Shown: positions 1 through 64,000 of the stretch, one piece after another
Layout: every line of letters begins with the position of its first letter
Position numbering within the stretch: the stretch's first letter is position 1
Source: Candidatus Parcubacteria bacterium
GTDB lineage: Bacteria > Patescibacteriota > Patescibacteriia > CAIXNZ01
Length of the DNA: 64,000 bases
Direction: 5' to 3'
Assembly: GCA_026395685.1 (NCBI GenBank)
Contig: JAPLYG010000018.1
Span: 288 to 64,287, forward strand
Program-made: the position numbers and the translations under genes
Notes under the pieces: model-generated
Databases searched by the model: none
Told to the model about the DNA's origin: nothing
Seen by the model: the letters and a program-made list of their open reading frames with translations, nothing else

Positions 1-522
1 TGCTTATTTTATTTTTTTCCTCTCGCGTCATCTCTGCGAAAGTTTTGGCAAATCCCCTGGGTTTAAAAATCGGATCCCAACCAAATCCGGTTTCACCGGT
101 CGGTTCGGCAATTTCGCCTTCTAAATCACCTTCAAAAAAATATATTTCCTGAGGATTTTTAGCATAGCCGATAATGGTCTTCGCCTGGGCTTTATAATTA
201 CCATATTTTCTTGCTATTTCAGCTAAGCCATTATTGCCAATAGTTTTTAAAAACCATTTAATAAGGGGACCGGGTAATCCATTCAGGCAATCCAGATAAA
301 GTGAAGTATCTTCAATTATGAATTCTCCTTTATGATTTTTAAGAGCTTCTAATAATTTTGCTTCAACTACTTTTCTGGCGTCAATTTCCTGGATTTCAGG
401 CAGGTCAATGTCCAATTGCTCAACGTCAGGAAGGATTGATTGTACCTCGTGTAATTTTCCTTTATTGCCCGTAATGAAATACATTTTTGGCCTTTTTTCT
501 TTTTTTTCAACTGGTAAGAGTT
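1..522 (-). CDS. rdgB: Non-canonical purine NTP pyrophosphatase (RdgB/HAM1 family), 3' end beyond window
   Basis: Reverse-strand translation MPKELLPVEKKEKRPKMYFITGNKGKLHEV...EDTSLYLDCLNGLPGP matches the Ham1/ITPase fold. The start codon is the complement of 520-522. This ORF is not in the supplied track because it is incomplete. Confidence 0.75.
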
Positions 523-554
523 CTTTTGGCATAAAATAGTATTAAATAGATCAA

Positions 555-938
555 TTAATTTTCATTTTGCCATAAACCATGGATATTACAATAAATTCTG
601 GCAATAATTTTTTCCGCCTTGACGCAGAATTCCGCTTCCGGAGCTTCACCCGGCTTTAAAAAAGTTTTATAACTTACGCCGTCAGCTAAAATTTCAATCC
701 ACTGGATATAATGTTCAGCCAGCATGGGGTGGGAAACTGAACCAACTTTAATTTTATAGCCAGCTTCAGCTTTTTCAATTACCGGCACATGCTTTTCCTT
801 ACCTTCGGTTTCTTTAGCTTTGGGTTCTAAGAGCTCCATGTTTTGTCCGCAGCAGACTAAGGTTCCGACGCCGGTATTTAGGACTTCAATAATATTGCCA
901 CAGACGGAACATTTGTAAATTTGGTTGGTTTGGGTCAT
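555..938 (-). CDS. dfx: Desulfoferrodoxin (2Fe superoxide reductase)
   Basis: The N-terminal desulforedoxin CxxC...CC motif and a C-terminal SOR domain (HVPVIEK...KVGSV.HPM...H) align end to end with known Dfx proteins. Confidence 0.9.
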
Positions 939-1179
939 AGGATTAAAAATATTAAAAGTAATATTAAGCGATAAGATATTGAATACATTAGAATCTTAGC
1001 ATAAAAAATAAAGAAAGTCTGTATCAAAAGCAGATTTAAGGATAATGGTTGACGGATTTGCTAATAAGTGTTATGATTTAGAATCAGTAAATGCTATTTT
1101 AGTAATTGTAAACTTGGGAATATTGCTTATTATTTCTAGACACTGCCAGCGCCAATGGGGCAAAAAGGGAGGATTTATT

Positions 1180-1773
1180 ATGGAATTTTTTCAGAGTGTG
1201 AAGTTACTTGAACAATTAGAACAAAGTGGGCTGGATTTGGATGTGTTGAAGTTGTTGCAAGACAATGAGCATCTGCGCGATCAAGTAATGAAAGCTGTTA
1301 GGGATAAGCAGAAGAAGATTAAGAACGGTGTCTTGTTTCTCAATACGCCTCATGAAATTACAGTTGATTACACTCAATCGCCTGAAGAAATGTGTCATGA
1401 TGCGAAGCTTTCGCCAGGGTGGTTTGATTTTTCAAAGTGTCGTGTGGATTCAGCTCGGGGGCAACAAAAATTTAAGGTATGTGCCCATGAGTTAGTTAAA
1501 AACATTCACCTTACAGAAGCCGCCCATTTTTTGAAAAGTCATTCCTTGACGCCGGCAAGCCTCGAACATTTGTTGGCATTCAAGAAAATATGTCCGCAAT
1601 TCGGCCACCCAGGTTTAATTGCAGCAGTCGGTACAAGCTTCGATAGAGGCTATGGTTATCCTTCATATCCATTTTTTCGATTTTTTGATGATGAAGAAGA
1701 GCTTGATACCACTGGACGGCTGGCTGTATCAGTCTATTGGCATGCCGGAAATCGCATATTAGCAATTTGCTAA
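1180..1773 (+). CDS. Hypothetical protein in a higher-GC cassette with a strong SD
   Basis: The track ORF is 1045..1773. I chose the start at ATG 1180 because AAGGGAGGA lies 6 nt upstream. A rho-independent terminator follows the stop. I recognise no known domain. Confidence 0.5.
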   Translation: MEFFQSVKLLEQLEQSGLDLDVLKLLQDNEHLRDQVMKAVRDKQKKIKNGVLFLNTPHEITVDYTQSPEEMCHDAKLSPGWFDFSKCRVDSARGQQKFKVCAHELVKNIHLTEAAHFLKSHSLTPASLEHLLAFKKICPQFGHPGLIAAVGTSFDRGYGYPSYPFFRFFDDEEELDTTGRLAVSVYWHAGNRILAIC

Positions 1774-1786
1774 TTGGTATCGTATA

Positions 1787-1824
1787 AAGAAATATCCCCG
1801 AGGTATGAATTTTACCTCGGGGTT
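1787..1824 (+). terminator. Rho-independent terminator
   Basis: ccccgaggt...acctcgggg hairpin followed by a T-run. Confidence 0.7.
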
Positions 1825-1882
1825 CTTATTTTTAGGTTTGTTTAAAGAAGATGTTTTAATTAAGTTGTTTGGTCGTAAGTTT

Positions 1883-1918
1883 GTGCCGCAAAGCGGCATC
1901 CTGCTACGCGGGATAAAG
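1883..1918. repeat. 36-nt GC-rich double-hairpin repeat, copy 1 (direct repeat of 2869..2904)
   Basis: gtgccgcaaagcggcatcctgctacgcgggataaag compared with gtgccgcggagcggcatcccgctacgcgggataaag gives 33 of 36 identical. Each copy contains gccgc/gcggc and cccgc/gcggg mini-hairpins. The two copies flank the TerC-like gene. Confidence 0.8.
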
Positions 1919-1922
1919 TATT

Positions 1923-2849
1923 TCAGTCCTTTAACGCTTCACTTTTTTTAATTTCCCGATAGGACAAAAATAAAAATAAAAGCAGAATGACGGCGGTATT
2001 AAGTGTCGGCATCCAGAAAGGCACTTCTTGTCCAAAAGATTCTAAAATCATAATCGCGCCCAGCACGCCAATGGAATACATGGCTCCGTTTTTTAAATAA
2101 GCATATTTAGTAATGATATTTAAGCCATGGATGGTGAATTCTCTGACTACAAAGGCGCCGATGCCATTGCCGATTAAAATTAAAGGCACGGAAACAGTAA
2201 AGGCAAATGCGCCGATGACACCATCAATGGAAAATGAGGCATCAAGAATTTCCAAATATAAAATTTTGCTCCAAGCACTCATTCCCGGGTTTAAAAGTTG
2301 TTTTTCTTTCTCCTCGGCATTTTTCTTAAATCCGTCAGTTAAAAAGAAGGCTGACGCGCCGATTGAAGCCGACAGGGCTAAAAGGGGATTGATAATCAAA
2401 GAAGTATAAATAATGGCAGTCAGGGAAACAGAAGCCAGAAAATAAAACCAGATGCCTTGGCGATGAATGAATTTTTCAACTAGAAAGGCATACTTTTTTT
2501 CTTCTAAAAACAGCCAGGCTAAAGCCACAAAAAACAGATAAACACCGCCGCCTAAAAGCAGAAGGGGCTTTGATTGTTCCACGTATTGTTCGATTTTGGG
2601 ATCCTGGGAAAAAACAAAGGTAAAGACTTCGGTGACTGACAAAGCGGGATTAACCATCCAGACAATTAAAAAAGGCAATATGCCCCTGACAATAAAGACG
2701 GCAAAAATTAAGCCCCAAAAAAGAAAGAGCTTGCGATATTTTTCCGGCATTGTTTTGAGAACATGGGCATTGACTACGGCATTATCAACACTGCTGATAA
2801 TTTCAAACATGCACAAGCCGATGATGACGATAATGATGTTTAGAATCAT
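1923..2849 (-). CDS. TerC/DUF475-like integral membrane protein
   Basis: Polytopic membrane protein with paired DNAVV and LDASFSIDGV motifs typical of the TerC superfamily. Confidence 0.55.
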   Translation of the reverse strand: MILNIIIVIIGLCMFEIISSVDNAVVNAHVLKTMPEKYRKLFLFWGLIFAVFIVRGILPFLIVWMVNPALSVTEVFTFVFSQDPKIEQYVEQSKPLLLLGGGVYLFFVALAWLFLEEKKYAFLVEKFIHRQGIWFYFLASVSLTAIIYTSLIINPLLALSASIGASAFFLTDGFKKNAEEKEKQLLNPGMSAWSKILYLEILDASFSIDGVIGAFAFTVSVPLILIGNGIGAFVVREFTIHGLNIITKYAYLKNGAMYSIGVLGAIMILESFGQEVPFWMPTLNTAVILLLFLFLSYREIKKSEALKD

Positions 2850-2868
2850 GGTTGTATGTTGTTAGGTT

Positions 2869-2904
2869 GTGCCGCGGAGCGGCATCCCGCTACGCGGGAT
2901 AAAG
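2869..2904. repeat. 36-nt GC-rich double-hairpin repeat, copy 2
   Basis: See copy 1. About 8 nt of similar flank lies upstream of both copies. Confidence 0.8.
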
Positions 2905-2915
2905 TTGTAGAGTTA

Positions 2916-3878
2916 TCAAGGTTGTAGAATATCCTCGGTCCTTCCGTCAATTGAAATCGCCACATCTTTAACTGTCGGGAATTGTTTCAATGTCTCCCTT
3001 ATTTGGCTGGCAATGGCGGCCACTCGGCAAGAACCGCCGACCTGAAATTCTAGCTGGCTATTAAAATCAGCATATGCAACGCCGTCTTTTATTGTCACTT
3101 TATTCAAGCTAACGCCTGAATTGATTGAGGTAAAATATTTTTGCGTTAATTCATCTTCAGTCGGGCCTTTTAGGAGCTCTTCCAGGGATGCTTTGGCTGT
3201 GGTGACTGTTTTAGCAATAATGCGGTCAACCGGATAGACTAAGGAACAGTCCATTGCCCCCGGATTTTTCAATTCATTGCCGAAAAATACTTTCAGGGTC
3301 AGAGTTTCAGTCTTTTGAATTTTAACGGGAATTTCAAATTTCTCATCAAGTTCACGCAAATCCGAAGGATTGTCTTTCATAAAAACTAAAGTCCCGTTTT
3401 GATCTTTGGGAGAAATAAAGTTTAATTCAGCTTTAAAAGGCACCCAATTTTCAGTCATCCAGTCACTTTGGGCTGTGGCATAATGAGCAACCAGCACTTT
3501 GCCGTTTTCATCCAATAAAGTTACAGGAAAACTTCCTTCAAAGTACCAGAGCCTGGCAGAGCCGGTTATTGTCAGGGGAGTGGTGATAGTATCGCCAGCC
3601 TTGATATTGTCTATTCTTACATTAACTTCTTCAGGTATGGTATTTGTATTATTATTAGCATTTACATTCGCGTTATTATTATCGTTATAGTTATTGTTCG
3701 CAACAACTCCGCATCCAGTCGTAGGCATCGCGGCAGAAGGATTGCCGTGCTTGAGCCATTGGCCATTACTGCAGTCCCAGGAATCTTCAGTGGATAATTT
3801 TAAATAAGCAACCGAACCAATCGCAATGACAGCCAAAACAATTAAAATAATTGTGACGATTTGGAGTTGTTTGGACAT
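2916..3878 (-). CDS. Membrane-anchored Gmad2 (Ig-like) plus GerMN domain protein
   Basis: N-terminal TM helix, an Asn-rich linker, a Gmad2-like block (RLWYFEGSFPVTLLDENG...MKDNPSDL) and a C-terminal GerMN block (LEELLKGPT...QFPTVKDV). Confidence 0.75.
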   Translation of the reverse strand: MSKQLQIVTIILIVLAVIAIGSVAYLKLSTEDSWDCSNGQWLKHGNPSAAMPTTGCGVVANNNYNDNNNANVNANNNTNTIPEEVNVRIDNIKAGDTITTPLTITGSARLWYFEGSFPVTLLDENGKVLVAHYATAQSDWMTENWVPFKAELNFISPKDQNGTLVFMKDNPSDLRELDEKFEIPVKIQKTETLTLKVFFGNELKNPGAMDCSLVYPVDRIIAKTVTTAKASLEELLKGPTEDELTQKYFTSINSGVSLNKVTIKDGVAYADFNSQLEFQVGGSCRVAAIASQIRETLKQFPTVKDVAISIDGRTEDILQP

Positions 3879-4019
3879 AAGTTTAAAAATTAGGTTATAT
3901 TATGTTTTATTAGGTTAGATGAAGTTTTATTCCGCGATCCGGAATGCCACTCCGTGGCATAAGGTTGCTGTAAAAATTTATTTGATAGATTTTTCCCAGT
4001 TATAAACAAGTGTCAATGA

Positions 4020-4550
4020 TTATTTATCAGATTTTGTCTGGGATAATACTTTATTAATAAATTCTATCTTTTCTTTATAATAGGCTCTGACATTTTTGCC
4101 AGAGGCATTTTCTTTTAATTTTCGATATTCATCTAGCATAGAATGATTTGCCAACAATAGTTCATTAAATTTTTCACTATCTATCCACCCGTTGTCATTT
4201 TGGTTGATTACAAAAATATCAATATGTTTGCCATCGATTGAAGTTACAAATCGGGCTCGCTTCAAAGGGTAATTGCTCCTTGGATTACCAAATAGATTAG
4301 CAATATGATTGACTATGCGATCGAATTCTTCACTCAAAACGGGAATATATATATCAATTTCATCTTGGCCAGATATTTTTAAACTACTAGCACCGCGATG
4401 TTCAACAGCCTGTAGTTGGCCAAGAAGATCCTGAATTTGTTTTTTAATTTGTAAAAATTTGTTTTCACAAGTCGGATCCCAAGGCACAATAGTAACTGTT
4501 TCAGTATCGCTAAGATGGTCAAGCCATTGTTGTTGTTCTGTGGTAATCAT
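4020..4550 (-). CDS. GrpB-family (UPF0157) nucleotidyltransferase-fold protein
   Basis: VEHRGASS...DIDIYIPV is a GrpB-like signature. Size about 176 aa. Confidence 0.55.
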   Translation of the reverse strand: MITTEQQQWLDHLSDTETVTIVPWDPTCENKFLQIKKQIQDLLGQLQAVEHRGASSLKISGQDEIDIYIPVLSEEFDRIVNHIANLFGNPRSNYPLKRARFVTSIDGKHIDIFVINQNDNGWIDSEKFNELLLANHSMLDEYRKLKENASGKNVRAYYKEKIEFINKVLSQTKSDK

Positions 4551-4562
4551 ATGTTTGTGATA

Positions 4563-4581
4563 TTCGGGCTAGTGGGACTTG
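4563..4581. repeat. 19-nt duplicate of the tRNA-Pro 3' end
   Basis: ttcgggctagtgggacttg is identical to 4630..4648, the acceptor 3' strand and T-arm of the tRNA at 4631..4703. Confidence 0.85.
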
Positions 4582-4613
4582 CCCGCCAGAGGCGGGTCCG
4601 CCCTTGGCGGAAA
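4582..4613. repeat. GC-rich palindromic unit, family CCGCCAGRGGCGG...CTTTGGCGGA, copy 1
   Basis: cccgccagaggcggg plus tccgcccttggcgga. Related copies at 11262..11325 and 24403..24432. Confidence 0.65.
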
Positions 4614-4630
4614 CCCACCGATTTTGATTT

Positions 4631-4703
4631 TCGGGCTAGTGGGACTTGAACCCACGGCCTCATGCACCCCATGCATGCGCGCTACCAACTGCGCTATAGC
4701 CCG
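4631..4703 (-). tRNA. tRNA-Pro (anticodon GGG)
   Basis: The reverse complement folds as a cloverleaf: acceptor CGGGCTA/TAGCCCG, D-arm AGCGCAGTTGGTAGCGC, anticodon loop T-GGG-G, T-loop GGTTCAAGTCC. CCA is not encoded. Confidence 0.85.
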
Positions 4704-4761
4704 TCGGGATATATATATATATATTACTTTAAAATGACCTTAAAATCAAGGCTTTACCAGC

Positions 4762-4794
4762 CAAAAAACCTCCCGCAACGCGGGAGGTTTTTTG
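4762..4794. terminator. Bidirectional rho-independent terminator
   Basis: The cctcccgc-aacg-gcgggagg hairpin is flanked by an A-run on the left and a T-run on the right. Confidence 0.75.
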
Positions 4795-4806
4795 TATGAG
4801 AACAGT

Positions 4807-4962
4807 TTATTTGGCTGCGCCGATTTTGAACATTTTGGTGCCACAGTCAGGGCAAGTGCCGGTAACCGCTGGTCTGCCGTTTTTCATCTTTATTTCCTGA
4901 GCATCTTTCATCTCTTTTTTAGCTTTACATTTAACGCAATAAGCTTGAGTCATACAAGGTTT
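4807..4962 (-). CDS. Small zinc-ribbon protein (DUF5679-like), missed by the ORF track
   Basis: Reverse-strand translation MTQAYCVKCKAKKEMKDAQEIKMKNGRPAVTGTCPDCGTKMFKIGAAK, with CxxC...CxxC. Below the 60-aa cutoff. Boundaries are uncertain (a hand-counted 156-nt span versus 147 nt expected for the 48-aa translation). Confidence 0.6.
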   Translation of the reverse strand, partial: KPCMTQAYCVKCKAKKEMKDAQEIKMKNGRPAVTGTCPDCGTKMFKIGAAK

Positions 4963-5010
4963 TAGAGTTAATAATTATCCTTCGACTATGTCTGATTAAA
5001 AATCAAACAA

Positions 5011-5187
5011 TTATCTTGCGACTTTAGATTTTGTACGCAAACAGCTGGTGCAGATTTTTGTTTTTTTACCGTCGATTTTCTTGGTCTGCAAGTTTAAATA
5101 TTTTTTTGTTAAGGTTTTGATGTTGGAATGGCTTCGGCTGGCACTTGATAAGGGGCCGCGGCCACAGATTTCACAAGTTCTGCTCAT
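5011..5187 (-). CDS. rpmB: 50S ribosomal protein L28, missed by the ORF track
   Basis: Reverse-strand translation MSRTCEICGRGPLSSASRSHSNIKTLTKKYLNLQTKKIDGKKTKICTSCLRTKSKVAR has the L28 signature (MSRxCxxxGK...RSH). Confidence 0.8.
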   Translation of the reverse strand: MSRTCEICGRGPLSSASRSHSNIKTLTKKYLNLQTKKIDGKKTKICTSCLRTKSKVAR

Positions 5188-5312
5188 AATGGTATGATGT
5201 TAATAATTGTTAGTTCAGCCACGGAAATATAATCACGCTTAAGGATTATCAGGTGACCTAATTAATGAATGAATTAAGTTTAGCATAAAATATTAATATA
5301 ATCAAGCTTTGT

Positions 5313-5945
5313 ATGAATTTAGACCCGATTTTATTGGTAGTAAATTTTATTGCTTTTTTCTTGGCTTTAACTGTCCATGAATTTTCGCACGCCTTGGTTG
5401 CCTACTTATATGGCGATAAAACAGCTGCTTATGAAGGACGGTTAACTTTGAATCCGATTGCGCATATTGATTTGTTTGGTACCATCTTATTGCCCTTATT
5501 ATTGATTATCAGCCAGACAGGTATTGTCTTTGGCTGGGCCAAGCCCGTACCGGTTAATTATTATAATCTTAAAAATCAGAAATGGGGGCCTGCCATAGTT
5601 TCCTTGGCTGGACCGGCTGCTAATTTAGTTTTTTTAATATTTTCTTTAATTTTATGGAATCTAAATAAATACTATTTAATGCTGCCCCAGGAAAATTTAT
5701 TGGTGCAGTTCGTATCCCTGCTCATTATCGTGAATTCAATTTTAATGATATTCAACCTATTGCCTATATTCCCGTTAGACGGTTCCAAATTGTTATTTGC
5801 CATTTTACCCGATAGATATGAGAATTTTAAGATTTTTTGGGAACGCAATGGTGTTTTGTTCTTAATTATTCTGATGATTTTTGGTTCTGGGTTTCTGAAC
5901 CTGCTTTTCGGCTTATTTTTAGGCTTGCTAACTCCTTTCATGTAA
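5313..5945 (+). CDS. Peptidase M50 / site-2-protease-like zinc metalloprotease (short form)
   Basis: HEFSHAL zinc motif in TM1 and a later NLLPIFPLDGSKL (LDG) motif. Polytopic membrane protein. Confidence 0.8.
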   Translation: MNLDPILLVVNFIAFFLALTVHEFSHALVAYLYGDKTAAYEGRLTLNPIAHIDLFGTILLPLLLIISQTGIVFGWAKPVPVNYYNLKNQKWGPAIVSLAGPAANLVFLIFSLILWNLNKYYLMLPQENLLVQFVSLLIIVNSILMIFNLLPIFPLDGSKLLFAILPDRYENFKIFWERNGVLFLIILMIFGSGFLNLLFGLFLGLLTPFM

Positions 5946-6070
5946 GATCCTTGACTTTTAAGCGATAAACCGATAGAATAAGAATGCAATTAGCCTAATA
6001 AGCTAATTTTTCATTTTTAATTATCAGCGCGGCTAAAGGTTAACAGACTTTAGCGCCTAATTTTTTAGTT

Positions 6071-6496
6071 ATGCCGACAATTAATCAGCTAGTTAGAAAG
6101 AGTAGAAATTTAACAAAAAAGAAATCTAAAACTCCGGCTTTAGAGAGTGTTTTTAATACAATTACCAGAAAAGCGAAAAAACTAGATTCAGGCAGCCCCT
6201 TTAAAAGGGGGGTATGTTTGAAGGTAACAACTACGACTCCGAAAAAACCTAACTCTGCTTTGCGTAAAATTGCCAGGGTCCGTCTTTCAAATGGCATGGA
6301 AGTAACTGCCTATATTCCGGGAGAAGGCCATAATTTGCAGGAACATTCAATTGTGATGCTGCGCGGGGGCAGGGTAAAAGATCTGCCAGGTGTACGTTAT
6401 CATATTATTCGTGGCCGTTATGATACTCAGGGTGTTGAAAATAGACGAAAAGGCAGATCACTTTATGGCCAGAAACGCCCTAAGGACAAAAAGTAA
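6071..6496 (+). CDS. rpsL: 30S ribosomal protein S12
   Basis: [10 protein letters not shown]...; full-length S12 similarity. Confidence 0.95.
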
Positions 6497-6588
6497 GTCT
6501 AAAGGCTAGATTTTAAATTCTAAATTTAGGAAGATAATTAATTATAAAACTTTATAAACTTTCTACTTTATAACTTTTAACTAATTTT

Positions 6589-7059
6589 ATGAGAGGTAAA
6601 CAAGCACCAAAAAGACCCAGCCAACCAGATGCAAAATTTAAAAATGCTCAAATCGGTAAATTTATTAATTATTTAATGCGCCGAGGCAAAAAATCAGTTG
6701 CTCAAAATGTTGTTTATGATTGCTTTGCCATTATTTCAGAAAAAACCAAGCAGGACGCCATGGAAGTTTTTGATACTGCAATCAGGAATGTCGGACCCTC
6801 TTTAGAGGTTAGAGGACGCAGAATCGGAGGTGCAAATTATCAGATTCCTTTTCCGGTAAGAGTAGAACGACGCTATAATCTGGCTTGTCGTTGGATTATT
6901 GACTCAGCTAATAAAAGAAAAGGCAGATCAATGGCTGAAAAATTAGCTCAAGAAATTATAGATGCCGCCAATAGCCAGGGTGAAGCGTTTAAAAAGAAAG
7001 TTGACGCCCATAAAATGGCTGATGCAAATCGCGCGTTTGCCCATTTTGCCCGCTACTAA
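6589..7059 (+). CDS. rpsG: 30S ribosomal protein S7
   Basis: S7 family similarity throughout, with conserved str-operon position. Confidence 0.95.
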   Translation: MRGKQAPKRPSQPDAKFKNAQIGKFINYLMRRGKKSVAQNVVYDCFAIISEKTKQDAMEVFDTAIRNVGPSLEVRGRRIGGANYQIPFPVRVERRYNLACRWIIDSANKRKGRSMAEKLAQEIIDAANSQGEAFKKKVDAHKMADANRAFAHFARY

Positions 7060-7060
7060 A

Positions 7061-7215
7061 TCAAATAATCAATAAACAATAATCAATAAACAAACAAACT
7101 GTTTATAATTACTAATTTCTAAATTCTAAAATTTAGCATTTGAATTTGGGAATTTGATATTGTTTGATGATTGTTGCTTGATTATTGGTAATTTAATTTA
7201 AATTTTATACTTAAA
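7061..7215. repeat. AT-rich ~150-bp imperfect palindromic intergenic element, copy A (5' of fusA)
   Basis: Left arm aataatcaataaacaataatcaataaacaaac, centre ctaaattctaaaatttag, right arm tgtttgatgattgttgcttgattattgg. The arms are reverse complements of each other. Copies B, C and D are listed below. Confidence 0.7.
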
Positions 7216-7226
7216 ACTTTTTATTT

Positions 7227-9302
7227 ATGCCTCGTGAATATTCTCTAGACAAAACAAGAAATATAGGGATTATGGCCCACATTGACGCCGGTAAGACAAC
7301 TGTTACCGAGCGTGTTTTATTTTATACCGGTAAAAAGCATAAAATAGGAGAAGTTCATGAAGGCGCCGCTGAAATGGACTGGATGGAACAGGAAAAAGAA
7401 AGGGGTATTACCATTACTGCCGCTGCTACCACCTGTTTTTGGAAAGACAATCGCATTAATATTATTGATACTCCCGGCCATGTAGATTTTACAGTGGAAG
7501 TAGAAAGATCTTTACGCGTATTGGACGGCGCAGTTGCTGTTTTTGACGGCTCTCAGGGCGTAGAACCTCAGTCTGAAACTGTTTGGCACCAGGCTGCCAA
7601 ATATGATGTTCCTAGGATTGCTTTTGTTAATAAAATGGATAAAATGGGCGCAGATTTCTATATGACGCTGGATTCAATCGCGGAACGTTTATCCCTCAAC
7701 GCGGCTGCTATTCAACTGCCAATTGGTGCGGAAGAAACATTTAAAGGTTTAGTTGACTTATTAGACAGAAAAGCATTCTTATTTGAAGGCGAGTATGGCC
7801 AAAATATTAAAGAAATTCCAATCCCTGATGATATGAAAGAACAGGTGGAAAAATTTCGGAAAATTTTATTGGAAAAAGTAGCTGAAAATGATGAAGATTT
7901 AATGAATAAATATCTGGCTGGAGAAGAATTAGAAATTAGTCAGATTAAGCAGGTAATAAGAAAGGCTACAATCACTAATGATTTTCATCCGGTTTTATGC
8001 GGTTCAGCTTTAAAAAATATTGGCGTGCAGATGATGCTCGATGCTGTTGTTGCTTATTTGCCCTCGCCTTTAGATATTCCTCCGGTTAAAGGAAAAAATC
8101 CTGATACTGAAGCAGAGGAAATACGTAAAGCTTCTGACGATGAACCATTTGCCGCCTTAGCTTTCAAACTGGCAACTGATCCTTTTGTTGGTAAATTAGT
8201 TTTCTTTCGTGTATATTCCGGTAGTTTAAAAGCAGGTTCTTATGTCTTAAATGCCAAAACAGGCAGTAAAGAGCGAATCGGCCGTATTGTACGTCTGCAC
8301 GCTAATTCCCGCGAAGATGTTGATGAAGTTTTTTCCGGAGAAATCGCAGCTGCAATTGGTTTGAAAAATACTGTTACCGGTAATACTTTATGTGACGAGA
8401 AGGCGCCCATTATTTTGGAAGAAATTATTTTCCCGGAACCGGTCATTTCAGTGGCGATTGAACCAAAAACCAAGGTTGATCAGGAAAAGATGGGTATGGC
8501 AATGCAGAAATTGGCTGAAGAGGATCCTACTTTTAGAATCCATACTGACGAAGAAACTCTGCAGACAATTATTGAAGGCATGGGCGAATTACATCTTGAT
8601 ATTATTGTTGATCGCATGAAAAGGGAATTTAAAGTTGAAGCCAATGTCGGTGCGCCGCAAGTAGCTTATAAAGAAACAATTAAAGCAGCAGCTGAAGCTG
8701 AAGGAAAATATATTAAACAATCTGGCGGACGAGGACAATATGGCCATTGCTGGATTAAAGTTGAACCGAGAGAAAGAGGTGCAGGCTTTGAATTTGTTGA
8801 TGAAATTAAAGGCGGTCTCATCCCCCGGGAATTTATTCCTGCTATTGAGAAAGGCATAAAAGAATCATTAACCAAGGGTATTTTGGCAGGTTATCCGGTT
8901 GTCGATGTTAAGGCTATCGTTTTTGATGGTTCTTATCATGATGTCGATTCGTCTGAAGTAGCTTTCAAAATTGCAGGTTCAATGGCTTTTGTTGAAGCAG
9001 CAAAAAAAGCTAAGCCAGTTATTTTGGAACCGATAATGAAAATTCAGGTAATTACTCCGGAGCAATTCATGGGAGATGTCATCGGTGATTTGAATTCCAA
9101 ACGCGCCCAGATTTCTCAGATGACTGATAAGGTCAAATTGAAAGTGATTGATGGTCAAGTCCCATTATCTGAAATGTTTGGTTATGCTACTTCGTTGCGG
9201 TCATTGACACAGGGTCGCGCAAATTATGTAATGGAATTTTCTCATTATGCCGAAACCCCGAGCAATATAACCCAGAAAATTATTGAAGGGAAGAAAAAAT
9301 AG
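7227..9302 (+). CDS. fusA: Elongation factor G
   Basis: GTPase G1-G5 motifs ([21 protein letters not shown]) with full-length EF-G domains. Confidence 0.95.
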
Positions 9303-9340
9303 GAACCACGGATTTTGTTCACTGATAACACTGATATACG

Positions 9341-9371
9341 AAAACACGCCTAAGTAATTGGGCGTGTTTTT
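9341..9371 (+). terminator. Rho-independent terminator after fusA
   Basis: aaaacacgcc...ggcgtgtttt hairpin followed by a T-run. Confidence 0.75.
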
Positions 9372-9383
9372 GATGGGGGCTGA

Positions 9384-9412
9384 TTGACAATATCGGAACC
9401 ATTTGTTAAGTT
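9384..9412 (+). promoter_or_regulatory. Sigma70-like promoter (TTGACA-N17-TAAGTT)
   Basis: Canonical -35 hexamer, exact 17-nt spacer and an AT-rich -10. Sits upstream of the SD-bearing ORF at 9442. Confidence 0.45.
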
Positions 9413-9441
9413 AATATCAAAATTGAAAAGGAGGGACAAAA

Positions 9442-9825
9442 ATGTCCGAAAAACAAGTTTCTTTTTGGCAGACAGCGACAAATGTAGAAAAGATTATCAA
9501 TTCAATTTTAACTCTCATTCTGAATCTTAAAGGACAGCTCATCCCCAACCATCCGTCAGCGATCTATCTGGTTTTTCCTCCGAATGAGCCTAAAAAGGCA
9601 GATCTGTACTTTTCTCCGCAGGCCAAGCTTCAACAGGAGGCGGATATTCTTTTGAGAAGAATCGAGCTGCCGGAAGGCATTTTGATAAATGAGCTTTTAG
9701 GCCTAGCCTCAGTAAGGCTTAATCAACTGTTGCAAGTATACTACAGTCCTAGCAGAAGCATATATTTGCTGGAAACTGAATACCGTGAAGGCGGTCTGAT
9801 GATTAATATGATTAGGAAAGGTTAA
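9442..9825 (+). CDS. Hypothetical protein (island gene, strong SD)
   Basis: AAAGGAGGG lies 6 nt upstream of the ATG. I recognise no domain. It is followed by its own terminator at 9835..9864. Confidence 0.5.
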   Translation: MSEKQVSFWQTATNVEKIINSILTLILNLKGQLIPNHPSAIYLVFPPNEPKKADLYFSPQAKLQQEADILLRRIELPEGILINELLGLASVRLNQLLQVYYSPSRSIYLLETEYREGGLMINMIRKG

Positions 9826-9834
9826 TTGTTTTTC

Positions 9835-9864
9835 AACCACCCAAAAAGGGGTGGTTTTATTTAT
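9835..9864 (+). terminator. Rho-independent terminator
   Basis: aaccaccc-aaaaa-ggggtggtt hairpin followed by a T-run. Confidence 0.7.
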
Positions 9865-9987
9865 GGCCGCAATATTTTGTATTTTGTACTATGTGTATAA
9901 AAAGTGCATAAACCTCGGGATAATTATGTGTATAACTATGTGTATAAGCATGTTGAAAATTTGTTTATAATTAGCCTAGAAATGGCT

Positions 9988-10016
9988 TGACGCAATCTGT
10001 AAATAATTATACAATA
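9988..10016 (+). promoter_or_regulatory. Sigma70-like promoter (TTGACG-N17-TACAAT)
   Basis: Consensus-like hexamers with a 17-nt spacer. Drives the short unit that ends at the terminator 10144..10175. Confidence 0.5.
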
Positions 10017-10143
10017 CAATCACGAACCCTACTTGATTACTGAGTTAAGTATTTCTAATCTCAATTTTTTTGGGATTGGTATTTGGCTCAGTGTCCTAAG
10101 CGGGGTTTTTTGTTGGATAAAATTTTATGGAGGAGAACTTTAA

Positions 10144-10175
10144 AGGAAACACCACGCTGTTTCCTTTTTGTTTTG
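10144..10175 (+). terminator. Rho-independent terminator closing a ~150-nt unit that contains an SD plus a 23-codon ORF
   Basis: aggaaaca-ccacgc-tgtttcct hairpin followed by a T-run. Upstream, GGAGGAG-ATG 10127 opens the ORF MEENFKGNTTLFPFCFVHCRLGR. Confidence 0.55.
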
Positions 10176-10279
10176 TTCACTGTCGTTTAGGAAGGTAATT
10201 AGGATGCTTAAGAGTTTTAAGGGATATTGGCAGATTAACGCAGTAACCAGCCAAAGAAGTAGAAAGGGGGAAGTCTAAA

Positions 10280-11158
10280 ATGGTAGCGACCAAGCTCGTG
10301 ATGAATAATCAGATCCCCAGAGTTTTCAAAAACCTGGATCCTGAAACTCAGCAACTCGCGCAAGCGATTTGCGGCCACAAAGTCAACGGCATAAATGTGC
10401 ATCTGAAGCATTTGGCTGAAAACCTCAGACGTTCGGAAATGATTATTTGGGTGACCAAACGGCTCATTTCGGATGAGGCCCTTGGCGTCAACTGGGAGCA
10501 TTTGCTGGAGGATATTACTGAACAATGCCTCAAACCGTTCCACGAAGAAACCTACCGCCATCTTAAGCGTATGCACCAGATCGTGGCGGAACAGTTGAAA
10601 TTGCTGGAGCATCAAAAGCCTGAACAGCTGGATGACTTTGGCTGTGAAGACTTCCGTACTATGCATCATTTTGAACTGACTCCGGAAGATCAACAAAATC
10701 TGAAATGGGCTGCTGCTTTCCATGATTTGGGGCGTATGTGTTATCCAGTTTCTTTCTGGAATACGCCAGGTCGATTCAGCCAGAAACAGCGAGAGCAGCT
10801 TGAGTTCCATGCTCGGAATTTTTACTTCCTGGGAGAAATGCTTAATGTTTGCCAGGAGGTAATCGCCCTGTCAGTATTGCATCATTATCCCAATAAGGGC
10901 TATCCTGATAACGGTATTATTGCTAAGTTAAGGCCCTTTTTGGATCAGCCGAAATTTCAGTACATGCTGAAATGGCTGGTTACTAACGATGTTTACGGCG
11001 GTGCGACCGACAAGCGCAGTTACCGGGATCAAATCTGGACTCACGAACAAGTGATCCAGCAAACTATGCCTGTGGAAATGGCTCGCGTAGGCCTGGGTTG
11101 GGTGCCTTTTATTCAGGCGCTAAAACAATCCGGACAAAGAGTCGTTTGCCCAGCTTAA
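10280..11158 (+). CDS. Stand-alone HD-GYP-type phosphohydrolase (candidate cyclic-dinucleotide phosphodiesterase)
   Basis: Motifs AAAFHDLGR, PGRFSQKQREQLEFH, HHYPNKGYPDNG (HHExxDGxGYP-like) and NDVYGGATDKRSYRD. Preceded by AAAGGGGGAAG. Coding G+C is visibly higher than in fusA or tuf. Confidence 0.7.
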   Translation: MVATKLVMNNQIPRVFKNLDPETQQLAQAICGHKVNGINVHLKHLAENLRRSEMIIWVTKRLISDEALGVNWEHLLEDITEQCLKPFHEETYRHLKRMHQIVAEQLKLLEHQKPEQLDDFGCEDFRTMHHFELTPEDQQNLKWAAAFHDLGRMCYPVSFWNTPGRFSQKQREQLEFHARNFYFLGEMLNVCQEVIALSVLHHYPNKGYPDNGIIAKLRPFLDQPKFQYMLKWLVTNDVYGGATDKRSYRDQIWTHEQVIQQTMPVEMARVGLGWVPFIQALKQSGQRVVCPA

Positions 11159-11261
11159 CCCTTCAAAGGGCCCCCTTCTACTCAGCTCTATTGTTGGGAG
11201 GAGAGGGCCCTTGACTTTCTTTTCGATTTAAGTTAAGTTATATATAGTTTTTTAGAATTTT

Positions 11262-11325
11262 TGTCCGCCAGGGGCGGGTTCCCGCCATAGGCGGGCAGGC
11301 TGCCTTTGGCGGACAAACTTTTTTT
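11262..11325 (+). repeat. GC-rich palindromic unit, copy 2, acting as a terminator
   Basis: gtccgccaggggcgggttcccgccataggcgggcaggctgcctttggcggac followed by TTTTTTT. Confidence 0.7.
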
Positions 11326-11330
11326 ATTTT

Positions 11331-11642
11331 ATGATCAACTTGCAAAGAATTTTAGATCTTATACGCAAAACAGGGGATAAATATATTTTTGAAGATGAAA
11401 ATAATGGCATGTTTGTAGTTATGTCTTTGCCTGATTATGAAAATTATATTTTTAAAAATAATCAGCTGAAAGACTTATCAGAGGAAGAGCTTTTAAATAA
11501 AATAAATAAAGATATCGCCATCTGGAAAGCTACCCAGGAGGACAAAACATTGGCTGAAAACTGGCATGATTTGCCCCTGGAAGAAAAAAAATCATCAGAA
11601 GATGATCAATACTATTTTGAGCCTGTTGAGGATGAGGAATAA
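11331..11642 (+). CDS. Small acidic protein, possibly a Phd/YefM-like antitoxin fold (orphan)
   Basis: The N-terminus ...GMFVVMSLPDYENY resembles the Phd/YefM core, and the C-terminus is acidic. No toxin partner is adjacent. Native low GC, no SD. Confidence 0.3.
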   Translation: MINLQRILDLIRKTGDKYIFEDENNGMFVVMSLPDYENYIFKNNQLKDLSEEELLNKINKDIAIWKATQEDKTLAENWHDLPLEEKKSSEDDQYYFEPVEDEE

Positions 11643-11781
11643 AAAATACTTGCCAAGGCTTGAAATTGTGCTATAATTATAGACACATTAACCCAAATAT
11701 AATTATTAATTAAATTTAGTGGGCGGCTGGATAAAACTCTCCCGTTTTAGGGTCAGAGGCCGTTACCCAGGAGTTAAAACA

Positions 11782-12969
11782 ATGGCAGAAAAATACGAAC
11801 GTAAAAAGCCCCATGTTAACGTCGGTACAATCGGTCACGTTGACCATGGAAAAACCACGTTAACAGCTGCAATTTTAAATTATATTAACGCTATTGGCGG
11901 CAAAGCGCAGCAAAAAAGTGTTGCTCAGATTGATGCAGCCCCAGAAGAAAAAGAACGTGGTATTACTATTGCCACTGCTCACGTTGAATATGAAACTGAA
12001 AAAAGGCACTATGCCCACGTTGATTGCCCTGGCCATGCTGATTATATCAAAAATATGATTACTGGCGCGGCACAAATGGATGGCGCTATTTTGGTTGTAG
12101 CTGCGACAGATGGTCCGATGCCTCAAACTCGTGAACATATTTTATTAGCAAGACAGGTAGGCGTACCTTCAATTGTTGTATTCTTAAATAAGGTTGATCA
12201 GGTTTCTGATCCGGAACTGATAAGTTTAGTTGAAGAAGAAGTTCGTGAATTATTGAAAAAATATGAATATCCAGGTGATGAAACTCCTATTATCAGAGGC
12301 TCAGCTTTGAAGGCCTTGGAAAATCCTAAAGGAGAAGATGGCAAATGCATTCAACAGCTTTTAGATGCTTTGGATAGCTTTATTCCTGAACCAAAGAGAG
12401 AGATTGATAAGCCTTTCTTAATGCCGGTGGAAGATGTTTTCTCTATTGAAGGACGCGGTACTGTAGTTACTGGTAAAATTGAAAGAGGTAAAATCAAGGT
12501 TTCTGAAGAAATTGAAATTGTTGGTCTCAAACCCACTCAAAAAACAGTAGTTACTGGTATTGAAATGTTTAATAAATCATTAGATGAAGGTATGGCTGGT
12601 GACAATGCCGGCTTATTATTGAGAGGTACTAAAAAGGAAGATGTAGAAAGAGGCCAAGTTATTGCTAAGCCAGGATCAATTACGCCTCACACTGAATTTG
12701 AAGCAGAGGTTTATATTTTAACCAAAGAAGAAGGTGGCAGACATAAACCATTTTTTAAAGGATATAAACCGCAATTTTATATCAGAACAACTGACGTTAC
12801 GGGTGAAATTGAAATTTTAGGCGGCGCTGAAATGGTTATGCCGGGCGATACCATCCATTTAAAGGTAAAATTAATTGCTCCCGTTGCTTTGGAAGAAAAA
12901 GGTAAACTTGCCATTCGTGAAGGCGGCAAAACAGTTGGTGCTGGCGTGGTAGTTAAAATTATTGCTTAA
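11782..12969 (+). CDS. tuf: Elongation factor Tu
   Basis: [26 protein letters not shown]... The track ORF starts at an upstream in-frame GTG. ATG 11782 matches the EF-Tu N-terminus. Confidence 0.95.
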
Positions 12970-12981
12970 GTGAATAGGGTA

Positions 12982-13016
12982 AACCCCCGCCCCCAAAAAA
13001 GGGGCGGGGTTTTATT
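12982..13016 (+). terminator. Rho-independent terminator after tuf
   Basis: acccccgcccc-aaaaaa-ggggcggggt followed by a T-run. Confidence 0.8.
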
Positions 13017-13071
13017 CCCGAATAAAATTAAAAAATAGTTAAATAACCTAATTAAAATTAATTAATAGTTC

Positions 13072-13404
13072 ATGTCTAAGATGGAAAAGACAAAAGAAGA
13101 AAAACAGAAAATCAGAATTAAAATCCGGGCATACGATCATAAAATAATTGATCAGTCAGTCAGGACAATTATGGATACAGCAACCAGAACAGGAGCCCAA
13201 ATTTCAGGGCCCATTCCCTTGCCTGTTGAAAAGAAAAAGTACACAGTTTTAAGCTCTACATTTGTTCATAAAAATGCTCGTGACCAATATGAAATGCGCG
13301 TCCATAAGAGATTAGTGGATATTATTGAGCCAACACCGGCAACTATCGAAGCTTTGACGAATTTGAATTTGCCAGCCGGGGTTGATGTTGAAATAAAAAT
13401 GTAA
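13072..13404 (+). CDS. rpsJ: 30S ribosomal protein S10
   Basis: S10/NusE family similarity over the full length. Confidence 0.95.
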
Positions 13405-13731
13405 GCCTTGACAAGTAAACTGAATTTCGCTAAGCTTATACTAGGTTTAAAAATTTTTGATTTTTTGAAATTTTTAACTTTTTAGATGTAAAGAAAGCTT
13501 CCCTGATATAGGGAATAACCTTTATATTTAGCGAGTTAATTGAGGAGACATTAATTTCCAAATAAAAAATAAATCCAGAACATCTTTACTAATCAGGCTG
13601 CTTTTTTTAATTTTAATCTGGATTTGAGTACCAGATTTTTTATTTCTAAAAATTTTTAATTGGCAATAGGAAGGTTGAAATTAAGTGAAGATTATTTCAA
13701 GTTTCTAATTTCCAGTAAGATTAAATATATT

Positions 13732-14454
13732 ATGAAGTTTATCTTAGGTAAAAAAGTAGAAATGAGCCAAAAGTATAAAGAAGATGGGCGCGTAATTCCC
13801 GTAACTATTGTTAAGGCAGGGCCTTGTTTTATTAGTCAGGTAAAAAATAATGAAAAAGACGGTTATCAGTCAGTCCAGGTCGGCATTGAAGGTAAGAAAA
13901 AGTTAAATAAGGCATTAGGCGGTCATTTGAAGGGATTAAAAACCGCTCGTTGCTTGAAAGAATTTAGAGCGCAAAATGAAGAAGGATTTCAGAAAGGTCA
14001 GGAAATTACTGTCGCTGTTTTTACTCCGGGAGATAAAGTTACGGTCACTGCAAATTCTAAAGGACGAGGTTTTCAAGGGGTTGTCAAAAGACATCATTTT
14101 TCCGGCGCTCCTAAATCTCATGGTGATAAGGACCAATTAAGAAAGGGAGGCTCAATCGGCGCTCAGCGTCCACAAAGAGTTTTAAAAAATAAGAGAATGC
14201 CGGGTCATATGGGCGATGAGCAGGTAAGTGTTAAAAATTTAGAAGTAATTGAAATTGATGAGAAAAATAATTTAATTTATATTAAAGGAGCTATCCCAGG
14301 AAGCCGCAATGCTTTGGTAAAAATCGTAGCTGAGGGTGATATGAAATTGGCTTCTGCAGCAGTTGCAAATAAGGAAACCCCTGCAGTTGAAGTTCAAGCT
14401 CCGGAGAATAAAGATAACAAAGAACAAGTTGAAGAAATTGTCGAAAATAAATAA
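13732..14454 (+). CDS. rplC: 50S ribosomal protein L3 (with Lys/Glu-rich C-terminal tail)
   Basis: MKFILGKKVEMSQ...; the start was moved to ATG 13732 to match the L3 N-terminus. The C-terminal extension runs ...ETPAVEVQAPENKDNKEQVEEIVENK. Confidence 0.9.
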   Translation: MKFILGKKVEMSQKYKEDGRVIPVTIVKAGPCFISQVKNNEKDGYQSVQVGIEGKKKLNKALGGHLKGLKTARCLKEFRAQNEEGFQKGQEITVAVFTPGDKVTVTANSKGRGFQGVVKRHHFSGAPKSHGDKDQLRKGGSIGAQRPQRVLKNKRMPGHMGDEQVSVKNLEVIEIDEKNNLIYIKGAIPGSRNALVKIVAEGDMKLASAAVANKETPAVEVQAPENKDNKEQVEEIVENK

Positions 14455-14471
14455 TTCTAGATGCTATTTTT

Positions 14472-15107
14472 ATGATAAAAGTCAAAGTTTACAATTTAGA
14501 AGGCAAAGAGCTTGACGAACTGAAATTGGATCCAGCTATTTTTGGAATAGAGATAAATCCGAATTTAGTTCATCAGGTTGTCTTGGCACAGCAAGCCAAT
14601 GCCAGATTGACTTTAGCTCATACTAAAACTAAAGGAGAAGTTCGTGGAGGCGGCCGTAAGCCTTGGAAACAAAAGGGCACTGGTCGCGCTAGGCACGGCT
14701 CTAATCGGTCTCCTTTATGGATCGGCGGTGGCATCACTTTTGGTCCTCGTACTGATAGGAATTTTGCCCAGAAGATAAACAGAAAAATGAAACGAAAAGC
14801 CTTGTTTATGGGTTTAACTGATAAGGTTAAAGAAGATAATTTTGTGGTTGTTGATAAATTAGAATTACCAGAAATTAAAACAAAAAAAATAATTAATATT
14901 TTTAGCAAGTTGCCATTAAAGAAATCGCCTTCAATTTTAGTCGTACTGGCAGCAACTGATGAGAAAATAATGAAATCAATACAGAATTTGCCGCAAGTAA
15001 AATCAATCTTAGCAGATAGCTTAAATATTATTGATATTTTGCAATACAACTATATTTTAATTGATAAGGCAGGCATAAATAAAGTAATTGAGACATATAA
15101 GAAATAA
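14472..15107 (+). CDS. rplD: 50S ribosomal protein L4
   Basis: L4 family similarity (GGGRKPWKQKGTGRAR). Confidence 0.95.
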   Translation: MIKVKVYNLEGKELDELKLDPAIFGIEINPNLVHQVVLAQQANARLTLAHTKTKGEVRGGGRKPWKQKGTGRARHGSNRSPLWIGGGITFGPRTDRNFAQKINRKMKRKALFMGLTDKVKEDNFVVVDKLELPEIKTKKIINIFSKLPLKKSPSILVVLAATDEKIMKSIQNLPQVKSILADSLNIIDILQYNYILIDKAGINKVIETYKK

Positions 15108-15111
15108 TAAT

Positions 15112-15600
15112 ATGGGAATTTTAGACCGATTTATTAAAACAAAGAAAACAGAAAAGGCAAAAGAGGTAAAAAAAGAAACCCCTGATGTTAATACTGAGAA
15201 AAAACAAGCGGTTAAGGCCATTACTGAAAAAACTTCGTCATTAAAATTGAAAACAGAAGCAACGAAACCAGTGGCAAATACTGACAAGGCGGCAAAAACA
15301 AAAAAAGGAGAATCTGACTATGCTTTTAGAATATTATCCAAGGCGTTGATTACTGAAAAGGCTACAAACTTAGTGGGATTAAATAAATATTCTTTTAAGG
15401 TTAATAAATCAGCAAATAAGATTGAAGTTAAAAACGCAATGAAGGCTTTATATGGGGTGGAACCGGTTAGCGTGAATATAATTAATGAAAGAGGCAAAAG
15501 AATAAGCTATGGCAGAATAAAAGGTAAAAAGAGTAATTGGAAAAAGGCCATTGTTACCCTGAAAAAGGGAGAAAAAATTGAAGTTTACGAGGGAGTATAA
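15112..15600 (+). CDS. rplW: 50S ribosomal protein L23 with a ~70-aa Lys/Thr-rich N-terminal extension
   Basis: The C-terminal ~95 aa is L23 (DYAFRILSKALITEKAT...). ATG 15112 sits immediately after the rplD stop. Confidence 0.85.
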   Translation: MGILDRFIKTKKTEKAKEVKKETPDVNTEKKQAVKAITEKTSSLKLKTEATKPVANTDKAAKTKKGESDYAFRILSKALITEKATNLVGLNKYSFKVNKSANKIEVKNAMKALYGVEPVSVNIINERGKRISYGRIKGKKSNWKKAIVTLKKGEKIEVYEGV

Positions 15601-15623
15601 TTTAAATTTTAAATTTTGTAGAT

Positions 15624-16475
15624 ATGGGAATTAAGTTTTACAAACCAATAACCGCAGGTATTCGTCACGCAAGCGTTGATGATTTTTCTGATATTACAAA
15701 TAAGAAGCCTTTGAAAAAATTGATTTGCATTAAAAGAAAAAGTGGCGGCCGGAATGCTCAGGGTAAAATTACCGTTAGACATATTGGCGGAGGTTCCAAA
15801 CAATTTATCAGGCTGATTGATTTTAAACGTGATAAATTTGATATTCCGGCAACAGTTATTTCCATAGAATACGATCCTAACCGAAATGCCAGAATCGCTT
15901 TGATTAAATTTACCGATGGTGAAAAAAAATATATTATTGCCCCCGGTAATTTAAAAGTCGGTGATCAGGTCGTTAATTATAAGGAAAAAACGCCAGAAAT
16001 AAAAGTTGGTAATTCTATGAGTTTAGAAAAGATTCCAGTCGGATCATTTATTTATAATATTGAAGTAACGCCAGGTAAAGGGGGGCAATTAGTCAGAAGT
16101 GCTGGCAATAGCGCCCAGCTTTTGGCAATTGAGGGCGATTATGCAACTATTAAACTGCCGTCTGGCGAAATTCGTAAGCTATTGAAAAAATGCACCGTGG
16201 TTTTAGGTACCTCGAGTAATCCCGAGGCAATGAATATCAGATTGGGCAAGGCTGGACGCACAAGGCATCGCGGTATTAGACCAACTGTCCGTGGTAAAGC
16301 CATGAATCCAGTTGATCATCCTCATGGTGGCGGCGAAGGTAAGCATCCTATCGGTATGAAATATCCAAAAACAAAATGGGGTCGTCATGCTTTAGGTGTA
16401 AAAACACGAAATCCAAATAAATATTCAAATAAATTAATTATTCAAAGAAAAAATAAACAGAAAATGGCAGTTTAA
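15624..16475 (+). CDS. rplB: 50S ribosomal protein L2
   Basis: L2 signature (...HGGGEGK...) over the full length. Confidence 0.95.
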
Positions 16476-16506
16476 AGTAAGTACTAATTTATTATAGTAA
16501 TAAAAT

Positions 16507-16842
16507 ATGTCAAGAAGTTTAAAAAAAGGCCCATATATAAATGAGAAGTTATTGAAAAAAGTATCCCAATTGAAGGCTAATGATAAAACAGTAATAAAAA
16601 CTTGGGATAGAGCGTGTACTATTACTCCGGAAATGGTCGGCTTTAAAATTGGAGTCCATAATGGCCGGGAGCATATTGTAGTTGATATCATTGAAAATAT
16701 GGTCGGTCATAAATTAGGTGAGTTTTCAGCGACTAGAAAATTTGTTTCTCATGGTGGTAAAATGGCTAAAGAACAGCAAAAGGGCCCGGAAACAGCGGCT
16801 CCGGCAGTAACCGTTCCTGCAGCGTCTAAAACTAAAAAATAA
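16507..16842 (+). CDS. rpsS: 30S ribosomal protein S19 (C-terminal extension)
   Basis: S19 core plus about 20 extra C-terminal residues. Confidence 0.9.
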
Positions 16843-16866
16843 TTTTTATTGCTAAATTAATTATAT

Positions 16867-17463
16867 ATGCAAGTTAAAGCACAATTAAAATATTTGAGAA
16901 TGTCCCCGAAAAAATTGAGGTTAATAGCCGATATTATAAGGGGAATGAAAGTGGAAGATGCTTTGATCCAGCTGTCTTTTGTTAATCGTTTAGCGAGAAA
17001 GCCGATAATTAAATTGTTAAATTCTGCGATTGCGAATGCCGTGAATAATTTCAATTTAAAAAAAGATAATTTGATGGTTAAGGAAATAAAAGTAGATATG
17101 GCGGGTATGCTTAAAAGATGGCAATATAAAGCTCATGGAAGAGCGACACCGTTAAGAAAAAGAAACGCTCATATTTTGCTGGTATTAGAAGAAATCGTGC
17201 CTAGTAAGACAAAAGCCAAAAAAGTTAAGGCTGAAAAAGCAGTAAAAGTTTCTTCTTTAGAGGAAATCAAGGATAAAGAAATCCCCAGGAAATTAGAAGT
17301 AAAAGAAGAAAAAATATCAAAAGAAGTTGAAAAGGGCAATGAAGAATCGCCCATTGATATAAGAATGGAAGGGAAAAGACGACATAAACAAAATCTTGAT
17401 AAACGGCAGATGAAAGGTGAAAAGGGATTTATTAAGAAAATTTTTAATAGAAAATCAGGTTAA
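16867..17463 (+). CDS. rplV: 50S ribosomal protein L22 with a ~85-aa Lys/Glu-rich C-terminal extension
   Basis: L22 core in the first ~110 aa, followed by a low-complexity K/E tail. Confidence 0.9.
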   Translation: MQVKAQLKYLRMSPKKLRLIADIIRGMKVEDALIQLSFVNRLARKPIIKLLNSAIANAVNNFNLKKDNLMVKEIKVDMAGMLKRWQYKAHGRATPLRKRNAHILLVLEEIVPSKTKAKKVKAEKAVKVSSLEEIKDKEIPRKLEVKEEKISKEVEKGNEESPIDIRMEGKRRHKQNLDKRQMKGEKGFIKKIFNRKSG

Positions 17464-17490
17464 ATAATATTTGATAAAAGTTTTAATAAT

Positions 17491-18165
17491 ATGGGTAATA
17501 AAGTTAATCCAAAAGCAATAAGAATAGGTGTAAATAGAGGCTGGGATTCCAAATGGTTTTCACAACGCAACTTTTGCATTTACTTGCGGCAGGATTTAGC
17601 AATTCGTAAATTTTTAAAGGGCAAATTGAAAGATTCAGGCGTCGCCGGTATTGATATTGAAAGATCTGGCCAAAATTTAACCATCATTATCCATGCTGTC
17701 AAGCCGGGTGTAATTATCGGACGTTCAGGTGTCGGCATTGAAGATTTAAAAAATGCCTTAAGAAAAAATATTTTAAATAAAGAAGTATTAAAGACACCGG
17801 CTAAAGTTAATTTAAATATTAATATTTTGGAGGTTGACAAACCAAATTTAAATGCCCAGATCGTTTTAGATAATATAATCGCAGATTTAGAAAAAAGAAT
17901 TCCTTTTAGACGTACCATGAAACAGTCGATCAGTAGAGTCATGAGAGCCGGAGCTAAAGGTGTTAAAGTTAACATTTCTGGCCGTTTGAACGGCGCAGAA
18001 ATCGCACGCGATGAAGTTTTAAGCGAGGGTGAAATCCCTTTGCATACTTTACGCGCAGATATTGATTATTCCCGCGGAGCAGCGCAAACTATTTACGGCA
18101 AAATCGGAGTTAAGGTCTGGATTTATAAAGGGGAAGTTTTTAATAAGAAAATAATTAAATTATAA
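17491..18165 (+). CDS. rpsC: 30S ribosomal protein S3
   Basis: KH and S3-C domains. Confidence 0.95.
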   Translation: MGNKVNPKAIRIGVNRGWDSKWFSQRNFCIYLRQDLAIRKFLKGKLKDSGVAGIDIERSGQNLTIIIHAVKPGVIIGRSGVGIEDLKNALRKNILNKEVLKTPAKVNLNINILEVDKPNLNAQIVLDNIIADLEKRIPFRRTMKQSISRVMRAGAKGVKVNISGRLNGAEIARDEVLSEGEIPLHTLRADIDYSRGAAQTIYGKIGVKVWIYKGEVFNKKIIKL

Positions 18166-18180
18166 GATAGGATATTATAT

Positions 18181-18594
18181 ATGTTGATGCCTAAAAAAGT
18201 AAAACATCGAAAATGGCACAAGGGCCGCAAGCGCAATCTGGGAATAAGTGCCAGCCGCACGGAATTGAATTTCGGTAGTTATGGATTAAAGGCCATGACT
18301 CACGCCTGGGTAACTGCCAGGCAAATTGAGGCTGCCAGAAGAACCCTTACGCATTATTTAAAACGGGGAGGTAAAGTCTGGATTCGAATTTTTCCTGATA
18401 AGCCTGTAACCAAAAAAGGCTCAGAAGTGCCGATGGGTTCGGGAAAAGGAGCTCCGGATCACTTTGTGGTAGTTGTAAAACCCGGAGTAATTATGTTTGA
18501 AATGGAAGGCGTTGCTATTGATAAGGCGCAGGAAGCTATGAGGTTGGCCAGTTTTAAACTTCCGATGAAGACTAAATTTATAAGTAAACAATAA
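18181..18594 (+). CDS. rplP: 50S ribosomal protein L16
   Basis: [11 protein letters not shown]... L16 family. Confidence 0.95.
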
Positions 18595-18610
18595 TTTAAT
18601 AGTATTGAAT

Positions 18611-18826
18611 ATGAAAGTTAAAGAAGAATTAAAAGAGTTAAAAGCAAAATCAAAGACAGAGCTGAATAAGCTTTTGGTTTCTAGTCGTGAAAAACTGAGA
18701 GAATTGCGTTTTAAGGTTGCCCAGAATAATTTAAAAAATATCAGAGAAGTTCGTGTTCTAAAAAAGAAAATTGCCAAGTTGAACACTTTGCTCGTCAGTA
18801 AAGGAAAGGAAGTCGAGACTAAATAA
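18611..18826 (+). CDS. rpmC: 50S ribosomal protein L29
   Basis: MKVKEELKELK...; L29 coiled-coil family. Confidence 0.85.
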   Translation: MKVKEELKELKAKSKTELNKLLVSSREKLRELRFKVAQNNLKNIREVRVLKKKIAKLNTLLVSKGKEVETK

Positions 18827-18846
18827 TAGCAAATAATTATTTTAAT

Positions 18847-19104
18847 ATGGGATCACAAAAAACCAAAAAAATTATAAGACAGTTTCAGGGGATTGTTACC
18901 AGTGATAAAATGGATAAAACCAGGGTGGTTATTGTCTCTGCTTTTAAATGGCATCCGAAATATAAAAAGCAGTATAAATCAAGCAAGAAATATAAAGTTC
19001 ATGATGAAAAAAATTTGTCTCGGGCGGGCAATGAAGTTATTTTTCAGGAATGCAGGCCTTTAAGCAAGGATAAACGCTGGCGTTTAATAAAAATAGTTAA
19101 ATAA
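18847..19104 (+). CDS. rpsQ: 30S ribosomal protein S17
   Basis: S17 OB-fold ([15 protein letters not shown]). Confidence 0.9.
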
Positions 19105-19109
19105 AATAT

Positions 19110-19481
19110 ATGGTTCAATTAAGATCGATGTTAAAATTAGCTGATAATACCGGCGCAAAAAAGTTGCAGGTTATTAGAGTTTTAGGAGGATATAAAAAGC
19201 GTTACGGCCGTTTAGGTGATATTATCACAGCTTCAGTTAAAGAAGCCGTTCCTCATGGCATGGTTAAAAAAAGTGAAGTTGTTCATGCAGTTTTAGTGCG
19301 CACAAGAAAAGAGGTCCGCAGGGCAGACGGGTCATATATACGTTTTGATGATAATGCCGCAGTAATTATCGATATGAAATCTCATGAACCTATTGGCAGC
19401 CGTATCTTAGGCCCAGTGGCCAGAGAGTTGAGAGCCGCTGGATTTAATAAAATAATTTCTTTGGCTCCGGAAGTATTATAA
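19110..19481 (+). CDS. rplN: 50S ribosomal protein L14
   Basis: L14 family over the full length. Confidence 0.95.
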
Positions 19482-19502
19482 GAATTGATTATTTAATGAC
19501 AT

Positions 19503-19856
19503 ATGAAAAAAAATTTAATCCCCGTATTAAGCGGAAAATTAAAAACAGGCGACAGGGTAAAAGTAATCGCAGGCAAAGATAACGGCAAGAAAGGGAAAAT
19601 CTTGCAGGTTTTTGCTGATCGCAATCGCGCCTCAGTTGAAGGAATTAATTTAGCAATCAAATATTTAAAACCCAGAAAACAAGGGGAGAAGGGCCAGAAA
19701 ATTGAATTTCCTGCTCCTATCAATATGTCAAACTTAATGTTATTATGCCCAAGATGCAATAAAGCTGTAAGAATTAGGAGTAAGTTTTTAGATACAGCAG
19801 GTAAAAAAGCGAAAAAAGTCAGAATTTGCGGAAAATGTAAAGAATTAATTGATTAA
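19503..19856 (+). CDS. rplX: 50S ribosomal protein L24 with a C-terminal CxxC...CxxC zinc ribbon
   Basis: KOW domain plus a C-terminal CPRCNK...CGKCKE. Confidence 0.85.
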   Translation: MKKNLIPVLSGKLKTGDRVKVIAGKDNGKKGKILQVFADRNRASVEGINLAIKYLKPRKQGEKGQKIEFPAPINMSNLMLLCPRCNKAVRIRSKFLDTAGKKAKKVRICGKCKELID

Positions 19857-19876
19857 AATAGTTTTAATTTATTACT

Positions 19877-20422
19877 ATGAATTTCAAAGAACAATATACT
19901 AAAAAAATAGTGCCGGAATTAATGAAAACTCTTGGTTTTAAAAACCAAATGCAGGTACCTAAGATTGAAAAGGTTGTTTTGAACGTGGGTTTAAGCAAGG
20001 GTTTGAAAGATGCTACTTTTATTGATACCGTAGAAAGTACCCTCACTCGTATAACGGGTCAGAAACCGATAAAAACCAAAGCTAAAAAGTCAATTTCCAA
20101 TTTTAAAATAAGACAGGGCATGATTATCGGCATGAAGGTTACTTTACGCGGGAAAAGGATGTATGATTTTATTGAAAAATTAATTAAGGTAACCTTACCC
20201 CGCGTCCGCGATTTTAGAGGATTAGATTGGAAAATTTTAGATCATAAAGGAAATTTGAATTTGGGAATTAAGGAACATATTTCTTTTCCGGAAATTCGTT
20301 CAGATGAAATTGAAAAGTTGCACGGTTTAGAAGTAGCTATTGTTACTAGCGCAAAAAATAGGGAAGATGCAAAGGCATTATTTAGCGCCCTAGGCTTTCC
20401 TTTTAAAACCGATAATAAGTAA
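19877..20422 (+). CDS. rplE: 50S ribosomal protein L5
   Basis: L5 family over the full length. Confidence 0.95.
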   Translation: MNFKEQYTKKIVPELMKTLGFKNQMQVPKIEKVVLNVGLSKGLKDATFIDTVESTLTRITGQKPIKTKAKKSISNFKIRQGMIIGMKVTLRGKRMYDFIEKLIKVTLPRVRDFRGLDWKILDHKGNLNLGIKEHISFPEIRSDEIEKLHGLEVAIVTSAKNREDAKALFSALGFPFKTDNK

Positions 20423-20437
20423 TTAGTTATATATTTT

Positions 20438-20623
20438 ATGGCAACATCAGCACAAATAGCAAAATCAAATAAAAAACCAAAATATTCGACCAGGATTGTC
20501 AGACGATGCTGGCGTTGTGGCCGTAGCCACGGCTATATGCGGGATTTTAAGATTTGCCGCATTTGTTTCAGGGAATTGGCTTCGCAAGGCGCTATCCCCG
20601 GAATAAGAAAAAGCAGCTGGTAA
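20438..20623 (+). CDS. rpsZ: 30S ribosomal protein S14, type Z (zinc-binding)
   Basis: 61 aa with CWRCGRSHGYMRDFKICRIC. Confidence 0.95.
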   Translation: MATSAQIAKSNKKPKYSTRIVRRCWRCGRSHGYMRDFKICRICFRELASQGAIPGIRKSSW

Positions 20624-20670
20624 ATTTTTATTTAATTTATATTTTATAAAATAAGTTAATTTATTTAAAT

Positions 20671-21063
20671 ATGATTACTGACCCAATTGCAGACATGCTA
20701 ACAAGAATACGGAATGCGCAAATTGTGAGAAAAAGCGAAGTCTTAGTACCTTTCTCTAAGCTTAAGTTTGAGATTGCCAAAATTTTGAAGCATGAAAAAT
20801 ATATTGAAAATCTGGAAAAAGTTGAAGAGGCAAAATTTCCGCAGTTAAAAATTACCTTAAAGTATAATGAAGATCAGCCAGCAATCACTTCAATTAGAAG
20901 AGTAAGTAGGCCGGGTCAGCGTGTATATCTTAGTAAAAATAATGTTTTTAACGTTTTGAATAATTTAGGCATCGCAATTTTATCTACTTCGGCCGGCTTA
21001 ATGACTAGCAGAGAAGCAAAAAGGAAAGGTGTCGGCGGTGAAATTATTTGTGAAATTTGGTAA
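20671..21063 (+). CDS. rpsH: 30S ribosomal protein S8
   Basis: MITDPIADMLTRIRNA... Confidence 0.95.
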   Translation: MITDPIADMLTRIRNAQIVRKSEVLVPFSKLKFEIAKILKHEKYIENLEKVEEAKFPQLKITLKYNEDQPAITSIRRVSRPGQRVYLSKNNVFNVLNNLGIAILSTSAGLMTSREAKRKGVGGEIICEIW

Positions 21064-21155
21064 TAATTTATAATGTAAAATGAGCCCCAAACTTATAATC
21101 ACAATTGAGTAGTTGCCGTGATTAAAGTTTAGTGGTTAAATTAACACATATAACT

Positions 21156-21686
21156 ATGTCTAGAATAGGTAAAAAACTGATTACTGTCCCCGAAGGAGTG
21201 GAAGTAAAAATTAGTGATAATTTAGTAACAGTCAAAGGCCCTAAAGGAGAATTGACTCAAAAAATTCATTCCTTGGTTAAGGTTGAACTACAAAATAAAG
21301 AAGTAATTTTTACCGTTAAAGATCCGGAGGATAAAACTAATAAGTCTTTATGGGGTCTTTATAATAGATTAGTTAATAACATGATAGTTGGCGTTACTAA
21401 GGGTTTCGAAAAAAAATTAGAAGTTATCGGCGTAGGTTTCAAGGTAGCCTTACAGGGACAAAAATTAATTTTAAATTTAGGGTTTTCTCATCCGGTTGAA
21501 TATCTGATTCCACCGGAGATGACCGCGAGTGTGGAGAAAAATACAATTACCTTGAAAGGGTATGATAAATATTTAGTAGGTGAAACTGCTGCACGTATTA
21601 GGCGTATTAAAAAACCGGAGCCATATAAAGGTAAAGGTATTCGATATCTCGGAAGTAAAGGCAAAAAAGGGCAAAAAAATAGATAA
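21156..21686 (+). CDS. rplF: 50S ribosomal protein L6
   Basis: MSRIGKK...; two L6 repeats, about 176 aa. Confidence 0.9.
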
Positions 21687-21831
21687 GGCTGTTGAGGTCG
21701 GAAAATTAATTGCAAAAAAAGCTTTAGAGCAAAAGATTAAAAACGTGGTGTTTGATCGCGGTGGATATAAGTTTCATGGTCGTGTTAAAGCAGTCGCAGA
21801 GGCAGCACGTGAAAACGGTTTAGAATTTTAA
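21580..21831 (+). CDS. rplR: 50S ribosomal protein L18, C-terminal domain only; the ORF overlaps rplF by ~107 nt
   Basis: Only ...[48 protein letters not shown] is L18-like. The frame is closed by TAG at 21577-21579. The 170-nt gap between rplF and rpsE cannot hold a full L18. Confidence 0.55.
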
Positions 21832-21855
21832 TAAATATATTAAATTAATTTATAT

Positions 21856-22461
21856 ATGCCCAAAAGAGAAAAAATGTATAAAAAGGACGAGGAATTCGAA
21901 CAGCGTATTGTTGATTTGGCGAGGGTTACTCGCGTGGTAGCAGGCGGCAAGAGAATGAGATTTCGTGCTACTTTAGCTATTGGCGATAAAAGGGGACGGG
22001 TAGGCATGGGAGTCGCCAAGGGCGCTGATGTTACAATTGCTGTTAATAAAGCATTTAATCAGGCGAAAAAGCAATTGATACATGTCCCGATTGTCAATGA
22101 AACAATTCCACATGAAATACATGTAAAATATAAGGCCGCAAGAATTTTGTTAAAACCTGCTCCCAAAGGTACTGGTATTAAGGTTGGCGGCGCAGTGCGG
22201 GTTGTCTGTGAGTTAGCTGGTATTACGAATGTGAGAGGTAAAATATTAGGTTCTAATAATAAGATCAGTAATCTACGGGCAGCTTTGTTTGCTTTGCAGA
22301 ACTTTAAAAAAGGCAATAAAGAGGGAAAACAGGAAATTAAAGGTGACACCATAGAATTTAAGACTGCAAATTCAGAAAAAAATCAGGACAATGAAGTTAA
22401 AAAGGAAAAGGTGTCAATTAAGGAAAAAATTAAAGGTTTAATAAAAAAAGAAGATAAATAA
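21856..22461 (+). CDS. rpsE: 30S ribosomal protein S5 (C-terminal K/E-rich extension)
   Basis: S5 dsRBD and S5-C domains plus a ~45-aa tail. Confidence 0.95.
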   Translation: MPKREKMYKKDEEFEQRIVDLARVTRVVAGGKRMRFRATLAIGDKRGRVGMGVAKGADVTIAVNKAFNQAKKQLIHVPIVNETIPHEIHVKYKAARILLKPAPKGTGIKVGGAVRVVCELAGITNVRGKILGSNNKISNLRAALFALQNFKKGNKEGKQEIKGDTIEFKTANSEKNQDNEVKKEKVSIKEKIKGLIKKEDK

Positions 22462-22556
22462 GAAAAGGAATCACTAAATTTTTATCACGAAAATACACGA
22501 AAATTCGGTGTTATTTAGTGAAATAATTTCGTGGTTCAGATAACCTAAATAATCAT

Positions 22557-23042
22557 ATGGCTTTGAATTTACATAATTTAAGACCTGCTAAGGGCGCTAG
22601 AAAAAGAAAGATTAGAGTAGGGCGCGGTACTTCTTCAGGCCACGGCACTTATTCTGGCCGTGGTGCAAAAGGACAGCGAGCGAGAAGTGGCGGTAAAGGC
22701 GGCTTAAAAGCTTTTGGTTTGAAAGGAAATATTTTGAGTACCCCGAAATTAGGTGGTTTCAAAAGCAGAAGACCAAAATTTGAAATTGTGAACCTTAGTG
22801 ATTTAGAAAACAATTTTAATGATAATGAGCTGGTTACCCCCGAGATTTTGCTTGCCAAGGGGTTAATTGCAGATACCAGGCCAGGTGTTAAAATTTTAGG
22901 AGAAGGAAAATTGACAAAAAAAATTAATTTACGTGTCCATAAAATTTCTGAAAACGCCAAGGTAATGATTGAAAAAAATGGCGGTAAAGTGTTTTTGTTC
23001 GGTCAAGCAAAGTCGAATGATAAAAAAGCGAACAAAGAATAA
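22557..23042 (+). CDS. rplO: 50S ribosomal protein L15
   Basis: L15 family. No rpmD (L30) lies in the 95-bp rpsE-rplO spacer. Confidence 0.95.
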   Translation: MALNLHNLRPAKGARKRKIRVGRGTSSGHGTYSGRGAKGQRARSGGKGGLKAFGLKGNILSTPKLGGFKSRRPKFEIVNLSDLENNFNDNELVTPEILLAKGLIADTRPGVKILGEGKLTKKINLRVHKISENAKVMIEKNGGKVFLFGQAKSNDKKANKE

Positions 23043-23047
23043 ATATT

Positions 23048-24322
23048 ATGTTTGATAAGATAATTCAAATTTTTAAAATCAAGGATTTAAGGATGAAGAT
23101 TCTGACAATCCTCGGATTATTGGTAGTTTTTCGTATTGCGGCGCATATTCCAATTCCCGGCGTTAATCTGGAAAATTTGAAAGAATTTTTTTCATCTAAT
23201 CAAATTTTTGGTTTGATAAATGTATTTTCCGGTGGCGGTATGGAAAATTTCTCTATAGTTGCTATGGGTGTCGGCCCCTATATTACAGCCTCCATCATTT
23301 TTCAGCTACTAGTCATGATTATCCCGAAATTGGAAGAATTATCAAAGGAGCCAGGCGGACATCAAAAAATTAACAGCTGGACAAGATGGCTGACAATCCC
23401 GATGGCAGCTTTGCAGGCTTATGGAACAATCTCCATATTACAAAGACAGTCTACATATCAAATTATTAGCGGTTTAACACCCTTTACCCTTTTTTCTATC
23501 ATTGTAACTTTAACCGCAGGCACAATCTTTTTAATGTGGTTGGGCGAAATAATTTCCGAATTGCATATCGGTAATGGCATTTCACTTTTGATTTTTGCAG
23601 GTATTGTTGCTAATTTGCCCTTGGTTCTCCAAAGAGCAGTTGTAGTTTTTGACCCATCTCAAATTGTTAATATAGTAATCTTTGCTGCTATTGCACTAAT
23701 TACAGTCATTGGAGTAGTCATTATTAATGAGGGTACTCGCAATATCCCTGTTTCTTATGCTCGGCATGTGCGCGGCAACAGAATGTATGGCGGAGTAAAT
23801 ACGTATTTGCCGTTGAAGGTAAATATGGCAGGTGTAATTCCGATTATCTTTGCGATTTCTCTAATCGTTTTTCCTCCAATGATTGCCAATTTCTTTTTAC
23901 AGGCCAAAAGCCAGATACTGGTAAAGGCTTCTGAGTTTGTAATTCAGGTTTTTCAAAATCAGCTAGTGTATGGTATTTTATATTTTGTTTTTGTTTTTGC
24001 CTTCACTTATTTTTATACTGCAGTAATTTTCCATCCTCAGCAGATTGCAGAAAATTTGCAGAAACACGGCGGATTTATTCCGGGGATTAGGCCTGGAAAA
24101 AATACCGAAGAGTATTTAGCCTCAGTAACTAACCGTATTATTTTTACAGGTGCTTTATTTTTGGGCTTAATTGCTATTTTGCCTTTAGTTGTTCAGCAAT
24201 TTGTTGGTGGTTTGAACCTGGTCATCGGCGGTACTAGCTTATTAATCGTTGTCAGTGTGGTAATTGAAACGGTAAAACAGATAGAATCACAAATGACCAT
24301 GAGAGACTACGAAGGGTTGTAA
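23048..24322 (+). CDS. secY: Preprotein translocase subunit SecY
   Basis: Ten-TM SecY with ...VFRIAAHIPIPGV... at the N-terminus. Confidence 0.95.
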   Translation: MFDKIIQIFKIKDLRMKILTILGLLVVFRIAAHIPIPGVNLENLKEFFSSNQIFGLINVFSGGGMENFSIVAMGVGPYITASIIFQLLVMIIPKLEELSKEPGGHQKINSWTRWLTIPMAALQAYGTISILQRQSTYQIISGLTPFTLFSIIVTLTAGTIFLMWLGEIISELHIGNGISLLIFAGIVANLPLVLQRAVVVFDPSQIVNIVIFAAIALITVIGVVIINEGTRNIPVSYARHVRGNRMYGGVNTYLPLKVNMAGVIPIIFAISLIVFPPMIANFFLQAKSQILVKASEFVIQVFQNQLVYGILYFVFVFAFTYFYTAVIFHPQQIAENLQKHGGFIPGIRPGKNTEEYLASVTNRIIFTGALFLGLIAILPLVVQQFVGGLNLVIGGTSLLIVVSVVIETVKQIESQMTMRDYEGL

Positions 24323-24373
24323 AGGCAGTAGGATTTTATCTAGTATTTGCAATAATTGAATATATGTTATAAT

Positions 24374-24400
24374 AAAAAGGGAAATCACCCTTTTTATTTT
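24374..24400 (+). terminator. Rho-independent terminator after secY
   Basis: aaaggg-aaatca-cccttt followed by a T-run. Confidence 0.65.
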
Positions 24401-24402
24401 TT

Positions 24403-24432
24403 TCCGCCAGGGGCAGATCAGTCTTTGGCAGA
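24403..24432. repeat. GC-rich palindromic unit, copy 3 (shortened)
   Basis: ccgccaggggcag...ctttggcaga. Aligns with copy 2 carrying an internal deletion. Confidence 0.5.
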
Positions 24433-24445
24433 ATCATATAATAAT

Positions 24446-25096
24446 ATGAACTTAATTTTAATCGGACCCCAAGGTAGCGGTAAGGGTACACAGGCGAAAT
24501 TGTTGTCACAATTTTTAAAAATACCCGCTTTATCAATGGGGCAACTATATCGCCGGGAAATATTACACCAGACAGCGATCGGCAAAATCGCCGCACCTTA
24601 TGTTGCTGCGGGTAAACTCGTACCCGATGAAATTACTGGCAAATTGTTAAAAAAAGAGTTAAGATCTAAAAGATATAAAAAGGGGGTAATTTTCGACGGT
24701 TTCCCCCGCACTTATAAGCAAAATATGTTTCTGGAAGATTTGTTAAAAATTGACAGTGTAATTTTGATAGATATTCGCCGCAAAGCAATCTTAAAAAGAT
24801 TAAGCGGCCGATATATCTGTGATTGCGGCCAGACCTATAATCTTTATTCCCAGGAATCAGAAAAGCCAAAGTATTACATGATTTGTGATAAGTGTGGACA
24901 TAAATTAAAGCAAAGGCAGGATGATACACCGAAGGCAATAAGGCAGAGATTAAAAATATATCGAGAAAATACCAAGCCTTTATTCGCTTATTATAAAAAA
25001 CAAAAAAAATTGATAACAATTAGCGGGGAGCAAAGGATTGAGAAAATTTTTAGGGCAATTTTGCTTGCTTTAAAATATAAAGGAACTATTTCATGA
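24446..25096 (+). CDS. adk: Adenylate kinase (zinc-lid type)
   Basis: MNLILIGPQGSGKGTQA P-loop and a CDCG...CDKCG lid. Confidence 0.95.
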   Translation: MNLILIGPQGSGKGTQAKLLSQFLKIPALSMGQLYRREILHQTAIGKIAAPYVAAGKLVPDEITGKLLKKELRSKRYKKGVIFDGFPRTYKQNMFLEDLLKIDSVILIDIRRKAILKRLSGRYICDCGQTYNLYSQESEKPKYYMICDKCGHKLKQRQDDTPKAIRQRLKIYRENTKPLFAYYKKQKKLITISGEQRIEKIFRAILLALKYKGTIS

Positions 25097-25869
25097 TTAT
25101 TTATAAAACCCAAAAAGAAATTGATACTATAGGAAAAGGTGGTAAGATTTTAGCGCAAATTTTAAAACAGGTGGCCCAAACAGTAAAGCCTGGAGTCGGC
25201 ACAAAGGAATTGGATGAAATGGCTGAAAGGCTGATTTTACAAAGTGGCGGTCAGCCATCATTTAAAAATTATCGACCTTCAAGCGCAGACCGTCCGTTTC
25301 CTACGACTCTCTGCACTTCTATTAATGATGAAGTAGTCCATGCACCTGCTATTCCCAATCGTTTTTTGAAAGAAGGGGATATCATTGGGTTGGATATCGG
25401 CATGCAATATAAAGGGCTATATACAGATATGGCTGTAACTGTTGGCGTTGGTCAAATCAGCAAACAGGCACAGCGGCTTTTAAATGTAACCCAAGAAGCC
25501 TTGAGTTTAGCACTGGACCAGGTTAAAGAAGGTAATTATATAAGCGATATTTCGGCAGCCATACAGCAATATGCGGAAAAAAATGGTTTTGGCGTAGTTC
25601 GTGAATTGGTTGGCCATGGGGTAGGAAAGAAAGTTCACGAAGACCCTAATGTTCCAAATTTTGTGACTGAAGAAAGTAAGCTGATTATGATTAAAAGGGG
25701 TATGGTGCTCGCTCTTGAGCCGATGATAAATATTGGCGGATGGCAGATTGAAGTAGCAGATGATGATACTACGTTTAAAACAGCTGATGGCTCATTATCC
25801 GCGCAATTTGAACATACAGTGGCCGTGGATCATAATGGAGAGACTAGGGTGCTTACAGCATTTGAATAA
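25093..25869 (+). CDS. map: Methionine aminopeptidase type I
   Basis: Pita-bread fold with conserved metal ligands (D..D..H..E..E pattern). Confidence 0.9.
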   Translation: MIIYKTQKEIDTIGKGGKILAQILKQVAQTVKPGVGTKELDEMAERLILQSGGQPSFKNYRPSSADRPFPTTLCTSINDEVVHAPAIPNRFLKEGDIIGLDIGMQYKGLYTDMAVTVGVGQISKQAQRLLNVTQEALSLALDQVKEGNYISDISAAIQQYAEKNGFGVVRELVGHGVGKKVHEDPNVPNFVTEESKLIMIKRGMVLALEPMINIGGWQIEVADDDTTFKTADGSLSAQFEHTVAVDHNGETRVLTAFE

Positions 25870-25888
25870 TCATCGGTTATTAAATTTT

Positions 25889-26608
25889 ATGTGTTACCAT
25901 TTATCAGTCAATCGCAAACAAAAAGAGCTGGAAAAAAGGTTTGGGGCAGAGTTTTCCAAACCCGATTTGTTCATGCCGATTTTTTATGCCAATGGCTTTG
26001 AGGCACCGAGAATTCCGGTGATAACCAATGAAGAACCCGAAAAAATTCAGATGCTGACCTGGGGCTTGATTCCTCATTGGATTGCCAATGAAGATAAGGC
26101 TAAGGAAATCAGGTTTAAAACTTTAAATTCACGAGCTGATACTTTATTTACCAAAGCTTCGTTTAGTGAGCCAATCAGAAAAAAGCGCTGTCTGATTTTA
26201 GCTGACGGCTTTTTTGACTGGCGGGAATATAAAAGCAAAAAATATCCTTATTATATCTATTTAAAATCAAAAGAGCCTTTTGCTTTTGCCGGGATCTGGG
26301 ATGAATGGATAAATCCTGATAACAAAAAGAAAATTAAGACTGTTTCAATTATTACCACCGACGCCAATGACTTAGTTGCAAAAATTCATAATCTAAAACA
26401 GCGTATGCCGGTTATATTAAGCAAATTTGAGGGAAGGCAATGGTTGGGTGGCTTGGATGATCAGGAGATTAAAAGTATGCTTGACCCTTATCCTGCTAAG
26501 GAAATGGCAGCATATACTGTTTCAAAGTTAATAACTGCCAGAGGCGTTGACCGCAATGTGCCGGAAGTGATGGAAAAATTTGAATATAAGAAGTTAGAAC
26601 CAATATAA
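25889..26608 (+). CDS. SOS-response-associated peptidase (SRAP/YedK, abasic-site processing)
   Basis: Begins M-C (catalytic Cys2) with SRAP family similarity. The track ORF starts upstream inside map. I moved the start to ATG 25889. Confidence 0.7.
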   Translation: MCYHLSVNRKQKELEKRFGAEFSKPDLFMPIFYANGFEAPRIPVITNEEPEKIQMLTWGLIPHWIANEDKAKEIRFKTLNSRADTLFTKASFSEPIRKKRCLILADGFFDWREYKSKKYPYYIYLKSKEPFAFAGIWDEWINPDNKKKIKTVSIITTDANDLVAKIHNLKQRMPVILSKFEGRQWLGGLDDQEIKSMLDPYPAKEMAAYTVSKLITARGVDRNVPEVMEKFEYKKLEPI

Positions 26609-27484
26609 ATGAAAAAAATGATAGACTTAGTACAACTTCCGGAAAATGTGATAATTCCAAATTTTGAAAGGTTAGCGGATTTGCTTAAAATATTTAAAGA
26701 ACAGGGTAAAGATAAAATTCATGTTTTAGCTGATTTTGATCGTACTTTGACTAAAGCGATTGTTGCAGGGCAAAAAATGCCTTCTATTATTTCTATCTTG
26801 CGCGATGGACGATTTCTAACTCCTGAATATGCCCAAAAAGCTCATAAGCTGTTTGATTATTATCATCCCTTTGAAATTGATCTAAATTTAGGTTTGGCGG
26901 ATAAAAAGAAAAAGATGGAGGAATGGTGGCGTAAACATTTTGAGCTATTGCTTAAGTCTGGTTTGAGCAAAAAAGAAATCAGCGAAGTAGCCCAAGACCC
27001 TAGAATCCAATTGCGGCCGGGCGCAGAAGAACTCTTAAAAGAACTTAATCAACAAAAAATTCCTTTGGTGATAATGTCATCGGCGGGATTGGGGACTGAA
27101 TCTATTTCTTTGGTTTTACAGAGAGAAAAAAGCCTTTATGACAATATTAATATTATTTCCAATGAGTTTGAATACGACCAAAGCGGCCAAGCGATTAAGG
27201 TCAAAGAGCCGATTATCCATACTTTAAATAAGGATGAAACAATGATCCAACAATTTCCGGCTTATCAGGCCGTTAAAAACCGGCCTAATGTTATTTTGTT
27301 AGGTGATAATTTGGAGGATGTGGGTATGGTTGATGGGTTTGATTATGATAATTTATTGAGGATTGGATTTTTGAACGAAAATGTTGATAGAAACTCGGAA
27401 ATTTACAAGAAAAATTTTGATGTAGTGATAATAAATGATGGGGGGATGGAGTTTATTAATATAATATTGAAAGAAGTTATATGA
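26609..27484 (+). CDS. HAD-superfamily pyrimidine 5'-nucleotidase (UMPH-1-like)
   Basis: The DFDRTLT motif I and the overall length and pattern resemble the cytosolic 5'-nucleotidase III family. Confidence 0.6.
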   Translation: MKKMIDLVQLPENVIIPNFERLADLLKIFKEQGKDKIHVLADFDRTLTKAIVAGQKMPSIISILRDGRFLTPEYAQKAHKLFDYYHPFEIDLNLGLADKKKKMEEWWRKHFELLLKSGLSKKEISEVAQDPRIQLRPGAEELLKELNQQKIPLVIMSSAGLGTESISLVLQREKSLYDNINIISNEFEYDQSGQAIKVKEPIIHTLNKDETMIQQFPAYQAVKNRPNVILLGDNLEDVGMVDGFDYDNLLRIGFLNENVDRNSEIYKKNFDVVIINDGGMEFINIILKEVI

Positions 27485-27876
27485 ACGAAAAAATATTAGG
27501 ACTTGACTATGGCTTAAAAAAAGTCGGTTTAGCTATCGGAGACACTGAGACAAAAATTGCCTCTCCTTTTAAGATACTTGAAAAAAGCATTAGCATTTTT
27601 AATGATCTGTCGAAAATTTGCCAGACTCAAGAAATTACCAAAATTGTGCTGGGCGTGCCGGTCGGATTAAAGGGTATTAAGTCAGAACAATATGAACAAG
27701 TAATTGCCTTTAGTGATAAATTGACTCAGGCATTAGGACTTGAAGTTATACAGCAAGATGAAAATTTGAGCAGCACATATGCCCAGCGTCTTTTGCAGGG
27801 GACTAAGGCGAAGGGCAAGGATGATGCTGTGGCGGCGATGATTGTATTGCAGAGCTACTTTGATGGGCAATTATAA
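27481..27876 (+). CDS. ruvX: Putative pre-16S rRNA nuclease / Holliday-junction resolvase-like YqgF
   Basis: ILGLDYGLKKVGLAIGD... RNase H-like YqgF signature. Confidence 0.85.
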   Translation: MNEKILGLDYGLKKVGLAIGDTETKIASPFKILEKSISIFNDLSKICQTQEITKIVLGVPVGLKGIKSEQYEQVIAFSDKLTQALGLEVIQQDENLSSTYAQRLLQGTKAKGKDDAVAAMIVLQSYFDGQL

Positions 27877-27879
27877 TAT

Positions 27880-28016
27880 AATTTAAAGTTCAAAGTTTAA
27901 AATTAAAAATTACAGTTAGTAGTTTAAAATTTCGGAAGATTTATTATAAAAAATAATACATTAACTTTGAATTTCAATCTGTAACTTTGCACTTTGCATT
28001 TTGAACTTTTAACTAT
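27880..28016. repeat. AT-rich caaagt/aactttg repeat block (family 2)
   Basis: gttcaaagtttaaaatt...aactttgaatttcaat...aactttgcactttgcattttgaactttt. Related to 37093..37140 (tcaaagtttaaagtgcaaagtt). Confidence 0.55.
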
Positions 28017-28799
28017 ATGTCACGAACTTACACCACTACCGGAATTATTTTGAAACGCCGAGACTATCAGGAAAATGATAGGCTCTTTTGTCTATATACC
28101 AAGGATTTTGGCAAGATTGAAGTGGTAGCTCGAGGCACAAAAAAAATTACCAGTAAGCTGAAGGGATATTTGGAACCTTTTTATCTGGTTAAGCTGATGA
28201 TTGCTAAAGGCAAGGTAATTGATAAACTGGCAAATTGCAATTCTATTAAGTGTTATGAAAATTTAAGAAACGATCCGACACTTTTAGGCTTTGGTCTAAT
28301 AAATTATCTTGCAGAAGGAACAGACGGCTTGATTTCCGGGCATACTTCACAAAGCGATAAATTTGAATTGCTTTTGGAAGCATTGGATATCATGGAACAG
28401 GAAATTATTAAAGATTTGCCTGAAAAAAAAGAACGCATGCAATTTTTAGCCAATATTTATTTTATTAAATTGCTTGGACTTTTGGGTTATCAGCCGGAAA
28501 TACATCGTTGTGTCCTCTGCCACAAGGGAGTATTACTGACAAAAAATGTTTTTGATTTTTCTAAAGGCGGCCTAATTTGTGAGGACTGCAAAAAGGTTTG
28601 CCTCATTGAGGATTATATCCGTGTTTCTGACAGCGTGATTAAGCTTTTACAATTGGCAAAGGAAAAGCCGCTTGAGTATTTCAGGAATTTAGCAATTGAA
28701 GCTAATGAGCTGAACGAATTTAACGGAGTTGGGGAAAAATTGCTTTTAATTAATATGGAGAAACCGATAAAGTCACTGGAATTTTTTAGCTCAATTTGA
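28017..28799 (+). CDS. recO: DNA repair protein RecO
   Basis: RecO N-terminal OB fold plus a CxxC...CxxC zinc finger (CVLCHK...CEDC). Confidence 0.85.
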   Translation: MSRTYTTTGIILKRRDYQENDRLFCLYTKDFGKIEVVARGTKKITSKLKGYLEPFYLVKLMIAKGKVIDKLANCNSIKCYENLRNDPTLLGFGLINYLAEGTDGLISGHTSQSDKFELLLEALDIMEQEIIKDLPEKKERMQFLANIYFIKLLGLLGYQPEIHRCVLCHKGVLLTKNVFDFSKGGLICEDCKKVCLIEDYIRVSDSVIKLLQLAKEKPLEYFRNLAIEANELNEFNGVGEKLLLINMEKPIKSLEFFSSI

Positions 28800-28844
28800 T
28801 AGCTTAGATGAATTAAAATTTATAACTTTATTTAGCGAAAAGTT

Positions 28845-28887
28845 CATCTTGACGCTGTCGCTCGCGAGCGACAGGGTTGACAGGGCG
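28845..28887 (+). terminator. Terminator after recO
   Basis: ctgtcgctcgcgagcgacag hairpin followed by a T9 run. Confidence 0.6.
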
Positions 28888-28895
28888 ATTTTTTT
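28867..28895 (+). promoter_or_regulatory. Promoter TTGACA-N17-TAAGGT (island promoter 1 of 3 sharing this architecture)
   Basis: Exact 17-nt spacer. The identical TAAGGT -10 recurs at 29502..29530 and 32160..32188. Confidence 0.45.
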
Positions 28896-28957
28896 TTGTT
28901 AAGGTCAAGTAAATATTGGAGTAATCTTCCCATTAAAACTAGTCAAAGGAGGGGACT

Positions 28958-29257
28958 TTGGAGATTTTAAAGGTGATAGCGGCAAAGTTGGATAAAGCCT
29001 TTTTGTCCGGAGGTCATTCAAAATTCTTTACGGTTATTGATTTGGTTTTTAAAAAAGATCAGATCTTATCCGAAGAAGATGAAGTAGCCTTACTGGAGTG
29101 GATTCGGGCAGAAATAAAGCCGGAGTGGACTTATATTTGCTGTAATCGAGCCTGGAAAGAAGGCCCCAAGTTTAAGGCCTTTTTGCATCTTTATTGTTTT
29201 GACACGGAACAGAAAATGTATCAGCAGTTGCTAAAAGAATTTAACGTTTTACGATAA
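28958..29257 (+). CDS. Hypothetical protein (island gene, TTG start 5 nt after AAGGAGGGG)
   Basis: Strong SD. I recognise no domain. Confidence 0.45.
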   Translation: MEILKVIAAKLDKAFLSGGHSKFFTVIDLVFKKDQILSEEDEVALLEWIRAEIKPEWTYICCNRAWKEGPKFKAFLHLYCFDTEQKMYQQLLKEFNVLR

Positions 29258-29288
29258 GAGAAGGATCTTTTTAGTGAAAGGAGGGAAT

Positions 29289-29423
29289 ATGGAGGATTCA
29301 TCTGATTATACAGAAGCCAAAAAGGAAGACAAAAAAGGCCGGCGTAAGAAAAAGAAACCGGATAACCGAAAAAAAGAACTGCGCAAAAACTGGAAAACTA
29401 GGTGTGCGGCAAGAAGAATATAA
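29289..29423 (+). CDS. 44-aa highly basic small protein (Lys/Arg-rich), missed by the ORF track
   Basis: AAAGGAGGGAAT-ATG. MEDSSDYTEAKKEDKKGRRKKKKPDNRKKELRKNWKTRCAARRI. Terminator at 29438..29466. Confidence 0.5.
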   Translation: MEDSSDYTEAKKEDKKGRRKKKKPDNRKKELRKNWKTRCAARRI

Positions 29424-29437
29424 ATATTTTGGAATTC

Positions 29438-29466
29438 AAGGACGTTCTCAATGGCGTCCTTTTTTA
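29438..29466 (+). terminator. Rho-independent terminator
   Basis: aaggacg...cgtcctt hairpin followed by TTTTT. Confidence 0.7.
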
Positions 29467-29501
29467 ATTCGAGGAAGGCTGAAATACGAATATTTCGATT
29501 G

Positions 29502-29530
29502 TTGACTTATAGAGGATATCTTGCTAAGGT
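29502..29530 (+). promoter_or_regulatory. Promoter TTGACT-N17-TAAGGT (island promoter 2)
   Basis: Exact 17-nt spacer. Sits upstream of pyrK. Confidence 0.45.
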
Positions 29531-29579
29531 TTGGGTACAAAAAGTTATTTGAAAAATCAAGATAAAGGGAGGATGGGAC

Positions 29580-30386
29580 ATGGAAACATGGAAGATTCAG
29601 GTTGGTGAGGCTGTCGTGGTTTCTAATATTCTTAAAGCCAAAGATACTTGGGAATTAGAATTAAACCTAGGTAATGACCTTGATGTGACTGCTTTTTTGC
29701 CCGGTCAGTTTGTCTGCTTAGCGCCTTTGGATCCGAGCTCAACTATGGCCAGGCCATTCAGTATTGCCAGTATTAGTACTTTCAACGGCACTTTTTCCTT
29801 GCTGTATAAAGTCATTGGAAAAAACACGGAATTGATGGCCAGGCTTGCAGTCGGAGAAAAGGTAAAGTTCTGGGGACCTTTGGGTCAGGGATTTCTACCT
29901 AACACGGATGAGTATGATGAAGTCTGGCTGATAGGCGGTGGAATCGGCATTGCTCCGCTGATTTTCTATGAAAAGGTCGTTTCGGAATTTCAGGGCGGGA
30001 TTGTCAGGGTTTTTTATGGCAATAAAACCGGGGCAGAAATTATTCCCTTGGATTTATATTGCCAAGAACCTTTGATAATAGTCACTGACGATGGCTCCAT
30101 TGGCTGTCAAGGTTTTGTAACTGATGTTGTACAGGCCTACATGAAAGTGGCCAATGAAAAAAAGATTTTAGTCATTACCTGCGGTCCCAAAGTCATGATG
30201 CGCAAAGTTGCGGATATCTGCCAGCAGGCAGGCCAGGATTGCTATGTGATTTTGGAAACAATCATGGCCTGCGGCCTCGGAGTTTGTCTGGGCTGTTCAA
30301 TCAAGACGTCTTCGGGCATGAAACGCATTTGCCATGATGGACCGGTTTTTCCGGCTAAGGAGGTAATCTGGGATGAGCTCAGTTAA
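29580..30386 (+). CDS. pyrK: Dihydroorotate dehydrogenase electron-transfer subunit (FAD/2Fe-2S)
   Basis: FNR-like fold plus a C-terminal CGLGVCLGC...C cluster. SD AAAGGGAGGA. Confidence 0.85.
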   Translation: METWKIQVGEAVVVSNILKAKDTWELELNLGNDLDVTAFLPGQFVCLAPLDPSSTMARPFSIASISTFNGTFSLLYKVIGKNTELMARLAVGEKVKFWGPLGQGFLPNTDEYDEVWLIGGGIGIAPLIFYEKVVSEFQGGIVRVFYGNKTGAEIIPLDLYCQEPLIIVTDDGSIGCQGFVTDVVQAYMKVANEKKILVITCGPKVMMRKVADICQQAGQDCYVILETIMACGLGVCLGCSIKTSSGMKRICHDGPVFPAKEVIWDELS

Positions 30387-31287
30387 TCTTGGCGTTGAGA
30401 TTGGCGGTATCAGACTGAAAAATCCGATTATGCCGGCCTCAGGAACCTTTGGCAACGGAGAAGAATTTGCCGGCATTCAGGGCATGGATTTAAGTGCGCT
30501 GGGAGCGCTGGTTACCAAGGGTACAACTCTGGAACCGCGAGCTGGCAATCCGCAGCCACGGATCAGAGAAACAGCCAGCGGCATGATCAACTTTATAGGC
30601 CTGGCAAATCCGGGTGTTAAAGCTTTTATTGAAGAAAAATTGCCGTTTATGGCTCAGTTCGAGACTCCGATCATTGTCAATGTTTCCGGTTTTACGCTTA
30701 ACGAATATGTTCGGATGGCTGAGTTACTTGATCAGGTGCCATCTGTTGCAGGATTGGAAATAAATATTTCCTGTCCCAATGTAGAAGGCGGCAGAATTCC
30801 TTTTGGCAGTGATGCTCAAATCGCTGCCAATGTTATTCGAGCGGTGCGCAGGGCTACGAAATTGCCTTTGATCGTTAAGCTGACGCCGAACGTAACTGAT
30901 ATTGTGCCGATTGCTAAAGCAGTAGTTGATGTCGGAGCCAATGCCATTTCCATGATCAATACGGTCCGAGCTGCATTTATTGACCGAGGCAAAATCATCC
31001 AGGGCGGGCTTTCTGGCCCGGCTATCAAACCAATTGCCCTATGTCTAATCAATCAGGTGTCTCAGGCAGTCAATGTGCCGATAATAGGCATGGGCGGAAT
31101 CAGTACCCTGCAGGACATTTTTGATTTTTTCCAGGTCGGTGCGTCAGCTGTTGCCATTGGCACAGCGAATTTCAAAAATCCGCTGGTGATGATGGCGCTG
31201 ATTGACCAGCTGGAAAAATATTGTTTGGAACACGGCCTAGCCAATATTGACCAGGTCAAAGCAAGGATAAAAGGAGGAAAAGGGTGA
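30373..31287 (+). CDS. pyrD: Dihydroorotate dehydrogenase catalytic subunit (class 1B)
   Basis: ...IMPASGTFGNG..., ...NISCPN... and GGIST motifs. Confidence 0.9.
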   Translation: MSSVNLGVEIGGIRLKNPIMPASGTFGNGEEFAGIQGMDLSALGALVTKGTTLEPRAGNPQPRIRETASGMINFIGLANPGVKAFIEEKLPFMAQFETPIIVNVSGFTLNEYVRMAELLDQVPSVAGLEINISCPNVEGGRIPFGSDAQIAANVIRAVRRATKLPLIVKLTPNVTDIVPIAKAVVDVGANAISMINTVRAAFIDRGKIIQGGLSGPAIKPIALCLINQVSQAVNVPIIGMGGISTLQDIFDFFQVGASAVAIGTANFKNPLVMMALIDQLEKYCLEHGLANIDQVKARIKGGKG

Positions 31288-32045
31288 TGAAGGAAATTGC
31301 TAATGTCAACGAAAGGTTGATCGTGGCAGCGGACTTTGAGCTGGAAGGCAATGACGTACAGGCGGCGATAAATGTTCGCCAAAAGGTGCTGCAACTTGCC
31401 GATGCTCTCCACGGAACAGGCGTGATCATCAAGGTCAACTCCATCTTACGAGCCGGGGGATACAGCCTGGTCGAAGAGCTCCATGAGCGCGGACTTAAGG
31501 TCATGGCTGATCTCAAGCTGGTGGATATTCCCCAGACCATGAAGATCGACGGACAGCTTCTGGCTTGCTATAAGCCGGAGATTGTCACTGTCATGGCCAA
31601 TGCCGGAATCGATGGCCTGTCAGCCTTGGTTAAGGCTATGCCTGCGACGCAGGTTTTAGCCGTGACGGTGCTGACATCGTTGGATGAAGAAGAATGCCAG
31701 CAGATCTACTGCTGCTCAACCAAAGCCGGCGTGCTCAGATTTGCGCGCATGGCTCAAGCCGCTGGTTGCGCAGGCCTGGTGCTTTCACCCAAGGAAGTGG
31801 ACGTGATCAGGAAACGGCCGGCGTTGAACGCGCTTTCCCTCAATACTCCGGGCATCCGGCCCACCTTCGGCGTGGTCAAAGGCGATGACCAAAAACGGAC
31901 TGACACTCCGGAAGCAGCTTTTCTGGCCGGCGTGGATCGGATCGTGGTCGGACGTCCGATTACCCAGGCGGAAAATCCGCAGGTAGCAGTGCAATTGATC
32001 TTGGAGGAGATCAAGGTCGCACTTGAGAAAAAGGAAAAGAAATAA
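31284..32045 (+). CDS. pyrF: Orotidine-5'-phosphate decarboxylase
   Basis: ADLKLVDIPQTM active-site motif (D-K-x-x-D-I-P-x-T). The highest G+C in the window. Confidence 0.8.
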   Translation: MMKEIANVNERLIVAADFELEGNDVQAAINVRQKVLQLADALHGTGVIIKVNSILRAGGYSLVEELHERGLKVMADLKLVDIPQTMKIDGQLLACYKPEIVTVMANAGIDGLSALVKAMPATQVLAVTVLTSLDEEECQQIYCCSTKAGVLRFARMAQAAGCAGLVLSPKEVDVIRKRPALNALSLNTPGIRPTFGVVKGDDQKRTDTPEAAFLAGVDRIVVGRPITQAENPQVAVQLILEEIKVALEKKEKK

Positions 32046-32046
32046 C

Positions 32047-32082
32047 AGCCAAGGGATTCCCATCCGGGAGTCCCTTTTTTAT
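32047..32082 (+). terminator. Terminator after pyrF
   Basis: agggattcccatccgggagtccct followed by a T-run. Confidence 0.6.
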
Positions 32083-32159
32083 TTCGTTAATCGTTTTTCG
32101 CTATCGATATTCGTTTCATTTATCGTTATACGTCTAACGTAACGAACTTTGATAACTGA

Positions 32160-32188
32160 TTGACGAATTAAACGAGGTTTGATAAGGT
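32160..32188 (+). promoter_or_regulatory. Promoter TTGACG-N17-TAAGGT (island promoter 3)
   Basis: Exact 17-nt spacer. Sits upstream of pyrE. Confidence 0.45.
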
Positions 32189-32239
32189 GGAGGAAATTAG
32201 GGATTGTTTTTAAAGCAAAAAAGAAGAAGGAGGAAAGTG

Positions 32240-33007
32240 ATGAAAGAATTAGCGGTTATTGAGACAGTGAAAAACGGAGGCGTCTTTGCGCTAAATTCAA
32301 GTGACTTTGAAGGGCGGCGCATGACCATCAACGAGGTGGTGGCGATTTTGAGCGCCTTTGATGCCTTTTGGCAATATCAAGGCGATCCTTGCGTCCAAAA
32401 GCCACATGCGCTACTGAAGTCGGGCAAGCACAGCAACGGTTTCATCAATTGCAAGGAGGTGCTGGATTATCCGCTGTTGTGCATGTTGCTGGCGCATGAG
32501 ATGCTCAAAGAAGCCAAATCACATCTTGCTCAGGATGTTCTGGCCACAATAGGCGGGGTGGCTGCTTCAGCCTATTCGGCCTTGGATCCCGGCTTTTGCC
32601 TGGCTTGGCTGTTGAGCAAAGAGTACAATCACCGGATCAAAGCCTTTAAGGCTGAAAAAGACGATAAGGGCAATCCGACCATCATTCGTGGTGGGATCGA
32701 CCCCAGCTTGAATGTCTTGGTCATCAACGAACTGATGACCACGGCCAGCGGCTCAACTTGGGAGACCAAACAAGCTGTCTTGAAAACCAATGGCGACAAG
32801 CCGGCGCCTAAAGTGCTGGATAAAGCGATCGTGTTGATGCACAGATCAAAGGATTTCCAGTTGCCTGACGGCTCACTTGTTGTTCCAGTCTTTCATTTCG
32901 ACATTGAGAACTTCGAGCCGGAAAACTGCCCTTACTGCCAAGTTGGTTCGCAGGCTATCAAGCCCAAAGTCGGCAACAACTGGAATATTTTACACGGCTG
33001 GGCCTAG
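32240..33007 (+). CDS. pyrE: Orotate phosphoribosyltransferase with a C-terminal extension
   Basis: LKSGKHSNGFINCKEVLDYP resembles the OPRTase loop, and VLVINELMTTASGST is the PRPP-binding motif. I chose the start at ATG 32240 after GGAGGAAAGTG. The extra ~70 aa include CPYC. Confidence 0.7.
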   Translation: MKELAVIETVKNGGVFALNSSDFEGRRMTINEVVAILSAFDAFWQYQGDPCVQKPHALLKSGKHSNGFINCKEVLDYPLLCMLLAHEMLKEAKSHLAQDVLATIGGVAASAYSALDPGFCLAWLLSKEYNHRIKAFKAEKDDKGNPTIIRGGIDPSLNVLVINELMTTASGSTWETKQAVLKTNGDKPAPKVLDKAIVLMHRSKDFQLPDGSLVVPVFHFDIENFEPENCPYCQVGSQAIKPKVGNNWNILHGWA

Positions 33008-33024
33008 CGCTATTCAAACAAATT

Positions 33025-33057
33025 GGCCGCCCTCTGCGTTATGGGGGGCGGTCTTTA
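33025..33057 (+). terminator. Terminator after pyrE
   Basis: ccgccc...gggcgg hairpin followed by a T-rich tract. Confidence 0.5.
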
Positions 33058-33089
33058 AATTTGACTTTTTATTGAATTTTGCTACAATA

Positions 33090-33298
33090 TAATCACCAAA
33101 AGCCGTTTGACCCTACTAACAGTAGGGGAGGCACGGGAAGAAACCATTTGGGAGTAGAACCCGTCGTAAACCTGCGTTAAGGGTAAATTAAGAGGCTCTC
33201 CTCGGAGGGAATCAAGGTGGTACCGCGAAGAAAAAACTTCGTCCTTGAATCTATCAGTATTTGGTTTTTTGATAGGTTTAGAGACGAAGTTTTTTTAA
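33090..33298 (+). promoter_or_regulatory. T-box riboswitch leader of aspS
   Basis: AATCAAGGTGGTACCGCGAAG matches the T-box core AAUUAGGGUGGNACCGCG. It is followed by the terminator aacttcgtc...gacgaagtt plus T7 (33236..33298). Confidence 0.6.
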
Positions 33299-33299
33299 T

Positions 33300-33430
33300 A
33301 ACCAATCATCAATAATCAAAATCCAAACAATATCTAAATTATAATAACTAATATTCAAACCGTTTAGTGATTAGGAATTGGTTATTTGTATTTGTTTGAT
33401 GATTGAGACTTGATGATTGATTATTAATCA
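33300..33430. repeat. AT-rich imperfect palindromic intergenic element, copy B (between the T-box terminator and the aspS ATG)
   Basis: caatcatcaataatcaaaatccaaacaa ... ctaaattataa ... ttgtttgatgattgagacttgatgattgattatt. Confidence 0.65.
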
Positions 33431-33439
33431 CAAAAATCT

Positions 33440-35215
33440 ATGTTAAGAACACAAACCTGCGGCGAATTAACTAAAAAACAAGTCGGTAAAAAAGCTGCCT
33501 TATGCGGCTGGGTAAATTCCAGACGCGATCATGGCGGTATTATTTTTATTGACTTGCGTGACCGTTATGGCTTGACCCAGATTAAGTTTGATCCCAGAAT
33601 TTCTCAGCCAGCCTGGGATGAAGCCAATAATGTAAGGCCAGAATGGGTGTTAAAAGTAACCGGTGAAGTTTTAGCGCGTCCCAAGGATATGATAAATCCC
33701 AAAATGGAGACCGGAGAGATTGAAATGGCAATTACTGAAATTGAAATTTTAACTCAGGCCAAAACTCCGCCTTTTGAAATTGATCAGGATAAAAATGTAA
33801 ATGAGGATTTGAGATTGAAATACCGATTTTTAGATTTGAGGCACAGTCGATTGCAAAAAATTATTGCTGATCGGGATAAATTGATTACCTATGTACGAGA
33901 ATATTTTCATAAAAAAGAGTTCATTGAAATTCAAACACCGATTTTAGCAAACTCTTCTCCTGAAGGGGCTCGTGATTATTTAGTTCCTTCAAGAATACAT
34001 CCTGGAACATTTTATGCCTTGCCTCAGGCACCCCAACAGTTTAAACAATTATTAATGGTCTCTGGTTTTGACCGCTATTTTCAGATTGCGCCTTGTTTTC
34101 GTGACGAAGATCCGCGATCTGACCGCCATCCCGGAGAATTTTATCAGATTGACTTAGAAATGTCTTTTGTGGAACAGGAAGATGTCTGGCAGCTGGTTGA
34201 ACCTTTGATGGTTGAACTGACTGAAAAATTTTCTGAGAAAAAAATTATTGCCAAGCCTTTCCCAAGAATTACTTACAAAGAAGCTTTGGAAAAGTACGGA
34301 TCTGATAAGCCGGATTTGCGTTTTGATATGGAAATTAAGTCTATTTCAGAAATGGTTAAAGCTTGCGGATTTTCTGTCTTTAGCGAAGCTATTAAAAACG
34401 GCGGTGTAGTTCATGCTTTGAAAGTTGAGGCCGATGGCAAGTTTTCCAGAAAGGATATTGATGAAATAACTGAAATTGCCAAAGCAAAAGGCGCTAAGGG
34501 TTTAGCTTATATTATTGTCAAAGAAAAAAATGAATTACAGTCGCCAATAGTCAAATTTTTAGGCGATGATCTTTCTCTTAAATTAGTTAAGGAATTGAAG
34601 GCGAAAGTCGGGGATATTATCTTCTTTGGTGCAGATGTTTGGAAGACCGTTTGTAGCGCTCTGGGAGCAGTAAGAAACGAATGTGGCAGCCGTTTAGGGC
34701 TAAAAGATCCTAATAAGGCAGCCTGGCTATGGGTGGCTGATTTTCCCATGTACGAGTATTCTGAAATTGAACCGGGACGTATTGATTTTTCCCATAATCC
34801 ATTTTCCATGCCGCAGGGTGGGCTGAAAGCACTGATGGAAATGAATCCTTTAGATATTTTGGCACATCAGTATGATTTGGTCTGTAATGGCTTTGAAATC
34901 TCCTCAGGTGCCATTCGAAATCACCAGCCGGAAATTATGTATAAAGCTTTTGAGATCGCCGGCTATACCAAAGAAGAAGTTGATGCTAAATTTGGCCATA
35001 TGATTAAAGCCTTTGAATTTGGCGCGCCCCCTCATGGCGGCATTGCTCCGGGTTTGGACAGGTTATTAATGGTTCTCTGGGATTTACCGAGCATCCGCGA
35101 TATTTATGCTTTTCCGAAAAATGGTTCTGCACAGGATGCTATGTTAGGCGCGCCAAGCGAGGTTAGCGCTAAGCAACTTAAAGATCTTCATATTAAATTG
35201 GACTTGGATAAATAG
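33440..35215 (+). CDS. aspS: Aspartyl-tRNA synthetase (bacterial type)
   Basis: N-terminal OB fold and class II motifs 1-3 (FRDED, GxGxDR), about 590 aa. Confidence 0.95.
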   Translation: MLRTQTCGELTKKQVGKKAALCGWVNSRRDHGGIIFIDLRDRYGLTQIKFDPRISQPAWDEANNVRPEWVLKVTGEVLARPKDMINPKMETGEIEMAITEIEILTQAKTPPFEIDQDKNVNEDLRLKYRFLDLRHSRLQKIIADRDKLITYVREYFHKKEFIEIQTPILANSSPEGARDYLVPSRIHPGTFYALPQAPQQFKQLLMVSGFDRYFQIAPCFRDEDPRSDRHPGEFYQIDLEMSFVEQEDVWQLVEPLMVELTEKFSEKKIIAKPFPRITYKEALEKYGSDKPDLRFDMEIKSISEMVKACGFSVFSEAIKNGGVVHALKVEADGKFSRKDIDEITEIAKAKGAKGLAYIIVKEKNELQSPIVKFLGDDLSLKLVKELKAKVGDIIFFGADVWKTVCSALGAVRNECGSRLGLKDPNKAAWLWVADFPMYEYSEIEPGRIDFSHNPFSMPQGGLKALMEMNPLDILAHQYDLVCNGFEISSGAIRNHQPEIMYKAFEIAGYTKEEVDAKFGHMIKAFEFGAPPHGGIAPGLDRLLMVLWDLPSIRDIYAFPKNGSAQDAMLGAPSEVSAKQLKDLHIKLDLDK

Positions 35216-35244
35216 GAGGCGAAAACGTCCGATAAAATATTATC

Positions 35245-35272
35245 GTAGGGGACGCAGATCTGCGTCCCCTAC
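35245..35272. repeat. 28-nt perfect palindrome gtaggggacgcagatctgcgtcccctac (terminator-like), copy 1
   Basis: The second copy at 49313..49340 differs by one compensatory pair (gggga/tcccc versus gggaa/ttccc). Confidence 0.85.
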
Positions 35273-35347
35273 GTTTGTTTTACAAACGGCCGTTTTTGTC
35301 CGCGACTTGAATATTCATCATTTTTAGGCTAAAATTAAAGAGTACCT

Positions 35348-35653
35348 ATGAAACTTTCTGGCTTACAGAAATACATAATTTTGCAATGTTTTGACTCCAA
35401 AAACAAGCTTGATCGCAAGGTTTTGCTGGGCTTTTACGGTTCTAATAAGAAGAATCCTAGCAAAGAGATAATGGTTAATTCCATTACTAATAGTATTGAA
35501 CGATTAATCAAAAAGGGGTTGATTGTGGGGTTTGGAGAGATTACTAAGGAGAAAGTTTATATCAATAAAATAAGATTAACTAGGGCGGGACAAGTATTGG
35601 CGAAGAAGGCGCTGGGGGAACAAAGACACCTGCCCTTTAAGGCTAAATTTTAA
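35348..35653 (+). CDS. Hypothetical protein
   Basis: ORF with no recognised motif. Possibly a small DNA-binding protein. Confidence 0.4.
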   Translation: MKLSGLQKYIILQCFDSKNKLDRKVLLGFYGSNKKNPSKEIMVNSITNSIERLIKKGLIVGFGEITKEKVYINKIRLTRAGQVLAKKALGEQRHLPFKAKF

Positions 35654-35751
35654 ATTTAAAATTTTAATTGTAGGAATATTATTTAAAAATTTAAACATTA
35701 AAAATTGATTTAAAATTAAAAATTATAAATTTAAAATTAATTAGAAATCCT

Positions 35752-36327
35752 ATGCCTATCCCAAAACAAATTACTAACTATCTGGACAAGCGTGATGCCA
35801 AGTATGCTATTGTCACTCATAAAAAAGTTTATACTGCTTATGATGCCGCTCAGACATTAAAGAAAAAGTTGGATGAAATAGTAAAGAATTTATTAATTAA
35901 AACTGATAAAGGATTTGTTTTGGTTTTATTGCCAGCGTCAAAGCGGCTAGATCTAAAGCAGTTGAAGAAATTGATGAATAGTAAAGGTAAGGGAGTGAAA
36001 ACAGTAGAAATTCCCAAAGAAGGCGCGATGGTCAGATTGTTAAAAGTAAAACCAGGCGCTTTGTCAGCTTTTGGTAGGTTGCATGCTTTGGAAGTTTATA
36101 TGGATAAAAATTTACGTAAAGTCAAAAAGGCGATTTTTTCCAGCGGCAGCTTTACGGAAAGTTTTGAAATGGCCATGAAGGAATTTGAAAAACTGGAAGA
36201 GCCGGTGGTAGGCGTATTTACCGAAACAAAAAAATTTAAGCCGATAAAGAAGGTGTTTAAGAAAATAAAGAAGACAGTTAAAAAAGCAACAAAGAACGTT
36301 AAAAAATCAATTAAGAAAAGAAAGTAG
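35752..36327 (+). CDS. YbaK/ProX-like aminoacyl-tRNA deacylase domain protein with a Lys-rich C-terminal tail
   Basis: N-terminal ~150 aa resemble YbaK/EbsC. The C-terminus reads KKFKPIKKVFKKIKKTVKKATKNVKKSIKKRK. Confidence 0.5.
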   Translation: MPIPKQITNYLDKRDAKYAIVTHKKVYTAYDAAQTLKKKLDEIVKNLLIKTDKGFVLVLLPASKRLDLKQLKKLMNSKGKGVKTVEIPKEGAMVRLLKVKPGALSAFGRLHALEVYMDKNLRKVKKAIFSSGSFTESFEMAMKEFEKLEEPVVGVFTETKKFKPIKKVFKKIKKTVKKATKNVKKSIKKRK

Positions 36328-36393
36328 TTTGGCTTCGTGCCTAGGGTTTTGAGCTTAGAGCTCATAGCCGATAACTCGCAGCCCACAGCTTAT

Positions 36394-37092
36394 ATGGAAC
36401 AATATAAGGTACAATTAGAAGACTGGCAGGGTCCTTTAGATTTACTTTTACAGCTGATTGAGCAGCAAGAATTGGATATTACCAAGATTTCATTATCCAA
36501 GGTCGCTGACCAGTTTATTGCGTATATGAATATGAAACCTATTTCCCTGGAGGAAACTGCTGATTTTTTAGTTGTAGCCGCAAAGTTGATCTATATTAAA
36601 TCAAAAGCACTTTTGCCGACTTTAAGTTTGGAAGAAGATGATGGCATTGATCTGGAAAAGCAGCTCAAAATGTATAAAGAATATCTGGAAGCTTCAAGGA
36701 AAATACAAAAAATATTGAGTAAAAATCAGTTTTGTTTCAGCAAAGAAAAATTTCCCGACGGAATTACTTCTCAAATTTTTTATATACCGCAAAGTCTTAC
36801 CCCCAATAAGCTTAGTAATGTATATGCTCAAATTCTGGGGCGCATCAAACCGATTTTAGAATTGCCGAAGAGAGTGATTGAAAGAACAATAAAATTGTCA
36901 GAAAGAATTTTACATATTAAAGAATTGGTATTAAGAGAAGCCTGCTCATCTTTCAATAAGCTATTATGCGATTCTAAATCTAAAACCGAGAGGATTGTTT
37001 CTTTCTTGGCTATCTTGGAGCTGGTAAAACAAAAAATAATTAATGTAGAACAGAACGAATTATTTGAGGATATTACTATGAACAAAATTTAA
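36394..37092 (+). CDS. scpA: Segregation and condensation protein A
   Basis: GPLDLLLQLIEQQELDITKISL kleisin signature. I chose the start at ATG 36394. Confidence 0.85.
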   Translation: MEQYKVQLEDWQGPLDLLLQLIEQQELDITKISLSKVADQFIAYMNMKPISLEETADFLVVAAKLIYIKSKALLPTLSLEEDDGIDLEKQLKMYKEYLEASRKIQKILSKNQFCFSKEKFPDGITSQIFYIPQSLTPNKLSNVYAQILGRIKPILELPKRVIERTIKLSERILHIKELVLREACSSFNKLLCDSKSKTERIVSFLAILELVKQKIINVEQNELFEDITMNKI

Positions 37093-37140
37093 GATTCAAA
37101 GTTTAAAGTGCAAAGTTACAATTATTAATTTAAATTTATT
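37093..37140. repeat. AT-rich caaagt repeat (family 2), copy 2
   Basis: tcaaagtttaaagtgcaaagtt. Compare 27880..28016. Confidence 0.5.
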
Positions 37141-37147
37141 GATATTT

Positions 37148-37738
37148 ATGTCATTAAAATCTAAAATTGAATCGTTATTATTTATAACTACCAGGCCTTT
37201 AGCGGTAAATAAAATTGCTGAATTGGTCGAGGGAGACAAAAATGAGGTAAAAGAGGCAATAGAAAGCCTTTATCAGAAATATAATAATGAAGAAAATGGA
37301 GTCATTCTGCAAAAAATAGGAAATGATTATCAGTTGGTTACCAGGCCGGAAAACAGCAAAATGATCAGTGAATTTTTAAAGGAAGAAATTACCGGGGAAT
37401 TAACCCCGGCTTCACTAGAAACTTTAACGGTTGTGGCTTATCGCGGCCCCATAGCACGCGAAGAGTTGGAATTAATTCGCGGGGTAAATTGCAGTATTAT
37501 CTTGCGCAATTTGTTAATCAGAGGATTGATTGAAGAAATCAATGATAAGAATGAATTGGTTAAGAAATATCAGATTACTTTTGAATTTTTAAAGCACCTG
37601 GGAATTTCAGAGCCGGCTCAATTGCCTAACTATGAGCATCTTAACAGCGCAGAAGCGCTGGAACAGCTTTTAAAGCAAAAACAAGGCGAACAATTAAAAA
37701 TTACAGATGCTCCCGAGACAGGGGAGGCAAATGTTTAA
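37148..37738 (+). CDS. scpB: Segregation and condensation protein B
   Basis: Winged-helix ScpB motifs (...VVAYRGPIAREELELIRGV...). Confidence 0.85.
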   Translation: MSLKSKIESLLFITTRPLAVNKIAELVEGDKNEVKEAIESLYQKYNNEENGVILQKIGNDYQLVTRPENSKMISEFLKEEITGELTPASLETLTVVAYRGPIAREELELIRGVNCSIILRNLLIRGLIEEINDKNELVKKYQITFEFLKHLGISEPAQLPNYEHLNSAEALEQLLKQKQGEQLKITDAPETGEANV

Positions 37739-37764
37739 TTATTAACGTTTAGAACTTAGTTATT

Positions 37765-38685
37765 ATGTTGGTTGATATTTTTTTAGAATTTTTAATATTT
37801 TCTACTTTAGGTAGCGCAAGTTTTGTTGCTAATCATTATATAAATTTAGATAATTTAGCTAATTTTTCGGATCTTGATATCCAAAGTCAGCAAGAGCAAA
37901 ATGCACCGGACAGAATGTATACTGATTATGTGGATATTGTTATTTCCGCAAAAAGTGCAATTGCCGTAGATGTCAAAAGCGGCAAAATATTATACCAAAA
38001 AAATACGGAAGAGATTTTACCTATTGCCAGCATCACAAAATTAATGACCGCCCTGGTTTTTTTGGATTATAATCCCGGTTGGCAAAAGGAATGGTCAACA
38101 ACTTCTTCTGACCGCAGAAACGGCGGCGTAATTTATTTAAATACCGATGAAGTTATTACTCTAGATAATTTATTTAAAACCGCACTGATCGTTTCCGATA
38201 ACGATTCAGCCATGGCCTTATCTCGGGCAAGCGGATTAAGCGAGGATGAATTTATCAGACAAATGAATATTAAAGCAAAGAGCCTTGGCCTTTTAAATAC
38301 TGTTTTTGTTGATCCGACGGGCTTAAAATCAGGCAATCAGTCAACTGTCGGCGATTTAGCAAAGCTTTTAAATTTTGCTTTACAAAATAAGGAATTAAGC
38401 AGAGTTACCAGCACGTCTTATTATGAGTTTGAGGTATCATCTCTGGATAAAAAACGTACCGTAAAATTAAAAAATACTGATTGGCTATTGAAAAGTTATT
38501 TGAATGTTCTCGGCGGCAAAACAGGGTCTTTAGAATCAGCAGGGTATTGTTTGGCAGTTAAAATTAAGGGAGAAAAAAATCAGGAAATAGTTATTGTTGT
38601 TTTAGGCAGTCAGTCAAATAGCGAAAGGTTTCAGGATGTTAAGGCAATTAGTGACTGGACATTTTTTAATTATCAGTGGCGATAA
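37765..38685 (+). CDS. D-alanyl-D-alanine carboxypeptidase (peptidase S11, PBP5-like)
   Basis: SITK (SxxK), SDN and KTG motifs in the correct order. Confidence 0.85.
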   Translation: MLVDIFLEFLIFSTLGSASFVANHYINLDNLANFSDLDIQSQQEQNAPDRMYTDYVDIVISAKSAIAVDVKSGKILYQKNTEEILPIASITKLMTALVFLDYNPGWQKEWSTTSSDRRNGGVIYLNTDEVITLDNLFKTALIVSDNDSAMALSRASGLSEDEFIRQMNIKAKSLGLLNTVFVDPTGLKSGNQSTVGDLAKLLNFALQNKELSRVTSTSYYEFEVSSLDKKRTVKLKNTDWLLKSYLNVLGGKTGSLESAGYCLAVKIKGEKNQEIVIVVLGSQSNSERFQDVKAISDWTFFNYQWR

Positions 38686-38699
38686 TTTATTAATATTAT

Positions 38700-39830
38700 A
38701 TGAGAATAGGTATTGATTGCAGAAGAATTTTAGATGTCAAACATAACCAATCCGCGGGCGTCGGTTATTATACTTATTATTTGATAAAAAATTTACTGAA
38801 GATTGATAAAACTAATCAATATTTTCTGTTTTTGTATGACGCCCGTATTAATCTGGATGATTTAAGACAGGATAATGTCCAGATTGTATATTTCCCTGGC
38901 TTGGAAAATATCGGTAAAATACCATTTCTTTACCGCCATGTAATAGTGCCACATGTTTTAAAATTATATAAGCTTGATGTTTACCATAATCCCGCCTATG
39001 TTATCCCGTTTTTTTATTTCGGCAAATCAGTGATTACGATTCATGATATGGCGTATTATAAAAATCCGGCCTGGTTTCCCGATCATCAATTTTTCAATAC
39101 TAAAATTTTAACACCTCTCAGTATTTGGAAAGCGAAAAAAATCATTGCAGTTTCAGAAAGTACCAAAAAAGATACCATTAAGTACTTTAAAGTCAAAGAA
39201 GATAAAATTAAAGTTATCTTGGAAGGCATTGATGATTATTGCAACATAGTAGTTGATGAAAATAAAATTGATAGTAAGCTTAAATTTACTCCGTCATATT
39301 TTTTGGCTCTCGGCACCTTAGAGCCCCGTAAAAATTTGGTCAGACTGATCAAGGCTTTTGATAAATTCTTGAAAGAAAATTCGGGAAGTAATTTTAAACT
39401 GGTATTGGCAGGTAAAAAAGGCTGGAAATATGAACCGATTTTTGAAATAATAGAAGCATTAAAATTAGAAGATAAAGTAATCTGGGTTGGTTATGTCACC
39501 TTGCCAGAGAAAATTTTTTTATTAAGGCATGCTTATTGTCTGGTTTTCCCCAGTTTATATGAGGGTTTTGGCCTGCCGATTTTAGAGGCTATGAATATGG
39601 GGGTCTCAGTAGTTACTTCAAATGTCGCTTCTATTCCGGAAATAGTTATTGATAACGCGGTACTGATTGAGCCCGAAGATGTGGATTCAATTAAAGACGG
39701 TTTAAATAAGATTTATCGTGATTCGGCTTTGCGGCTGAAGCTGATTGAACGGGGGAAAGGTATTGCCCGACATTTTACCTGGGAAAAAAGTGCGCAAAAG
39801 ACTCTGGAATTATTTGAAAGTTTAAAATAA
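38700..39830 (+). CDS. Glycosyltransferase family 4 (GT-B)
   Basis: EGFGLPILEAMNMGVSVVTSN (EX7E region). Confidence 0.85.
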   Translation: MRIGIDCRRILDVKHNQSAGVGYYTYYLIKNLLKIDKTNQYFLFLYDARINLDDLRQDNVQIVYFPGLENIGKIPFLYRHVIVPHVLKLYKLDVYHNPAYVIPFFYFGKSVITIHDMAYYKNPAWFPDHQFFNTKILTPLSIWKAKKIIAVSESTKKDTIKYFKVKEDKIKVILEGIDDYCNIVVDENKIDSKLKFTPSYFLALGTLEPRKNLVRLIKAFDKFLKENSGSNFKLVLAGKKGWKYEPIFEIIEALKLEDKVIWVGYVTLPEKIFLLRHAYCLVFPSLYEGFGLPILEAMNMGVSVVTSNVASIPEIVIDNAVLIEPEDVDSIKDGLNKIYRDSALRLKLIERGKGIARHFTWEKSAQKTLELFESLK

Positions 39831-39834
39831 AAAA

Positions 39835-39868
39835 ATGGTCTCGAGAACGGGACCATTTTTTGTATAAT
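39835..39868. terminator. Bidirectional terminator
   Basis: aaatggtc-tcgagaacg-ggaccattt flanked by A-runs and T-runs. Confidence 0.7.
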
Positions 39869-39871
39869 TTA

Positions 39872-40321
39872 TTATTGGTATCTGAGGATTAAATAGATAA
39901 TAATAATCTGGACAATGATGCCGAATTTGAGAGGAATACTCCATTTAAATTTTTCATGGGTCCAATTATGAAATTTATGGGTGCGGGTAAAAAATTTATC
40001 AGAGATTTCATGGATAGCGACTAAAATATCAGGTAAAACTCCGCCAATAATACCCCATAAAACCGTCTGGCTATAAGAAATTTGGCCGGTATAAAATAAA
40101 AGCACCAGTAAAATAGGAGTGGTAATCAAATCAAAATAGATTAAATAAAGCATGGCTTTGTTTTTGAAATCGTTACGGTAAGCCTTAATTAATTCTTTGT
40201 CGCCATGCGGGATCAAATCTAAGAGAAAATGGGAAATAAACGAAAAAACAAAAGCTAAAAGCGGTTTAGAGACATTCTCGCCTATAATGGCGCCTATGGT
40301 TGCATGTACGGAGATGAGCAT
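39872..40321 (-). CDS. Small polytopic membrane protein, paralog 2 (possible metal-dependent membrane hydrolase family)
   Basis: About 150 aa. Shares ...VH...G......P..AF...F..H...D.IPHGD... with the adjacent gene. Confidence 0.4.
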   Translation of the reverse strand: MLISVHATIGAIIGENVSKPLLAFVFSFISHFLLDLIPHGDKELIKAYRNDFKNKAMLYLIYFDLITTPILLVLLFYTGQISYSQTVLWGIIGGVLPDILVAIHEISDKFFTRTHKFHNWTHEKFKWSIPLKFGIIVQIIIIYLILRYQ

Positions 40322-40322
40322 A

Positions 40323-40778
40323 TTATATATAGATAGCGATTAAGATGATTAAAGTAAATATTTGCATAAGCAACCCCCAGACAATCGGGAAATCAAAGCG
40401 CTTAGAAATTAAATTATGGGGATATGTATGTAGCATCTGTATTTTTCCAAGAAGCTTATTTTTCGGGAAAATAAAGTAAAAAAGCTGCATGACATCAGGG
40501 ATAACGCTTCCTAGTATAGCGGATATTTCAACCAGAGTAAAAGTTTTAGCCCGTATAATAATTAAACTAATAAGTAATATAGATAGTACGGAAAGATCAA
40601 TAATTCCCGCAGTAATAATGTATTTTATCTGGTAGAATTTTGCTGAAACTTTCGTATCTCCGTGGGGTATTATATCAAAGATATAGTGAAAGATAAAGCC
40701 GATAAAAAATGCCCAAAGGGGATTTGTAACCCCACGGCTGACGACTAGTCCTACTGAACTGTGGACTGTTAAAAACAT
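40323..40778 (-). CDS. Small polytopic membrane protein, paralog 1
   Basis: Tandem paralog of 39872..40321. The start codon abuts the tRNA-Met 3' end (3-nt gap). Confidence 0.4.
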   Translation of the reverse strand: MFLTVHSSVGLVVSRGVTNPLWAFFIGFIFHYIFDIIPHGDTKVSAKFYQIKYIITAGIIDLSVLSILLISLIIIRAKTFTLVEISAILGSVIPDVMQLFYFIFPKNKLLGKIQMLHTYPHNLISKRFDFPIVWGLLMQIFTLIILIAIYI

Positions 40779-40780
40779 AG

Positions 40781-40854
40781 TACCAGGGGAGGGGATCGAA
40801 CCCTCGACCTCGGGCTTATGAGTCCCGCGCTCTAACCAACTGAGCTACCCTGGC
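40781..40854 (-). tRNA. tRNA-Met (anticodon CAT; could be initiator, elongator or Ile2)
   Basis: The reverse complement GCCAGGGTAGCTCAGTTGGTTAGAGC...CTCATAA...GAGGGTTCGATCCCCTC...CCCTGGTA folds as a cloverleaf, with a G1-U72 pair. Confidence 0.8.
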
Positions 40855-40936
40855 ATAATAAACTCATAACTCAGAGTTTTTAACTTAAAACTTAGGCAGT
40901 TTTAAATTATTAGTTTTGAGATTTGAGTTGTTAATG

Positions 40937-41020
40937 TGCCGCTGGTCGGAGTCGAACCGACATGAAATTGCTCTCACACGATTTTGAGTCGTGCGCGTCT
41001 ACCAGTTTCGCCACAGCGGC
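40937..41020 (-). tRNA. tRNA-Leu (anticodon CAA), type II with a long variable arm
   Basis: The reverse complement GCCGCTGTGGCGAAACTGGTAGACGC...CTCAAAA...GTCGGTTCGACTCCGACCAGCGGCA folds as a cloverleaf. Confidence 0.8.
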
Positions 41021-41058
41021 ATGTTAATTATAAATGTATTCTTTTTTTAAAATTACTT

Positions 41059-41125
41059 GGACAGCGCGTCTATCTACCTTCGCTCCTTGGAGCTACGGTG
41101 GACAGGCCAGTTTCGCCACGGCGGC
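41059..41125 (-). pseudogene. tRNA-Leu 5'-half pseudo-copy (nt 1-19 + 30-nt insertion + nt 20-26)
   Basis: Reverse complement GCCGCCGTGGCGAAACTGG | cctgtccaccgtagctccaaggagcgaagg | TAGATAGACGCGC. It has no anticodon or T-arm. Confidence 0.7.
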
Positions 41126-41427
41126 TTAGTTACAGGGATAGGTTAACAACCTATCTTGCATTAATTTTAGTTAGTAATATTTAAAAAGGCTATATACGGC
41201 CATTACTTAAACTTGTAACTGGCCGAGGCCAGATATCTGCCTATAAATACCAGCCTTGAAAAGCACGAAAGACGATAAAAAATCGTCCTAATCCCTATAA
41301 TTTTAGCCCTGAGAGGGCTTCTTTGTCGTAAATTAATCGCTTACGCTTAATCATCATTATTTTATCTTATTTTATCAAAGATGTCAATTGGACATCTTGT
41401 CTAAAATAGTATAAAATATAGATATAT

Positions 41428-42210
41428 ATGTCTCATATAATATCAATAGTTAATCAAAAAGGGGGAGTAGGAAAGACTACGACAGCTATTAATTTAGCCG
41501 CTTATTTGGCTTCTTTGGGCAAATTTGTTTTATTGGTTGATATGGATCCTCAGGCGAATGCAACCAGTGGCTTAGGTATTGATTATAATAATTTAGAGCG
41601 GGGAATCTATGAAGCCTTAATCGGTTCTTATAGTTTAAAGGATATTGTTTTGAATACAAAGATTTCCGGCTATAAGATTGCACCGGCGACAGTTAATTTG
41701 GCAGGTGCAAATGTTGAATTGGTAAATATTGAGAATCGGGAAACAAAACTTGAGCAGGCGCTGCTTTCAGTAAGAAATGATTACGATTATATTATTATTG
41801 ATTGCCCGCCCTCTTTGGGTCTTTTGACACTCAATAGCTTAGTCGCCGCTGAGAAGCTATTAATTCCAGTTCAGGCTGAATATTATGCTTTAGAAGGATT
41901 AGGCCAATTAGTTAAAACCATTAATTTAATACAGGCGCATATTAAACCAGAGTTAGAAATATTAGGCGCTGTTTTAACAATGTATGATAAGAGGACTAAA
42001 TTATCTGACGAAATACTGCAGCAACTTTATCAGTATTTTCCCGATCGAATTTTTAGGTCAGTTATCCCGCGTAATGTAAGATTAACCGAGTCTCCAAGCT
42101 ATGGAAAAACTATTTTGGAATATGATCCCAAATCAAAGGGCGCTAAAGCCTATGAAAGATTAGCTCGAGAAATAATTGATCTGACAAATTTTAATTTTAA
42201 TACCTACTAA
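41428..42210 (+). CDS. parA: Chromosome partitioning ATPase ParA/Soj
   Basis: Deviant Walker A KGGVGKTT with full ParA similarity. Confidence 0.9.
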   Translation: MSHIISIVNQKGGVGKTTTAINLAAYLASLGKFVLLVDMDPQANATSGLGIDYNNLERGIYEALIGSYSLKDIVLNTKISGYKIAPATVNLAGANVELVNIENRETKLEQALLSVRNDYDYIIIDCPPSLGLLTLNSLVAAEKLLIPVQAEYYALEGLGQLVKTINLIQAHIKPELEILGAVLTMYDKRTKLSDEILQQLYQYFPDRIFRSVIPRNVRLTESPSYGKTILEYDPKSKGAKAYERLAREIIDLTNFNFNTY

Positions 42211-42227
42211 CTTTTAATTTATATTTT

Positions 42228-43088
42228 ATGCCTTTAGGAAGGGGGTTGGATTCATTAATCCCGAAAAAGACAGTTGCTACTAAATTTTCGAATGACGAGA
42301 TTAATAAAATCGATGAAAAAAACAGAATTTTGGAAGTTAATCCTGATAAAATTCAGCTTAATCCCCATCAGCCCAGAAAGCAATTTGGGCATGAGGATTT
42401 GGAGGATTTGGTAAATTCAATCAAAACACACGGGATAATCCAGCCTTTGATTGTAACAAGGCAGGATGATGAGAATTTTCAGCTTATTGCTGGTGAACGC
42501 CGCTTAAGATCCGCCAAGATATTAAATTTGTCTGCTGTACCGGTTATTGTGCGTGAAGCCAAAGAACAAGATAAGCTGGAATTGGCATTGATTGAAAATT
42601 TGCAGAGAAAAAATCTTAATCCTATTGAAGAAGCAATTTCCTATAGGAGGTTAATGGATGAATTCAATCTGACACAGGAACAAGTATCCTTAAAGATAGG
42701 GAAAAAGAGGTCCAGTGTCGCAAATACCCTGCGGTTGCTTACTTTGCCGGAGGACGTCCAAAAAGCAATTTTAGACGAGAAAATTTCCGAAGGACATGCC
42801 CGTGCAATTGCGGCTTTAGAAAATGAAAAAGATCAGCTTGATTTGTTAAAAAAGATATTGCGCAATCAGCTCACAGTCAGGGATGCCGAGCAACAGGTTA
42901 AAAATGCCAGACAGCCCTATCAGTTTAAGAATGACCCCTTGCTTTTAGCGAGGGAAGAGCGGCTGCAAAATTTATTAGGGCATCAGGTGAATATTAAGGG
43001 CAATAATAAAAAAGGAGAAATTGTCATTAAATACAATTCTCCCGAAGATTTGAGTAATATTATTGAAAAGCTCAGCGGCAAGGAATAA
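42228..43088 (+). CDS. parB: Chromosome partitioning protein ParB/Spo0J
   Basis: ParB box GERRLRSAK, HTH and dimerisation regions. Confidence 0.9.
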   Translation: MPLGRGLDSLIPKKTVATKFSNDEINKIDEKNRILEVNPDKIQLNPHQPRKQFGHEDLEDLVNSIKTHGIIQPLIVTRQDDENFQLIAGERRLRSAKILNLSAVPVIVREAKEQDKLELALIENLQRKNLNPIEEAISYRRLMDEFNLTQEQVSLKIGKKRSSVANTLRLLTLPEDVQKAILDEKISEGHARAIAALENEKDQLDLLKKILRNQLTVRDAEQQVKNARQPYQFKNDPLLLAREERLQNLLGHQVNIKGNNKKGEIVIKYNSPEDLSNIIEKLSGKE

Positions 43089-43112
43089 TGTTTTTATAAT
43101 AGCATATAAATA

Positions 43113-43150
43113 ATCCCGCCTTATAAGGCAGGATTATTTTTTTAGAAATT
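43113..43150. terminator. Bidirectional terminator between parB and rel
   Basis: aataatcctgcc-ttataa-ggcaggattatt followed by T7. Confidence 0.75.
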
Positions 43151-44600
43151 TTTCGATTAATGTTCTTTTGGCGAGAGCGCTTTTAATTTTATTTTTCGCT
43201 ACGCTCGTTTTAACAAATTTTAGCCAGTCAGCACTTGGGTTTTTGCGATTTTTATCAGTTATGATCTCAATCACATCGCCGCTTTTTAAGGGCGAGTTCA
43301 GGCTGGCAATATGATTATTAATTAAAGCCCCCGTGCATTGCGCACCGATATCAGTATGTACATAGTAGGCGAAATCTATAGGGGTGGCTCCTTTGGGCAA
43401 GTCAATAACATCTCCTTTGGGAGTGAAAACAAAAATTCGGTCATTAAAGACATCGATCTTTAAATTTTCTAAATATTTTTCGTTTTCGGATAATTCTTTT
43501 TGCCATTTAGTCAGTTCATCTATCCATTTTATTTTCTTGGAGGGTATTAATGATCCTTTTTCATCATAATGCCAGTGGGCAGCAATGCCATATTCAGCTT
43601 CCTCTTCCATTTCCTTAGTTCTGATTTGAATCTCAATTATTTCGCCATCAACCGTAAAGACCGTAGTATGCAAAGAAGAATAGCCATTTGGCTTGGGTTG
43701 AGCAATATAATCCTTAATGCGCCCTTTAAGAGGTTTCATCTTTTTATGGATAATTCCCAAGACAGCATAGCAGGTAGGAATATCTTGTACAATAATACGA
43801 ATGGCGACAAAATCATAGACGCGGTTAATGTCTTTGTCATGTTCAAGCAATTTGGCATAAAGGCTGTATAATTGCTTGACGCGTCCTTTGACTTCCAGAT
43901 ATTCAATCCCTTCTTCTTTCAGCTCTTTTTTTACAAAAGCGATTATTTCATCTAAATATATTTCTTTGGTTTTAAGTTGTTTTTCTACCAAGCCTTTTAG
44001 CCAGTTGTATTCTTTAGGATATAAGTATTTGAAGGATTCTTCTTCTAATTTACCTTTCATTTCATACATGCCGAGTCGATTGGCAATTGGCGCATAAATT
44101 TCCAGAACTTCAGAGGCAATGCGAATCTGTTTATCTCGAGGCAAAGCATATAAGGTCTTTAAATTATGATACCGGTCGGCGAATTTTATGAGGATTACCC
44201 TGGTATCTTTGGCCATGGCCACAAACATTTTGCGTAAATTTTCAATATATCGTTCAATGCCGCGGTATTTGATGTTTCCTAATTTTGTAATGCCTTCAAC
44301 TAGCGTAGCAACTTCTTCTCCAAAATTTTTCGTAATATCTTCTAACGTATATTTTGTATCTTCCGGCACGTCATGCAAAAGGCCGGCTATGATAATATTA
44401 GGGCTTAATTTCATGTCCGCCAGCATTTGAGCAGTTGCTAACGGATGATGAATATAATCTTCACCTGTCAGTCTCTTTTGGCCGTCATGAGCCTGCTTGG
44501 CAAAAAGAAAAGCCAGCTCAATAAGCCCTAAATCAGCTTTGGGATTGTATTCTTTGATGGTTTTTAATAGGTGTTGTATTTTTTTCTCAAGTTCAGGCAT
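43134..44600 (-). CDS. rel: RelA/SpoT-family (p)ppGpp synthetase/hydrolase, short form (HD + synthetase + TGS, no ACT)
   Basis: HD motif (HHPLA...HDVPED), synthetase domain, and a TGS block (DRIFVFTPKGDVIDLPKGATPIDFAYYVHTDIG). Confidence 0.85.
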   Translation of the reverse strand: MPELEKKIQHLLKTIKEYNPKADLGLIELAFLFAKQAHDGQKRLTGEDYIHHPLATAQMLADMKLSPNIIIAGLLHDVPEDTKYTLEDITKNFGEEVATLVEGITKLGNIKYRGIERYIENLRKMFVAMAKDTRVILIKFADRYHNLKTLYALPRDKQIRIASEVLEIYAPIANRLGMYEMKGKLEEESFKYLYPKEYNWLKGLVEKQLKTKEIYLDEIIAFVKKELKEEGIEYLEVKGRVKQLYSLYAKLLEHDKDINRVYDFVAIRIIVQDIPTCYAVLGIIHKKMKPLKGRIKDYIAQPKPNGYSSLHTTVFTVDGEIIEIQIRTKEMEEEAEYGIAAHWHYDEKGSLIPSKKIKWIDELTKWQKELSENEKYLENLKIDVFNDRIFVFTPKGDVIDLPKGATPIDFAYYVHTDIGAQCTGALINNHIASLNSPLKSGDVIEIITDKNRKNPSADWLKFVKTSVAKNKIKSALAKRTLIEKFLKK

Positions 44601-44665
44601 ATATTAGGAGTATAACTTAAAATTAGCTAAAAATAAAGGGAATTTCCACAATTTGGGTCAAACCC

Positions 44666-44694
44666 TTGACATTTTTCTTTAGATATGCTAAAAT
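44666..44694 (+). promoter_or_regulatory. Strong sigma70-like promoter TTGACA-N17-TAAAAT
   Basis: Consensus -35 hexamer, exact 17-nt spacer, TAAAAT -10. No + strand CDS lies downstream. Confidence 0.55.
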
Positions 44695-44700
44695 ACGTGT

Positions 44701-44935
44701 AGGATGTAAGGGGATAACCCTATTACAAGCAAAATGTCCGCGGCGCAAGCCGGGGATATTTTGTTTAAAAAAGGCGATTTTTCCTCTTGACAAAACTGTT
44801 AAAATATGATAACTTTATAATGATGGGAAGTAGCGGCCCTTACATCCACATTGTAATTGGGGCTTTAGCTATTTTTCCCATCACTAAAAAATCCCCCCGC
44901 ATTGCGGGAAGGGATTTTTTAGTTAAATGGAGATA
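44701..44935 (+). ncRNA. Candidate structured ncRNA (~230 nt) of unknown class
   Basis: It starts ~7 nt after the -10 hexamer. The 5' GGATGTAAGGG (44702-44712) can pair with CCCTTACATCC (44837-44847). It ends in the bidirectional terminator atcccccgcattgcgggaagggat plus T6 (44896..44935). Confidence 0.35.
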
Positions 44936-44939
44936 TAAA

Positions 44940-47075
44940 TTACTCAGTTTGGGGAGGGTCCTCAGTTTTGGGACGTTCCCAGGTAGCATAGTCGCAATCC
45001 GGATAACGGTTGCAGGCATAAAATATCTTGCCTCTTTTGCTCTTCTTAATGACTACATCGCCCTGATTGCATTTGGGGCATTTCAGTCCCAATGATTTTT
45101 GTATTGGCTTGGTAAATTTGCATTCGGGATATTTGGAACAGGCGAGGAATTTTCCAAACCGTCCTGTTTTGATCAGTAATTTGGCATTGCACTTGGGGCA
45201 GGTTTCATTCGTTTCCAAAGCGGCATGCTCTTCATCTGTTACCATCATTGATTGGATATTTTTACATTCAGGATAATTTGAGCACGCTAAAAATTTACCA
45301 AAGCGACCCATTTTAACTATCATTGGGGAGCCGCATTTATCACATTTGAGGTCAGTTTTTTCTTCAGTCAAATCTTTCTTATTAATTTCCTTATCTTTTA
45401 TTTTTAAATTGGCTTCAAACGGTTCGTAGAATTCCCTGATTACCGGCTGCCATTTCATTTTGCCTGCGGCGATCTCATCAAATTCCTCCTCCATTTTAGC
45501 TGTAAAGTTTAGGTCTACAATTTTCGGAAAATGTTCGACCAGAAGGTCAGTTACCAGCATACCGATTTCAGTCGGCGTCAGTTTTTTCTCATCATTTTTC
45601 TTTACATAATTTCTATCCTGGATGGTAGACAGAGTAGGCGCATAAGTGGACGGTCTGCCAATTCCATATTCTTCCAAAGCCTTGATTAAAGTTGCTTCTG
45701 AATATCTGGCTGGCGGCTGGGTAAAATGCTGCAGTTTCCTTAATTCAATTAAATTCGGTTCATCGCCTTCTTTCAATTCCGGCAAGATATTTTCTTTAAT
45801 ACTGGTTTTATAGACCTTCAAAAATCCGTCAAATTTGATGGTTGATCCAGTCGCGCGAAAAGTATAATCATTAGCTTTAATATCAACTTTGGTTTGATCA
45901 ATAATTGCCGGATTAATTTGACTAGCCAGCGTTCTTTGCCAGATTAATTTATACAGTTTTAATTGTTTGGGCTCCAAATAATTGGCAATAGCATCAGGGG
46001 AATGATTTACATCTGTTGGTCTGATAGCTTCATGGGCTTCCTGTGCGCCTTTGGATTTTGTTTTATAGATGTTAGCTTTTGCCGGCAAATACTCGGCACC
46101 TATTTGATTTTTGATATAAGCGCGGATATTATCCAAAGAAAAAGTAGAGAGGTTTAAAGAGTCTGTTCTCATATAAGTGATTAAACCGACAGAACCCTCC
46201 GACCCCAATTCAATACCTTCATAAAGCTGCTGGGCTAACATCATTGTCTGTTTTGCTGAATAGCCGAGTTTTTTGCCGGCTTCTTGCTGTAAGGTACTGG
46301 TGGTAAAAGGAGTCGGCGCTTGGCGTAAAGATTCTTTTCGTTCAATTTTTTCAACCTCATATTTGGCCCCGTTTAATTCAGCTAAAATTTTCTTGGCTTC
46401 TTCCTCATTTTTAATAGCCATTTTATCCAGAGACTTACCTTTGACCTGAGCCAGCTGGGCAATGAAGTTCTGCTCATCTTTTTGCAGTTCAGCTTCCAGT
46501 GACCAGTATTCCTCCTGTTTAAATTTTTGTATCTCTCGTTCACGGTCAACAATCAGGCGCACAGCTACTGACTGTACGCGTCCGGCGCTCAAACCGCGGG
46601 CAACCTTTTTCCAGAGCAGGGGAGAAAGCTTGTAGCCGACTAGCCTATCTAATATTCTGCGTGCCTGCTGGGCATCAATTAAATTGTAGTCCAAGTCGCG
46701 GGGATTTTTTAAGGCCTCTTCAATCGCATTTTTGGTAATTTCATGAAAAACAATTCTTTCTGTTTTTTTGTCATGCAAATTTAGAGACTCCACCAAATGC
46801 CAGGCAATGGCTTCACCTTCGCGGTCTTCGTCAGTTGCGAGAATAATTAAATTTGCTGAAGAAGCAAGCTTTTTAAGTTTATCGACTTGTTTTTGGGCTT
46901 TAGCCGGTATTTCGTAGTCAGGTTTAAAATTATTTTTAATATCAACGCCCAACTTTTTTTGCGGCAAATCGCGGATATGACCAAAAGAAGACTCCACCTT
47001 GAAGTCTTTGTTTAAGAATTTAGTTATTGTTTTGGCCTTGGTCGGTGATTCGACGATGACTAGTGATTTTGCCAT
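44940..47075 (-). CDS. topA: DNA topoisomerase I with C-terminal zinc ribbons
   Basis: Toprim and Topo IA domains plus four C4 zinc-ribbon repeats. Confidence 0.95.
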   Translation of the reverse strand: MAKSLVIVESPTKAKTITKFLNKDFKVESSFGHIRDLPQKKLGVDIKNNFKPDYEIPAKAQKQVDKLKKLASSANLIILATDEDREGEAIAWHLVESLNLHDKKTERIVFHEITKNAIEEALKNPRDLDYNLIDAQQARRILDRLVGYKLSPLLWKKVARGLSAGRVQSVAVRLIVDREREIQKFKQEEYWSLEAELQKDEQNFIAQLAQVKGKSLDKMAIKNEEEAKKILAELNGAKYEVEKIERKESLRQAPTPFTTSTLQQEAGKKLGYSAKQTMMLAQQLYEGIELGSEGSVGLITYMRTDSLNLSTFSLDNIRAYIKNQIGAEYLPAKANIYKTKSKGAQEAHEAIRPTDVNHSPDAIANYLEPKQLKLYKLIWQRTLASQINPAIIDQTKVDIKANDYTFRATGSTIKFDGFLKVYKTSIKENILPELKEGDEPNLIELRKLQHFTQPPARYSEATLIKALEEYGIGRPSTYAPTLSTIQDRNYVKKNDEKKLTPTEIGMLVTDLLVEHFPKIVDLNFTAKMEEEFDEIAAGKMKWQPVIREFYEPFEANLKIKDKEINKKDLTEEKTDLKCDKCGSPMIVKMGRFGKFLACSNYPECKNIQSMMVTDEEHAALETNETCPKCNAKLLIKTGRFGKFLACSKYPECKFTKPIQKSLGLKCPKCNQGDVVIKKSKRGKIFYACNRYPDCDYATWERPKTEDPPQTE

Positions 47076-47204
47076 TTGGATAAGTTATAGGATTTATAGG
47101 AAGAATAGGTAGTAGAGGAAAATAGAATAAGATGATCACAGTCCTCTAATCATCTTCTTCATCTACTTCTTCTAATTCCTCTTTTAATTAATACCAGATT
47201 TTTT

Positions 47205-47370
47205 ACTGATTGTCAAATTCGGGTTTTCGAACCCTTCATTGTTAATAATCAATAACCAATAACACAATCATCAAACAATTCCTAATAACTAAATCTAAAT
47301 ACTAAAATTAGTTATTAGAATTTAAATATTTTTTATTGTTTGATGTTTGATTATTGATGTTTGGTGATTT
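47205..47370. repeat. AT-rich imperfect palindromic intergenic element, copy C (topA leader)
   Basis: aataatcaataaccaataacacaatcatcaaacaa ... ctaaatctaaatactaaaattag ... ttgtttgatgtttgattattgatgtttgg. A minus-strand TTGACA-N17-TATTAAT promoter lies at about 47196..47224. Confidence 0.65.
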
Positions 47371-48498
47371 TTATAGAAGTATATAGTTTTGTCCTCCTAA
47401 ATTCTTAATCATACCCTTCATCTCCATTAGGCTTAAACAGCCGGAAACTAAAGAAGCAGTCAATTTTGTCGATTTTATAATATCATCAATATGTTTCGGT
47501 TCATGATTAAGGTTTTTATATATTAATTTTTCTTCAGTTGTTTGGGGCAGCACCAGCTGGTTGGATATATAACTTTTAACCTCATTAAGATTTAGTTCTT
47601 CCAAAATTTCCTGATAGTTAGTTATTAATTTGGCACCTTTTTGAATTAATTTATTCGTGCCGATAGAATTCTCATTATAAATTGAGCCTGGGACGGCGAA
47701 TACTTCGCGGTTTTGTTCCAAAGCTATATAGGCGGTAATTAATGCCCCGGATGTTTCAGCCGCTTCAATTACTAAGGTTCCTAAACTTAAACCGGAAATT
47801 ATGCGATTGCGGATCGGGAAGTTATGCTTAAGCGGCAACATGCCAATGGGAAACTCCGATATGATAGTGCCATCATGCTCTAAAATGTTTTTAGCTATAT
47901 AGCGGTTTGAAGAAGGATAAATACTGGTGGTATCTAAGCCGCTGCCTAAAACTGCGATTGTTTTTCCCTGAACATCTACTGCGCTCTGATGGGCTAAGGC
48001 ATCCACGCCAATTGCCAATCCGCTGACAATTGTGAAGCCATTTTGGGCTAAAGGCTTTACCAGTTTCGGCGTTATCTGTTTGCCATAGTTGGAAATTTTT
48101 CTGGTGCCCACAACAGCCAGATTATAGCGGCAGTTAAAATTCTTGATATTTCCTTTGATATATAATAAGGCAGGTGGATTAAAAATTTCTTTAAGCAACT
48201 CTGGATAGTCTTCATCTTTAACCGTAAGCGCGTTAATGCCTTCAGTTTGAATTTTTTCCATTTCAGTATCGGGATCAATTTGTTCTTTAGTTAAATAAAA
48301 CTCCCTGGCAATGTTTTCCTCCAGGCCGCTTTTTTGCAATTCTAAAAGATCGGCTTCCCAGGCAGCTTTCATATCAGGGAAGTGATTATAAAGTTTTTTA
48401 AACCTGTTTGCGCCGATTTTGGCAAACTGGCTGATGGCGATCCAGTATTTTAGATCATTGTTCATTGTTTTTATTTCCTTTTTGCGTTTATTAGGCAA
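47371..48498 (-). CDS. dprA: DNA processing protein DprA (Smf)
   Basis: Rossmann-fold DprA core (GxAxGxDxxAH) with the conserved dprA-topA synteny. Confidence 0.85.
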   Translation of the reverse strand: MPNKRKKEIKTMNNDLKYWIAISQFAKIGANRFKKLYNHFPDMKAAWEADLLELQKSGLEENIAREFYLTKEQIDPDTEMEKIQTEGINALTVKDEDYPELLKEIFNPPALLYIKGNIKNFNCRYNLAVVGTRKISNYGKQITPKLVKPLAQNGFTIVSGLAIGVDALAHQSAVDVQGKTIAVLGSGLDTTSIYPSSNRYIAKNILEHDGTIISEFPIGMLPLKHNFPIRNRIISGLSLGTLVIEAAETSGALITAYIALEQNREVFAVPGSIYNENSIGTNKLIQKGAKLITNYQEILEELNLNEVKSYISNQLVLPQTTEEKLIYKNLNHEPKHIDDIIKSTKLTASLVSGCLSLMEMKGMIKNLGGQNYILL

Positions 48499-48668
48499 TT
48501 GGTGTTTAAATGATTAATAACAAATTTTTAATTTTTAGTGAATGAAATAATGATTTAATGTCTAAATTCAGACATTACAAACTTAGTCATTGAATAAAAA
48601 TTATAAATTAAAAATTAATAATTAAAGAAATGGTGCTTTTTTGTATATTATCACATAAACTTTAGTCT

Positions 48669-48697
48669 TGACAAAAGGTCATTTTTTTGATATGCTG
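48669..48697 (+). promoter_or_regulatory. Promoter TTGACA-N17-TATGCT driving a ~235-nt leader
   Basis: Consensus -35 hexamer with a 17-nt spacer. The leader contains a long-range CCAGCG/CGCTGG pairing and a GAGAGUAGC motif. Confidence 0.45.
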
Positions 48698-48935
48698 GAG
48701 AATAATAAAAAATTAGTAGATTAGTAGCCAATTAGTATTCAGACTTCTATCTGCCAGCGCGAAATCAAAAGGGACCCTCCTCCTGATTAGAGAGTAGCTA
48801 AGTTAGGGTATTAGCCTTGTGCGAATTATTCTACGCTGGCGGGTAGTATTCTTGATAGTAATGGCAAGGGGGCTTTGAGTCTGGTATTAAGAGCCTTTTG
48901 CATAAAATCAAACCAAAGCGCAAGGAGGATTGATC

Positions 48936-49145
48936 ATGAATTGTCCGTTAATGAAAGGTGATCAAATAAAGATGTGTGGGGCTTTCCAATGCAGACTAGT
49001 TTTGTCCCCGGAGGAATTGAAGGAAGTCTGTTCCAACGACAGTTGGAGGAACTGCAGCTTTTATTTAAAGCACCAGCAACAGGGGCAACAGTTGCCGATT
49101 CATGAACACTATGACCACTATGATAAACGGCCGCCTCTGTGTTAG
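48936..49145 (+). CDS. Cys/His-rich small protein (putative metal-binding) with a strong SD
   Basis: MNCPLMKGDQIKMCGAFQCRLVLSPEELKEVCSNDSWRNCSFYLKHQQQGQQLPIHEHYDHYDKRPPLC. GCAAGGAGGATTGATC-ATG. Higher local G+C. Confidence 0.5.
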   Translation: MNCPLMKGDQIKMCGAFQCRLVLSPEELKEVCSNDSWRNCSFYLKHQQQGQQLPIHEHYDHYDKRPPLC

Positions 49146-49312
49146 AGCGGAGCTGCTTTAGCTCCCGCCTACGCTCATCCTTCACTTCGCTACGGAGGGC
49201 TTCGGCGGGCAGGCGACCCTTGTCTGCCCCGCCAAAAAAATCATGCGGTTTGTCGTAAGACAGCCGCTTTTATTTTTGGGAAATAAAAAATCCGCTCATT
49301 TTTTTAAAAAAT

Positions 49313-49340
49313 GTAGGGAACGCAGATCTGCGTTCCCTAC
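49313..49340. repeat. 28-nt perfect palindrome gtagggaacgcagatctgcgttccctac, copy 2
   Basis: See 35245..35272. Confidence 0.85.
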
Positions 49341-49366
49341 AAATATAAATTATTTGAGCGGATTTT

Positions 49367-49939
49367 TTAATTGAATTTATTTTGAACTTTATTTAGAGGT
49401 TCCCCGTTAATTAGGAGATTAAGCGCCTCGAGTATCTGAGGAATTGAATTTTTTATAATTTTTTTGTCAGCGGGAGTGAAGTTTTGCAGGACAAATTTGT
49501 CAGCCGGCATTTTTTCGCGGAGGGAATTGGCCACGCCGACGCGAATGCGGATAAAACCTTTACTGCCCAGTTCTTTAATAATTGACTCTACGCCATTATT
49601 GCCGCCGGAACTTGCGTCTTGGGAAATTCTGATTTTGCCGAGTGCTAAATCAATATCATCATGAACTACGATTATATTTTCCAGCTTGATTTTGAAAAAA
49701 GTCTTAATAGTTTTGACTGCCTGGCCAGAATTGTTCATAAAAGTTTGGGGCTTAGCCAGGATAAAATTAGCGCCTTTCGCAATTTCGGCTTTAAATTTTT
49801 TTTCCAATTTAAATGTCGGTACAACACCGAATAAATTCGGTATTACCCGAGCAGCATCTAAGGCTTGAAAGCCAATGTTATGGCGGTTATTTTTGTATTC
49901 TTGGCCGGGGTTGCCCAGACCGACTATTAATTTAGTCAT
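49367..49939 (-). CDS. pth: Peptidyl-tRNA hydrolase
   Basis: MTKLIVGLGNPG...HNIGF Pth signature. Confidence 0.9.
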   Translation of the reverse strand: MTKLIVGLGNPGQEYKNNRHNIGFQALDAARVIPNLFGVVPTFKLEKKFKAEIAKGANFILAKPQTFMNNSGQAVKTIKTFFKIKLENIIVVHDDIDLALGKIRISQDASSGGNNGVESIIKELGSKGFIRIRVGVANSLREKMPADKFVLQNFTPADKKIIKNSIPQILEALNLLINGEPLNKVQNKFN

Positions 49940-49944
49940 ATTTT

Positions 49945-50080
49945 TTTAAAAATCCTCAATAATCAAGTGCCAATAATCAAGCAATATCAAATAAATAAAT
50001 CCTAAATTCTAAACCTTTGGTAATTATATTTTTAAATTTAGAATTTGTTGGATGATTGATTATGGTGTATTGATTATTAA
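49945..50080. repeat. AT-rich imperfect palindromic intergenic element, copy D (pth leader)
   Basis: ctcaataatcaagtgccaataatcaagcaatatcaa ... ctaaattctaaa ... ttgttggatgattgattatggtgtattgattatt. Confidence 0.65.
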
Positions 50081-50081
50081 A

Positions 50082-50951
50082 TTATGGCAATTTATTCGCA
50101 ATTATATTTAAAACTTGGGGCAGAATTCTTACATCCAAATAGGGGAGCTCGAAATTGTCGCCGTCTATTTGTTTGGGAACTTTTTTATGCAACGGTAAAA
50201 TATAAATTCTTTTAGCTTTAAAAAATTCATAGCGCCAGTCTTTTAAATAATAACCTTTAATTAGCCGAAAGGCAATTATCCCCAAATCTCTAAGATTTAG
50301 TGTTTTTAAGATGCTTAAGCTTAAATAGCCATCATTTATTTTGGAGGCAGGATTAAGATTAAAATTGAAAAATCTGGCAAAGTTGGATATAAATACGCTC
50401 TGGGCAGTCACGGTATATGACTCATCATCAATTTTTATAAAATATTTATTGGCATGAGTATTGAAAAATGAATATATAAGGCTAAAGATATAAGCCAGAA
50501 ATCCCCAGGCTTTTTTTAATTTGCGCGAAGTATTTTTAATTACTTTGGCGTCAAATCCGCAACCGGTGGCAATTAAGAAGTATTCACGGTTATTGATAAG
50601 ACCGGCATCAATTTTTTGGATTTTTTCGCTCAGCCCCAGTTTCAAGGCTTTGCCAAGATCGAAGGGGATGCCTAAAGCAGAAGCTAAAATATTGGCACTG
50701 CCAATGGGAATAATGGCAATTGGGGTCTGGCTGTGAGCACTAATAATCCAGGCCGCTACTTCTTTGATAGTGCCATCGCCCCCAGCGACAAAAATACGTT
50801 CAAAACTGTCCGGGTTAAGACCGATAAATGAGCCGGTGGACAGGTCATGCCAGTGATAATCCAGATTCAGCTGCTTGCAGATGCTCCTGATCTGCCGGTC
50901 TTTGGCTCTTTTTTTACCGGCCATGGGATTGTAAATAATTAATGCGTTCAT
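50082..50951 (-). CDS. Diacylglycerol/lipid kinase catalytic-domain protein (YegS/BmrU family)
   Basis: NPMAGKK...VAGGDGT... DAGK_cat signature. Confidence 0.8.
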   Translation of the reverse strand: MNALIIYNPMAGKKRAKDRQIRSICKQLNLDYHWHDLSTGSFIGLNPDSFERIFVAGGDGTIKEVAAWIISAHSQTPIAIIPIGSANILASALGIPFDLGKALKLGLSEKIQKIDAGLINNREYFLIATGCGFDAKVIKNTSRKLKKAWGFLAYIFSLIYSFFNTHANKYFIKIDDESYTVTAQSVFISNFARFFNFNLNPASKINDGYLSLSILKTLNLRDLGIIAFRLIKGYYLKDWRYEFFKAKRIYILPLHKKVPKQIDGDNFELPYLDVRILPQVLNIIANKLP

Positions 50952-52324
50952 GAATCTTTTAGATTGATTTCAATCGGCGTGCCGATCAGATCAAACTCTG
51001 TGCGTAATGAATTTTCCAGATAGCGTAAATAGGACTGATTTAGCTGGTCCTGCTTGCGCAATTTAATTTCAAAAATTGGAGGATTTGTTTTTACCTGCGT
51101 CAGACCGAATAAAAACGGATGAGTAAAGCCTTTAGAGCGCGATGGTCTGTGCCTTTTTATGGTTTTCTTTAAGAACGTGTCTAAAGGTTTATCTTTGATT
51201 TGAATTTGTCTTTTTTTATAAACCTCAAGCGCCAGATCCAGAACATTTTGCGTGCCTTTTTGCGTCTTGGCGGAAACGAAAATAATCGGCGCCCAGGTTA
51301 AATAGGGGAAATAGCGGTAAATATATTTGGTAAAATTGTTTTGGGTTTTGTCATCTTTATCAACAATCAGATCCCATTTGTTGGCGACGATAATAATGCT
51401 GGCTTTTGATTTTATCAGGACATCGCTCAATTTGTTGTCCTGGACAGAAATTGGTTCGCTGATATCCAAAATTAAAAGACAAATATCAGAATGACGCGCA
51501 TTTTCCAGGCTTCTTTTGACAGAAGTATGTTCCAGTCCGACATTTACTTTAGACTGTTTACGCACGCCGGCAGTATCGACTAATATTATTTTTTGGTTAT
51601 TATATTCCAGTTCAATATCGATTGATTCTCTGGTCGTAAACGGAATAGGTGAGACAATTACTCTTTCTTCCCCCAAAATGGCATTTAATAATGACGATTT
51701 GCCGACATTGGGCTTGCCTACCATGGTGATTTTTAAGGCTTTTTCTTTTTCCGGCTTTTCTCCCTTTTTTAGGAGGTGTTTATTTACTAAAGTTTCAGTA
51801 ATTGCATCCAATAAATCACCGGTGCCTAGTCCGTTTTTAGCGGAAATGCAAACTGGTGCGCCCAGTCCCAGCTTGAAAAATTCTGTAGTCTGAGGCTGCC
51901 TGTTAATAGAATCCATTTTATTGGCAACCAGAATAATCGGTTTTGCGGGCAGTAATTTCTCCAGTGATCTTTTTAATTCTCGGTCTTGCGCCAAGACACC
52001 GACTTGGGTATCAACTACAAAAACGATCAGGTCTGCTTCTTTAAGGACTTGTTGGGTTTTTCTTATTATTTCTACGGCAAAATCAAGATTTAATTTAGGT
52101 GCTAGATTTTTCAGCTTTTTTTTCGGAAGAATAGTATCTATGCCGCCAGTATCGATCAATTCAAAATTATATCCCTGCCAATAAACCTGTCCGACATTAA
52201 AATCTCTGGTTGTGCCGGCAAGCGGAGAAGTAAGGGATTTTGATTGTTCAATCAGCCGGTTAAATAAAGTTGATTTGCCGGTATTAGCCCGTCCGAAGAT
52301 TATTACGCGAGGATATTTTTTCAT
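50948..52324 (-). CDS. der: Ribosome-biogenesis GTPase Der (EngA)
   Basis: Two tandem GTPase domains (GRANTGKST; GKPNVGKSS) plus a KH-like C-terminus. Confidence 0.9.
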   Translation of the reverse strand: MKKYPRVIIFGRANTGKSTLFNRLIEQSKSLTSPLAGTTRDFNVGQVYWQGYNFELIDTGGIDTILPKKKLKNLAPKLNLDFAVEIIRKTQQVLKEADLIVFVVDTQVGVLAQDRELKRSLEKLLPAKPIILVANKMDSINRQPQTTEFFKLGLGAPVCISAKNGLGTGDLLDAITETLVNKHLLKKGEKPEKEKALKITMVGKPNVGKSSLLNAILGEERVIVSPIPFTTRESIDIELEYNNQKIILVDTAGVRKQSKVNVGLEHTSVKRSLENARHSDICLLILDISEPISVQDNKLSDVLIKSKASIIIVANKWDLIVDKDDKTQNNFTKYIYRYFPYLTWAPIIFVSAKTQKGTQNVLDLALEVYKKRQIQIKDKPLDTFLKKTIKRHRPSRSKGFTHPFLFGLTQVKTNPPIFEIKLRKQDQLNQSYLRYLENSLRTEFDLIGTPIEINLKDS

Positions 52325-52386
52325 AAATTCAAATATTGCTAATTCGTAATAGCTTTAAGTATTAGTAGTAAAAATTTAAATTAAGT

Positions 52387-53772
52387 TTATGGTAGTTTTG
52401 ATATTGACTTAAGGTCTTGGCCTAAGATAATTAAAAAGTCAGCTTCAATATTGTCGCTTGTCATCCAGTCCGGTTTAGTGTCTGTTAACTTTGCCTGCAG
52501 TTTTGTTTGCAGCTCTGTAAGCTGTTCTGCTTTTTGACCCTGGGTTAAATCATATATAAGAGTGTTGGAATAGTCTTGTTTTGACGCATTGCCTATTTTG
52601 GTAATCTTGTAGCCATCGGCTTTCAAGGTAACGGAAGTCCTGTAAGCCAGGCCTTCTATTTTAGTGCCGTTTTGGATTTCTAATTTTACAATTTCTACTG
52701 CTTTCTGCTGCTTTTGCGGGTCAAAAACATATTTGACAATGTTTTGCAGCTGTTTGAAAGACATGTCTTTGGGCAAAAGCAAATAGGCGCCGTTTATGTT
52801 GGTGGCAAAAAGCGGACCATTTGGTTCAACCTCTAAAACAACATTATTAATATTTGAAGTATCAATTTTTTTTGCCAGTTTATAGAATTTGTAAATTTCC
52901 CAGGGTTCCAGATTGGTTGTGACATGGTCTTTATACATATCTAACAGTGCACTGATTTTGCGGTAGCTTATGAAAGTACTGAAAGATAAAGCCTTGTCTT
53001 TGATGGCCTGAAGGACTTTTTGTTGGCGCTTGCTGCGGGCAAAATCAGAGTTTTCTCCGTTGGTGCCGTGGCGTGACCGTGCATAATTAAGCGCTGTCTT
53101 GCCGTCCATTTTTTGCCAGCCTTGTCGGAAAGATACTGTCTGGTAGCCAAAGTCGTCAGTCGGGAATTGGGGATCGGAAAAGGCATTTTCAACATTGATT
53201 TTAATGCCACCAAGTTCGTCAATTAATTTTTCAAATCCTGAGAAATCAACCCTGACATAATAATGAATCGGCTGGTTAAAGGTTTTATTCACTACCTCAG
53301 AGGCAAACTGGGCGCCATTGCCGTTTTGGTCTGTCTCTCCGAAACTGTTGGCATTATTTATTTTACGCCAGCCATAACCCGGAATCGGCACTGATAAATC
53401 TCGCGGAATAGAAATCATCGAAATTTTATTTTCTGATGGCTTGAGGGAGGTCAAAATTATGGTATCGGTCAGATAGGGCCCAGGATGGCCAGCGCCGCCC
53501 ATGCCAAGCAATAATATATTAATGCGGTCATCTGCTTCGCCTTTAAGCAGCTTTTCATTATCCAAACTAAAGCCGATATTCTGAAAAATATTTATTTTTT
53601 CCAGGTTATCAATCACGCTTTCCCCGGATAAAATCACTTCTACTGAAAACACCAAAAAAAAGACCGCGATAAAAATAAGGGGATAAAAAAGCAGTTTTAA
53701 AAAACTGACAGGCTGACGGGTCTCCCCCTCTTTCTTATTGGAACGAAGCAGGTTGATTTTGGGTTGGGTCAT
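52387..53772 (-). CDS. LytR-CpsA-Psr (LCP) family cell-envelope phosphotransferase
   Basis: N-terminal TM and an LCP core (...LLGMGGAGHPG...TDTIILTS...ISIPRD...). Confidence 0.8.
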   Translation of the reverse strand: MTQPKINLLRSNKKEGETRQPVSFLKLLFYPLIFIAVFFLVFSVEVILSGESVIDNLEKINIFQNIGFSLDNEKLLKGEADDRINILLLGMGGAGHPGPYLTDTIILTSLKPSENKISMISIPRDLSVPIPGYGWRKINNANSFGETDQNGNGAQFASEVVNKTFNQPIHYYVRVDFSGFEKLIDELGGIKINVENAFSDPQFPTDDFGYQTVSFRQGWQKMDGKTALNYARSRHGTNGENSDFARSKRQQKVLQAIKDKALSFSTFISYRKISALLDMYKDHVTTNLEPWEIYKFYKLAKKIDTSNINNVVLEVEPNGPLFATNINGAYLLLPKDMSFKQLQNIVKYVFDPQKQQKAVEIVKLEIQNGTKIEGLAYRTSVTLKADGYKITKIGNASKQDYSNTLIYDLTQGQKAEQLTELQTKLQAKLTDTKPDWMTSDNIEADFLIILGQDLKSISKLP

Positions 53773-53938
53773 GTGGATAAACTTAAAATTTAGAGAAAAT
53801 TAGTCTCTCCTATATATATTTAACCAGAAAAAAAGATAAAAATCAAGTTTTATCGTTGGGATTATGCAATTTGCCTTTCTTTGTTTTTTATGATATTATT
53901 TTACTAATCGTTTATATTATTAAACAGATATATAAAGT

Positions 53939-54568
53939 ATGAACAAAAATAATGATCAAGATGAGCAGTTTGAATGGAATACAAAGTCATCTTATGATTC
54001 GCTGTTAAAAACAGTGGGGGAATTTTTTGTTGAAATTGTTAAGGTGGTTATAATTTCTTTGGCAATAATTATCCCGGTCAGATATTTTCTGATCCAGCCT
54101 TTTTATGTCAAAGGCGCTTCCATGGAGCCGAATTTTTATGATCATGAATATCTGATCATTAATGAAATATCGTATCGTTTTACCGGACCGGAACGCGGGG
54201 ATATTATTATTTTCCGCTATCCCAAAGACCCGAGTCAGTATTTTATTAAGAGAGTAATCGGATTGCCTGGGGATATCATTAAGCTTAAGGATAATAAAAT
54301 ATATATTAAGACTAAAGAGACTTCTGATTTTGTAGCCTTAGATGAAACAGAATATTTAAATGAAGATGTGAACACTCTAAGTTTCGGGCGTTCTGATTAT
54401 GAGCTGGAAGCGGATCAGTTTTTTGTAATGGGAGATAATCGTGAACAAAGTTTGGATTCCCGCCGGTTCGGACCCATCGATAGGCGCCTGATTATTGGTA
54501 AAGCTTGGATTAGGGGCTGGCCGTTTGATAAGGTTACGATTTTTAAAACACCGCAGTTTAATTTTTAA
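53939..54568 (+). CDS. lepB: Signal peptidase I
   Basis: Catalytic Ser box (KGASMEPN), Lys box, and GDNREQSLDSR. Confidence 0.9.
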   Translation: MNKNNDQDEQFEWNTKSSYDSLLKTVGEFFVEIVKVVIISLAIIIPVRYFLIQPFYVKGASMEPNFYDHEYLIINEISYRFTGPERGDIIIFRYPKDPSQYFIKRVIGLPGDIIKLKDNKIYIKTKETSDFVALDETEYLNEDVNTLSFGRSDYELEADQFFVMGDNREQSLDSRRFGPIDRRLIIGKAWIRGWPFDKVTIFKTPQFNF

Positions 54569-54635
54569 GCCTTAAATTTTTAGTGGTTAAATTAAAAAAT
54601 ATTTTATATTCAATTTAAATTTTAATTTTTCCGTT

Positions 54636-56042
54636 ATGGCTAAGCTTAAGAAGAAAGAAAAAAATGTGAAAAAAAATATTAAGCCGATTAAAACAGAAAA
54701 GGCTGATGAGGCTAAAAATTTTAAGGTTTCTAAAAAGACGCCCCAGGTTTTGCGCGGGTTTAAAGATATTTTGCCGGGCGAACAAAGATATTGGGATTTG
54801 CTTTATGCAAAAGTTGCAAATTTGACGACAGATTACGGTTTTGAGAGGATTGATTTACCCTTACTGGAAGAAACTTCGTTATTCATCCGTTCAGTCGGCA
54901 AGGAGACAGATATTGTTGATAAGGAAATGTTTTCCTTTGTTGACCGCGGCAATGAAAATGTAAGTTTACGTCCTGAGGCAACTGCGCAAATTGCGCGTGC
55001 CTACATAAATCATGGCATGTTTAATCTGCCCCAGCCGGTTAAATTATATTATCTTGGTCCCATGTTCCGTTATGACCGTCCTCAGTCAGGCCGTTATCGC
55101 CAGTTTTACCAGTTTGGCGTGGAGGTTTTGGGAGATAAGCAGCCTGTTTTGGATGCCCAGATTATTATTATGGCCTATAATTTTTTAACCAGCATTGGCT
55201 TGCCGGTTAATGTTCAGGTTAATAGCATTGGCTGCAATAATTGCCGCAAGGAATATAAAGTGCAACTGGTTAATTTTTATAAGAGCCAAAAGCATGATTT
55301 ATGCGAGGACTGCAAGGAACGCTTGCCGAAAAATCCCTTAAGGCTTTTGGACTGCAAGGAAGAAAAATGTTCGGCCATTAAAGAAGATGCTCCCCAAATC
55401 GTAGATTTTTTATGTGATGAATGCAAATCACATTTTATGAAGGTTCTGGAATTCTTGGAAGAGCTGGAAATTCCCTACAGTTTGAATTCCCAATTGGTGC
55501 GCGGTTTAGATTATTATACAAAAACAGTATTTGAAATCTGGCCTCAGGCGGAACAGGCTGCTTTAGACAAACAGCCAGAGCCGGGCGCGGAAGATAAAAA
55601 AGCGCAGATTGCCCTGGCAGGCGGCGGCAGATATGATAATTTGGTTGAAATTTTGGGCGGACGTCCGACTCCGGCCGTGGGTTTTTCCATTGGCCTGGAA
55701 CGCGTGATTTTGAAAATAAAAGAATTGAATCTGGCTGTGCCGGAAAAGGAAAAACGCGATATTTTTGTCGCACAGTTGGGTGAATCAGCGAAGAGAAAAG
55801 CAATGAAACTTTATGAGACATTACGCAGTGAAGGCTTCAAGGTGGCAGAATGCTTTGCCAAAGACGGCTTGAAAAACCAGCTGGAAGTAGCCAATAAACT
55901 AGGGGTAAAATATACTTTAATTCTGGGACAGAAAGAGCTGTCAGAGGGTACAATTTTGCTGCGCGATATGGATGCCGGATCGCAAGAAACGCTGAATTTT
56001 AATAAGGTAGTTAAAGATATAAAAAAACGGCTGGAAGTTTAA
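54636..56042 (+). CDS. hisS: Histidyl-tRNA synthetase (Lys-rich N-extension and a Cys-cluster insertion)
   Basis: LRGFKDILPG (RGxxD), class II motifs and an anticodon-binding domain. The insertion carries CNNC...CEDC...C..C...CDEC. Confidence 0.9.
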   Translation: MAKLKKKEKNVKKNIKPIKTEKADEAKNFKVSKKTPQVLRGFKDILPGEQRYWDLLYAKVANLTTDYGFERIDLPLLEETSLFIRSVGKETDIVDKEMFSFVDRGNENVSLRPEATAQIARAYINHGMFNLPQPVKLYYLGPMFRYDRPQSGRYRQFYQFGVEVLGDKQPVLDAQIIIMAYNFLTSIGLPVNVQVNSIGCNNCRKEYKVQLVNFYKSQKHDLCEDCKERLPKNPLRLLDCKEEKCSAIKEDAPQIVDFLCDECKSHFMKVLEFLEELEIPYSLNSQLVRGLDYYTKTVFEIWPQAEQAALDKQPEPGAEDKKAQIALAGGGRYDNLVEILGGRPTPAVGFSIGLERVILKIKELNLAVPEKEKRDIFVAQLGESAKRKAMKLYETLRSEGFKVAECFAKDGLKNQLEVANKLGVKYTLILGQKELSEGTILLRDMDAGSQETLNFNKVVKDIKKRLEV

Positions 56043-56184
56043 AATATAATAGCAAAATAATAGAGAAAGGCGTTAACTAAGGTTAGCGCTTTTCTTTTGT
56101 ATTTATTAACAGGCATTTTATTTGACGTATTAGCCAAATCCTGATATATTTAAATTAACTTTTTATAGAAAGGAGATAACCTAA

Positions 56185-56421
56185 ATGAGTGAAGTAAAAC
56201 GTAAAAAAGGAGAGACATTTGAAAGCCTTTTAAGACGCTTTAGCAAACGTATGATTCAGAGCGGAAAAATACTGCAAGCCAAAAAAATTAGGTTTATTCA
56301 AAAACCAGAAAATAAAAACTTGAATAAAAAATTAGCTTTGCGCCGCTTAAAGATTAAAACTAAAAAAGATTATTTAAAAAAGATCGGCAAGGAAGTTGAG
56401 GAAACCAGAAACAGAAGGTAA
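56185..56421 (+). CDS. rpsU: 30S ribosomal protein S21
   Basis: MSEVKRKKGETFESLLRRFSKR... S21 family. Native gene with an AAGGAG SD. Confidence 0.85.
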   Translation: MSEVKRKKGETFESLLRRFSKRMIQSGKILQAKKIRFIQKPENKNLNKKLALRRLKIKTKKDYLKKIGKEVEETRNRR

Positions 56422-56450
56422 TCTTTAACTTGGCGCTTTAATTTAAATCA

Positions 56451-56900
56451 ATGTCTATCTTAGAACAAATTGCCAGTGATTTTCAGCAGGCTCTTAAGGA
56501 CAGGGATATGGGCAGAATCGGAATTTTGCGCCTGATTAATGCTGCCACTAAAAATGAACGAATTAAAAAAATGGCTGATTTGACCGATGAAGATGTAATT
56601 AAGGTTCTAAAAAGTGAAATAAAGAAGCGCAAAGAAGCGATTGTTGATTATACAAAGGGAGCCCGCCAGGATTTGATTGACAAGGAACAAGCGGAAATTG
56701 TAGCGATTGAAAAATATCTGCCGCAACAAATGGGAGAGGATGAACTGCGGTCCAAAATAGCCGCCATCATTGAGGCTTTGGAAGAAAAGGATAATATCGG
56801 CAAGGTTATGGGCAAAGTAATGGCCGAACTCAAGGGGCAGGCAGACGGAACCCTGGTCAAAAAAATCGTTGAAGAATTATTAAATAAAGAGAAAAATTAA
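56451..56900 (+). CDS. yqeY: GatB/YqeY-domain protein
   Basis: YqeY family similarity over the full length. Confidence 0.8.
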   Translation: MSILEQIASDFQQALKDRDMGRIGILRLINAATKNERIKKMADLTDEDVIKVLKSEIKKRKEAIVDYTKGARQDLIDKEQAEIVAIEKYLPQQMGEDELRSKIAAIIEALEEKDNIGKVMGKVMAELKGQADGTLVKKIVEELLNKEKN

Positions 56901-56910
56901 AAATAATCCC

Positions 56911-58887
56911 ATGCAAAGTAAAAAACTCTTGGCGTTTTTATTCAGCCGGGAGAAAACAAACAAACTTGTCAGAAAAACTGCCAAAGCATTATTTTTTGTA
57001 ATTGCTCTTATGGCGGTTTTTTTGTTTTCTAATCATCCGGCTTTGGCTCAGGATACTTATGGCTTAAACAGCTTTTCTGATAGCGGATTAGCGACCGCCA
57101 ACTTAATGGCCATAATTGCCCGAATTATTAATGGCTTTTTGATTTTGCTCGGCCTGGTAGCAGTAATCATCATTCTTTACGCAGGTATTTTATGGATGAC
57201 TGCTTCTGGCAAGGAAGAGCAGGTAATGAAAGCCAAAAAGACTTTGATTAACGGGGTAATCGGTTTAATAATTATTCTGTTATCTTATGCTTTTGTCAGA
57301 CTGTTATTCGGTATTTTAGATCTTCAATTCCAAAACAACGAGGGCGGTCCCGGCGGCGGGGGAGGCGGGTATGAACCAGGCACCGGAGCTTTAGGTGCAG
57401 GTATAATTCAGAGCCATTATCCGACGCGCAATGCTAAGGACGTACCGCGTAACACCAAGATCGCCATCACCTTTAAAGAGCCGATGGATTTAGCTTCTAT
57501 TATTAGTGATACCAATAATAATAATATTCTTGGTGATTGCGTTGATTCTGATGATGCTAATGATACCATTGATGTGATTGATGCCAATAATAACGGTAAG
57601 TTTGACGCCGGGGATTTTTCGGAATGCGACTTGATTAATCCTGCCAGTATTAAAATCAGAAAAAATGCAGATGATCCGGCTGTTGGTCCGTTTGTTGATT
57701 TTGTAAAAGCCATGGTTACTCTTGATAAAAAAACTTTTGTCTTAAAGCCTGTTACTTATTTGGGCAGTGCGGCAGAAAAAGTAGATTATACTGTAAGCCT
57801 GACATCTAATATTAAGAAAGCTTCAGGCGATGCGGCTTTTGGCAGTTCAGCCGGCTATAAATGGACTTTTGAGGTTTCCACTTTCTTAGATACAACTCCG
57901 CCTCAGGTACTGTCTGTTATTCCCAAAGCTGCTGCCAATCCACTGGAAAAGCTTTATGCAAGGAATGTAGTAATTCAGGTTAATTTTAATGAAGCCATGG
58001 ATCCGCTGGCTTTGAGCGATAAGCTCGAAATTGAGGGTGGCGGCACGACAGGAGCGGCATTAAAAAACACTTCTAAGGAGATAATGCCGATTAAGGTCGG
58101 AACCAATTATGTTGCTGGAGAATGGTATTTTAGCAACCAATACCGTACAGATGAATTTATTACTAATTCACCCTGCGGTGTAAATTCCTGCGGAAAAACC
58201 ATTTATTGCCTGCCTGGTTTATCTGAAATTACCACGCTTTTAAAAGCGGCTACTTTGGCCACTGCAGGTTCTGCTGAAGCTTTAGAAAAGCCTGATTTAT
58301 TGAGTAGTAAAGGGACTTTATATGACGGTTTAACTGATATGTGCGGCAATTCTTTGAACGGCAATAAGGATAACACGCCTCAGGGACCGGCCGGGACATA
58401 TAATTTAAATTCTCTTTCCGGAGGCGGTGATAATGCCATCTGGAAATTCAATACGAATGACACTGTTGATTTGATTCCGCCCTTGATTGAATCCAGAAAC
58501 CCTGATCAGTCAGAAGAAGTTAGCCCGAAGGCTGATTTAAATTTGTTATTCAGTAAATTACTTATGTTTAATTCTTTGGTTCAGGGAAGCACTCTCACTC
58601 TTGTTCAGACTGATGATCCTACAGCCTATTGGTTTGAAAAAAATAATGATGATCTGACGGATAAAACAACAGTGATTATTAAAACAAACGGCTTGAAGCC
58701 AGATGGGGAAGAATATCCGATTATTGTCGGTTCGGGCACCAAGGATCTTTACCAAAATTGCTTTATGCCGCCGGCGGATACCCAAAATTGTATTCGCGTT
58801 CCGGTTGCGGGACAGCCTGGCCAGTATGAGCCGAGCAATGTATCGGGTGAATGGAAGGGTACAAAACCGAATTGCGATTTAAGATAA
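56911..58887 (+). CDS. Large secreted protein: signal peptide + VirB2/TrbC-like T4SS-pilin module + Gly linker + Big_5 (SbsA-type) Ig-like domains
   Basis: Signal peptide ending PALA|QD. The next ~90 aa form two hydrophobic helices separated by SGKEEQVMKAKKT, a TrbC/VirB2 pilin topology. This is followed by GGPGGGGGGYEPG and ...PPQVLSVIPKAAANP...VIQVNFNEAMD... Ig-like repeats. Confidence 0.6.
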   Translation: MQSKKLLAFLFSREKTNKLVRKTAKALFFVIALMAVFLFSNHPALAQDTYGLNSFSDSGLATANLMAIIARIINGFLILLGLVAVIIILYAGILWMTASGKEEQVMKAKKTLINGVIGLIIILLSYAFVRLLFGILDLQFQNNEGGPGGGGGGYEPGTGALGAGIIQSHYPTRNAKDVPRNTKIAITFKEPMDLASIISDTNNNNILGDCVDSDDANDTIDVIDANNNGKFDAGDFSECDLINPASIKIRKNADDPAVGPFVDFVKAMVTLDKKTFVLKPVTYLGSAAEKVDYTVSLTSNIKKASGDAAFGSSAGYKWTFEVSTFLDTTPPQVLSVIPKAAANPLEKLYARNVVIQVNFNEAMDPLALSDKLEIEGGGTTGAALKNTSKEIMPIKVGTNYVAGEWYFSNQYRTDEFITNSPCGVNSCGKTIYCLPGLSEITTLLKAATLATAGSAEALEKPDLLSSKGTLYDGLTDMCGNSLNGNKDNTPQGPAGTYNLNSLSGGGDNAIWKFNTNDTVDLIPPLIESRNPDQSEEVSPKADLNLLFSKLLMFNSLVQGSTLTLVQTDDPTAYWFEKNNDDLTDKTTVIIKTNGLKPDGEEYPIIVGSGTKDLYQNCFMPPADTQNCIRVPVAGQPGQYEPSNVSGEWKGTKPNCDLR

Positions 58888-58930
58888 ATTATCAATTCTC
58901 AATCCCTAACATATAAAAATCTCAAATCCC

Positions 58931-61900
58931 ATGCTTATGAACAAAAAAAAATATTTGAGCAAAATATTATTAGCTACGCTCCTGATAGTCGGGTTTTTGG
59001 CTGCCTTTAATTTTATTTTGGCGCAGACAGCTGACACTGAATATGGCCTGACAAGTTTTGGCGCGGAAACTACTTTGCCGACGCGCAATCTGCAGGTGGT
59101 GGCAGCGCGCATTATTAACGCTTTGTTGGGATTATTGGGATTGATTGCCGTAGTGCTGATTATTTACGGCGGCGTTTTATATATGACTGCTCACGGCGAG
59201 CAGGAAAAAGTCCAAAAAGCGAAAAAGCTTTTAATCGCCGCTTTGATTGGCCTGGTGATCGTGATTATGGCTTTTTCCATTGCCAATTTTGTATTTAGCG
59301 CCTTGGGCATAAATGCCTGGGGAACTGAGCCAAGCGGCTGTACATCGGGCACATCCAGAGCATGCGGCTGTGATAATAGCGGCCAGCAGACCTGCAGTGA
59401 AAGCGGTACTTGGGGAGAATGCTCGGGAGAAGTTTGCCCTGCACTCTGTCCCGGCGGAATTTGCCCTTTATCAACCTGTCAAAATCCCGGAGCAGCTGAT
59501 GATCCATATATTTGCGGGGTTGTCCCGACTATTAACGGTGCAGGCGGTACCTTGACTATTTCAGGCGGTAATTTCGGTGACTATACCGAAGGGACAAGCA
59601 AAGTGATTTTAGGCAAGGGTGGAGATGAATATGAGGCTGCAATTGAAGTCTGTCCGCCAAGCACTCCGGTCTGGACTGCAGATGAAATTAAAGTGCGAGT
59701 GCCTGCTGATTTACCGTATGTTGAAGGCGGGAACAACGTTTACCATGTTTTTGTTCAAAACAATGCGAAGGAAAGCATGGATAATAGTATTGATAATAAA
59801 TTAGTAAATATTTTTACTTTAACCAATAAACAGCCGACAGCAGGGATTATTTGTATTGTTCCGCCTGCTGCGCCAGTAGGCACGGAGGTGGAAATTTATG
59901 GCCGAAATTTTGGGACTACTGATGACAGCGGCAATAGCAAAATATTTTTTAATCAGAATGTCCCTGCAACTGCCACAGAATGGAGCGATGAAAAAATCAC
60001 AACCACAGTGCCGACAACGGCGATCTGGGGCAATGTTTATGCCAGAGTTAATGATGTTATCAGCGCAGGTGAAAAGTTTTTTGTCACTTGCGATAATGCA
60101 ACCGGCTGCGCAAGCAGTTGCTGTCATAAAATAAAGAGGTATTCTTTAAAGGAAGTGTGTGATGCAACTTTACAGTGCTATACCTCTGCCAAAGTCGGAG
60201 ATTCATGCGATGGCGCTGCTACTTCAGGATGTCAGCCGAATAATAGTATGTGCGGTATTGAATTAGTTTGCGCTGACCCCGATACTGCCGAAGCCTGTAC
60301 CTGCCAGGAATCTCTGGTAATCACTGGTTTAAGCCCTTATAATGGCAAGGCTGGAAATTTTGTTACTATTTTCGGCAAGAAATTCGGCACTTATTCAGCT
60401 GCTTCCAAAGTTATTTTTCTGGGTAATGCAGCTGATCCTAATAATATTGAAAAAGAAGCCAGCCTGCCAACAGTTTGCGGGGATATGGAGCTGTGGCAAG
60501 ATAATCAAATTATCGTGGAAGTTCCCAGTGGCGCTATTTCAGGACCGATTAAAGTCATTTCCGGCAGTCAGAGTGATGCTACTAATGATAGCAAGGGACG
60601 AGCGTTAAATAATTTTATCATTAATAATACAGTAAGGCCTGGTCTATGCGGGGCAGTAACAACTACTGCCGGTGCTAATGAAGGCTTAGCCCAGGGATTT
60701 TTTGAAGAAGAGGTTAAACTTACGGGTAAAAATTTCGGCCCTACCAAGGAAGCCACTTCTGCGGCTTTGCTGGGCGGTTCAAATTTTAATAATGAGGCAA
60801 GCTGGGTGTGGTCAGCTGAAAATATCAGCGGTTTGATTGTGCCCAATATGAAGCCGGCAAAATTAGTAGCGCAGGTTAAAGTGGGTGAAGAATACAGTAA
60901 TTCTGTGAATTATACTGTGGCGCAAAGAGCTGATTTGCCTGTGATTATGGATGTTGATCCCAAACAGGGTCCTGCCGGACAATATATTACCATCATTGGT
61001 TCTAATTTTGGCACTGAAGCAGGAAAGGTACAACTTTTAAATGACGGTGGTGATTGGATAGATGCGGATACTGATTTTCCCATAGATTGTGCTTCTAAAT
61101 ACTGGTCTGACACTCAGATTGTAGTGAGAGTACCTGGTGCTGCCAGGATAGCAAACGGTAAAATCGTAGTATATAATCAAACAACAGAATTACAAAGCGC
61201 AGAATATGATTTTGGCCGTTGCATTAAAAATGAAAGCGGCTGCCCTTTGACTCCGGGTATCTGCGCTATAAAACCGGATAATGGGCCAAAGGATTCGCGA
61301 AATATAAGAATTTACGGTAATAATTTCGGAACATATGGCGGTTCTGCCACAGTTACTTTTTCCAGCGGTAAAGACGCTGTTAACTTATCAGGCAGCTGGA
61401 CAAGTAAGCAAATCGGTACAGAGTCGGGCTCAGATGGTCAGATTGTTCTGCCTGAAGATGCTGTTTCCGGACCGGTGACGGTTACTGACAGTGACGGTGT
61501 TAAAAGTAATTCTTTTATTTTTAATGTGGCTGACTGCCGCGATCCTGAAAATCAGGGAATTTGTACCGGGTCTGATATTTGCTGTCAATACACAGGCTCC
61601 TGTCTTTCAAATGCGACTTGTAATTCCTATAGTGGCAATGTGGCTACTTATACTTATAGCTTTATAACAACCAGCAGCACCGCAACCCAGTTGCCGCCTC
61701 AGGTCGTGGAAAATAAAAATTGCGGCAGTGGTGCTTTGCAATCGCCATCACCATGGAGAGATTCTAGTGATGCCTGTGTAAATGCTCAAGTATATGCCAG
61801 GTTCAACCAATATATGGATGAAGCATCTTTTGCTGTTGCCGGCAATATTTTATTGGCAAGCTGTGCTTCGGATCAGGCTGGTAAAATTGATATAACAAAC

Positions 61901-64000
61901 TGTACGGATCTCGCGTTTACTACCAGTTTGGGTACATATACCCAAAGACAAGATGCTGCCGGAAATCCTATTATTGGTTATGATCAGGTCATTATCACAC
62001 CAAGCGCAGCCAGTTTAACAAAAAATACCTGGTATCGTGTTACCTTGAAAGGCAGCGGCATTAAATCCGCAACCGGGCAATTTTTAGACGGCGATAAAGA
62101 TCGCCAGCCGGGCGGTGATTATAGCTGGGAATTTAAAACCAGAAATGATGCATCTCCCTGCCCGGTAACCAGCGTGGCAGTAACTCCTGACAATTATATT
62201 ATTGAAAGCTTAATTGTCAGGCCGAAATATCTTGCCAGCGCCAATGCAGCCAATTGTAATATGCTCAGACCCGATGCTTATGATTGGGGCTGGTATAAAT
62301 TGTATGATCCTTATAACCCCACAACAAATCGTGAGGCAGCCCAAGCAATTGATAAAGGCGGGTTTGCCCAGATTTCTTTAAATAAATTAACAAATGGCAA
62401 TACTTCATTTCAACAAACGATAATTCCGCTCAAGCAGGTAGAAATAATGCGAATCGGCGCCGAAGTCTTTGCTGGTACGCCAAACCGTCGGGCTGATGAT
62501 CAAAATAATTTAACGATTGATTTGAATTTGCCGGAGATTCAGTCTTTTTCTCCGCGCGACGGAAAAATAGATGAGCCTGAAGTCAATGCTTATGTCACGA
62601 TTAAAGGTATTAATTTCGGCGTATCAGGCACGGTTTCCTTTGAAACAGCAACGGGCTGGAAAACAGCAGCCTTGGCCGGCTGTCCTAATCCCTGGACTGA
62701 TGAGGAAATCAAAGTAATAGTGCCGCAGGGCATTAAAGACAATTCCTGGATAAAAGTGGAAAATAAATTCGGGGTCAGTACGAGTGATTATAATAATGAT
62801 AAGGAACATGATCCCGGAAATAAGGAGACATTTAGTAGCAGCGAAAATGTCTATCCGTTTTTATGCGCCTTAGCTCCTTTTTACGGCACAGAAGGCGTAT
62901 CAGTCAGCGCCAGCGGTGATAATCTGGGCAACAGCAATAAGACTGTGTTTGGCGGCAAGACTTATGGCACGGGCAGTTACATTAAATTTGATATATCGCC
63001 AACTCCGGTACTTAATAAAGATATTTCCAGCTGGACAAATGAAAAAGTTTCCTACAGAAATCCGCTCAAGGATTTAAATGTGCCGGAAATAAAAGTCTAT
63101 GCCGCAATTACGCCCTATGCCGAGCCGTATAATGATCTGGATGAAAATGGATTTTATTCAGCAGGTGATACATATGGCGATTTGAATAGTAATGGGAGTT
63201 ATGACGGCAAAGAATTCACTAAGCCCGATTATGTAGAAAAATTTGAACAGTTAGACAGCAATCAGTTATCGTTTTATATGCCCCCGGTTATTACCGCAAT
63301 TTCTCCGAATAATGGGCCTGTTGACCAGTGGGTCACTATCAGGGGCCGAAATTTCGGTTATCAGACCGGTGAAGTTTGGATTGGAGGAAAACAGGCTGAA
63401 TTAGCGCCGTGTGAAATCGGCATGTGGCATAATGACGAGATTATTGCAGTGGTGCCGAGAGATATTGGCAATTTGGGAAATAAAAATGTTTATGTAATTA
63501 CCAAGCAAGCTTTGCAAAGTAGGGATTTTACTTATACGCTCAATAACAATCCGATTGGCGCGGGTTTGTGCGCGATTTTTGATCCTGTCTGCCTTTTGAC
63601 TAATGATCCGAGTCTCTGTATTAAGACTAGTGGCAGGGTGACTGATATTGTTTCTGCGCAAGGTGTGCGTTTCGGGGACACAAAAGAATCAAGTGAATTA
63701 TTATTTTCCTCCAATGTGCCGGCAGTTGTCAGCCTGGCAGGTGATTGGAGCGATTCCAATATTACCGCAAAAATCGCGATTGATTCCGTAAGCGGAGACA
63801 TTGTAGTGACCAAAAAAATTCTGGTGGGTCAAAAATGCTCCGGCTTCAGTATCGGTTCCTGGTGTTCCACCAATAAATTTGAGGACGATTATATTACAGT
63901 ACCCAGCAATTCAAAATCAATATTTATTACCGGATCCTGTACTGACAGCGGCTCATTGCTGGGCACTGTTTCCGCCCGTGATGACGGCTTTCAGACTGGG
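58931..64000 (+). CDS. Giant surface protein (>1680 aa, 3' end beyond window): VirB2/TrbC-like pilin module + Cys-rich linkers + at least 10 IPT/TIG repeats
   Basis: N-terminus ...TEYGLTSFGAETTLPTRNLQVVAARIINALLGLLGLIAVVLIIYGGVLYMTAHGEQEKVQKAKKLLIAALIGLVIVIMAF... is paralogous to the previous gene. It carries repeated P.I..(I/V)SP..G..G..(V/I)TI.G.NFG units, which are IPT/TIG domains. The track does not list it because it has no in-window stop. Continuity is inferred because no long + strand ORF appears in the other frames. Confidence 0.6.
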   Translation, partial: MLMNKKKYLSKILLATLLIVGFLAAFNFILAQTADTEYGLTSFGAETTLPTRNLQVVAARIINALLGLLGLIAVVLIIYGGVLYMTAHGEQEKVQKAKKLLIAALIGLVIVIMAFSIANFVFSALGINAWGTEPSGCTSGTSRACGCDNSGQQTCSESGTWGECSGEVCPALCPGGICPLSTCQNPGAADDPYICGVVPTINGAGGTLTISGGNFGDYTEGTSKVILGKGGDEYEAAIEVCPPSTPVWTADEIKVRVPADLPYVEGGNNVYHVFVQNNAKESMDNSIDNKLVNIFTLTNKQPTAGIICIVPPAAPVGTEVEIYGRNFGTTDDSGNSKIFFNQNVPATATEWSDEKITTTVPTTAIWGNVYARVNDVISAGEKFFVTCDNATGCASSCCHKIKRYSLKEVCDATLQCYTSAKVGDSCDGAATSGCQPNNSMCGIELVCADPDTAEACTCQESLVITGLSPYNGKAGNFVTIFGKKFGTYSAASKVIFLGNAADPNNIEKEASLPTVCGDMELWQDNQIIVEVPSGAISGPIKVISGSQSDATNDSKGRALNNFIINNTVRPGLCGAVTTTAGANEGLAQGFFEEEVKLTGKNFGPTKEATSAALLGGSNFNNEASWVWSAENISGLIVPNMKPAKLVAQVKVGEEYSNSVNYTVAQRADLPVIMDVDPKQGPAGQYITIIGSNFGTEAGKVQLLNDGGDWIDADTDFPIDCASKYWSDTQIVVRVPGAARIANGKIVVYNQTTELQSAEYDFGRCIKNESGCPLTPGICAIKPDNGPKDSRNIRIYGNNFGTYGGSATVTFSSGKDAVNLSGSWTSKQIGTESGSDGQIVLPEDAVSGPVTVTDSDGVKSNSFIFNVADCRDPENQGICTGSDICCQYTGSCLSNATCNSYSGNVATYTYSFITTSSTATQLPPQVVENKNCGSGALQSPSPWRDSSDACVNAQVYARFNQYMDEASFAVAGNILLASCASDQAGKIDITNCTDLAFTTSLGTYTQRQDAAGNPIIGYDQVIITPSAASLTKNTWYRVTLKGSGIKSATGQFLDGDKDRQPGGDYSWEFKTRNDASPCPVTSVAVTPDNYIIESLIVRPKYLASANAANCNMLRPDAYDWGWYKLYDPYNPTTNREAAQAIDKGGFAQISLNKLTNGNTSFQQTIIPLKQVEIMRIGAEVFAGTPNRRADDQNNLTIDLNLPEIQSFSPRDGKIDEPEVNAYVTIKGINFGVSGTVSFETATGWKTAALAGCPNPWTDEEIKVIVPQGIKDNSWIKVENKFGVSTSDYNNDKEHDPGNKETFSSSENVYPFLCALAPFYGTEGVSVSASGDNLGNSNKTVFGGKTYGTGSYIKFDISPTPVLNKDISSWTNEKVSYRNPLKDLNVPEIKVYAAITPYAEPYNDLDENGFYSAGDTYGDLNSNGSYDGKEFTKPDYVEKFEQLDSNQLSFYMPPVITAISPNNGPVDQWVTIRGRNFGYQTGEVWIGGKQAELAPCEIGMWHNDEIIAVVPRDIGNLGNKNVYVITKQALQSRDFTYTLNNNPIGAGLCAIFDPVCLLTNDPSLCIKTSGRVTDIVSAQGVRFGDTKESSELLFSSNVPAVVSLAGDWSDSNITAKIAIDSVSGDIVVTKKILVGQKCSGFSIGSWCSTNKFEDDYITVPSNSKSIFITGSCTDSGSLLGTVSARDDGFQTG

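Follow-up and report, generated by a model that had tools for sequence, protein, structure and literature searches.

Genomes of Bacteroidia are poor in Shine-Dalgarno (SD) sequences and retain the anti-SD, their rpsU carrying an extended SD associated with autoregulation by bS21 (PMC7797042, PMC9976891), while part of the Parcubacteria is without the anti-SD motif (PMC9297842). The closest described counterparts of the two larger units considered below are the HD-GYP phosphodiesterases (V-cGAP3, PDB 5z7c; PmGH, 4mcw; DvhD, 9rbz) and the class 1B dihydroorotate dehydrogenase pyr operons of Bacillota. Two general models also apply, namely genomic islands, the amelioration of laterally acquired genes being a concept reportedly due to Lawrence and Ochman, and integron cassettes, which are small, compact, hairpin-ended modules that are usually promoterless.

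The window analyzed here is a 64 kb stretch of a metagenome-assembled genome of the Patescibacteria (CPR; ABY1-like, deposited as 'Candidatus Parcubacteria bacterium'), in which an earlier note had described four loci as self-contained expression cassettes with consensus SDs within an SD-poor core (coordinates of the SD-led units, of their signals and of rpsU refer to the plus strand). Comparison of the ten cassette genes of these loci with 52 native genes at curated starts bears out this contrast beyond chance: the predicted anti-SD duplex energy of the cassette genes, all of which have consensus SDs, ranges from -11 to -12.5 kcal/mol (mean -11.9), as opposed to a mean of -0.04 (sd 2.5) for the native genes, the distributions being bimodal and without overlap (Mann-Whitney p = 6.6e-7). 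The native minimum is that of rpsU (-9.0), while tuf is at -6.9, both having been noted as exceptions, and the GGAGG-to-start distance in cassette genes, read from the sequences, is 4-9 nt. When 1320 candidate starts of ORFs of at least 40 aa on both strands were scored, 17 reached -11 kcal/mol or lower, 12 of which coincide with the start, or a neighboring alternative start, of one of the ten cassette genes; the remaining five are located inside real genes or out of frame with them. SD poverty is furthermore a property of the lineage, given that in 74 related loci the best-of-starts energy has a median of about -3 and 0-19% of ORFs reach -9 or lower. The anti-SD of this genome, whose own 16S rRNA gene lies outside the window, is inferred from two relatives in which the canonical 16S 3' end GGATCACCUCCUUUCU was found, and conservation of the SDs suggests that they are functional. 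The reading which we favor, with somewhat better than even confidence, is that of a genome with two modes of translation initiation, harboring long-resident, recombination-prone SD-led islands.

The first of the two larger units lies between fusA and a native 103-aa ORF plus tuf, and encodes a divergent protein of 292 aa with a predicted HD-GYP fold (10280-11158; GC 47%, GC3 0.515). It belongs to a family of 11 proteins in which the HD, HH and GYP columns are invariant, scores 17 bits against Pfam HD_5 (cutoff 27) and matches the cGAMP phosphodiesterase 5z7c with an E value of 0.004, while its predicted model (pLDDT 89.7) matches HD-GYP structures 9rbz and 4mcw with a probability of 1.00. Motifs and predicted fold thus resemble those of the cyclic-dinucleotide phosphodiesterases, from which this stand-alone protein, known here from sequence and model, differs by its high divergence and small family. 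Upstream are three ACTATGTGTATAA boxes (9888-9947) and a promoter TTGACG-17-TACAAT (9987-10015), together forming a control region (9888-10015) kept in relatives, followed by a leader RNA (10022-10175) composed of a rod hairpin of about 85 nt with a U-tract (10022-10115) and a second hairpin-terminator (10142-10175). This leader gave no Rfam match; its fold z-score is -4.4 to -8.8 in four genomes, and in relative L001 the interior sequence is replaced with retention of the fold. A 24-codon uORF with its own SD (10204-10278) ends, from sequence reading, in a TAA stop 1 nt upstream of the HD start, and the SD of the HD gene sits within the 3' end of the uORF; L081 and L083 have a corresponding SD-led uORF. 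At 11160-11325 the terminator hairpins of the HD gene overlap a conserved promoter, TTGACT-17-TAAGTT, which belongs to the native 103-aa ORF and tuf. The HD gene occupies the same position in L081, L083 and L001, where its operator boxes, promoter, rod-hairpin leader, uORF and SD are conserved and its GC3 is 0.47-0.52 versus a locus GC of 0.36-0.38.

The second unit, the pyr operon between recO and aspS, is headed by an ancestral promoter TTGACA-17-TAAGGT (28877-28905) which is 93-97% identical to that of L084 and L085 and which drives pyrB in relatives and a 99-aa orphan ORF with a TTG start (28958-29257) in the window; this ORF stands in the place of pyrB, its promoter and SD aligning with those of pyrB, and this genome has neither pyrB nor pyrC. 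Next come a 44-aa poly-basic ORF and its terminator (29289-29461; ORF 29289-29423, terminator 29438-29461), the ORF being homologous to a small ORF that separates pyrB from pyrC in relatives (77% over 31 aa versus L084). The pyrK-pyrD-pyrF unit (29502-32076; GC 45-55%) is syntenic in L084, L085, L129 and L130, and consists of a promoter TTGACT-17-TAAGGT (29502-29530) conserved in relatives, pyrK (29580-30386), pyrD (30373-31287) and pyrF (31287-32045), all three recognized by Pfam and NCBIfam, and a terminator (32051-32076). The pyrE'-like unit (32068-33053) contains a phased TCGTT array (32068-32167), which is 83% identical to the sequence preceding pyrK in L084, a promoter TTGACG-17-TAAGGT (32160-32188), a divergent PRTase gene (32240-33007; TIGR01367 at 4e-11, under the cutoff) and a terminator (33025-33053). 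In relatives the order is recO-pyrB-(small ORF)-pyrC-pyrK-pyrD-pyrF, and pyrE' comes next in L084, L085 and L129 (L130 ends inside pyrF). In L129 pyrE' is directly followed by aspS, and in L085 two small ORFs lie between them. All pyr genes scored at their real starts in L084, L085, L129 and L130 have energies of -10.9 to -16.2 and raised GC, whereas the flanking genes are SD-less. The pyrK-pyrD-pyrF-pyrE order is that of the Bacillota operons, from which the locus differs in having no PyrR-type leader, a divergent pyrE' below family cutoffs, a conserved poly-basic mini-ORF within it, the loss of pyrB and pyrC, and nearest relatives that are all CPR.

The claim that these loci had been laterally transferred holds in part: exchange is indicated, recent capture is not. 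The HD gene and pyr operon recur, in unchanged position, in three to four other genomes with core proteins of only 55-94% identity, so that recent capture of these units can be denied on the basis of their clade-wide positions. For HD, pyrK and pyrD, identities between the window and relative A are 80, 75 and 86%, respectively, and those between relatives A and B 67, 66 and 74%, whereas the flanking core genes are 91-97% identical between A and B and 74-93% between window and A. This contradiction points to in-place replacement between relatives, although, in a pairwise comparison, the discordance could partly reflect rate differences. The mosaic is limited to the HD coding sequence, and pyrF occurs as two types, 33-41% identical, swapped in place, the pyrF segment of the window resembling neither relative A nor relative B at the DNA level. 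The genome encodes DprA, and transformation followed by homologous recombination is thus a plausible route of exchange.

It is possible, though on the unlikely side, that only the orphans (197, 127, 99 and 69 aa) are recent or newly born, in permissive intergenic slots next to old SD-led operons, a proposal that would complement the favored reading. The 197-aa gene (1180-1773) has an SD GGGAGG (1167-1172) 7 nt upstream of its ATG (-11.5 kcal/mol), a promoter-like site TTGACG-17-TATGAT (1049-1077) and a hairpin-T terminator (1796-1822) detected on both strands and common to a convergent TerC/DUF475 gene; GenBank gives it as 242 aa with a start at 1045, relatives' versions being called at 197 aa. 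Among 1.8 billion representatives, its protein is matched by just one cluster, at 95% identity, and its AF2 model is unusable (pLDDT 37). The 127-aa unit (9384-9856), with promoter TTGACA-17-TAAGTT (9384-9412), SD GGAGGG (9430-9435), CDS (9442-9825) and terminator (9835-9856), occupies a variable slot directly 3' of the fusA terminator; the gene, a singleton cluster, was not found in L001, L081 and L083, and L081 holds an unrelated 1007-aa gene in that slot. The 69-aa Cys/His-rich ORF (48936-49145), absent from the source annotation, belongs to a unit (48668-49277) with promoter TTGACA-17-TATGCT (48668-48696), a structured leader of about 235 nt (48700-48935) carrying a CCCUCCUCC anti-SD-like box, and a terminator at about 49245-49277; its protein has a single homolog (66%), where promoter and leader are conserved, the leader showing at least one apparent compensatory change in an alignment read by eye. 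That these orphans, which have few or no comparators, are singletons or near-singletons in a set of billions of proteins, that syntenic relatives do not have them (the 127- and 99-aa ORFs being lineage-specific), that the 99-aa ORF replaced pyrB behind old signals, and that L085 and L129 bear further small ORFs with SDs in the surroundings of these islands all argue for this proposal. Against it, their GC3 is native-like (0.379 for the 197-aa gene), without a compositional sign of import, no donor was found, and the 127- and 99-aa ORFs are putative genes.

A rather improbable alternative, drawn by analogy, holds that bulk ribosomes are SD-blind and that a subpopulation, for example one without bS21, would translate the SD-led set (rpsU, pyr, HD-GYP and orphans) as a co-regulated class. 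In its favor, rpsU (56122-56421; SD AAGGAGA at 56170-56176, own promoter) is the one native gene of the window with a strong SD, rpsU is also preceded by a strong or extended SD (GGAGGUGA) in 40 of 41 related metagenomic loci, the remaining ORFs of which have no SD, relatives retain the anti-SD, and the Bacteroidia provide a precedent (PMC7797042, PMC9976891, PMC13000453). However, the bS21 of the window has a basic C-terminus, as opposed to the less basic, Tyr54-bearing Bacteroidia type (PMC7797042), and in F. johnsoniae a strong SD is found only on rpsU, whereas pyr and HD-GYP operons and orphans are SD-led here, a situation undescribed in PMC7797042 and PMC9976891. Given these whole SD-led operons, SD-competent ribosomes are the simpler explanation.

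Highly improbable is the origin proposed by the earlier note, that is, repeated capture, understood here as recent, of self-contained cassettes from SD-using, higher-GC donors, possibly by a dedicated mechanism. SD strength and GC3 excess do coincide in six genes, with GC3 z-scores versus natives of 5.8 for pyrF, 5.4 for pyrE', 3.9 for the 69-aa gene, 3.3 for HD, 2.5 for pyrK and 2.3 for pyrD, and a GC3 of at least 0.46 is reached by 6/10 cassette genes and 0/52 natives (Fisher p = 3e-6). The asserted GC excess fails for the other four genes (197-aa, 0.6; 44-aa, 0.6; 99-aa, 1.4; 127-aa, 1.6), which leaves locus 1 (1160-1830), like the initial portions of loci 2 and 3, compositionally ordinary. 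A scan of 80 related loci, where strong-SD genes are mostly accessory, finds SD-led genes to be GC-richer, though only slightly (mean +1.7% versus -0.35%, p = 0.005), a result that was taken to support the favored reading and a history of transfer. A GC-rich giant ORF from 58931 to the window end (GC 0.438, no SD, GC3 0.387, native-like) was counted against the favored reading. Orphan cargo, the variable post-fusA slot, and the 69-aa cassette of L086, which adjoins tRNA-Thr and a phage-integrase-family gene, also speak for capture, but for both large loci it is contradicted by synteny with orthologous promoters, leaders and SDs, and self-containment is not supported, the 99-aa ORF using the signals of pyrB. 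Non-CPR donors find no backing in pyrD, whose closest relatives are all CPR (86-60%), non-CPR proteins being about 55% identical or less. No integrases, transposases, att repeats, flanking or direct repeats or tRNA target were found in the window, and viral, PHROG, PADLOC, phage and plasmid searches gave no homologs. Private promoters and terminators exist at the cassettes, yet equally good ones flank native units (promoters at rpsL, 5951; tuf, 11650, 11/12 matches; T-box/aspS, 33061; parA, 41389; rpsU, 56122; terminators at 12985, 35244, 39830 and 56062), so that sigma-70-like promoters and hairpin-T terminators are no cassette hallmark; overall counts of promoter-like sites are only about 1.3-2.5 sd above shuffles. 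The units share compactness, terminal hairpins and scattered modularity with integron cassettes, from which they differ in having no IntI, attI or attC array, in not being tandem and in each having a promoter. With genomic islands the units have in common a local excess of GC/GC3, distinct signals for expression, accessory functions and genes of discordant history, but the islands of the window are position-conserved over deep divergence and unameliorated, their exchange resembling homologous replacement. Chimeric assembly with GC-richer fragments of another organism, conceivable for a metagenome-assembled genome with a sharp GC step at 29.5-33 kb, is effectively refuted, since gene order, junctions and GC steps recur in independent NCBI, ENA, JGI and Logan assemblies.

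Under the favored reading of two initiation modes, most genes (ribosomal-protein operons, secY, aspS, parAB, pth) would be initiated from AU-rich, weakly structured leaders without an SD, and a few units (HD-GYP, the pyr operon, rpsU and some orphan small genes) from consensus SDs. The HD and pyr units would be long-resident accessory operons, fixed clade-wide together with their promoters, leader RNAs, SDs, terminators and excess of GC3, the GC3 of SD-led units staying 0.1-0.3 above background despite large divergence between genomes; an ancient foreign origin is plausible. Their SDs may have been retained because the ribosome keeps its anti-SD and GC-richer initiation regions are more structured (-30 to +30 fold of -8.0 versus -3.9 kcal/mol, p = 0.0015), and in some units control may act directly on the SD, by way of a coupled uORF or of a leader box that resembles an anti-SD. 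As judged from the alignments, the SD-led units are the parts which related lineages exchange, replaced in place between conserved flanks, and frequent recombination could, speculatively, sustain their GC3 excess through GC-biased gene conversion. Such exchange would yield the displacement of pyrF, the discordant HD, pyrK and pyrD alleles, and the swapping of ORFs behind ancestral signals, as in the replacement of pyrB by the 99-aa ORF.

The genes of the window fall into two classes by their initiation regions, of which the Shine-Dalgarno (SD)-led class is conserved at fixed positions and has discordant histories. On either strand, all candidate starts (n = 1320) of ORFs with a minimum length of 40 aa were scored for pairing with the 16S tail CACCUCCUUU, the result being expressed as the anti-SD duplex energy (E, in kcal/mol). 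An E of -11 or below was reached at 17 of these 1320 starts, 12 of which represent the true or adjacent alternative starts of ten SD-led genes (here named cassette genes) distributed over four loci: locus 1 (1160-1830), with a 197-aa gene; locus 2 (9380-11330), with a 127-aa unit and a gene for an HD-GYP-fold protein (HD); locus 3 (28867-33060), with 99-aa and 44-aa ORFs and the pyr genes; and locus 4 (48669-49350), with a 69-aa gene. The other five starts lie inside real genes or out of frame with them. At curated starts, the ten cassette genes range from -11.0 to -12.5, whereas 52 native genes of the window (natives) have a mean of -0.04 (sd 2.5; Mann-Whitney p = 6.6e-7), the strongest natives being rpsU (56122-56421; -9.0), which is the only one with a strong SD, followed by tuf (-6.9). 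The contrast in SD usage described in an earlier note, in which rpsU was recognized as an exception and tuf as a partial one, was thus borne out. The initiation regions of the SD-led class are also more structured (-8.0 vs -3.9 kcal/mol).

The sequence stems from a MAG submitted under the name "Candidatus Parcubacteria bacterium", in which the window belongs to a contig of 75,354 nt (locus tags from NTZ49_05005). Considering that its EF-G is matched best by those of Uhrbacteria (82%), a Patescibacteria genome (79%) and genomes labelled Magasanikbacteria (approximately 75%), the genome was placed in what we take to be the corresponding GTDB class, ABY1 of the Patescibacteria. The window encodes the str/S10/spc ribosomal cluster, secY, adk, map, SRAP, UMPH-1, ruvX, recO and the pyr genes, then a T-box leader with aspS, scpAB, parAB, relA/spoT, topA, dprA, pth, der, hisS and rpsU, and finally, after rpsU, two giant T4SS-pilin-like surface proteins. 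SD poverty is a trait of the lineage, as best-of-starts energies have a median of approximately -3 across 74 related fusA loci, with ORFs reaching -9 amounting to 0-19%. A canonical GGATCACCTCCTTTCT is present at the 16S 3' end of the two relatives whose loci include that end; the window carries no 16S, so the host's own tail is inferred from these. SD-poor lineages known to retain an anti-SD include the Bacteroidota and some Cyanobacteria. The anti-SD motif is reported to be absent from about half of the Parcubacteria (PMC9297842). In 80 related loci, the 52 ORFs with the strongest SDs belong for the most part to the accessory gene set, examples being purF, an aldolase gene and numerous genes for small proteins of no assigned function, and exhibit a modest GC excess (p = 0.005).

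The SD of rpsU is a feature shared with relatives, since E is -7 or below in 40 of 41 related metagenomic loci (L087-L128), the site often being extended (GGAGGUGA), with many at -12 to -16 and neighbouring ORFs at a median of -2.5; among ORFs of at least 80 aa with an E of -10 or below in these loci, 15 of 19 are rpsU itself. A strong or extended rpsU SD with autoregulation is a signature of the Bacteroidota (PMC9976891, PMC7797042), and no mention of it for CPR was found in the published work examined. As in the Bacteroidia, rpsU differs from other genes in its SD; of the combination of an SD-poor genome with a canonical anti-SD that characterizes the Bacteroidia, SD poverty is demonstrated here and the anti-SD was seen in two relatives. 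One reading is a gated anti-SD, which may have evolved in this Patescibacteria clade independently of the Bacteroidota: the ribosome would normally ignore SDs, rpsU would autoregulate bS21, and exposure of the anti-SD would switch on, together, a conditional regulon of nucleotide-biosynthesis operons, the putative HD-GYP second-messenger phosphodiesterase and small orphan proteins. The SD would then act as the address label of a conditional gene set, which would explain its retention over deep time. However, bS21 of the Bacteroidia has a less basic C-terminus with a signature Tyr54, and specific bS18 and bS6 residues form a pocket (PMC7797042), whereas the C-terminus of bS21 is strongly basic here and whole operons carry SDs, because of which such gating is considered unlikely. 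The data instead describe an SD-poor Patescibacteria genome in which a minority of operons is SD-led, conserved and prone to recombination, and which has an rpsU SD signature.

The GC content of the window is approximately 36-38%, with a step up to 47-54% at 30-33 kb. The GC enrichment that the earlier note had attributed to all four loci holds for six of the ten cassette genes, namely pyrF, pyrE' (a divergent PRTase gene), the 69-aa gene, HD, pyrK and pyrD (GC3 z vs natives of 5.8, 5.4, 3.9, 3.3, 2.5 and 2.3, respectively), and not for locus 1 or the genes at the front of loci 2 and 3 (197-aa gene and 44-aa ORF, both 0.6; 99-aa ORF, 1.4; 127-aa ORF, 1.6). A GC3 of at least 0.46 is found in 6/10 cassette genes vs 0/52 natives (p = 3e-6). 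Since orthologs in four other genomes share the same GC3 deviation, this deviation cannot date a transfer. The promoter-like sites and terminators noted previously are indeed present, but were rejected as a hallmark of cassettes because native units are also flanked by both, equally canonical promoters being found upstream of rpsL, tuf, the T-box leader, parA and rpsU, and equally canonical terminators downstream of tuf, aspS and others; these are ordinary transcription units.

The HD gene of locus 2 (10280-11158) specifies a highly divergent 292-aa protein whose family counts 11 members among 5.8 billion clusters. A 12-sequence alignment shows no variation at H88, H148, D149, H177, H201, H202, Y208 or P209 and very little at D237 (conserved in at least 90%), the HD, HH and GYP columns all being invariant. 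Its Pfam HD_5 match falls below the cutoff; a profile search matched the cGAMP phosphodiesterase 5z7c, and a confident AF2 model (pLDDT 89.7) matched the HD-GYP domains 9rbz and 4mcw with probability 1.00. The protein thus combines the HD superfamily fold with the metal ligands H..HD..H..HH..D and the GYP motif, and is a putative phosphodiesterase of c-di-GMP or cGAMP.

Three other genomes (L081, L083 and L001, with 80%, 68% and 42% HD identity to the window, respectively) have HD in the same place, preceded by fusA and followed by a conserved 103-aa ORF and tuf. Its control region (9888-10279 in the window; ~7640-8000 in both L081 and L083; ~2400-2610 in L001) contains three ATGTGTATAA boxes and a promoter, after which come a rod hairpin ending in a U-tract, another terminator and a uORF. 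Boxes of this type and a TTGAC-N17 promoter are common to all four genomes, as is the rod hairpin of approximately 85 nt (z -4.4 to -8.8), of which the interior is rewritten in L001 with retention of the fold. The second terminator and an SD-led uORF of about 24 codons ending at the HD start occur in the three closer genomes, the uORF of the window having 24 codons and a stop 1 nt before the HD start. No Rfam match was obtained for this control region, which is a candidate attenuator or riboregulator. The HD orthologs have strong SDs, with E from -11 to -15.6, and their GC3 is 0.47-0.52. Because position, promoter, leader fold, SD and GC3 are common to the relatives, HD is judged an old resident gene under elaborate regulation. 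The one variable part beside it is the 127-aa unit, which is absent from L001 and L083, L081 having an unrelated 1007-aa gene at this place. The acidic 103-aa ORF (11331-11642), positioned between fusA (or HD) and tuf, is kept in 38 of the 80 loci of relatives; it lacks an SD and gave no match in Pfam, PHROG or PADLOC. In L083 (5340-7425), fusA is broken into five ORF fragments with the other genes of that locus intact, probably owing to frameshift errors of that assembly.

Locus 3 comprises pyrK, pyrD (class 1B), pyrF and pyrE'. Curated models recognize pyrD (NF005574, 363 bits, cutoff 269) and pyrF (TIGR01740, 124 bits, cutoff 92), while pyrK, the FAD and 2Fe-2S subunit, passes for its Pfam domains and scores 178 bits with the NCBIfam equivalog (cutoff 219), and pyrE' obtains only 43 bits with TIGR01367 (cutoff 150); pyrK, pyrD and pyrF are thus recognizable as members of a DHOD class 1B-type operon. 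With respect to a complete de novo pathway (carAB, pyrB, pyrC, pyrE), carAB was not seen within the window, and pyrB and pyrC, which relatives have, are missing here. Four related loci (L084, L085, L129 and L130) have the order recO, pyrB, (small ORF), pyrC, pyrK, pyrD, pyrF, followed by pyrE' in the first three (L130 stops within pyrF); downstream of pyrE' comes aspS in L129, as it does in L085, where two small ORFs intervene. All pyr genes of these four relatives have a strong SD (-10.9 to -16.2; that of L129 pyrE' was read at the real start, with no energy score) and raised GC, and their neighbours have neither. The closest pyrD homologs are all from CPR (86, 85, 80, 75, 72% and downward), non-CPR sequences appearing from approximately 55%.

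The 99-aa ORF, which is absent from the relatives, occupies the exact place of the pyrB start in the window, its promoter being 93-97% identical to that of pyrB and its SD also aligning with that of pyrB, and the basic 44-aa ORF corresponds to a conserved mini-ORF found between pyrB and pyrC of the relatives. Considering this alignment of promoter and SD, and the conservation of the pyrK promoter and leader in relatives, the signals of locus 3 that had been taken as private are ancestral operon signals. The loss of pyrB and pyrC with retention of pyrK, pyrD, pyrF, pyrE' and the UMPH-1 pyrimidine 5'-nucleotidase (26609-27484) implies a truncated pathway that starts at dihydroorotate or orotate and leads to UMP. 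An unusual -10 (TGnTAAGGT) is common to the three pyr promoters, and a phased TCGTT array is present at 32068-32167, with a duplicate upstream of pyrK in L084. Downstream, aspS, which itself has no SD, is preceded by a T-box leader (33097-33249; 58 bits, E-value 4e-10, under the Rfam gathering score of 93) with its own promoter at 33061.

Loci 1 and 4 hold orphan genes. The 197-aa protein is matched by one 95%-identical cluster and by nothing further among 1.8 billion representatives, a metagenome scan for it found nothing, and its single-sequence AF2 model was unusable (pLDDT 37). Since its relatives are predicted with a length of 197 aa, the start at 1180 indicated by the SD is favoured over the one annotated at 1045. 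The Cys/His-rich 69-aa ORF (48936-49145) has a single homolog (66%), in L086, where the same promoter and leader of approximately 235 nt are found. In the alignment with L086, this leader (48700-48935 in the window; ~190-419 in L086), which gave no Rfam match, exhibits by eye at least one compensatory change in its long helix. It also carries a conserved anti-SD-like box, CCCUCCU, that could pair with the SD, suggesting SD sequestration. In L086 the unit is followed by a tRNA-Thr and the C-terminus of a phage-integrase-family protein (687-996), the sole hint of a mobile element found, which is outside the window. At the position matching this tRNA-Thr, the window (~49150-49175) resembles the 5' part of that tRNA and is not a tRNA. 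The source annotation appears to have been misled by unusual start signals, as it gives the 197-aa gene (1045-1773) as 242 aa with its start 135 nt too far upstream, truncates HD to a 195-aa fragment and omits the 69-aa gene.

The earlier note had explained the four loci by repeated import of self-contained cassettes from SD-using, higher-GC donors, possibly through a specific capture mechanism. Lateral exchange does occur; recent import of self-contained cassettes, non-CPR donors and a capture mechanism were not supported. Core proteins identify relatives A (L081/L084) and B (L083/L085) as sisters (91-97% identical), with the window genome (W) outside (74-93%), and W-A identity exceeds A-B identity for HD (80 vs 67%), pyrK (75 vs 66%) and pyrD (86 vs 74%). 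When identities were compared in sliding windows, only the coding sequence of HD was discordant; its leader, the 103-aa ORF and tuf follow the species pattern. Two types of pyrF exist, one in W and a further relative F (mutually 63%) and one in A, B and another relative, Bu (mutually 70-83%), with 33-41% between groups; the pyrF segment of the window has no DNA similarity to A or B, and both of its flanks align. For recO and ruvX, beside the pyr operon, A-B identity is lowered as well. These comparisons argue for allelic or xenologous replacement in place, and, as the genome encodes DprA, a plausible route is uptake by transformation with subsequent homologous recombination.

Capture machinery was rejected, since Pfam scans of native and cargo genes identified no recombinase, integrase or transposase in the window and repeat searches no bracketing repeats around any locus, the repeats found being operator boxes and SD-region self-similarity only; a 12-nt repeat (copies at 9313 and 10171) is no more than expected by chance and has ancestral elements between its copies. 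Integron arrays have IntI with an adjacent attI and promoterless tandem ORFs, each with an attC, whereas the units of the window, which has no recombinase, are dispersed over 48 kb with no common repeat family and each has its own promoter-like site and hairpin-T terminator. Integrative genomic islands, often situated at the 3' end of a tRNA, have an integrase and direct repeats (att) at their flanks, and the window has neither, its three tRNAs adjoining none of the four loci. Known riboswitches were rejected for the leaders, as Rfam searches (gathering and E-value of at most 1) returned only three tRNAs, the sub-threshold T-box and noise. The phyletic distribution expected for recent transfer was not found for HD and the pyr genes, which are syntenic in relatives and of which pyrD has all its best matches in CPR; the 127-aa and 99-aa ORFs lack counterparts in the relatives. 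A phage or plasmid origin of the cargo was rejected, as four viral_contigs scans, PHROGs and PADLOC gave no matches save a weak PRTase PHROG for pyrE', and tblastn of four cargo proteins against GenBank phages and PLSDB plasmids gave none. An assembly chimera was rejected because independent assemblies have the same junctions.

The window also has three small repeat families. A 48-nt double-hairpin repeat (1872-1919, 2858-2905 and 3918-3965) occurs among three consecutive minus-strand genes (1.9-4.6 kb), just 3' of the stop in two of them and also between the second gene and the third. The second family is a palindromic terminator of 28 nt, GTAGGGnACGCAGATCTGCGTnCCCTAC, common to aspS (35245-35272) and the pth/69-aa region (49313-49340). 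The third is a GT-rich 56-nt repeat (TTGTTTGATGATTG...; 7138-7193, 33370-33425, 47314-47369 and 50023-50078), of which two copies precede fusA and aspS and the other two are intergenic elsewhere. The GC-rich, seemingly ORF-free stretch of about 5 kb at 59-64 kb is one giant ORF running past the window end (58931-64000; at least 1690 codons), for which reason an unusual RNA or recoding was rejected; it has a signal or T4SS-pilin-like N-terminus, TIG and Big_5 domains, a GC of 44%, a native-like GC3 of 0.387 and no SD. A gene of this type, with 658 aa, also stands just before it.

In the reading of a conserved, recombination-prone SD-led minority, the ribosome would retain a usable anti-SD, on which SD-led genes would depend owing to their GC-richer 5' regions, some of them presumably being regulated at the SD itself by uORF coupling or an anti-SD box. 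Repeated recombination may keep these genes distinct, and GC-biased conversion could, speculatively, account for their persistent GC3 excess. A GC3 excess with foreign-looking expression signals can last very long and should not count as evidence of recency, which calls for caution in assigning horizontal transfer. The HD and 69-aa leaders represent two candidate cis-regulatory RNAs. For CPR, the literature found (one paper, PMC9297842) is limited to the statement that Parcubacteria often lack the anti-SD motif. The window and its relatives extend the pattern of SD-poor lineages to this group: housekeeping genes without an SD are sharply set apart from accessory operons led by one, a division that is conserved, and rpsU has an SD signature described before, in the literature found, for Bacteroidota alone.

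Follow-up and report, generated by a model that had tools for sequence, protein, structure and literature searches.

The window, that is, the whole 64-kb stretch of DNA analysed here, comes from a Patescibacteria (Parcubacteria-labelled) MAG and contains four related AT-rich imperfect palindromes of ~130-135 bp each, none of which was assigned a strand. Copy 1 (7061..7196) follows the rpsG stop codon (7059) and precedes the fusA ATG (7227). Its left arm of CAA-N4 heptads (about 7061-7100) is followed by inner yAA heptads and the centre, and its right arm of N4-TTG heptads lies at about 7145-7196; TRF detected a period of 7/14 at 7064-7093 and 7160-7187, and the spacer showed a lag-7 z of 6.0. 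Copy 2 (33295..33428) has the terminator hairpin of a T-box-like leader on one side and the aspS ATG (33440) on the other, just as the sequence-only reading had placed it. The leader (33097-33249, plus strand) scored 58.2 bits against Rfam RF00230 (E 3.7e-12), short of the gathering score of 93, and with its hairpin (33231-33295, plus strand) makes up a context region, 33097..33295, outside the element.

Copy 3 (47241..47370) starts right behind the stop codon of dprA (47371-48498, minus strand). In the sense direction from it come a GC hairpin, GGGTTCGAAAACCC (47221-47234, minus strand), and then a topA promoter-like sequence, TTGACA-N17-TATTAA(T) (47187-47216, minus strand), both within the context region 47187..47234. 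The promoter-like sequence was conserved in the relatives L244 and L245 and was kept in relatives without copy 3; a simple consensus scan misses it because position 6 of its -10 hexamer is A. The promoter reported earlier is therefore present, but it lies outside the heptad element of copy 3 rather than overlapping it. The earlier bounds of this copy, 47205-47370, were too wide compared with the nhmmer envelope (47241-47370) and included unrelated sequence, because the hairpin and the promoter-like sequence lie outside the element. Rather than leading topA, copy 3 is appended to dprA at its 3' end. Copy 4 (49950..50081) occupies the spacer from the lipid-kinase stop codon (50082, minus strand) to the pth ATG (49939). 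The flanking genes had been named correctly (rpsG/fusA, aspS, dprA/topA, and lipid kinase/pth). Since canonical terminators adjoin copies 2 and 3, the possibility that the element is itself the terminator was rejected.

The four copies, delimited by nhmmer envelopes in the 64-kb window, were 63-71% identical to one another in pairwise comparison. Profiles built from any three copies retrieved the omitted fourth with E values on the order of 1e-13 to 1e-16 (3.5e-16 to 6.4e-13), and no other match was obtained in the 64 kb, the next best having an E of about 0.01-0.1. With up to one mismatch, CAATAATCAA occurred 32 times versus 13.9 ± 3.7 times in shuffled sequence, and the occurrences were concentrated in the four copies. 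The proposed palindrome family is thus real, and its copies align far better than chance.

The element consists of two convergent heptad arrays, (CAA-N4)n ... (N4-TTG)n, which flank a centre of free length. The nested palindrome described earlier captured this inverted architecture but missed the 7-nt periodicity of the whole element. Each array has about nine heptads. The left arm reads (CAA-N4)x4-5, the junction CAAACAAT, and (yAA-N4)x4, and the right arm mirrors it with TTG/TTr cores. Among the matches listed, 63 non-redundant members had CAA/TTG cores every 7 columns with 94-100% conservation, and their 4-nt spacers were degenerate and G-poor, the CAA strand being G-free. The inner modules were 23-66 nt apart with all mod-7 classes represented, suggesting that the arms act as independent arrays. 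Element length changes by whole heptads; indeed, a 7-nt indel separates orthologues, and deletions are most often 7 nt long.

Many further copies exist beyond the window. A metagenome scan, whose sample was ascertained by a pattern drawn from the family itself, gave at least 83 further elements in 78 contigs among the 120 stretches listed, and no element among 10 viral pattern matches. True members were present in L010 and L013, the latter being Komeilibacteria-like with a genome GC of 46-50%, in which the element was still AT-rich. The four copies are accordingly members of a dispersed ~130-bp intergenic repeat of Patescibacteria in the Magasanik-/Uhr-/Falkow-/Komeilibacteria neighbourhood. 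Spacers of any kind hold the elements, usually in contact with a stop codon, and the adjacent housekeeping genes are unrelated. Among the matches listed, the neighbouring genes were co-directional in 76%, convergent in 15%, and divergent in 9%; the stop codon was at a median distance of 7 nt, whereas the start-codon distance was loose, exceeding 100 nt for 30%. In the window, copies 1, 3, and 4 adjoin the stop codon of the upstream gene at 0-1 nt, which does not agree with the view of the elements as specific 5' leaders. Nor did an invariable orientation relative to the gene hold: the gene-sense orientation scored ~13 bits better in the profile for three of the window copies, whereas the 41 metagenomic elements between co-directional genes (among the matches listed) were in the same orientation in 13 cases and in the opposite one in 28. 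The implied association with translation-type genes was unsupported because the genes flanking the 63 members (among the matches listed) were diverse.

In close relatives, the elements were retained, replaced by another family member, or lost. Orthologous copies were 93%, 89%, 100%, and 93% identical versus 72%, 75-78%, and 95% for the flanks, and all substitutions between them fell in spacers or the centre. The aspS copy was 93% identical to its orthologue in L123 (9857-9989) versus 57% at the four-fold sites of aspS. At the same site, L257 carried a paralogue-like copy 73% identical to copy 2, and L258 lacked the element, having a short direct TATAATC array instead; these three outcomes (93%, 73%, and absent) were seen among four roughly equidistant genomes. 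Neither a target-site duplication nor a clean empty site was definable. Copies 1, 3, and 4 occupy non-orthologous sites relative to close relatives. Copy 3 and L123b (L123, 3142-3275; at another locus, ruvX/recO) had arms that were ~95% identical but centres that differed, and the orthologous lipid kinase/pth spacer of L244 had no copy 4.

Heptad-periodic inverted arrays with other units also occur in the window, again without an assigned strand: at 6497..6588 in the rpsL/rpsG spacer (right arm AACTTTn; z=3.2), with the architecture of the four copies; at 27877..28016, occupying the ruvX/recO spacer (yAA-AGTT ... AACT-TTG; z=7.1); at 35645..35740, where the units are AT-only (AATTTTA/TTAAAAT); at 40855..40935 in the tRNA-Met/tRNA-Leu spacer (AACTnnn ... 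AGTTTTG; z=4.7); and at 48506..48626, upstream of dprA. In L123, the orthologous ruvX/recO spacer contained a CAA-TAAT family member in place of the array at 27877..28016. Arrays with different cores (CG-N5, AAAGTT, AAATCCG, and others) were common in the same genomes, and 155 heptad arms were found in 945 kb, 57% of them with an inverted partner. A single sequence-specific protein would hardly account for such a variety of cores, which suggests a generic process instead. Heptamer slippage combined with fold-back template switching might build functionless periodic quasi-palindromes in AT-rich spacers, and the "family" would then be convergence on an easy vocabulary. The indels in 7-nt units, the rapid turnover between close relatives, the many unrelated units, and the TATAATC array of L258 are consistent with this process. 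Among the long simple repeats of prokaryotes, heptanucleotides are the most common, and the heptanucleotide over-representation reported by Mrazek et al. (2007), as cited in PMC4679880, also counts for it. However, we consider it improbable: conservation in retained copies was far above that of flanks and four-fold sites, the cores of the 63 members (among the matches listed) were 94-100% invariant, the module order, the junction CAAACAAT, and the arm types recurred across loci and genomes of 38-50% GC, and the AT-rich element persisted in GC-richer genomes.

If transcribed, the element could form a long imperfect stem-loop in mRNA, either between cistrons or at 3' ends, possibly an RNase III-type processing site, a REP-like 3' stabiliser, or an attenuator. 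Both strands of all four copies folded better than dinucleotide shuffles (z -3.0 to -6.0), and the MFE of the 63 members (among the matches listed) was -17 to -47 kcal/mol. The strictly convergent polarity, the mirrored module order, and the free loop length suit such a stem-loop, as does the inverted partner found for 57% of heptad arms regardless of unit; stop-codon contact, convergent genes included, fits 3'-end hairpins. Furthermore, substitutions from copy 2 to L123a maintained or improved folding (p about 0.02-0.06). Permuting the spacers lowered arm complementarity in 78% of elements (mean z -0.61, p 1.4e-6); this slight excess for the real order suggests some mirror symmetry beyond the cores. 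However, cores and composition gave about 90% of the folding stability, and complementarity between the arms of one element was no greater than with an arm of another element (32.4 vs 34.6). In the 63 members (among the matches listed), spacer columns were complementary in 37.7% versus 36.6% expected (p=0.19), indicating no covariation. Mismatches in gene-sense orientation were of G·U (wobble) type in 104 cases and of C·A type in 105, and the sense and antisense strands had the better MFE in 17 elements each (p=0.63, among the matches listed). Taken together, these last three results argue against a selected sense-RNA hairpin. In L136/L216, moreover, the sense strand lost 12 kcal/mol of stability, and the antisense strand gained. 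A repetitive vocabulary would allow several pairing registers and thereby hide covariation, but a hairpin leaves the invariant CAA cores and the conserved spacers in non-complementary arms unexplained. We therefore regard the transcribed hairpin as unlikely.

An invariant triplet with free 4-nt spacers and without covariation is the signature of another kind of RNA site, in which an oligomeric or OB-fold protein would read one triplet per 7 nt of single-stranded (CAA-N4)n and/or (N4-UUG)n. By binding, the protein would shift the arms from a paired to an open state or back and tune translation in a genome nearly without Shine-Dalgarno sites (an SD sequence was seen in only about 8/62 genes). 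HutP reads UAG-N4 with a period of 7 and TRAP reads GAG-N2-3, in both cases an invariant triplet with non-conserved spacers and no base-pair covariation; cold-shock proteins bind one heptamer each, and S1 acts on CAA-rich, G-less enhancers. The CAA strand here is likewise G-free, and either strand yields a 5'-CAA array ... UUG array-3', so that orientation independence would be expected. HutP and TRAP sites, however, are single-copy and lie in gene-specific leaders in fixed orientation, whereas the present elements are strand-symmetric and present in every gene arrangement, and to our knowledge neither protein family occurs in Patescibacteria. Several observations make such RNA recognition improbable: elements lie between convergent genes with no start codon downstream, copy 3 precedes the topA promoter, the arms were conserved equally whatever the gene direction, the start codon was >100 nt away in 30% (among the matches listed), the L258 aspS leader lacks the element without obvious consequence, and the same genomes carry other heptad cores. 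Other intergenic heptamer arrays are the heptanucleotide tandem repeats (STRR) of cyanobacteria and the TAACTGA repeats of Beggiatoaceae, cyanobacteria, and Bacteroidetes; they are patchily distributed in phylogeny and often lie directly upstream of SD-less start codons, ribosomal protein operons included, where the Beggiatoaceae heptamers were proposed as Csp/S1/CsrA sites (MacGregor 2015, PMC4679880). Most of them repeat a single exact heptamer directly, with just one indirect repeat among 170 sets in BOGUAY (PMC4679880), and, unlike the present repeat, these families form no two-armed element with a degenerate vocabulary.

Of the three earlier suggestions, RNA leader hairpins are the least supported, elements between convergent genes also counting against them, and MITE-like mobility and binding arrays remain as compatible readings. 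The account we favour, tentatively and at somewhat less than an even chance, is that of a REP/MITE-like repeat with arms that a putative protein, stepping 7 bp, reads on DNA. Selection would act on the heptad arrays as double-stranded DNA, through their sequence and polarity, and not on base-paired RNA. The arms would be recognition arrays on which the protein binds one unit per 7 bp and oligomerises, and this trans-acting factor may hold the arms constant during copy turnover. Transposases, which bind subterminal repeats at both ends of non-autonomous elements, are one analogue. Neither a binding-protein candidate nor a transposase candidate turned up in 64 kb from this genome or in related contigs totalling ~1 Mb. 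The 63-71% identity within the genome is low for an actively transposing MITE, and the multiple heptad cores and the slight complementarity excess of real spacer order likewise count against recognition of the arms by one protein on DNA.

A precedent for binding in 7-bp steps is the ribbon-helix-helix (RHH) protein omega/ParB of pSM19035, whose sites consist of 7-10 contiguous 5'-WATCACW-3' heptads, direct and inverted; one dimer occupies each heptad, and fewer than 4 contiguous units do not suffice (PMC9499535). Read in another register, the commonest unit here becomes AATCAAT, 1-2 positions away from AATCACT/A, and the units are likewise contiguous and 7 bp long. Unlike omega sites, which form a plasmid promoter/centromere beside the omega gene, the present arrays are chromosomal and dispersed, with about 18 units and degenerate spacers. 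Omega-type sites accept mixed heptad orientation, whereas polarity here is strictly convergent, which does not favour the DNA-array reading. No match to omega or another RHH protein was found among the small ORFs of the window.

The nearest known parallel comes from Xanthomonas, with its convergent (GGGANTN)n heptamer arrays. About 185 (GGGAATC)n/(GGGANTN)n arrays occur per genome, ~90% of them intergenic, and 70-75 cases comprise two convergent arrays on opposite strands (Rehm et al. 2015, PMC4692102). About 65-70% lie between co-directional genes (either strand), 16% between convergent and 7-8% between divergent ones; the arrays are nearer the end of the upstream ORF and lie at different genes in two related species (PMC4692102). 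The present repeat shares the dispersed, convergent heptamers, in which a conserved core is combined with variable positions, the context (76/15/9%, and a median of 7 nt to the stop codon among the matches listed), and the non-orthologous placement. In contrast, the G-rich Xanthomonas unit was examined for its formation of G-quadruplexes, whereas AT-rich CAA-N4 allows no G4; the arms and junction module here together make a defined element of ~130 bp, whose consensus is recognisable and common to several genera; and the hosts, Gammaproteobacteria and Patescibacteria, are unrelated.

REP/BIME, REPIN, and MITEs (Correia, ERIC) are short, multi-copy, palindromic intergenic repeats, often just past stop codons, which turn over between relatives, are recognised by RAYT, IHF, or gyrase, and can be long-lived. 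The present non-coding repeat resembles them in its palindromic form, copy number, position near stop codons, and turnover. REPs are GC-rich stem-loops of 20-40 nt that carry a GTAG or CGTC tag and are linked to a RAYT gene, and the copies of a MITE are highly identical, end in defined terminal inverted repeats, and are flanked by target-site duplications. The present repeat showed none of these hallmarks, and we know of no heptad periodicity in the REP/BIME, REPIN, Correia, or ERIC families. With arms read by a protein and copies that turn over, the family would behave like REP/REPIN/MITE-type repeats. For its hosts, the repeat may serve as an insulator, a roadblock, or a nucleoid site, or may alternatively be purely selfish; it behaves like a protein-recognised genomic repeat rather than a gene-specific RNA leader.

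The four sites in the window, read directly, are AT-rich imperfect palindromes of about 130-135 bp each. According to NCBIfam assignments of the neighbouring genes, copy 1 (7061-7196) lies between those for S7 (rpsG) and EF-G (fusA), copy 2 (33295-33428) precedes that for AspRS (aspS), copy 3 (47241-47370) lies between those for DprA and, further on, TopA, and copy 4 (49950-50081) between those for a YegS-type lipid kinase and Pth. Copies 1, 3, and 4 start 0-1 nt past the stop codon of the upstream gene. A profile built from the four copies matched the window at these sites only (next match, E = 0.045); the better strand scored 88-102 bits and the opposite strand 50-65 bits. The sequence-only reading had regarded the four copies as one palindrome family, and this was borne out: leave-one-out profiles found the omitted copy again at E values of 3.5e-16 to 6.4e-13, and the pairwise identity was 63-71%. 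When the copies were aligned with MAFFT in both orientations, invariant columns recurred every 7 positions, as AA/CAA in the left half and TT/TTG in the right half, a feature absent from that reading. No Rfam family matched the elements.

At aspS, the order previously described, namely T-box, terminator hairpin, element, and ATG, holds; the T-box match 5' of aspS (58.2 bits, E 3.7e-12) was significant but sub-threshold. Copy 3 had been assigned to the leader of topA, where it does not belong, as the sense direction passes through copy 3, a GC hairpin (47221-47234), and only then the promoter-like sequence TTGACA-N17-TATTAA(T) at 47187-47216. This promoter-like sequence is kept 5' of topA in a syntenic relative (L244) and in another relative (L245), both without copy 3. 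Two other inverted repeats were observed near these genes. The 5' UTR of topA (47076-47186, minus strand) contains a purine-rich and then pyrimidine-rich inverted repeat, AAGATGATTAGAGGACTgTGATCATCTT ... TCCTCT..., which is common to the relative L246 (1-106) and is probably a separate conserved topA leader structure downstream of the promoter. Directly 3' of the pth stop codon, a 92-nt near-perfect palindrome with no spacer (49281-49372; AAAAAATCCGCTCA...TAGGGAACGCAGA meeting TCTGCGTTCCCTA...TGAGCGGATTTTTT) resembles an intrinsic terminator, nested and bidirectional, and has no relation to the heptad family.

The nearest named relatives of the source genome are Magasanik-, Uhr-, Buchanan-, and Falkowbacteria. 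A first collection scan with AATAATCAA-N{80,105}-TTGATTATT was too permissive and gave chance matches from all phyla; among the matches listed, true members were found only in two genome contigs of 46-50% GC, L010 (CAZGNX010000021.1) and L013 (CAZIOU010000003.1). Their ENA labels are 'uncultured Pseudomonadales' and 'uncultured Gammaproteobacteria', respectively. Since the genes are of Patescibacteria type, with the closest proteins in Komeilibacteria and other Patescibacteria and with Candidatus Komeilibacteria as the best named homologue (82% identity), these labels appear to be wrong. The members in both contigs consist of the modules AATAATCAA ... CAAACAAT ... ATTGTTTG ... TTGATTATT, spaced 4, 11, or 18 nt. 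The search for further copies was also successful in metagenome contigs, where a more specific pattern yielded at least 83 elements in 78 of the 120 stretches listed (full profile, E<1e-4). As a negative control for the pattern, 2.9 million viral contigs were searched, giving 10 matches, all in coding sequence, and no profile match. No paper on such elements in Patescibacteria was found in the literature. The family is real and widespread. Its members are copies of a defined element with two arms of heptad arrays and do not constitute gene-specific RNA leaders.

The anatomy of the element was derived from 63 non-redundant members, the consensus of which reads ttAATAAcCAATaAcCAAtAAtCAAaaacCAAACAATatccAAttTttAATatccAATaaccAAAcat followed by TTtgataTTggaatTTggTTATTgGatATTGTTTGaTtaTTGgtacTTGaTTATTGaTTATTaat. 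CAA in the left arm and TTG in the right arm recur in exact 7-column steps and are 94-100% conserved. CAA occupies columns 9, 16, 23, and 30, and yAA follows at columns 34-63 in steps of 7, with the right arm mirrored; at the junction CAAACAAT/ATTGTTTG the phase shifts by 4, and in the inner heptads only yAA/TTr is kept, the outer arms being the best-conserved part of the element. The 4-nt spacers are degenerate but draw on a restricted vocabulary (TAAT 15%, TAAC 13%, ATTC 8%), G is nearly excluded from the CAA strand, and CAATAAT and CAATAAC (AATCAAT in another register) are the most frequent units. The GC content of the element is approximately 17-20%, and complementarity holds for 50 of the 66 mirrored columns of the consensus. 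The separation of the inner modules ranged from 23 to 66 nt with every residue modulo 7 represented, indicating that the arms are independent arrays around a free centre. A continuous protein filament with a fixed register across the centre was rejected on the same ground. Deletions relative to the profile were most often of exactly 7 nt (15 of 51), and a 7-nt indel also separates the copies of one orthologous pair. The element ends, TTAATAA...TTATTAA, are themselves palindromic, so that an independent target-site duplication is not separable from them, and the aspS locus of the relative L258 offers no clean empty site.

All 83 metagenomic elements, among the matches listed, were intergenic. 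Using crude longest-ORF calls, with several neighbours checked by Pfam, two neighbours were called for 54 elements, of which 41 lay between co-directional, 8 between convergent, and 5 between divergent genes (among the matches listed). The nearest stop codon lay at a median of 7 nt, and 56% of the elements were within +/-15 nt of one (among the matches listed), whereas the placement relative to start codons was looser. The 82 flanking proteins were ordinary housekeeping proteins of many kinds, too diverse for an association with translation genes, and no transposase, integrase, or recurrent partner was found among them. A promoter reading, with TTG as serial -35 boxes, was rejected because no consistent -10 partner was present, copy 2 lies 3' of a riboswitch terminator, and divergent genes flank only 9% of the elements listed. 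An intrinsic terminator reading was also rejected, as canonical GC hairpins with T-runs adjoin copies 2 and 3. Regarding gene starts in the window, a Shine-Dalgarno-like motif was observed at about 8 of 62 genes, mostly in the pyr operon at 29.5-33 kb, and plain AT-rich leaders precede the starts of ribosomal-protein and other genes.

The RNA-level leader hairpins proposed in the sequence-only reading were then set against several measures of pairing. The folding check gave a positive result in itself, as on either strand the four copies were predicted to fold more stably than dinucleotide-shuffled sequences (z -3.0 to -6.0). However, the left arm showed no extra complementarity to its own right arm (32.4) compared with the right arms of other elements (34.6), and the inner and outer parts gave the same outcome. 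In variable columns, 37.7% of cells at mirrored positions were complementary, and column composition alone predicts 36.6% (permutation p=0.19). Mismatches in gene-sense orientation, counted in 32 elements with co-directional neighbours, were of G·U type in 104 cases and of C·A type in 105, and the sense and antisense strands had the better minimum free energy (MFE) in 17 elements each (Wilcoxon p=0.63). The orientation relative to the gene, previously described as constant, was not so among the metagenomic matches listed, where the best-scoring orientation was the same as that of the gene in 13 and opposite in 28. In 78% of elements, permuting the spacer order of the right arm with the cores fixed gave a worse MFE, with a mean z of -0.61, a difference of about 3 of 33 kcal/mol, and p 1.4e-6; this effect is the only positive pairing signal and is weak. 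Orthologue substitutions were ambiguous: those between copy 2 and its orthologue L123a improved folding, whereas those in the orthologous pair L136/L216 made the sense strand 12 kcal/mol weaker and improved the antisense strand. Base pairs kept by compensatory or wobble changes on the transcribed strand, as expected of a cis-regulatory RNA, were not found, and the weak spacer-order effect was all that was seen. From the results on arm complementarity, covariation, G·U versus C·A mismatches, strand MFE, and orientation, we conclude that selection does not maintain a sense-RNA hairpin. The palindrome reflects array polarity and shared vocabulary, and an RNA hairpin is unlikely to be the function of the element. 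An RNA triplet-array site, in which the regularly spaced cores would be bound in the transcript, appears quite unlikely.

Conservation and turnover were examined in relatives. The JGI contig Ga0376277_0001566 (L001, L123, and L244) shares synteny with the window, and the nucleotide identity is 70-88%. Its aspS copy is identical to copy 2 at 124 of 133 positions without an indel, and beside it the aspS four-fold sites are 57% and the T-box leader 83% identical. In three more orthologous pairs from the metagenome set, the identities of element versus flanks were 93% versus 72%, 89% versus 75-78%, and 100% versus 94-95%, with every difference in the spacers or the centre. Alongside such conservation of retained copies, a mutational by-product, by which the arrays would have no function, seems quite unlikely. 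Two further genomes, L257 and L258, are equally distant by aspS four-fold sites (50-62%); at this locus the copy in L257 has just 73% identity, a value typical of paralogues, and in L258 there is no element, only a direct TATAATC array of short length. L123 (9785-9856) and L257 have the same T-box terminator hairpin, which differs from that of the window (33225-33295), while the element beside it is near-identical in the window and L123 and different in L257. This mosaic pattern of the aspS leader suggests replacement or recombination with a breakpoint at the element edge.

The check for copies at non-orthologous positions was positive. In the syntenic relative, the rpsG-fusA, lipid kinase-pth, and dprA-topA spacers are without copies 1, 4, and 3, respectively, and hold unrelated heptad arrays, and its ruvX-recO spacer contains a family member with arms about 95% identical to those of copy 3. 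The ruvX-recO spacer of the window holds an unrelated heptad array of the same size as that member. In this family, then, the sequence of retained copies is strongly constrained, and other copies are gained, replaced, or lost.

Heptad arrays were not confined to the family. The window has 36 intergenic spacers that are 60 nt or longer, and a significant lag-7 signal was detected in 10 of them versus 1 of 348 coding windows; 6 of these 10 spacers are non-family, with other units (AACTTTG, AATTTTA, AACTnnn, and others). Sampled Patescibacteria contigs (945 kb) contained 155 strong heptad arms of dozens of unit types. Among the 148 arms with enough flanking sequence to be tested, 57% were accompanied by an inverted partner no more than 170 nt away, and a direct partner was present for only 15%. 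In L244, CGA-N4 arrays lie on both sides of the conserved topA promoter: at 9830-9990 (dprA-topA), 5-6 CGAAGTC-type heptads are upstream and four TTTCGTA-type heptads downstream of TTGACA-N17-TATTAAT, so that the palindrome arms bracket a promoter. The polarity is reversed in the topA 5' UTR of L245, TTG-type units preceding CAA-type ones. Two similar ACGATTC/CGAATnn palindromes in L001 (1002-1120 and 6238-6307), each adjoining a tRNA-Pro copy, probably constitute a second, CG-cored heptad family. In L002 (9632-10000), a relative with an 86% identical EF-G, an extra 115-aa ORF lies between rpsG and fusA, and three exact TTCATAA heptads come after it, immediately ahead of the start of fusA; the rpsL-rpsG spacer is 18 nt there versus 92 nt in the window. 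At the end of the window, about 5 kb (58900-64000) contain no ORF above 102 aa on either strand, with a GC content of 42-50%, above that of the AT-rich spacers, and a positive GC skew. This region had no Rfam match at E<=0.01 and no Pfam match for ten short ORFs, and it could not be recognised as rRNA. It may encode a large non-coding RNA, be in decay, or reflect a problem in the assembly.

Among known systems, the convergent heptamer arrays of Xanthomonas are the nearest precedent. These intergenic (GGGAATC)n/(GGGANTN)n arrays often form convergent pairs (PMC4692102). The element shares with them a heptamer with a conserved core and variable positions in tandem (at least 2 units), an intergenic and dispersed occurrence as convergent opposite-strand pairs, the same gene-arrangement distribution, closeness to the 3' end of the upstream ORF, and non-orthologous placement between species (PMC4692102). 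In cyanobacteria and Beggiatoaceae, such arrays consist for the most part of direct repeats (PMC4679880). Ribbon-helix-helix (RHH) proteins such as omega are probably the best-studied readers of contiguous 7-bp units; omega of pSM19035 reads WATCACW units in direct and inverted orientation (PMC9499535). Like omega sites, the element has at least 4 contiguous gapless 7-bp repeats, but its units are not WATCACW and the C at position 6 is absent (PMC9499535). No RHH Pfam match was obtained in 10 small window ORFs or 82 flanking proteins, and no gene for an RHH or other small DNA-binding protein was found among the window ORFs searched.

The MITE-like mobile elements suggested previously resemble the family in terminal inverted repeats, with arms mirrored at the consensus level, in presence/absence polymorphism, and in copies at non-orthologous sites in relatives. 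A MITE would be expected to have a related autonomous IS or transposase with the same ends; the 82 flanking proteins and the window ORFs examined included no transposase, which is weak evidence at about 1 Mb sampled. Unlike REP/REPIN sequences, the element has no 20-40-nt GC-rich stem-loop, which as a doublet forms the REPIN, and no GTAG/CGTC tag, being a heptad array of about 17-20% GC, and no RAYT (Y1 transposase) gene was seen at element-flanking loci. Integron attC sites, which are serial cassettes beside intI, were rejected since the copies are isolated among housekeeping genes and the termini do not fit the R''/L''...L'/R' boxes (RYYYAAC/GTTRRRY). TIGR arrays, with 36-nt tandem units, box C/D-like motifs, and a Tas/Nop-domain gene, were rejected in view of single dispersed copies, 7-nt units, and housekeeping neighbours. 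REP/REPIN, MITE, integron attC, and TIGR each miss at least one defining feature. The IHF consensus and DnaA/parS motifs did not fit by eye.

Strand symmetry, invariant cores, the lack of covariation, sequence-level conservation, and turnover lead us to favour, tentatively and at somewhat less than even confidence, a mechanism in which a protein recognises the arrays on DNA and the family is a REP/MITE-like repeat undergoing turnover; the main rivals are the RNA hairpin, the RNA triplet-array site, and the mutational by-product. This preference is weakened by the fact that no reader protein was found and that many heptad types coexist. The anatomy of two facing arrays, each with an invariant trinucleotide at 7-bp intervals, suggests a putative reader with a 7-bp step. 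By analogy with omega and ParG, ABY1 Patescibacteria might carry chromosome-wide landing pads of about 130 bp, each composed of two convergent CAA-N4 heptad arrays and coated by a small putative protein that polymerises with a 7-bp step, as a new nucleoid, insulator, or roadblock system marking gene ends; we regard this extension as doubtful. If true, such pads would serve genomes that are poor in classical regulators and nearly devoid of Shine-Dalgarno sites, and the heptad arrays with other cores would represent this system in diverged or competing form.

The non-coding DNA of candidate-phyla-radiation (CPR) bacteria is almost entirely uncharacterised. The element is now recognisable and searchable through its consensus, an HMM-level signature, and an exact-match pattern. 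It is abundant in environmental Patescibacteria, and its retained copies are better conserved than the neighbouring genes. In practical terms, it can mislead gene callers and the annotation of riboswitches and leaders, as it sits between the T-box terminator and aspS. Furthermore, the element connects CPR genomes with Xanthomonas, cyanobacteria, and Beggiatoaceae, the heptamer arrays of which are likewise unexplained, and this suggests a general phenomenon.

Follow-up and report, generated by a model that had tools for sequence, protein, structure and literature searches.

A probably inherited, clade-specific module of hairpin RNA, HD-GYP-like phosphohydrolase and Phd/YefM-like protein between the EF-G and EF-Tu genes of Buchananbacteria-like Parcubacteria

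HD-GYP phosphodiesterases (HD_5 in Pfam, PF13487), such as PmGH (4mcw), V-cGAP3 (5z7c) and DvhD (9rbz), have an all-helical HD fold, and some of them stand alone as single-domain proteins. The datA locus of E. coli is a cluster of DnaA boxes outside the origin, comparable in kind to the DnaA-box clusters (DBCs) of B. subtilis. These extra-origin DBCs regulate neighbouring genes or titrate DnaA (PMC3245932, PMC4447404). Terminator-gated leaders, attenuators and the ToxIN system consist of a promoter, a short structured RNA with an intrinsic terminator at its end, and a protein gene on the same strand. Proteins of the Phd/YefM family (PF02604) are type II antitoxins. Features recalling all of these have been identified in the current analysis between the genes of EF-G (fusA) and EF-Tu (tuf) of a Parcubacteria bacterium.

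The original prediction described the str operon of this organism as interrupted, and this is borne out. In the window, i.e. the whole 64-kb stretch of DNA analysed, fusA, ORF127, the RNA/ORF292 unit, ORF103 and tuf each have promoter-like or terminator-like signals. The prediction counted three things between fusA and tuf and omitted a conserved 103-aa gene at 11331-11642. The features are as follows.

7227..9302, + strand: fusA (EF-G), last gene of the rpsL-rpsG-fusA unit (691-aa ORF)
9341..9375, + strand: terminator-like hairpin and T-run after fusA (inverted repeat 9341-9353 / 9358-9370, 92% complementary)
9442..9825, + strand: ORF127, orphan in the variable slot just 3' of fusA (own terminator 9835-9856)
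9892..9970, + strand: phased direct repeats of 11-12 bp period (match to the reverse-complement DnaA box, TGTGNAWAA = TTWTNCACA)
9987..10015, + strand: promoter P1, TTGACG, 17 nt, TACAAT (consensus scan, 10/12)
10022..10112, + strand: rod-shaped RNA of ~90 nt (hairpin from about +3 of the transcript)
10142..10175, + strand: second intrinsic-terminator-like hairpin, GGAAAC...GUUUCC and U-run (terminator scan; 100% complementary inverted repeat)
10204..10278, + strand: upstream ORF of 24 codons led by a Shine-Dalgarno (SD) sequence (stop one base before the ORF292 ATG)
10280..11158, + strand: ORF292, predicted divergent HD-GYP-like metal-dependent phosphohydrolase (motifs, profiles, fold)
11166..11212, + strand: GC-rich terminator-like hairpin after ORF292 (inverted repeat and terminator scan)
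11211..11239, + strand: promoter P2 for ORF103, TTGACT, 17 nt, TAAGTT (conservation; missed by the strict consensus scan)
11260..11326, + strand: ORF103 leader hairpin and U7 run (inverted repeat 11260-11275 / 11302-11317)
11331..11642, + strand: ORF103, small conserved Phd/YefM-like protein (weak Pfam/fold match, 63 homologues)
11650..11677, + strand: promoter P3 for tuf, TTGCCA, 16 nt, TG-n-TATAAT (11/12, extended -10)
11782..12969, + strand: tuf (EF-Tu) (ORF and translation; rpsJ at 13072 and the S10 operon next)

These features may be arranged in three layers. The first would be a variable slot right after the fusA terminator, occupied here by the orphan ORF127. The second would be a self-contained transcription unit comprising the repeats, P1, the rod RNA, the second terminator, often a short upstream ORF, and ORF292. 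ORF103, which is tied to tuf and has a conserved promoter and leader hairpin of its own, would make up the third.

The region had been described earlier as a higher-GC insertion, possibly the cargo of a small integrated element. All ORF292-bearing loci long enough to show their flanking genes agree in gene order, and at least 13 distinct relatives, including Candidatus Buchananbacteria, share it: fusA, a variable slot, the non-coding element, a homologue of ORF292, a homologue of ORF103 and tuf. The order of RNA, ORF292 and ORF103 is kept in every relative examined, with ORF292 identities ranging from 82% down to 26%, so that the spacer genes are shared at every level of divergence. The insertion reading fails by its own test, since relatives have these same genes between fusA and tuf. 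The raised GC content is real for ORF292 (GC 0.47; GC3 0.52, the highest of the window genes tested) and for the palindrome that follows it, but it is confined to them, the stretch 9800-10250 having only 31-34% GC; moreover, ORF292 exceeds fusA and tuf in GC and GC3 in all relatives. No recombinase and no direct repeats flanking the block were found, and searches of PHROGs, PADLOC and viral contigs gave no match. In phage and plasmid records the HD region finds only distant matches, of 22-29% identity. A dN/dS of 0.11-0.15 indicates purifying selection on ORF292. That every unit comes with a promoter and terminator of its own, and that the slot adjoining fusA varies between relatives and holds an orphan here, would also suit a recent horizontal insertion, or element cargo, of 2 kb splitting a formerly contiguous fusA-tuf pair. 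On the shared synteny and the conserved GC excess, such an event is highly improbable, and for ORF292, the RNA and ORF103 it is largely refuted. The DNA between the two elongation factor genes is thus for the most part no recent insertion, to judge from its clade-wide inheritance.

The slot just 3' of fusA has a different character. The fusA homologues of the relatives are 79-91% identical and have the EF-G Pfam domains, and the terminator claimed for fusA is present as a hairpin at 9341-9370 followed by the T-run. ORF127 has the expected Shine-Dalgarno sequence, AAAGGAGGG, as well as its own terminator at 9835-9856; the promoter once proposed for it (TTGACA at 9384-9389, 17 nt, TAAGTT) failed the consensus scan. 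Family searches gave no match for ORF127, and among 5.8 billion proteins it has a single homologue (83% identity, on L024), which also lies 3' of a truncated ORF that is probably the C-terminus of fusA. Its dN/dS is ~0.43, and in the relatives the slot has content unrelated to it. Alone in the module, ORF127 behaves as variable and possibly inserted material.

The most interesting part of the locus is the promoter-to-terminator unit that follows, made up of the repeats, P1, the rod RNA and the second terminator. As originally predicted, a promoter (P1, 9987-10015) and a terminator (10142-10167) are present here. The hexamers of P1 and their spacing are kept across the relatives, and a conserved TTTGTTTAWAATTAGC motif precedes the promoter. 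Upstream lie direct repeats, of which 7 units are recognisable in the window and 8 in most relatives; in 11 of 12 loci they occupy constant places between -145 and -63. Of the five exact TGTGNAWAA matches in the 64-kb window, three fall within the array. The density is 14.1 per kb against a background of 0.024 per kb, a ~590-fold enrichment. Several units depart from the DnaA box at one position. A composite of 88 units reads T G T G/T N A T/A A A. The DnaA-box consensus is TTATNCACA (PMC4447404). As in the DBCs of B. subtilis and in datA, several close matches to it are clustered intergenically beside a promoter and away from oriC. Unlike in those clusters, eight boxes are arranged in one orientation with a strict 11-12 bp period immediately 5' of the -35 hexamer, the sequence variant found at a given box position is maintained from genome to genome, and the array stands before a hairpin RNA and a phosphohydrolase gene, DnaA binding being putative. 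The repeat period here is 12 bp, compared with 11 bp in classical DnaA arrays. A DNA-binding protein on the array, most likely DnaA, would set the activity of P1.

The repeats might instead be operators for ORF103 or another regulator, which we consider doubtful. The 12-bp period, the TGTATA and TGTGCA-like cores and the Phd/YefM-like N-terminal fold of ORF103, an alternative repeat binder, are consistent with this view, as is a TTAGCTAA palindrome found near P1 in many loci and also 5' of the ORF103 homologue in L027. However, the best conserved positions include the 3' A-W-A-A (86-90%), which fits a 9-mer DnaA box and not a TGTACA hexamer, and the units are direct repeats rather than palindromes. 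The array is also absent from L009 and L027, where homologues of ORF103 still occur, and ORF103 is assigned to Phd/YefM only weakly. Eight phased DnaA-box-like sites clustered beside AT-rich DNA could further suggest the chromosomal replication origin, but this is extremely improbable: GC3 skew (+ strand) is mostly positive on both sides of the array with no switch of sign there, and the six tested genes that lie upstream of 5.2 kb are all positive; the cumulative GC skew climbs near-monotonically over the 64 kb, with a flat stretch only at 44-47 kb; and a scan of 10 window ORFs turned up neither dnaA nor dnaN.

The transcript of P1 would fold from about its third nucleotide into a rod-like hairpin of ~40 bp with invariant ends and a U-tract. 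The fold has a minimum free energy of -38.3 kcal/mol (z = -8.4) and is seen in all 13 versions of the RNA. Covariation supports the pairing: 91.9% of the cells are paired, against 81.2% when shuffled and 37-60% in slid controls, and 12 pairs have changed on both sides. The signal is strand-specific, with covariance model scores of 64-99 bits for the + strand and no more than 29 bits for the - strand. The RNA has no match in Rfam and occurs as one copy per locus, always upstream of ORF292. Because of its invariant ends, 5' AACCCUACUUG and 3' GCGGGGUUUUUU, the rod is also an intrinsic-terminator-like structure. The second terminator is visible in most relatives and in L025. These two terminator-like hairpins lie between P1 and ORF292, where the consensus scan called no further promoter. 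An SD-led ORF of 23 codons (10127-10198) had been proposed here; it spans the second terminator and is unconserved in the relatives, as read from the alignment and flanks, and on the covariation the unit at 9988..10175 is a structured RNA instead. A different short ORF, the 24-codon one, may be translationally coupled to ORF292. SD-led short ORFs ending at or overlapping the main start are present in 8 of 12 loci and absent in 4, and their peptide sequence is unconserved.

Most transcripts would stop at the tandem terminators, giving an RNA of about 90 nt, and the minority reading through both would express ORF292. On this reading, the rod RNA is most likely a terminator-gated leader for the phosphohydrolase, which would keep the enzyme low and conditional. 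As in attenuators and ToxIN, read-through at the locus would set the ratio of RNA to protein. Unlike in attenuators, the rod RNA has no discernible antiterminator alternative, since the hairpin begins at the 5' end of the transcript, and the terminators here are in tandem. This lack, together with a hairpin far longer than a terminator needs, invariant terminal sequences suggestive of sequence-specific recognition, and a strong conserved promoter abutting a complete hairpin and U-tract and then a second terminator, lends some plausibility to a free-standing small RNA, trans-acting or protein-binding, with ORF292 transcribed independently. This is a possible but less favoured reading, as the RNA is found only alongside ORF292, always directly 5' and on the same strand, and the consensus scan detected no promoter in 10175-10280.

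The layout of promoter, structured RNA, terminator and ORF also recalls toxIN-type loci, and the Phd/YefM-like domain and acidic tail of ORF103 recall type II systems. The module could accordingly be a toxin-antitoxin system, either type III-like, with an RNA antitoxin, terminator and toxin, or a reversed type II in which ORF292 would be the toxin and ORF103 its Phd-like antitoxin. We regard both forms as very unlikely. In place of a tandem repeat array the RNA has one hairpin of about 40 bp, the protein is an HD-type enzyme rather than a ToxN-like RNase, and ORF292 resembles no known toxin and lacks a match in PADLOC. The module is chromosomally fixed in position and vertically inherited rather than sporadic, and ORF103 has its own promoter and persists where ORF292 is missing.

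Profile-profile comparison, the alignment of motifs and a search by fold all relate ORF292, the protein that the terminator-gated leader would control, to HD-GYP enzymes. Alignment by hhalign with a bona fide HD_5 protein (95.5%, E = 1.5e-8) brings the HD, H, HH, GYP and D motifs into register, as FHDxG(R/K), PG-x-F/L-S...H, HH...(G)YP and xxDVYxxxTxxRxYR. The profile matches outside its own family are HD_5/HD proteins. The AlphaFold model (pLDDT 89.7) has an all-helical HD fold, and its best structural neighbours in PDB are HD-GYP domains (9rbz and 4mcw by Foldseek, with probability 1.0 and weak E-values, 5.6e-3). Like some HD-GYPs, ORF292 stands alone. The original HD-GYP assignment holds as the nearest relationship, but in the HD_5 HMM check ORF292 scores below the Pfam cut-off (E = 0.004, 17.4 against 27.2 bits), which on a strict view refutes the assignment by the prediction's own test, and a sequence search of PDB gave no significant match. 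The earlier claim that all family motifs are present stands for the HD, H, HH, GYP and D motifs. An Asp (D118 or D119) of a conserved DDFG motif, however, aligns with the first of the canonical His ligands, and the G of GYP is unconserved in the family (H or R in relatives). H148, D149, H177, H201, H202, Y208 and P209 are invariant and D119 and D237 nearly so. ORF292 further differs from HD-GYP proteins in its helical N-terminal extension, some 125 aa long and without a match to any known family, in an invariant C-terminal Cys, and in belonging to a tiny, clade-restricted family (14 clusters in all at E < 1e-10) whose place is fixed between fusA and tuf.

With most of the metal ligands kept, ORF292 is nearest to HD-GYP enzymes and would be a divergent metal-dependent phosphodiesterase, catalytically active on a nucleotide-derived phosphoester, cyclic or linear dinucleotides being the likeliest class of substrate. 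A non-catalytic nucleotide receptor is an unlikely alternative that draws on the top Foldseek match, the c-di-GMP-bound receptor domain of DvhD, on the Asp in place of the first His and on the variable glycine of GYP. DvhD is a non-catalytic c-di-GMP receptor with a degenerate HD-GYP domain (PMC13090378). Against this, HD, H177, HH and D237 are invariant or nearly so in a family diverged to 26% identity, and Asp is itself a competent metal ligand. For an earlier suggestion that ORF292 degrades foreign cyclic oligonucleotides in the manner of V-cGAP proteins, nothing was found in support, and the lack of diguanylate cyclases in CPR genomes, on which it was premised, is not universal (PMC9938205).

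Downstream of ORF292, the 3' arm of the hairpin at 11166..11212 overlaps the -35 hexamer of P2, and an equivalent is found in every relative examined. TTGACn, 17 nt and TAAGnT are kept at the place of P2 in the inspected relatives, as read from their sequences. The GC-rich palindrome (11260-11317), once taken for the edge of an insertion, is indeed present; it belongs instead to the leader of ORF103, an element conserved as a hairpin and U-tract. In this genome it is built from GC-rich CCGCCnnnGGCGG units, which also occur scattered elsewhere in the window (6 copies, with 0.52 expected). A hairpin and U-run precede the ATG in most relatives and are AT-rich (GUUUUA...UAAAAC) in several. The ATG of ORF103 directly follows the U7 run, without a Shine-Dalgarno sequence.

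ORF103 has 63 homologues with invariant KTGD and EELLNKINKDIAIW motifs. Its match to PhdYeFM is below the Pfam cut-off (E = 7.7e-4), and precomputed PF02604 matches exist for several homologues as well. It resembles Phd/YefM antitoxins in its small size, structured N-terminal half and flexible acidic C-terminus (ED-x-YYFEPVEDEE), and its AlphaFold model (pLDDT 69) has YefM and Phd as its best folds, weakly (probability 0.96, E = 0.2). It differs from these antitoxins in that tuf, and no toxin gene, comes after it, in its high conservation and synteny across the clade rather than sporadic occurrence, and in its YYFEPVEDEE tail and SD-less start behind a hairpin and U-tract. ORF103 lies directly upstream of tuf (85-91% identical in the relatives) wherever downstream sequence is available, and P3, the promoter of tuf, is the best promoter match of the region in the consensus scan. 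In L009 and L027 the homologue of ORF103 is directly 5' of tuf, after fusA and any variable-slot gene, without ORF292 or the RNA. ORF103 would predate the ORF292/RNA unit.

The gap between fusA and tuf is thus, on balance, probably a vertically inherited, clade-specific module of Buchananbacteria-like Parcubacteria, and a recent insertion is disfavoured. It appears to bring together a previously unannotated hairpin RNA that would act as leader, the DnaA-box-like repeats of its promoter, a phosphohydrolase that is HD-GYP-like but very divergent, and a small Phd/YefM-like protein.

The interval between fusA and tuf, two genes of the str operon (rpsL-rpsG-fusA-tuf), has been resolved in the window of the Candidatus Parcubacteria contig JAPLYG010000018.1 into the following features.

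6071-6496, rpsL
6589-7059, rpsG
7227-9302, fusA
9442-9825, ORF127, an orphan ORF after fusA
about 9890-10175, non-coding unit
10280-11158, ORF292, a divergent HD-GYP-like protein
11331-11642, ORF103, a small Phd/YefM-like protein
11782-12969, tuf
from 13072, rpsJ, then the S10 operon

Three proteins of a Candidatus Parcubacteria MAG, with the locus tags NTZ49_05060, NTZ49_05070 and NTZ49_05075, show 100% identity to ORF127, to ORF103 or to the C-terminal 195 aa of ORF292. The original prediction was that fusA and tuf are split by an insertion of ~2 kb with a hypothetical protein and a stand-alone HD-GYP, and its structural observation is largely right. The terminator hairpin of fusA (9341-9370), the Shine-Dalgarno-led ORF127 with its own terminator (9835-9856), a short unit running from a good promoter (9987-10015, referred to as P1) to a terminator (10142-10167), a 292-aa ORF with HD-GYP-type motifs and a GC-rich palindrome (11260-11317) have all been located, and the 103-aa gene filling 11331-11642 is to be added to them, having been overlooked. 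The raised GC described for the stretch is confined to ORF292 (GC 0.47, GC3 0.52) and the palindrome, and the region 9800-10250 is AT-rich. A 23-codon ORF (10127-10198) of the original list spans the second terminator and lacks conservation in relatives, and it has been rejected. GC departs from the window average of ~0.37 at other places also, reaching 0.50 in 30000-33000 and 0.43-0.45 in 58000-64000.

The genomic context of ORF292 homologues was fetched over the whole identity range. In every contig reaching far enough, the homologue is found between fusA and a gene of ~100 aa, which is then followed by tuf. The same order is kept at ORF292 identities of 82%, 80%, 68%, 59% and 39%, in Candidatus Buchananbacteria at 51% and 39%, at further loci with 42%, 33% and 26-29% identity, and around the most divergent member of the family, which has 324 aa. 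All relatives within the clade that carries ORF292 have a hairpin RNA of the non-coding unit, ORF292 and ORF103 at this position, and the presence of the three is not patchy. The relatives share the genes between fusA and tuf, an outcome that had been stated beforehand as one that would disprove the proposal of an insertion, and the stretch is not upheld as the cargo of a small element either. As a neighbourhood of genes the gap between fusA and tuf is ordinary and has been inherited vertically, and the module in it is ancestral. Compared with fusA and tuf beside them, the ORF292 homologues of all relatives are higher in GC and much higher in GC3, and since this excess recurs throughout, it is a property of the gene family and not the trace of a recent transfer. 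ORF292 is under purifying selection, with dN/dS of 0.11-0.15 as against 0.06 for tuf and 0.03 for fusA.

Searches for the marks of a mobile element have given the same picture. No recombinase, transposase or integrase ORF is present in 9303-11781, and the block is not bordered by direct repeats or att sites, the sole family of direct repeats of at least 13 nt in 9200-11900 being an internal array of boxes. The proteins of the gap have no match in PHROGs, PADLOC or NCBIfam. The scan of viral contigs returned no relatives and tblastn against phage and plasmid records returned only distant HD-domain matches; cargo of a mobile element has been rejected on these grounds and on the lack of flanking repeats. 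The block with its raised GC, its Shine-Dalgarno sites and its own terminators mimics a genomic island and is actually an ancient part of an operon, so that composition alone is misleading here.

Patchiness across relatives is limited to a variable slot directly after the fusA terminator. This slot holds ORF127 in the window and in one 83%-identical relative, an opposite-strand ORF of 1007 aa in L001, an ORF of 175 aa with DEDD-exonuclease-like motifs (recognised by eye) in L004 and about 3.1 kb in L021, and it is empty in L003, L005, L006 and L007. ORF127 (dN/dS ~0.43) has no homologue in 5.8 billion proteins beyond the 83%-identical relative, and it alone in the gap behaves as inserted or de novo material would.

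Two other peculiarities of the str operon were seen among the relatives. The Buchananbacteria-like L007 has an ORF of 111 aa (2122-2457) between rpsG and fusA with a weak match to MazG, a nucleotide pyrophosphohydrolase, and this is a second gene of nucleotide-hydrolase type embedded in the str operon of the clade. In L003, a long-read contig of 455 kb, fusA is broken into five short ORFs (3340-5425); the fragments are 97% identical to EF-G of the window, and the split is therefore probably due to assembly frameshift errors and does not denote a pseudogene.

ORF292 had been described as a stand-alone HD-GYP, an identity that is upheld by remote homology in profile methods and by the HD-GYP fold and is not reached in Pfam, where HD_5 (PF13487) scores 17.4 bits (E = 0.004), below the gathering threshold of 27.2, and HD (PF01966) 15.7 bits, below 22. 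An exhaustive profile search of 1.84 billion representatives retrieved no more than 14 clusters at E < 1e-10. Weaker matches of the profile align at residues ~129-263, and the nine out-of-family hmmsearch matches that were scanned are all bona fide HD_5/HD proteins. Alignment of the family profile with one of them, P0091 (HD_5 E = 4.8e-44), by hhalign gives a probability of 95.5% and an E-value of 1.5e-8, and pairs AAFHDLGRM with YFHDIGKL, PGRFS...FHARN with KGKLS...KHPYH, LHHY--PNKGYP with QHHESLSGNGYP and TNDVYGGATDKRSYR with VADVFTALTEDRPYR. A sequence search of PDB with the family profile gave insignificant matches only (V-cGAP3, E = 0.12). The AlphaFold model of ORF292, built on an alignment of 11 sequences, has a pLDDT of 89.7, and its six best Foldseek neighbours in PDB are HD-GYP domains (among them DvhD, 9rbz, and PmGH, 4mcw) with a probability of 1.0 and E-values of only 5.6e-3.

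The residues H148, D149, H177, H201, H202, Y208 and P209 are invariant in the family and D237 is nearly so. The canonical first histidine is aligned to an aspartate of a DDFG motif (D118 or D119, of which D119 is nearly invariant), and hence six of the seven positions of the metal-ligand set H...HD...H...HH...D are identical while the first is changed to a residue that may still bind metal. The GYP motif appears in the window protein as KGYP (206-209), with the glycine replaced by histidine or arginine in several relatives. On the basis of the profile alignment, the fold and the motif residues, we have filed ORF292 as a divergent HD-GYP-like phosphohydrolase that is predicted to work like an HD-GYP enzyme and is probably catalytic. 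It would represent a new, clade-restricted variant of the HD-GYP-type enzymes. The gene model of GenBank/NCBI (NTZ49_05070) starts at an internal methionine and covers 195 aa. The N-terminal 97 residues, encoded by 10280-10570, are conserved in all homologues, and thus the 292-aa reading is right and the public annotation is truncated.

The further idea that a lone HD-GYP in such a genome degrades foreign cyclic oligonucleotide signals is not supported. A role in defence or counter-defence was dismissed, as nothing in PADLOC or PHROGs points to it. No GGDEF motif is found in the 64-kb window; diguanylate cyclases are encoded by some CPR MAGs (PMC9938205). The window also encodes a full-length Rel/SpoT homologue (HD_4, RelA_SpoT and TGS domains; 43134-44600, minus strand), and the (p)ppGpp metabolism of the organism is therefore independent of ORF292.

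The spacer upstream of ORF292 is strongly conserved in the alignment across relatives. Its elements are, from 5' to 3', an array of repeats, the motif TTTGTTTAWAATTAGC, the promoter P1 (TTGACR, 17 nt, TAnnAT across the loci), the hairpin RNA, a second terminator hairpin and a short upstream ORF. The RNA starts ~3 nt past the inferred transcription start and consists of an invariant AACCCUACUUG at the 5' end, a long hairpin and an invariant GCGGGGUUUUUU at the 3' end. A DNA-pattern scan of public genomes and metagenomes for these invariant ends has yielded further loci, and every real match is situated upstream of an ORF292 homologue. Matches in L011 (inside mreC) and L015 were discarded as chance occurrences of the pattern in coding DNA, and L020, which has no tblastn match at E <= 1e-5 and yet an N-terminus that on reading of the sequence resembles ORF292, was set aside. 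Searching metagenome contigs at the protein level with the family alignment gave nothing that could be confirmed.

In the window the RNA folds as a rod (-38.3 kcal/mol, z = -8.4), and the rod is retained in 13 of 13 distinct versions despite their differing inner sequences. Alignment to a covariance model leaves 91.9% of the cells paired as compared with 81.2% after shuffling and 37-60% when the partners are slid, and contains 12 pairs with changes on both sides, this alignment being fitted to the structure and hence biased towards it. An independent alignment with MAFFT and RNAalifold contains eight compensatory pairs. With the covariance model the plus strand reaches 64-99 bits and the minus strand no more than 29 bits, a difference in favour of an RNA over a DNA palindrome. 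The RNA is structured, strand-specific and obligately linked to ORF292.

No known family was found for the rod RNA: no model of Rfam 15 matches it, either with gathering thresholds in a search of the whole window or with E <= 10 in one of 9300-11800. The conserved parts of SRP, 6S and Y RNAs are the apical loop or a central bubble, and the apex is the variable part of the rod RNA, so that it does not fit any of the three. We have found no paper that describes the fusA-tuf locus or the rod RNA.

On the way from P1 to ORF292 there are two terminator-like hairpins. Hairpin 1, the ~90-nt rod RNA itself, has without exception a stem followed by U6-7, and hairpin 2, called by a terminator scan, is of the form GGAAAC...GUUUCC followed by a U-run. 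No promoter has been called between the second terminator and ORF292. A Shine-Dalgarno-led short ORF ends at or overlaps the start of ORF292 in 8 of 12 loci (10204-10278 in the window), its peptide sequence being without conservation. We infer that P1 would give mainly a terminated RNA of ~90 nt, that read-through past the terminators would deliver ORF292, and that the translation of ORF292 may be coupled to that of the upstream ORF in many lineages. The rod RNA could, beyond a predicted role as a leader, also serve as a free-standing small RNA. The layout of promoter, RNA, terminator and ORF recalls attenuators, without an alternative antiterminator fold being evident, because hairpin 1 starts at the 5' end. 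Type III toxin-antitoxin systems share this layout only. The locus does not qualify as one of them: its RNA is a single hairpin and no tandem-repeat antitoxin, and in place of a ToxN/AbiEii-type toxin there is ORF292, which shows an HD fold and is not matched in PADLOC.

The ORF103 family comprises 63 proteins and is broader and better conserved than the ORF292 family. It has the invariant motifs KTGD and EELLNKINKDIAIW and a C-terminal tail ED-x-YYFEPVEDEE. In L009/L010 and L027 the homologue lies directly upstream of tuf and downstream of fusA with neither ORF292 nor the RNA element, and L027 has an opposite-strand ORF of 160 aa between fusA and the homologue. The tail is kept in L027 and is therefore independent of ORF292. 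By this distribution ORF103 is older than ORF292.

The assignment of ORF103 to Phd/YefM is weak. The Pfam family PF02604 (PhdYeFM) matches it with 19.6 bits (E = 7.7e-4), below the gathering threshold of 29.8, and some homologues carry a precomputed match to this family. The AlphaFold model is modest (pLDDT 69), and the best neighbours in PDB are the YefM and Phd antitoxins with a probability up to 0.96 and an E-value of 0.2. ORF103 differs from these antitoxins in having no toxin partner: no cognate toxin gene (YoeB, Doc or similar) adjoins it, its neighbours being tuf, which is downstream and has its own promoter, and ORF292, which is upstream beyond a terminator and a promoter.

The ORF103 unit shares the design of the ORF292 unit. 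A GC-rich hairpin follows ORF292 in every relative, and its 3' arm runs into a conserved promoter (TTGACn, 17 nt, TAAGnT); next, in most relatives, comes a hairpin with a U-run reaching directly to the start codon of ORF103. This start has no Shine-Dalgarno sequence, whereas the neighbouring genes have strong GGAGG sites, and a conserved AAAACUUUUUUUAUUUU tract is placed directly after the hairpin and before the ATG (11320-11333 in the window, and in the relatives). Such a start is suggestive of an attenuator or of another way of initiating translation.

In the window the leader hairpin of ORF103 is built of GC-rich CCGCCnnnGGCGG units. The unit occurs in intergenic DNA at 4583, 4598, 11265, 11282, 11300 and 24404, that is, in six copies where 0.52 are expected. 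With copies elsewhere in the window, the palindrome that had been regarded as the end of an insertion is a dispersed mini-palindrome lying inside the conserved leader hairpin. Similar small GC hairpins are seen in the same leader of L003 and L005, and CCGCCnnnGGCGG may constitute a REP-like miniature repeat family of an AT-rich CPR genome. Within 4566-4650 the 3' end of tRNA-Pro (TTCGGGCTAGTGGGACTTG) is duplicated over 18-19 nt; the second copy stands ~66 nt away from the genuine end of the tRNA, and two of the CCGCCnnnGGCGG palindromes are placed between the copies. The duplicated tRNA end looks like a target-site duplication or att remnant of a small element inserted at the tRNA.

The array at the 5' end of the non-coding unit consists of eight direct repeats with a period of 11-12 bp, and their positions, between -145 and -63, are constant. 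Taken together, 88 units give the composite T-G-T-(G/T)-N-A-(T/A)-A-A, which equals the DnaA box in reverse complement; the consensus reported for this box is TTATNCACA (PMC4447404). Boxes are present at a density of 14.1 per kb as against a background of 0.024 per kb, an enrichment of about 590-fold across loci. The array of the window has three exact boxes and four with one mismatch, and three of the five exact matches in the window fall in it. Clusters of DnaA boxes outside the origin are known in B. subtilis (PMC3245932, PMC4447404), and the array resembles them but is far more regular. An origin of replication at this place was rejected, as the GC3 skew, predominantly positive to either side of the array, does not switch there, the cumulative skew shows an almost monotonic rise, and none of the 10 ORFs of the window that were scanned is dnaA. 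A perfect consensus DnaA box (TGTGGATAA) is present as a single site at 53772-53780, on the margin of the intergenic region that separates a LytR-family gene from a divergent signal peptidase gene.

A DNA-binding protein on the phased array would tune P1, and DnaA is the best fit to the 9-mer. The array could instead be bound by ORF103, the Phd/YefM-like protein of the locus; the operators of YefM have TGTACA cores 12 bp apart (PMC1802561), a spacing close to the period of the array. In many loci, though not in all, a palindrome TTAGCTAA closely precedes the -35 hexamer of P1; it is imperfect (TTAGCCTA) in the window (9970-9985) and recurs upstream of the ORF103 homologue of L027 (1084), a locus without the RNA and ORF292. 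It could be a candidate operator for the Phd/YefM-like protein. As an operator shared near P1 it has been put aside and is kept as a lead only, being absent from some loci and not exact in the window. To return to DnaA, the most extended proposal is that DnaA bound to the eight-box array controls the rod RNA, which gates a new and fast-evolving branch of HD-GYP-like phosphodiesterases through tandem terminators, and that replication status would thereby be coupled to the turnover of nucleotide messengers and, through the Phd-like neighbour, to the expression or function of EF-Tu. We regard this proposal as improbable in its entirety.

The RNA, ORF292 and ORF103 are three strongly conserved and previously uncharacterised parts in organisms that are not culturable alone and whose regulation is barely charted. 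They include a covariation-supported structured RNA with invariant ends that belongs to no Rfam family and accompanies an unusually regular array of DnaA-box-like repeats, an HD-GYP-like branch of such divergence that its label in Pfam and NCBI goes no further than "hypothetical", and a small Phd/YefM-like protein directly upstream of tuf over a wider clade. Should DnaA bind to the array, this would be a DnaA site of unusual regularity outside the origin, and it would offer one of the few clues to the way in which replication, nucleotide signalling and translation are connected in streamlined CPR genomes.
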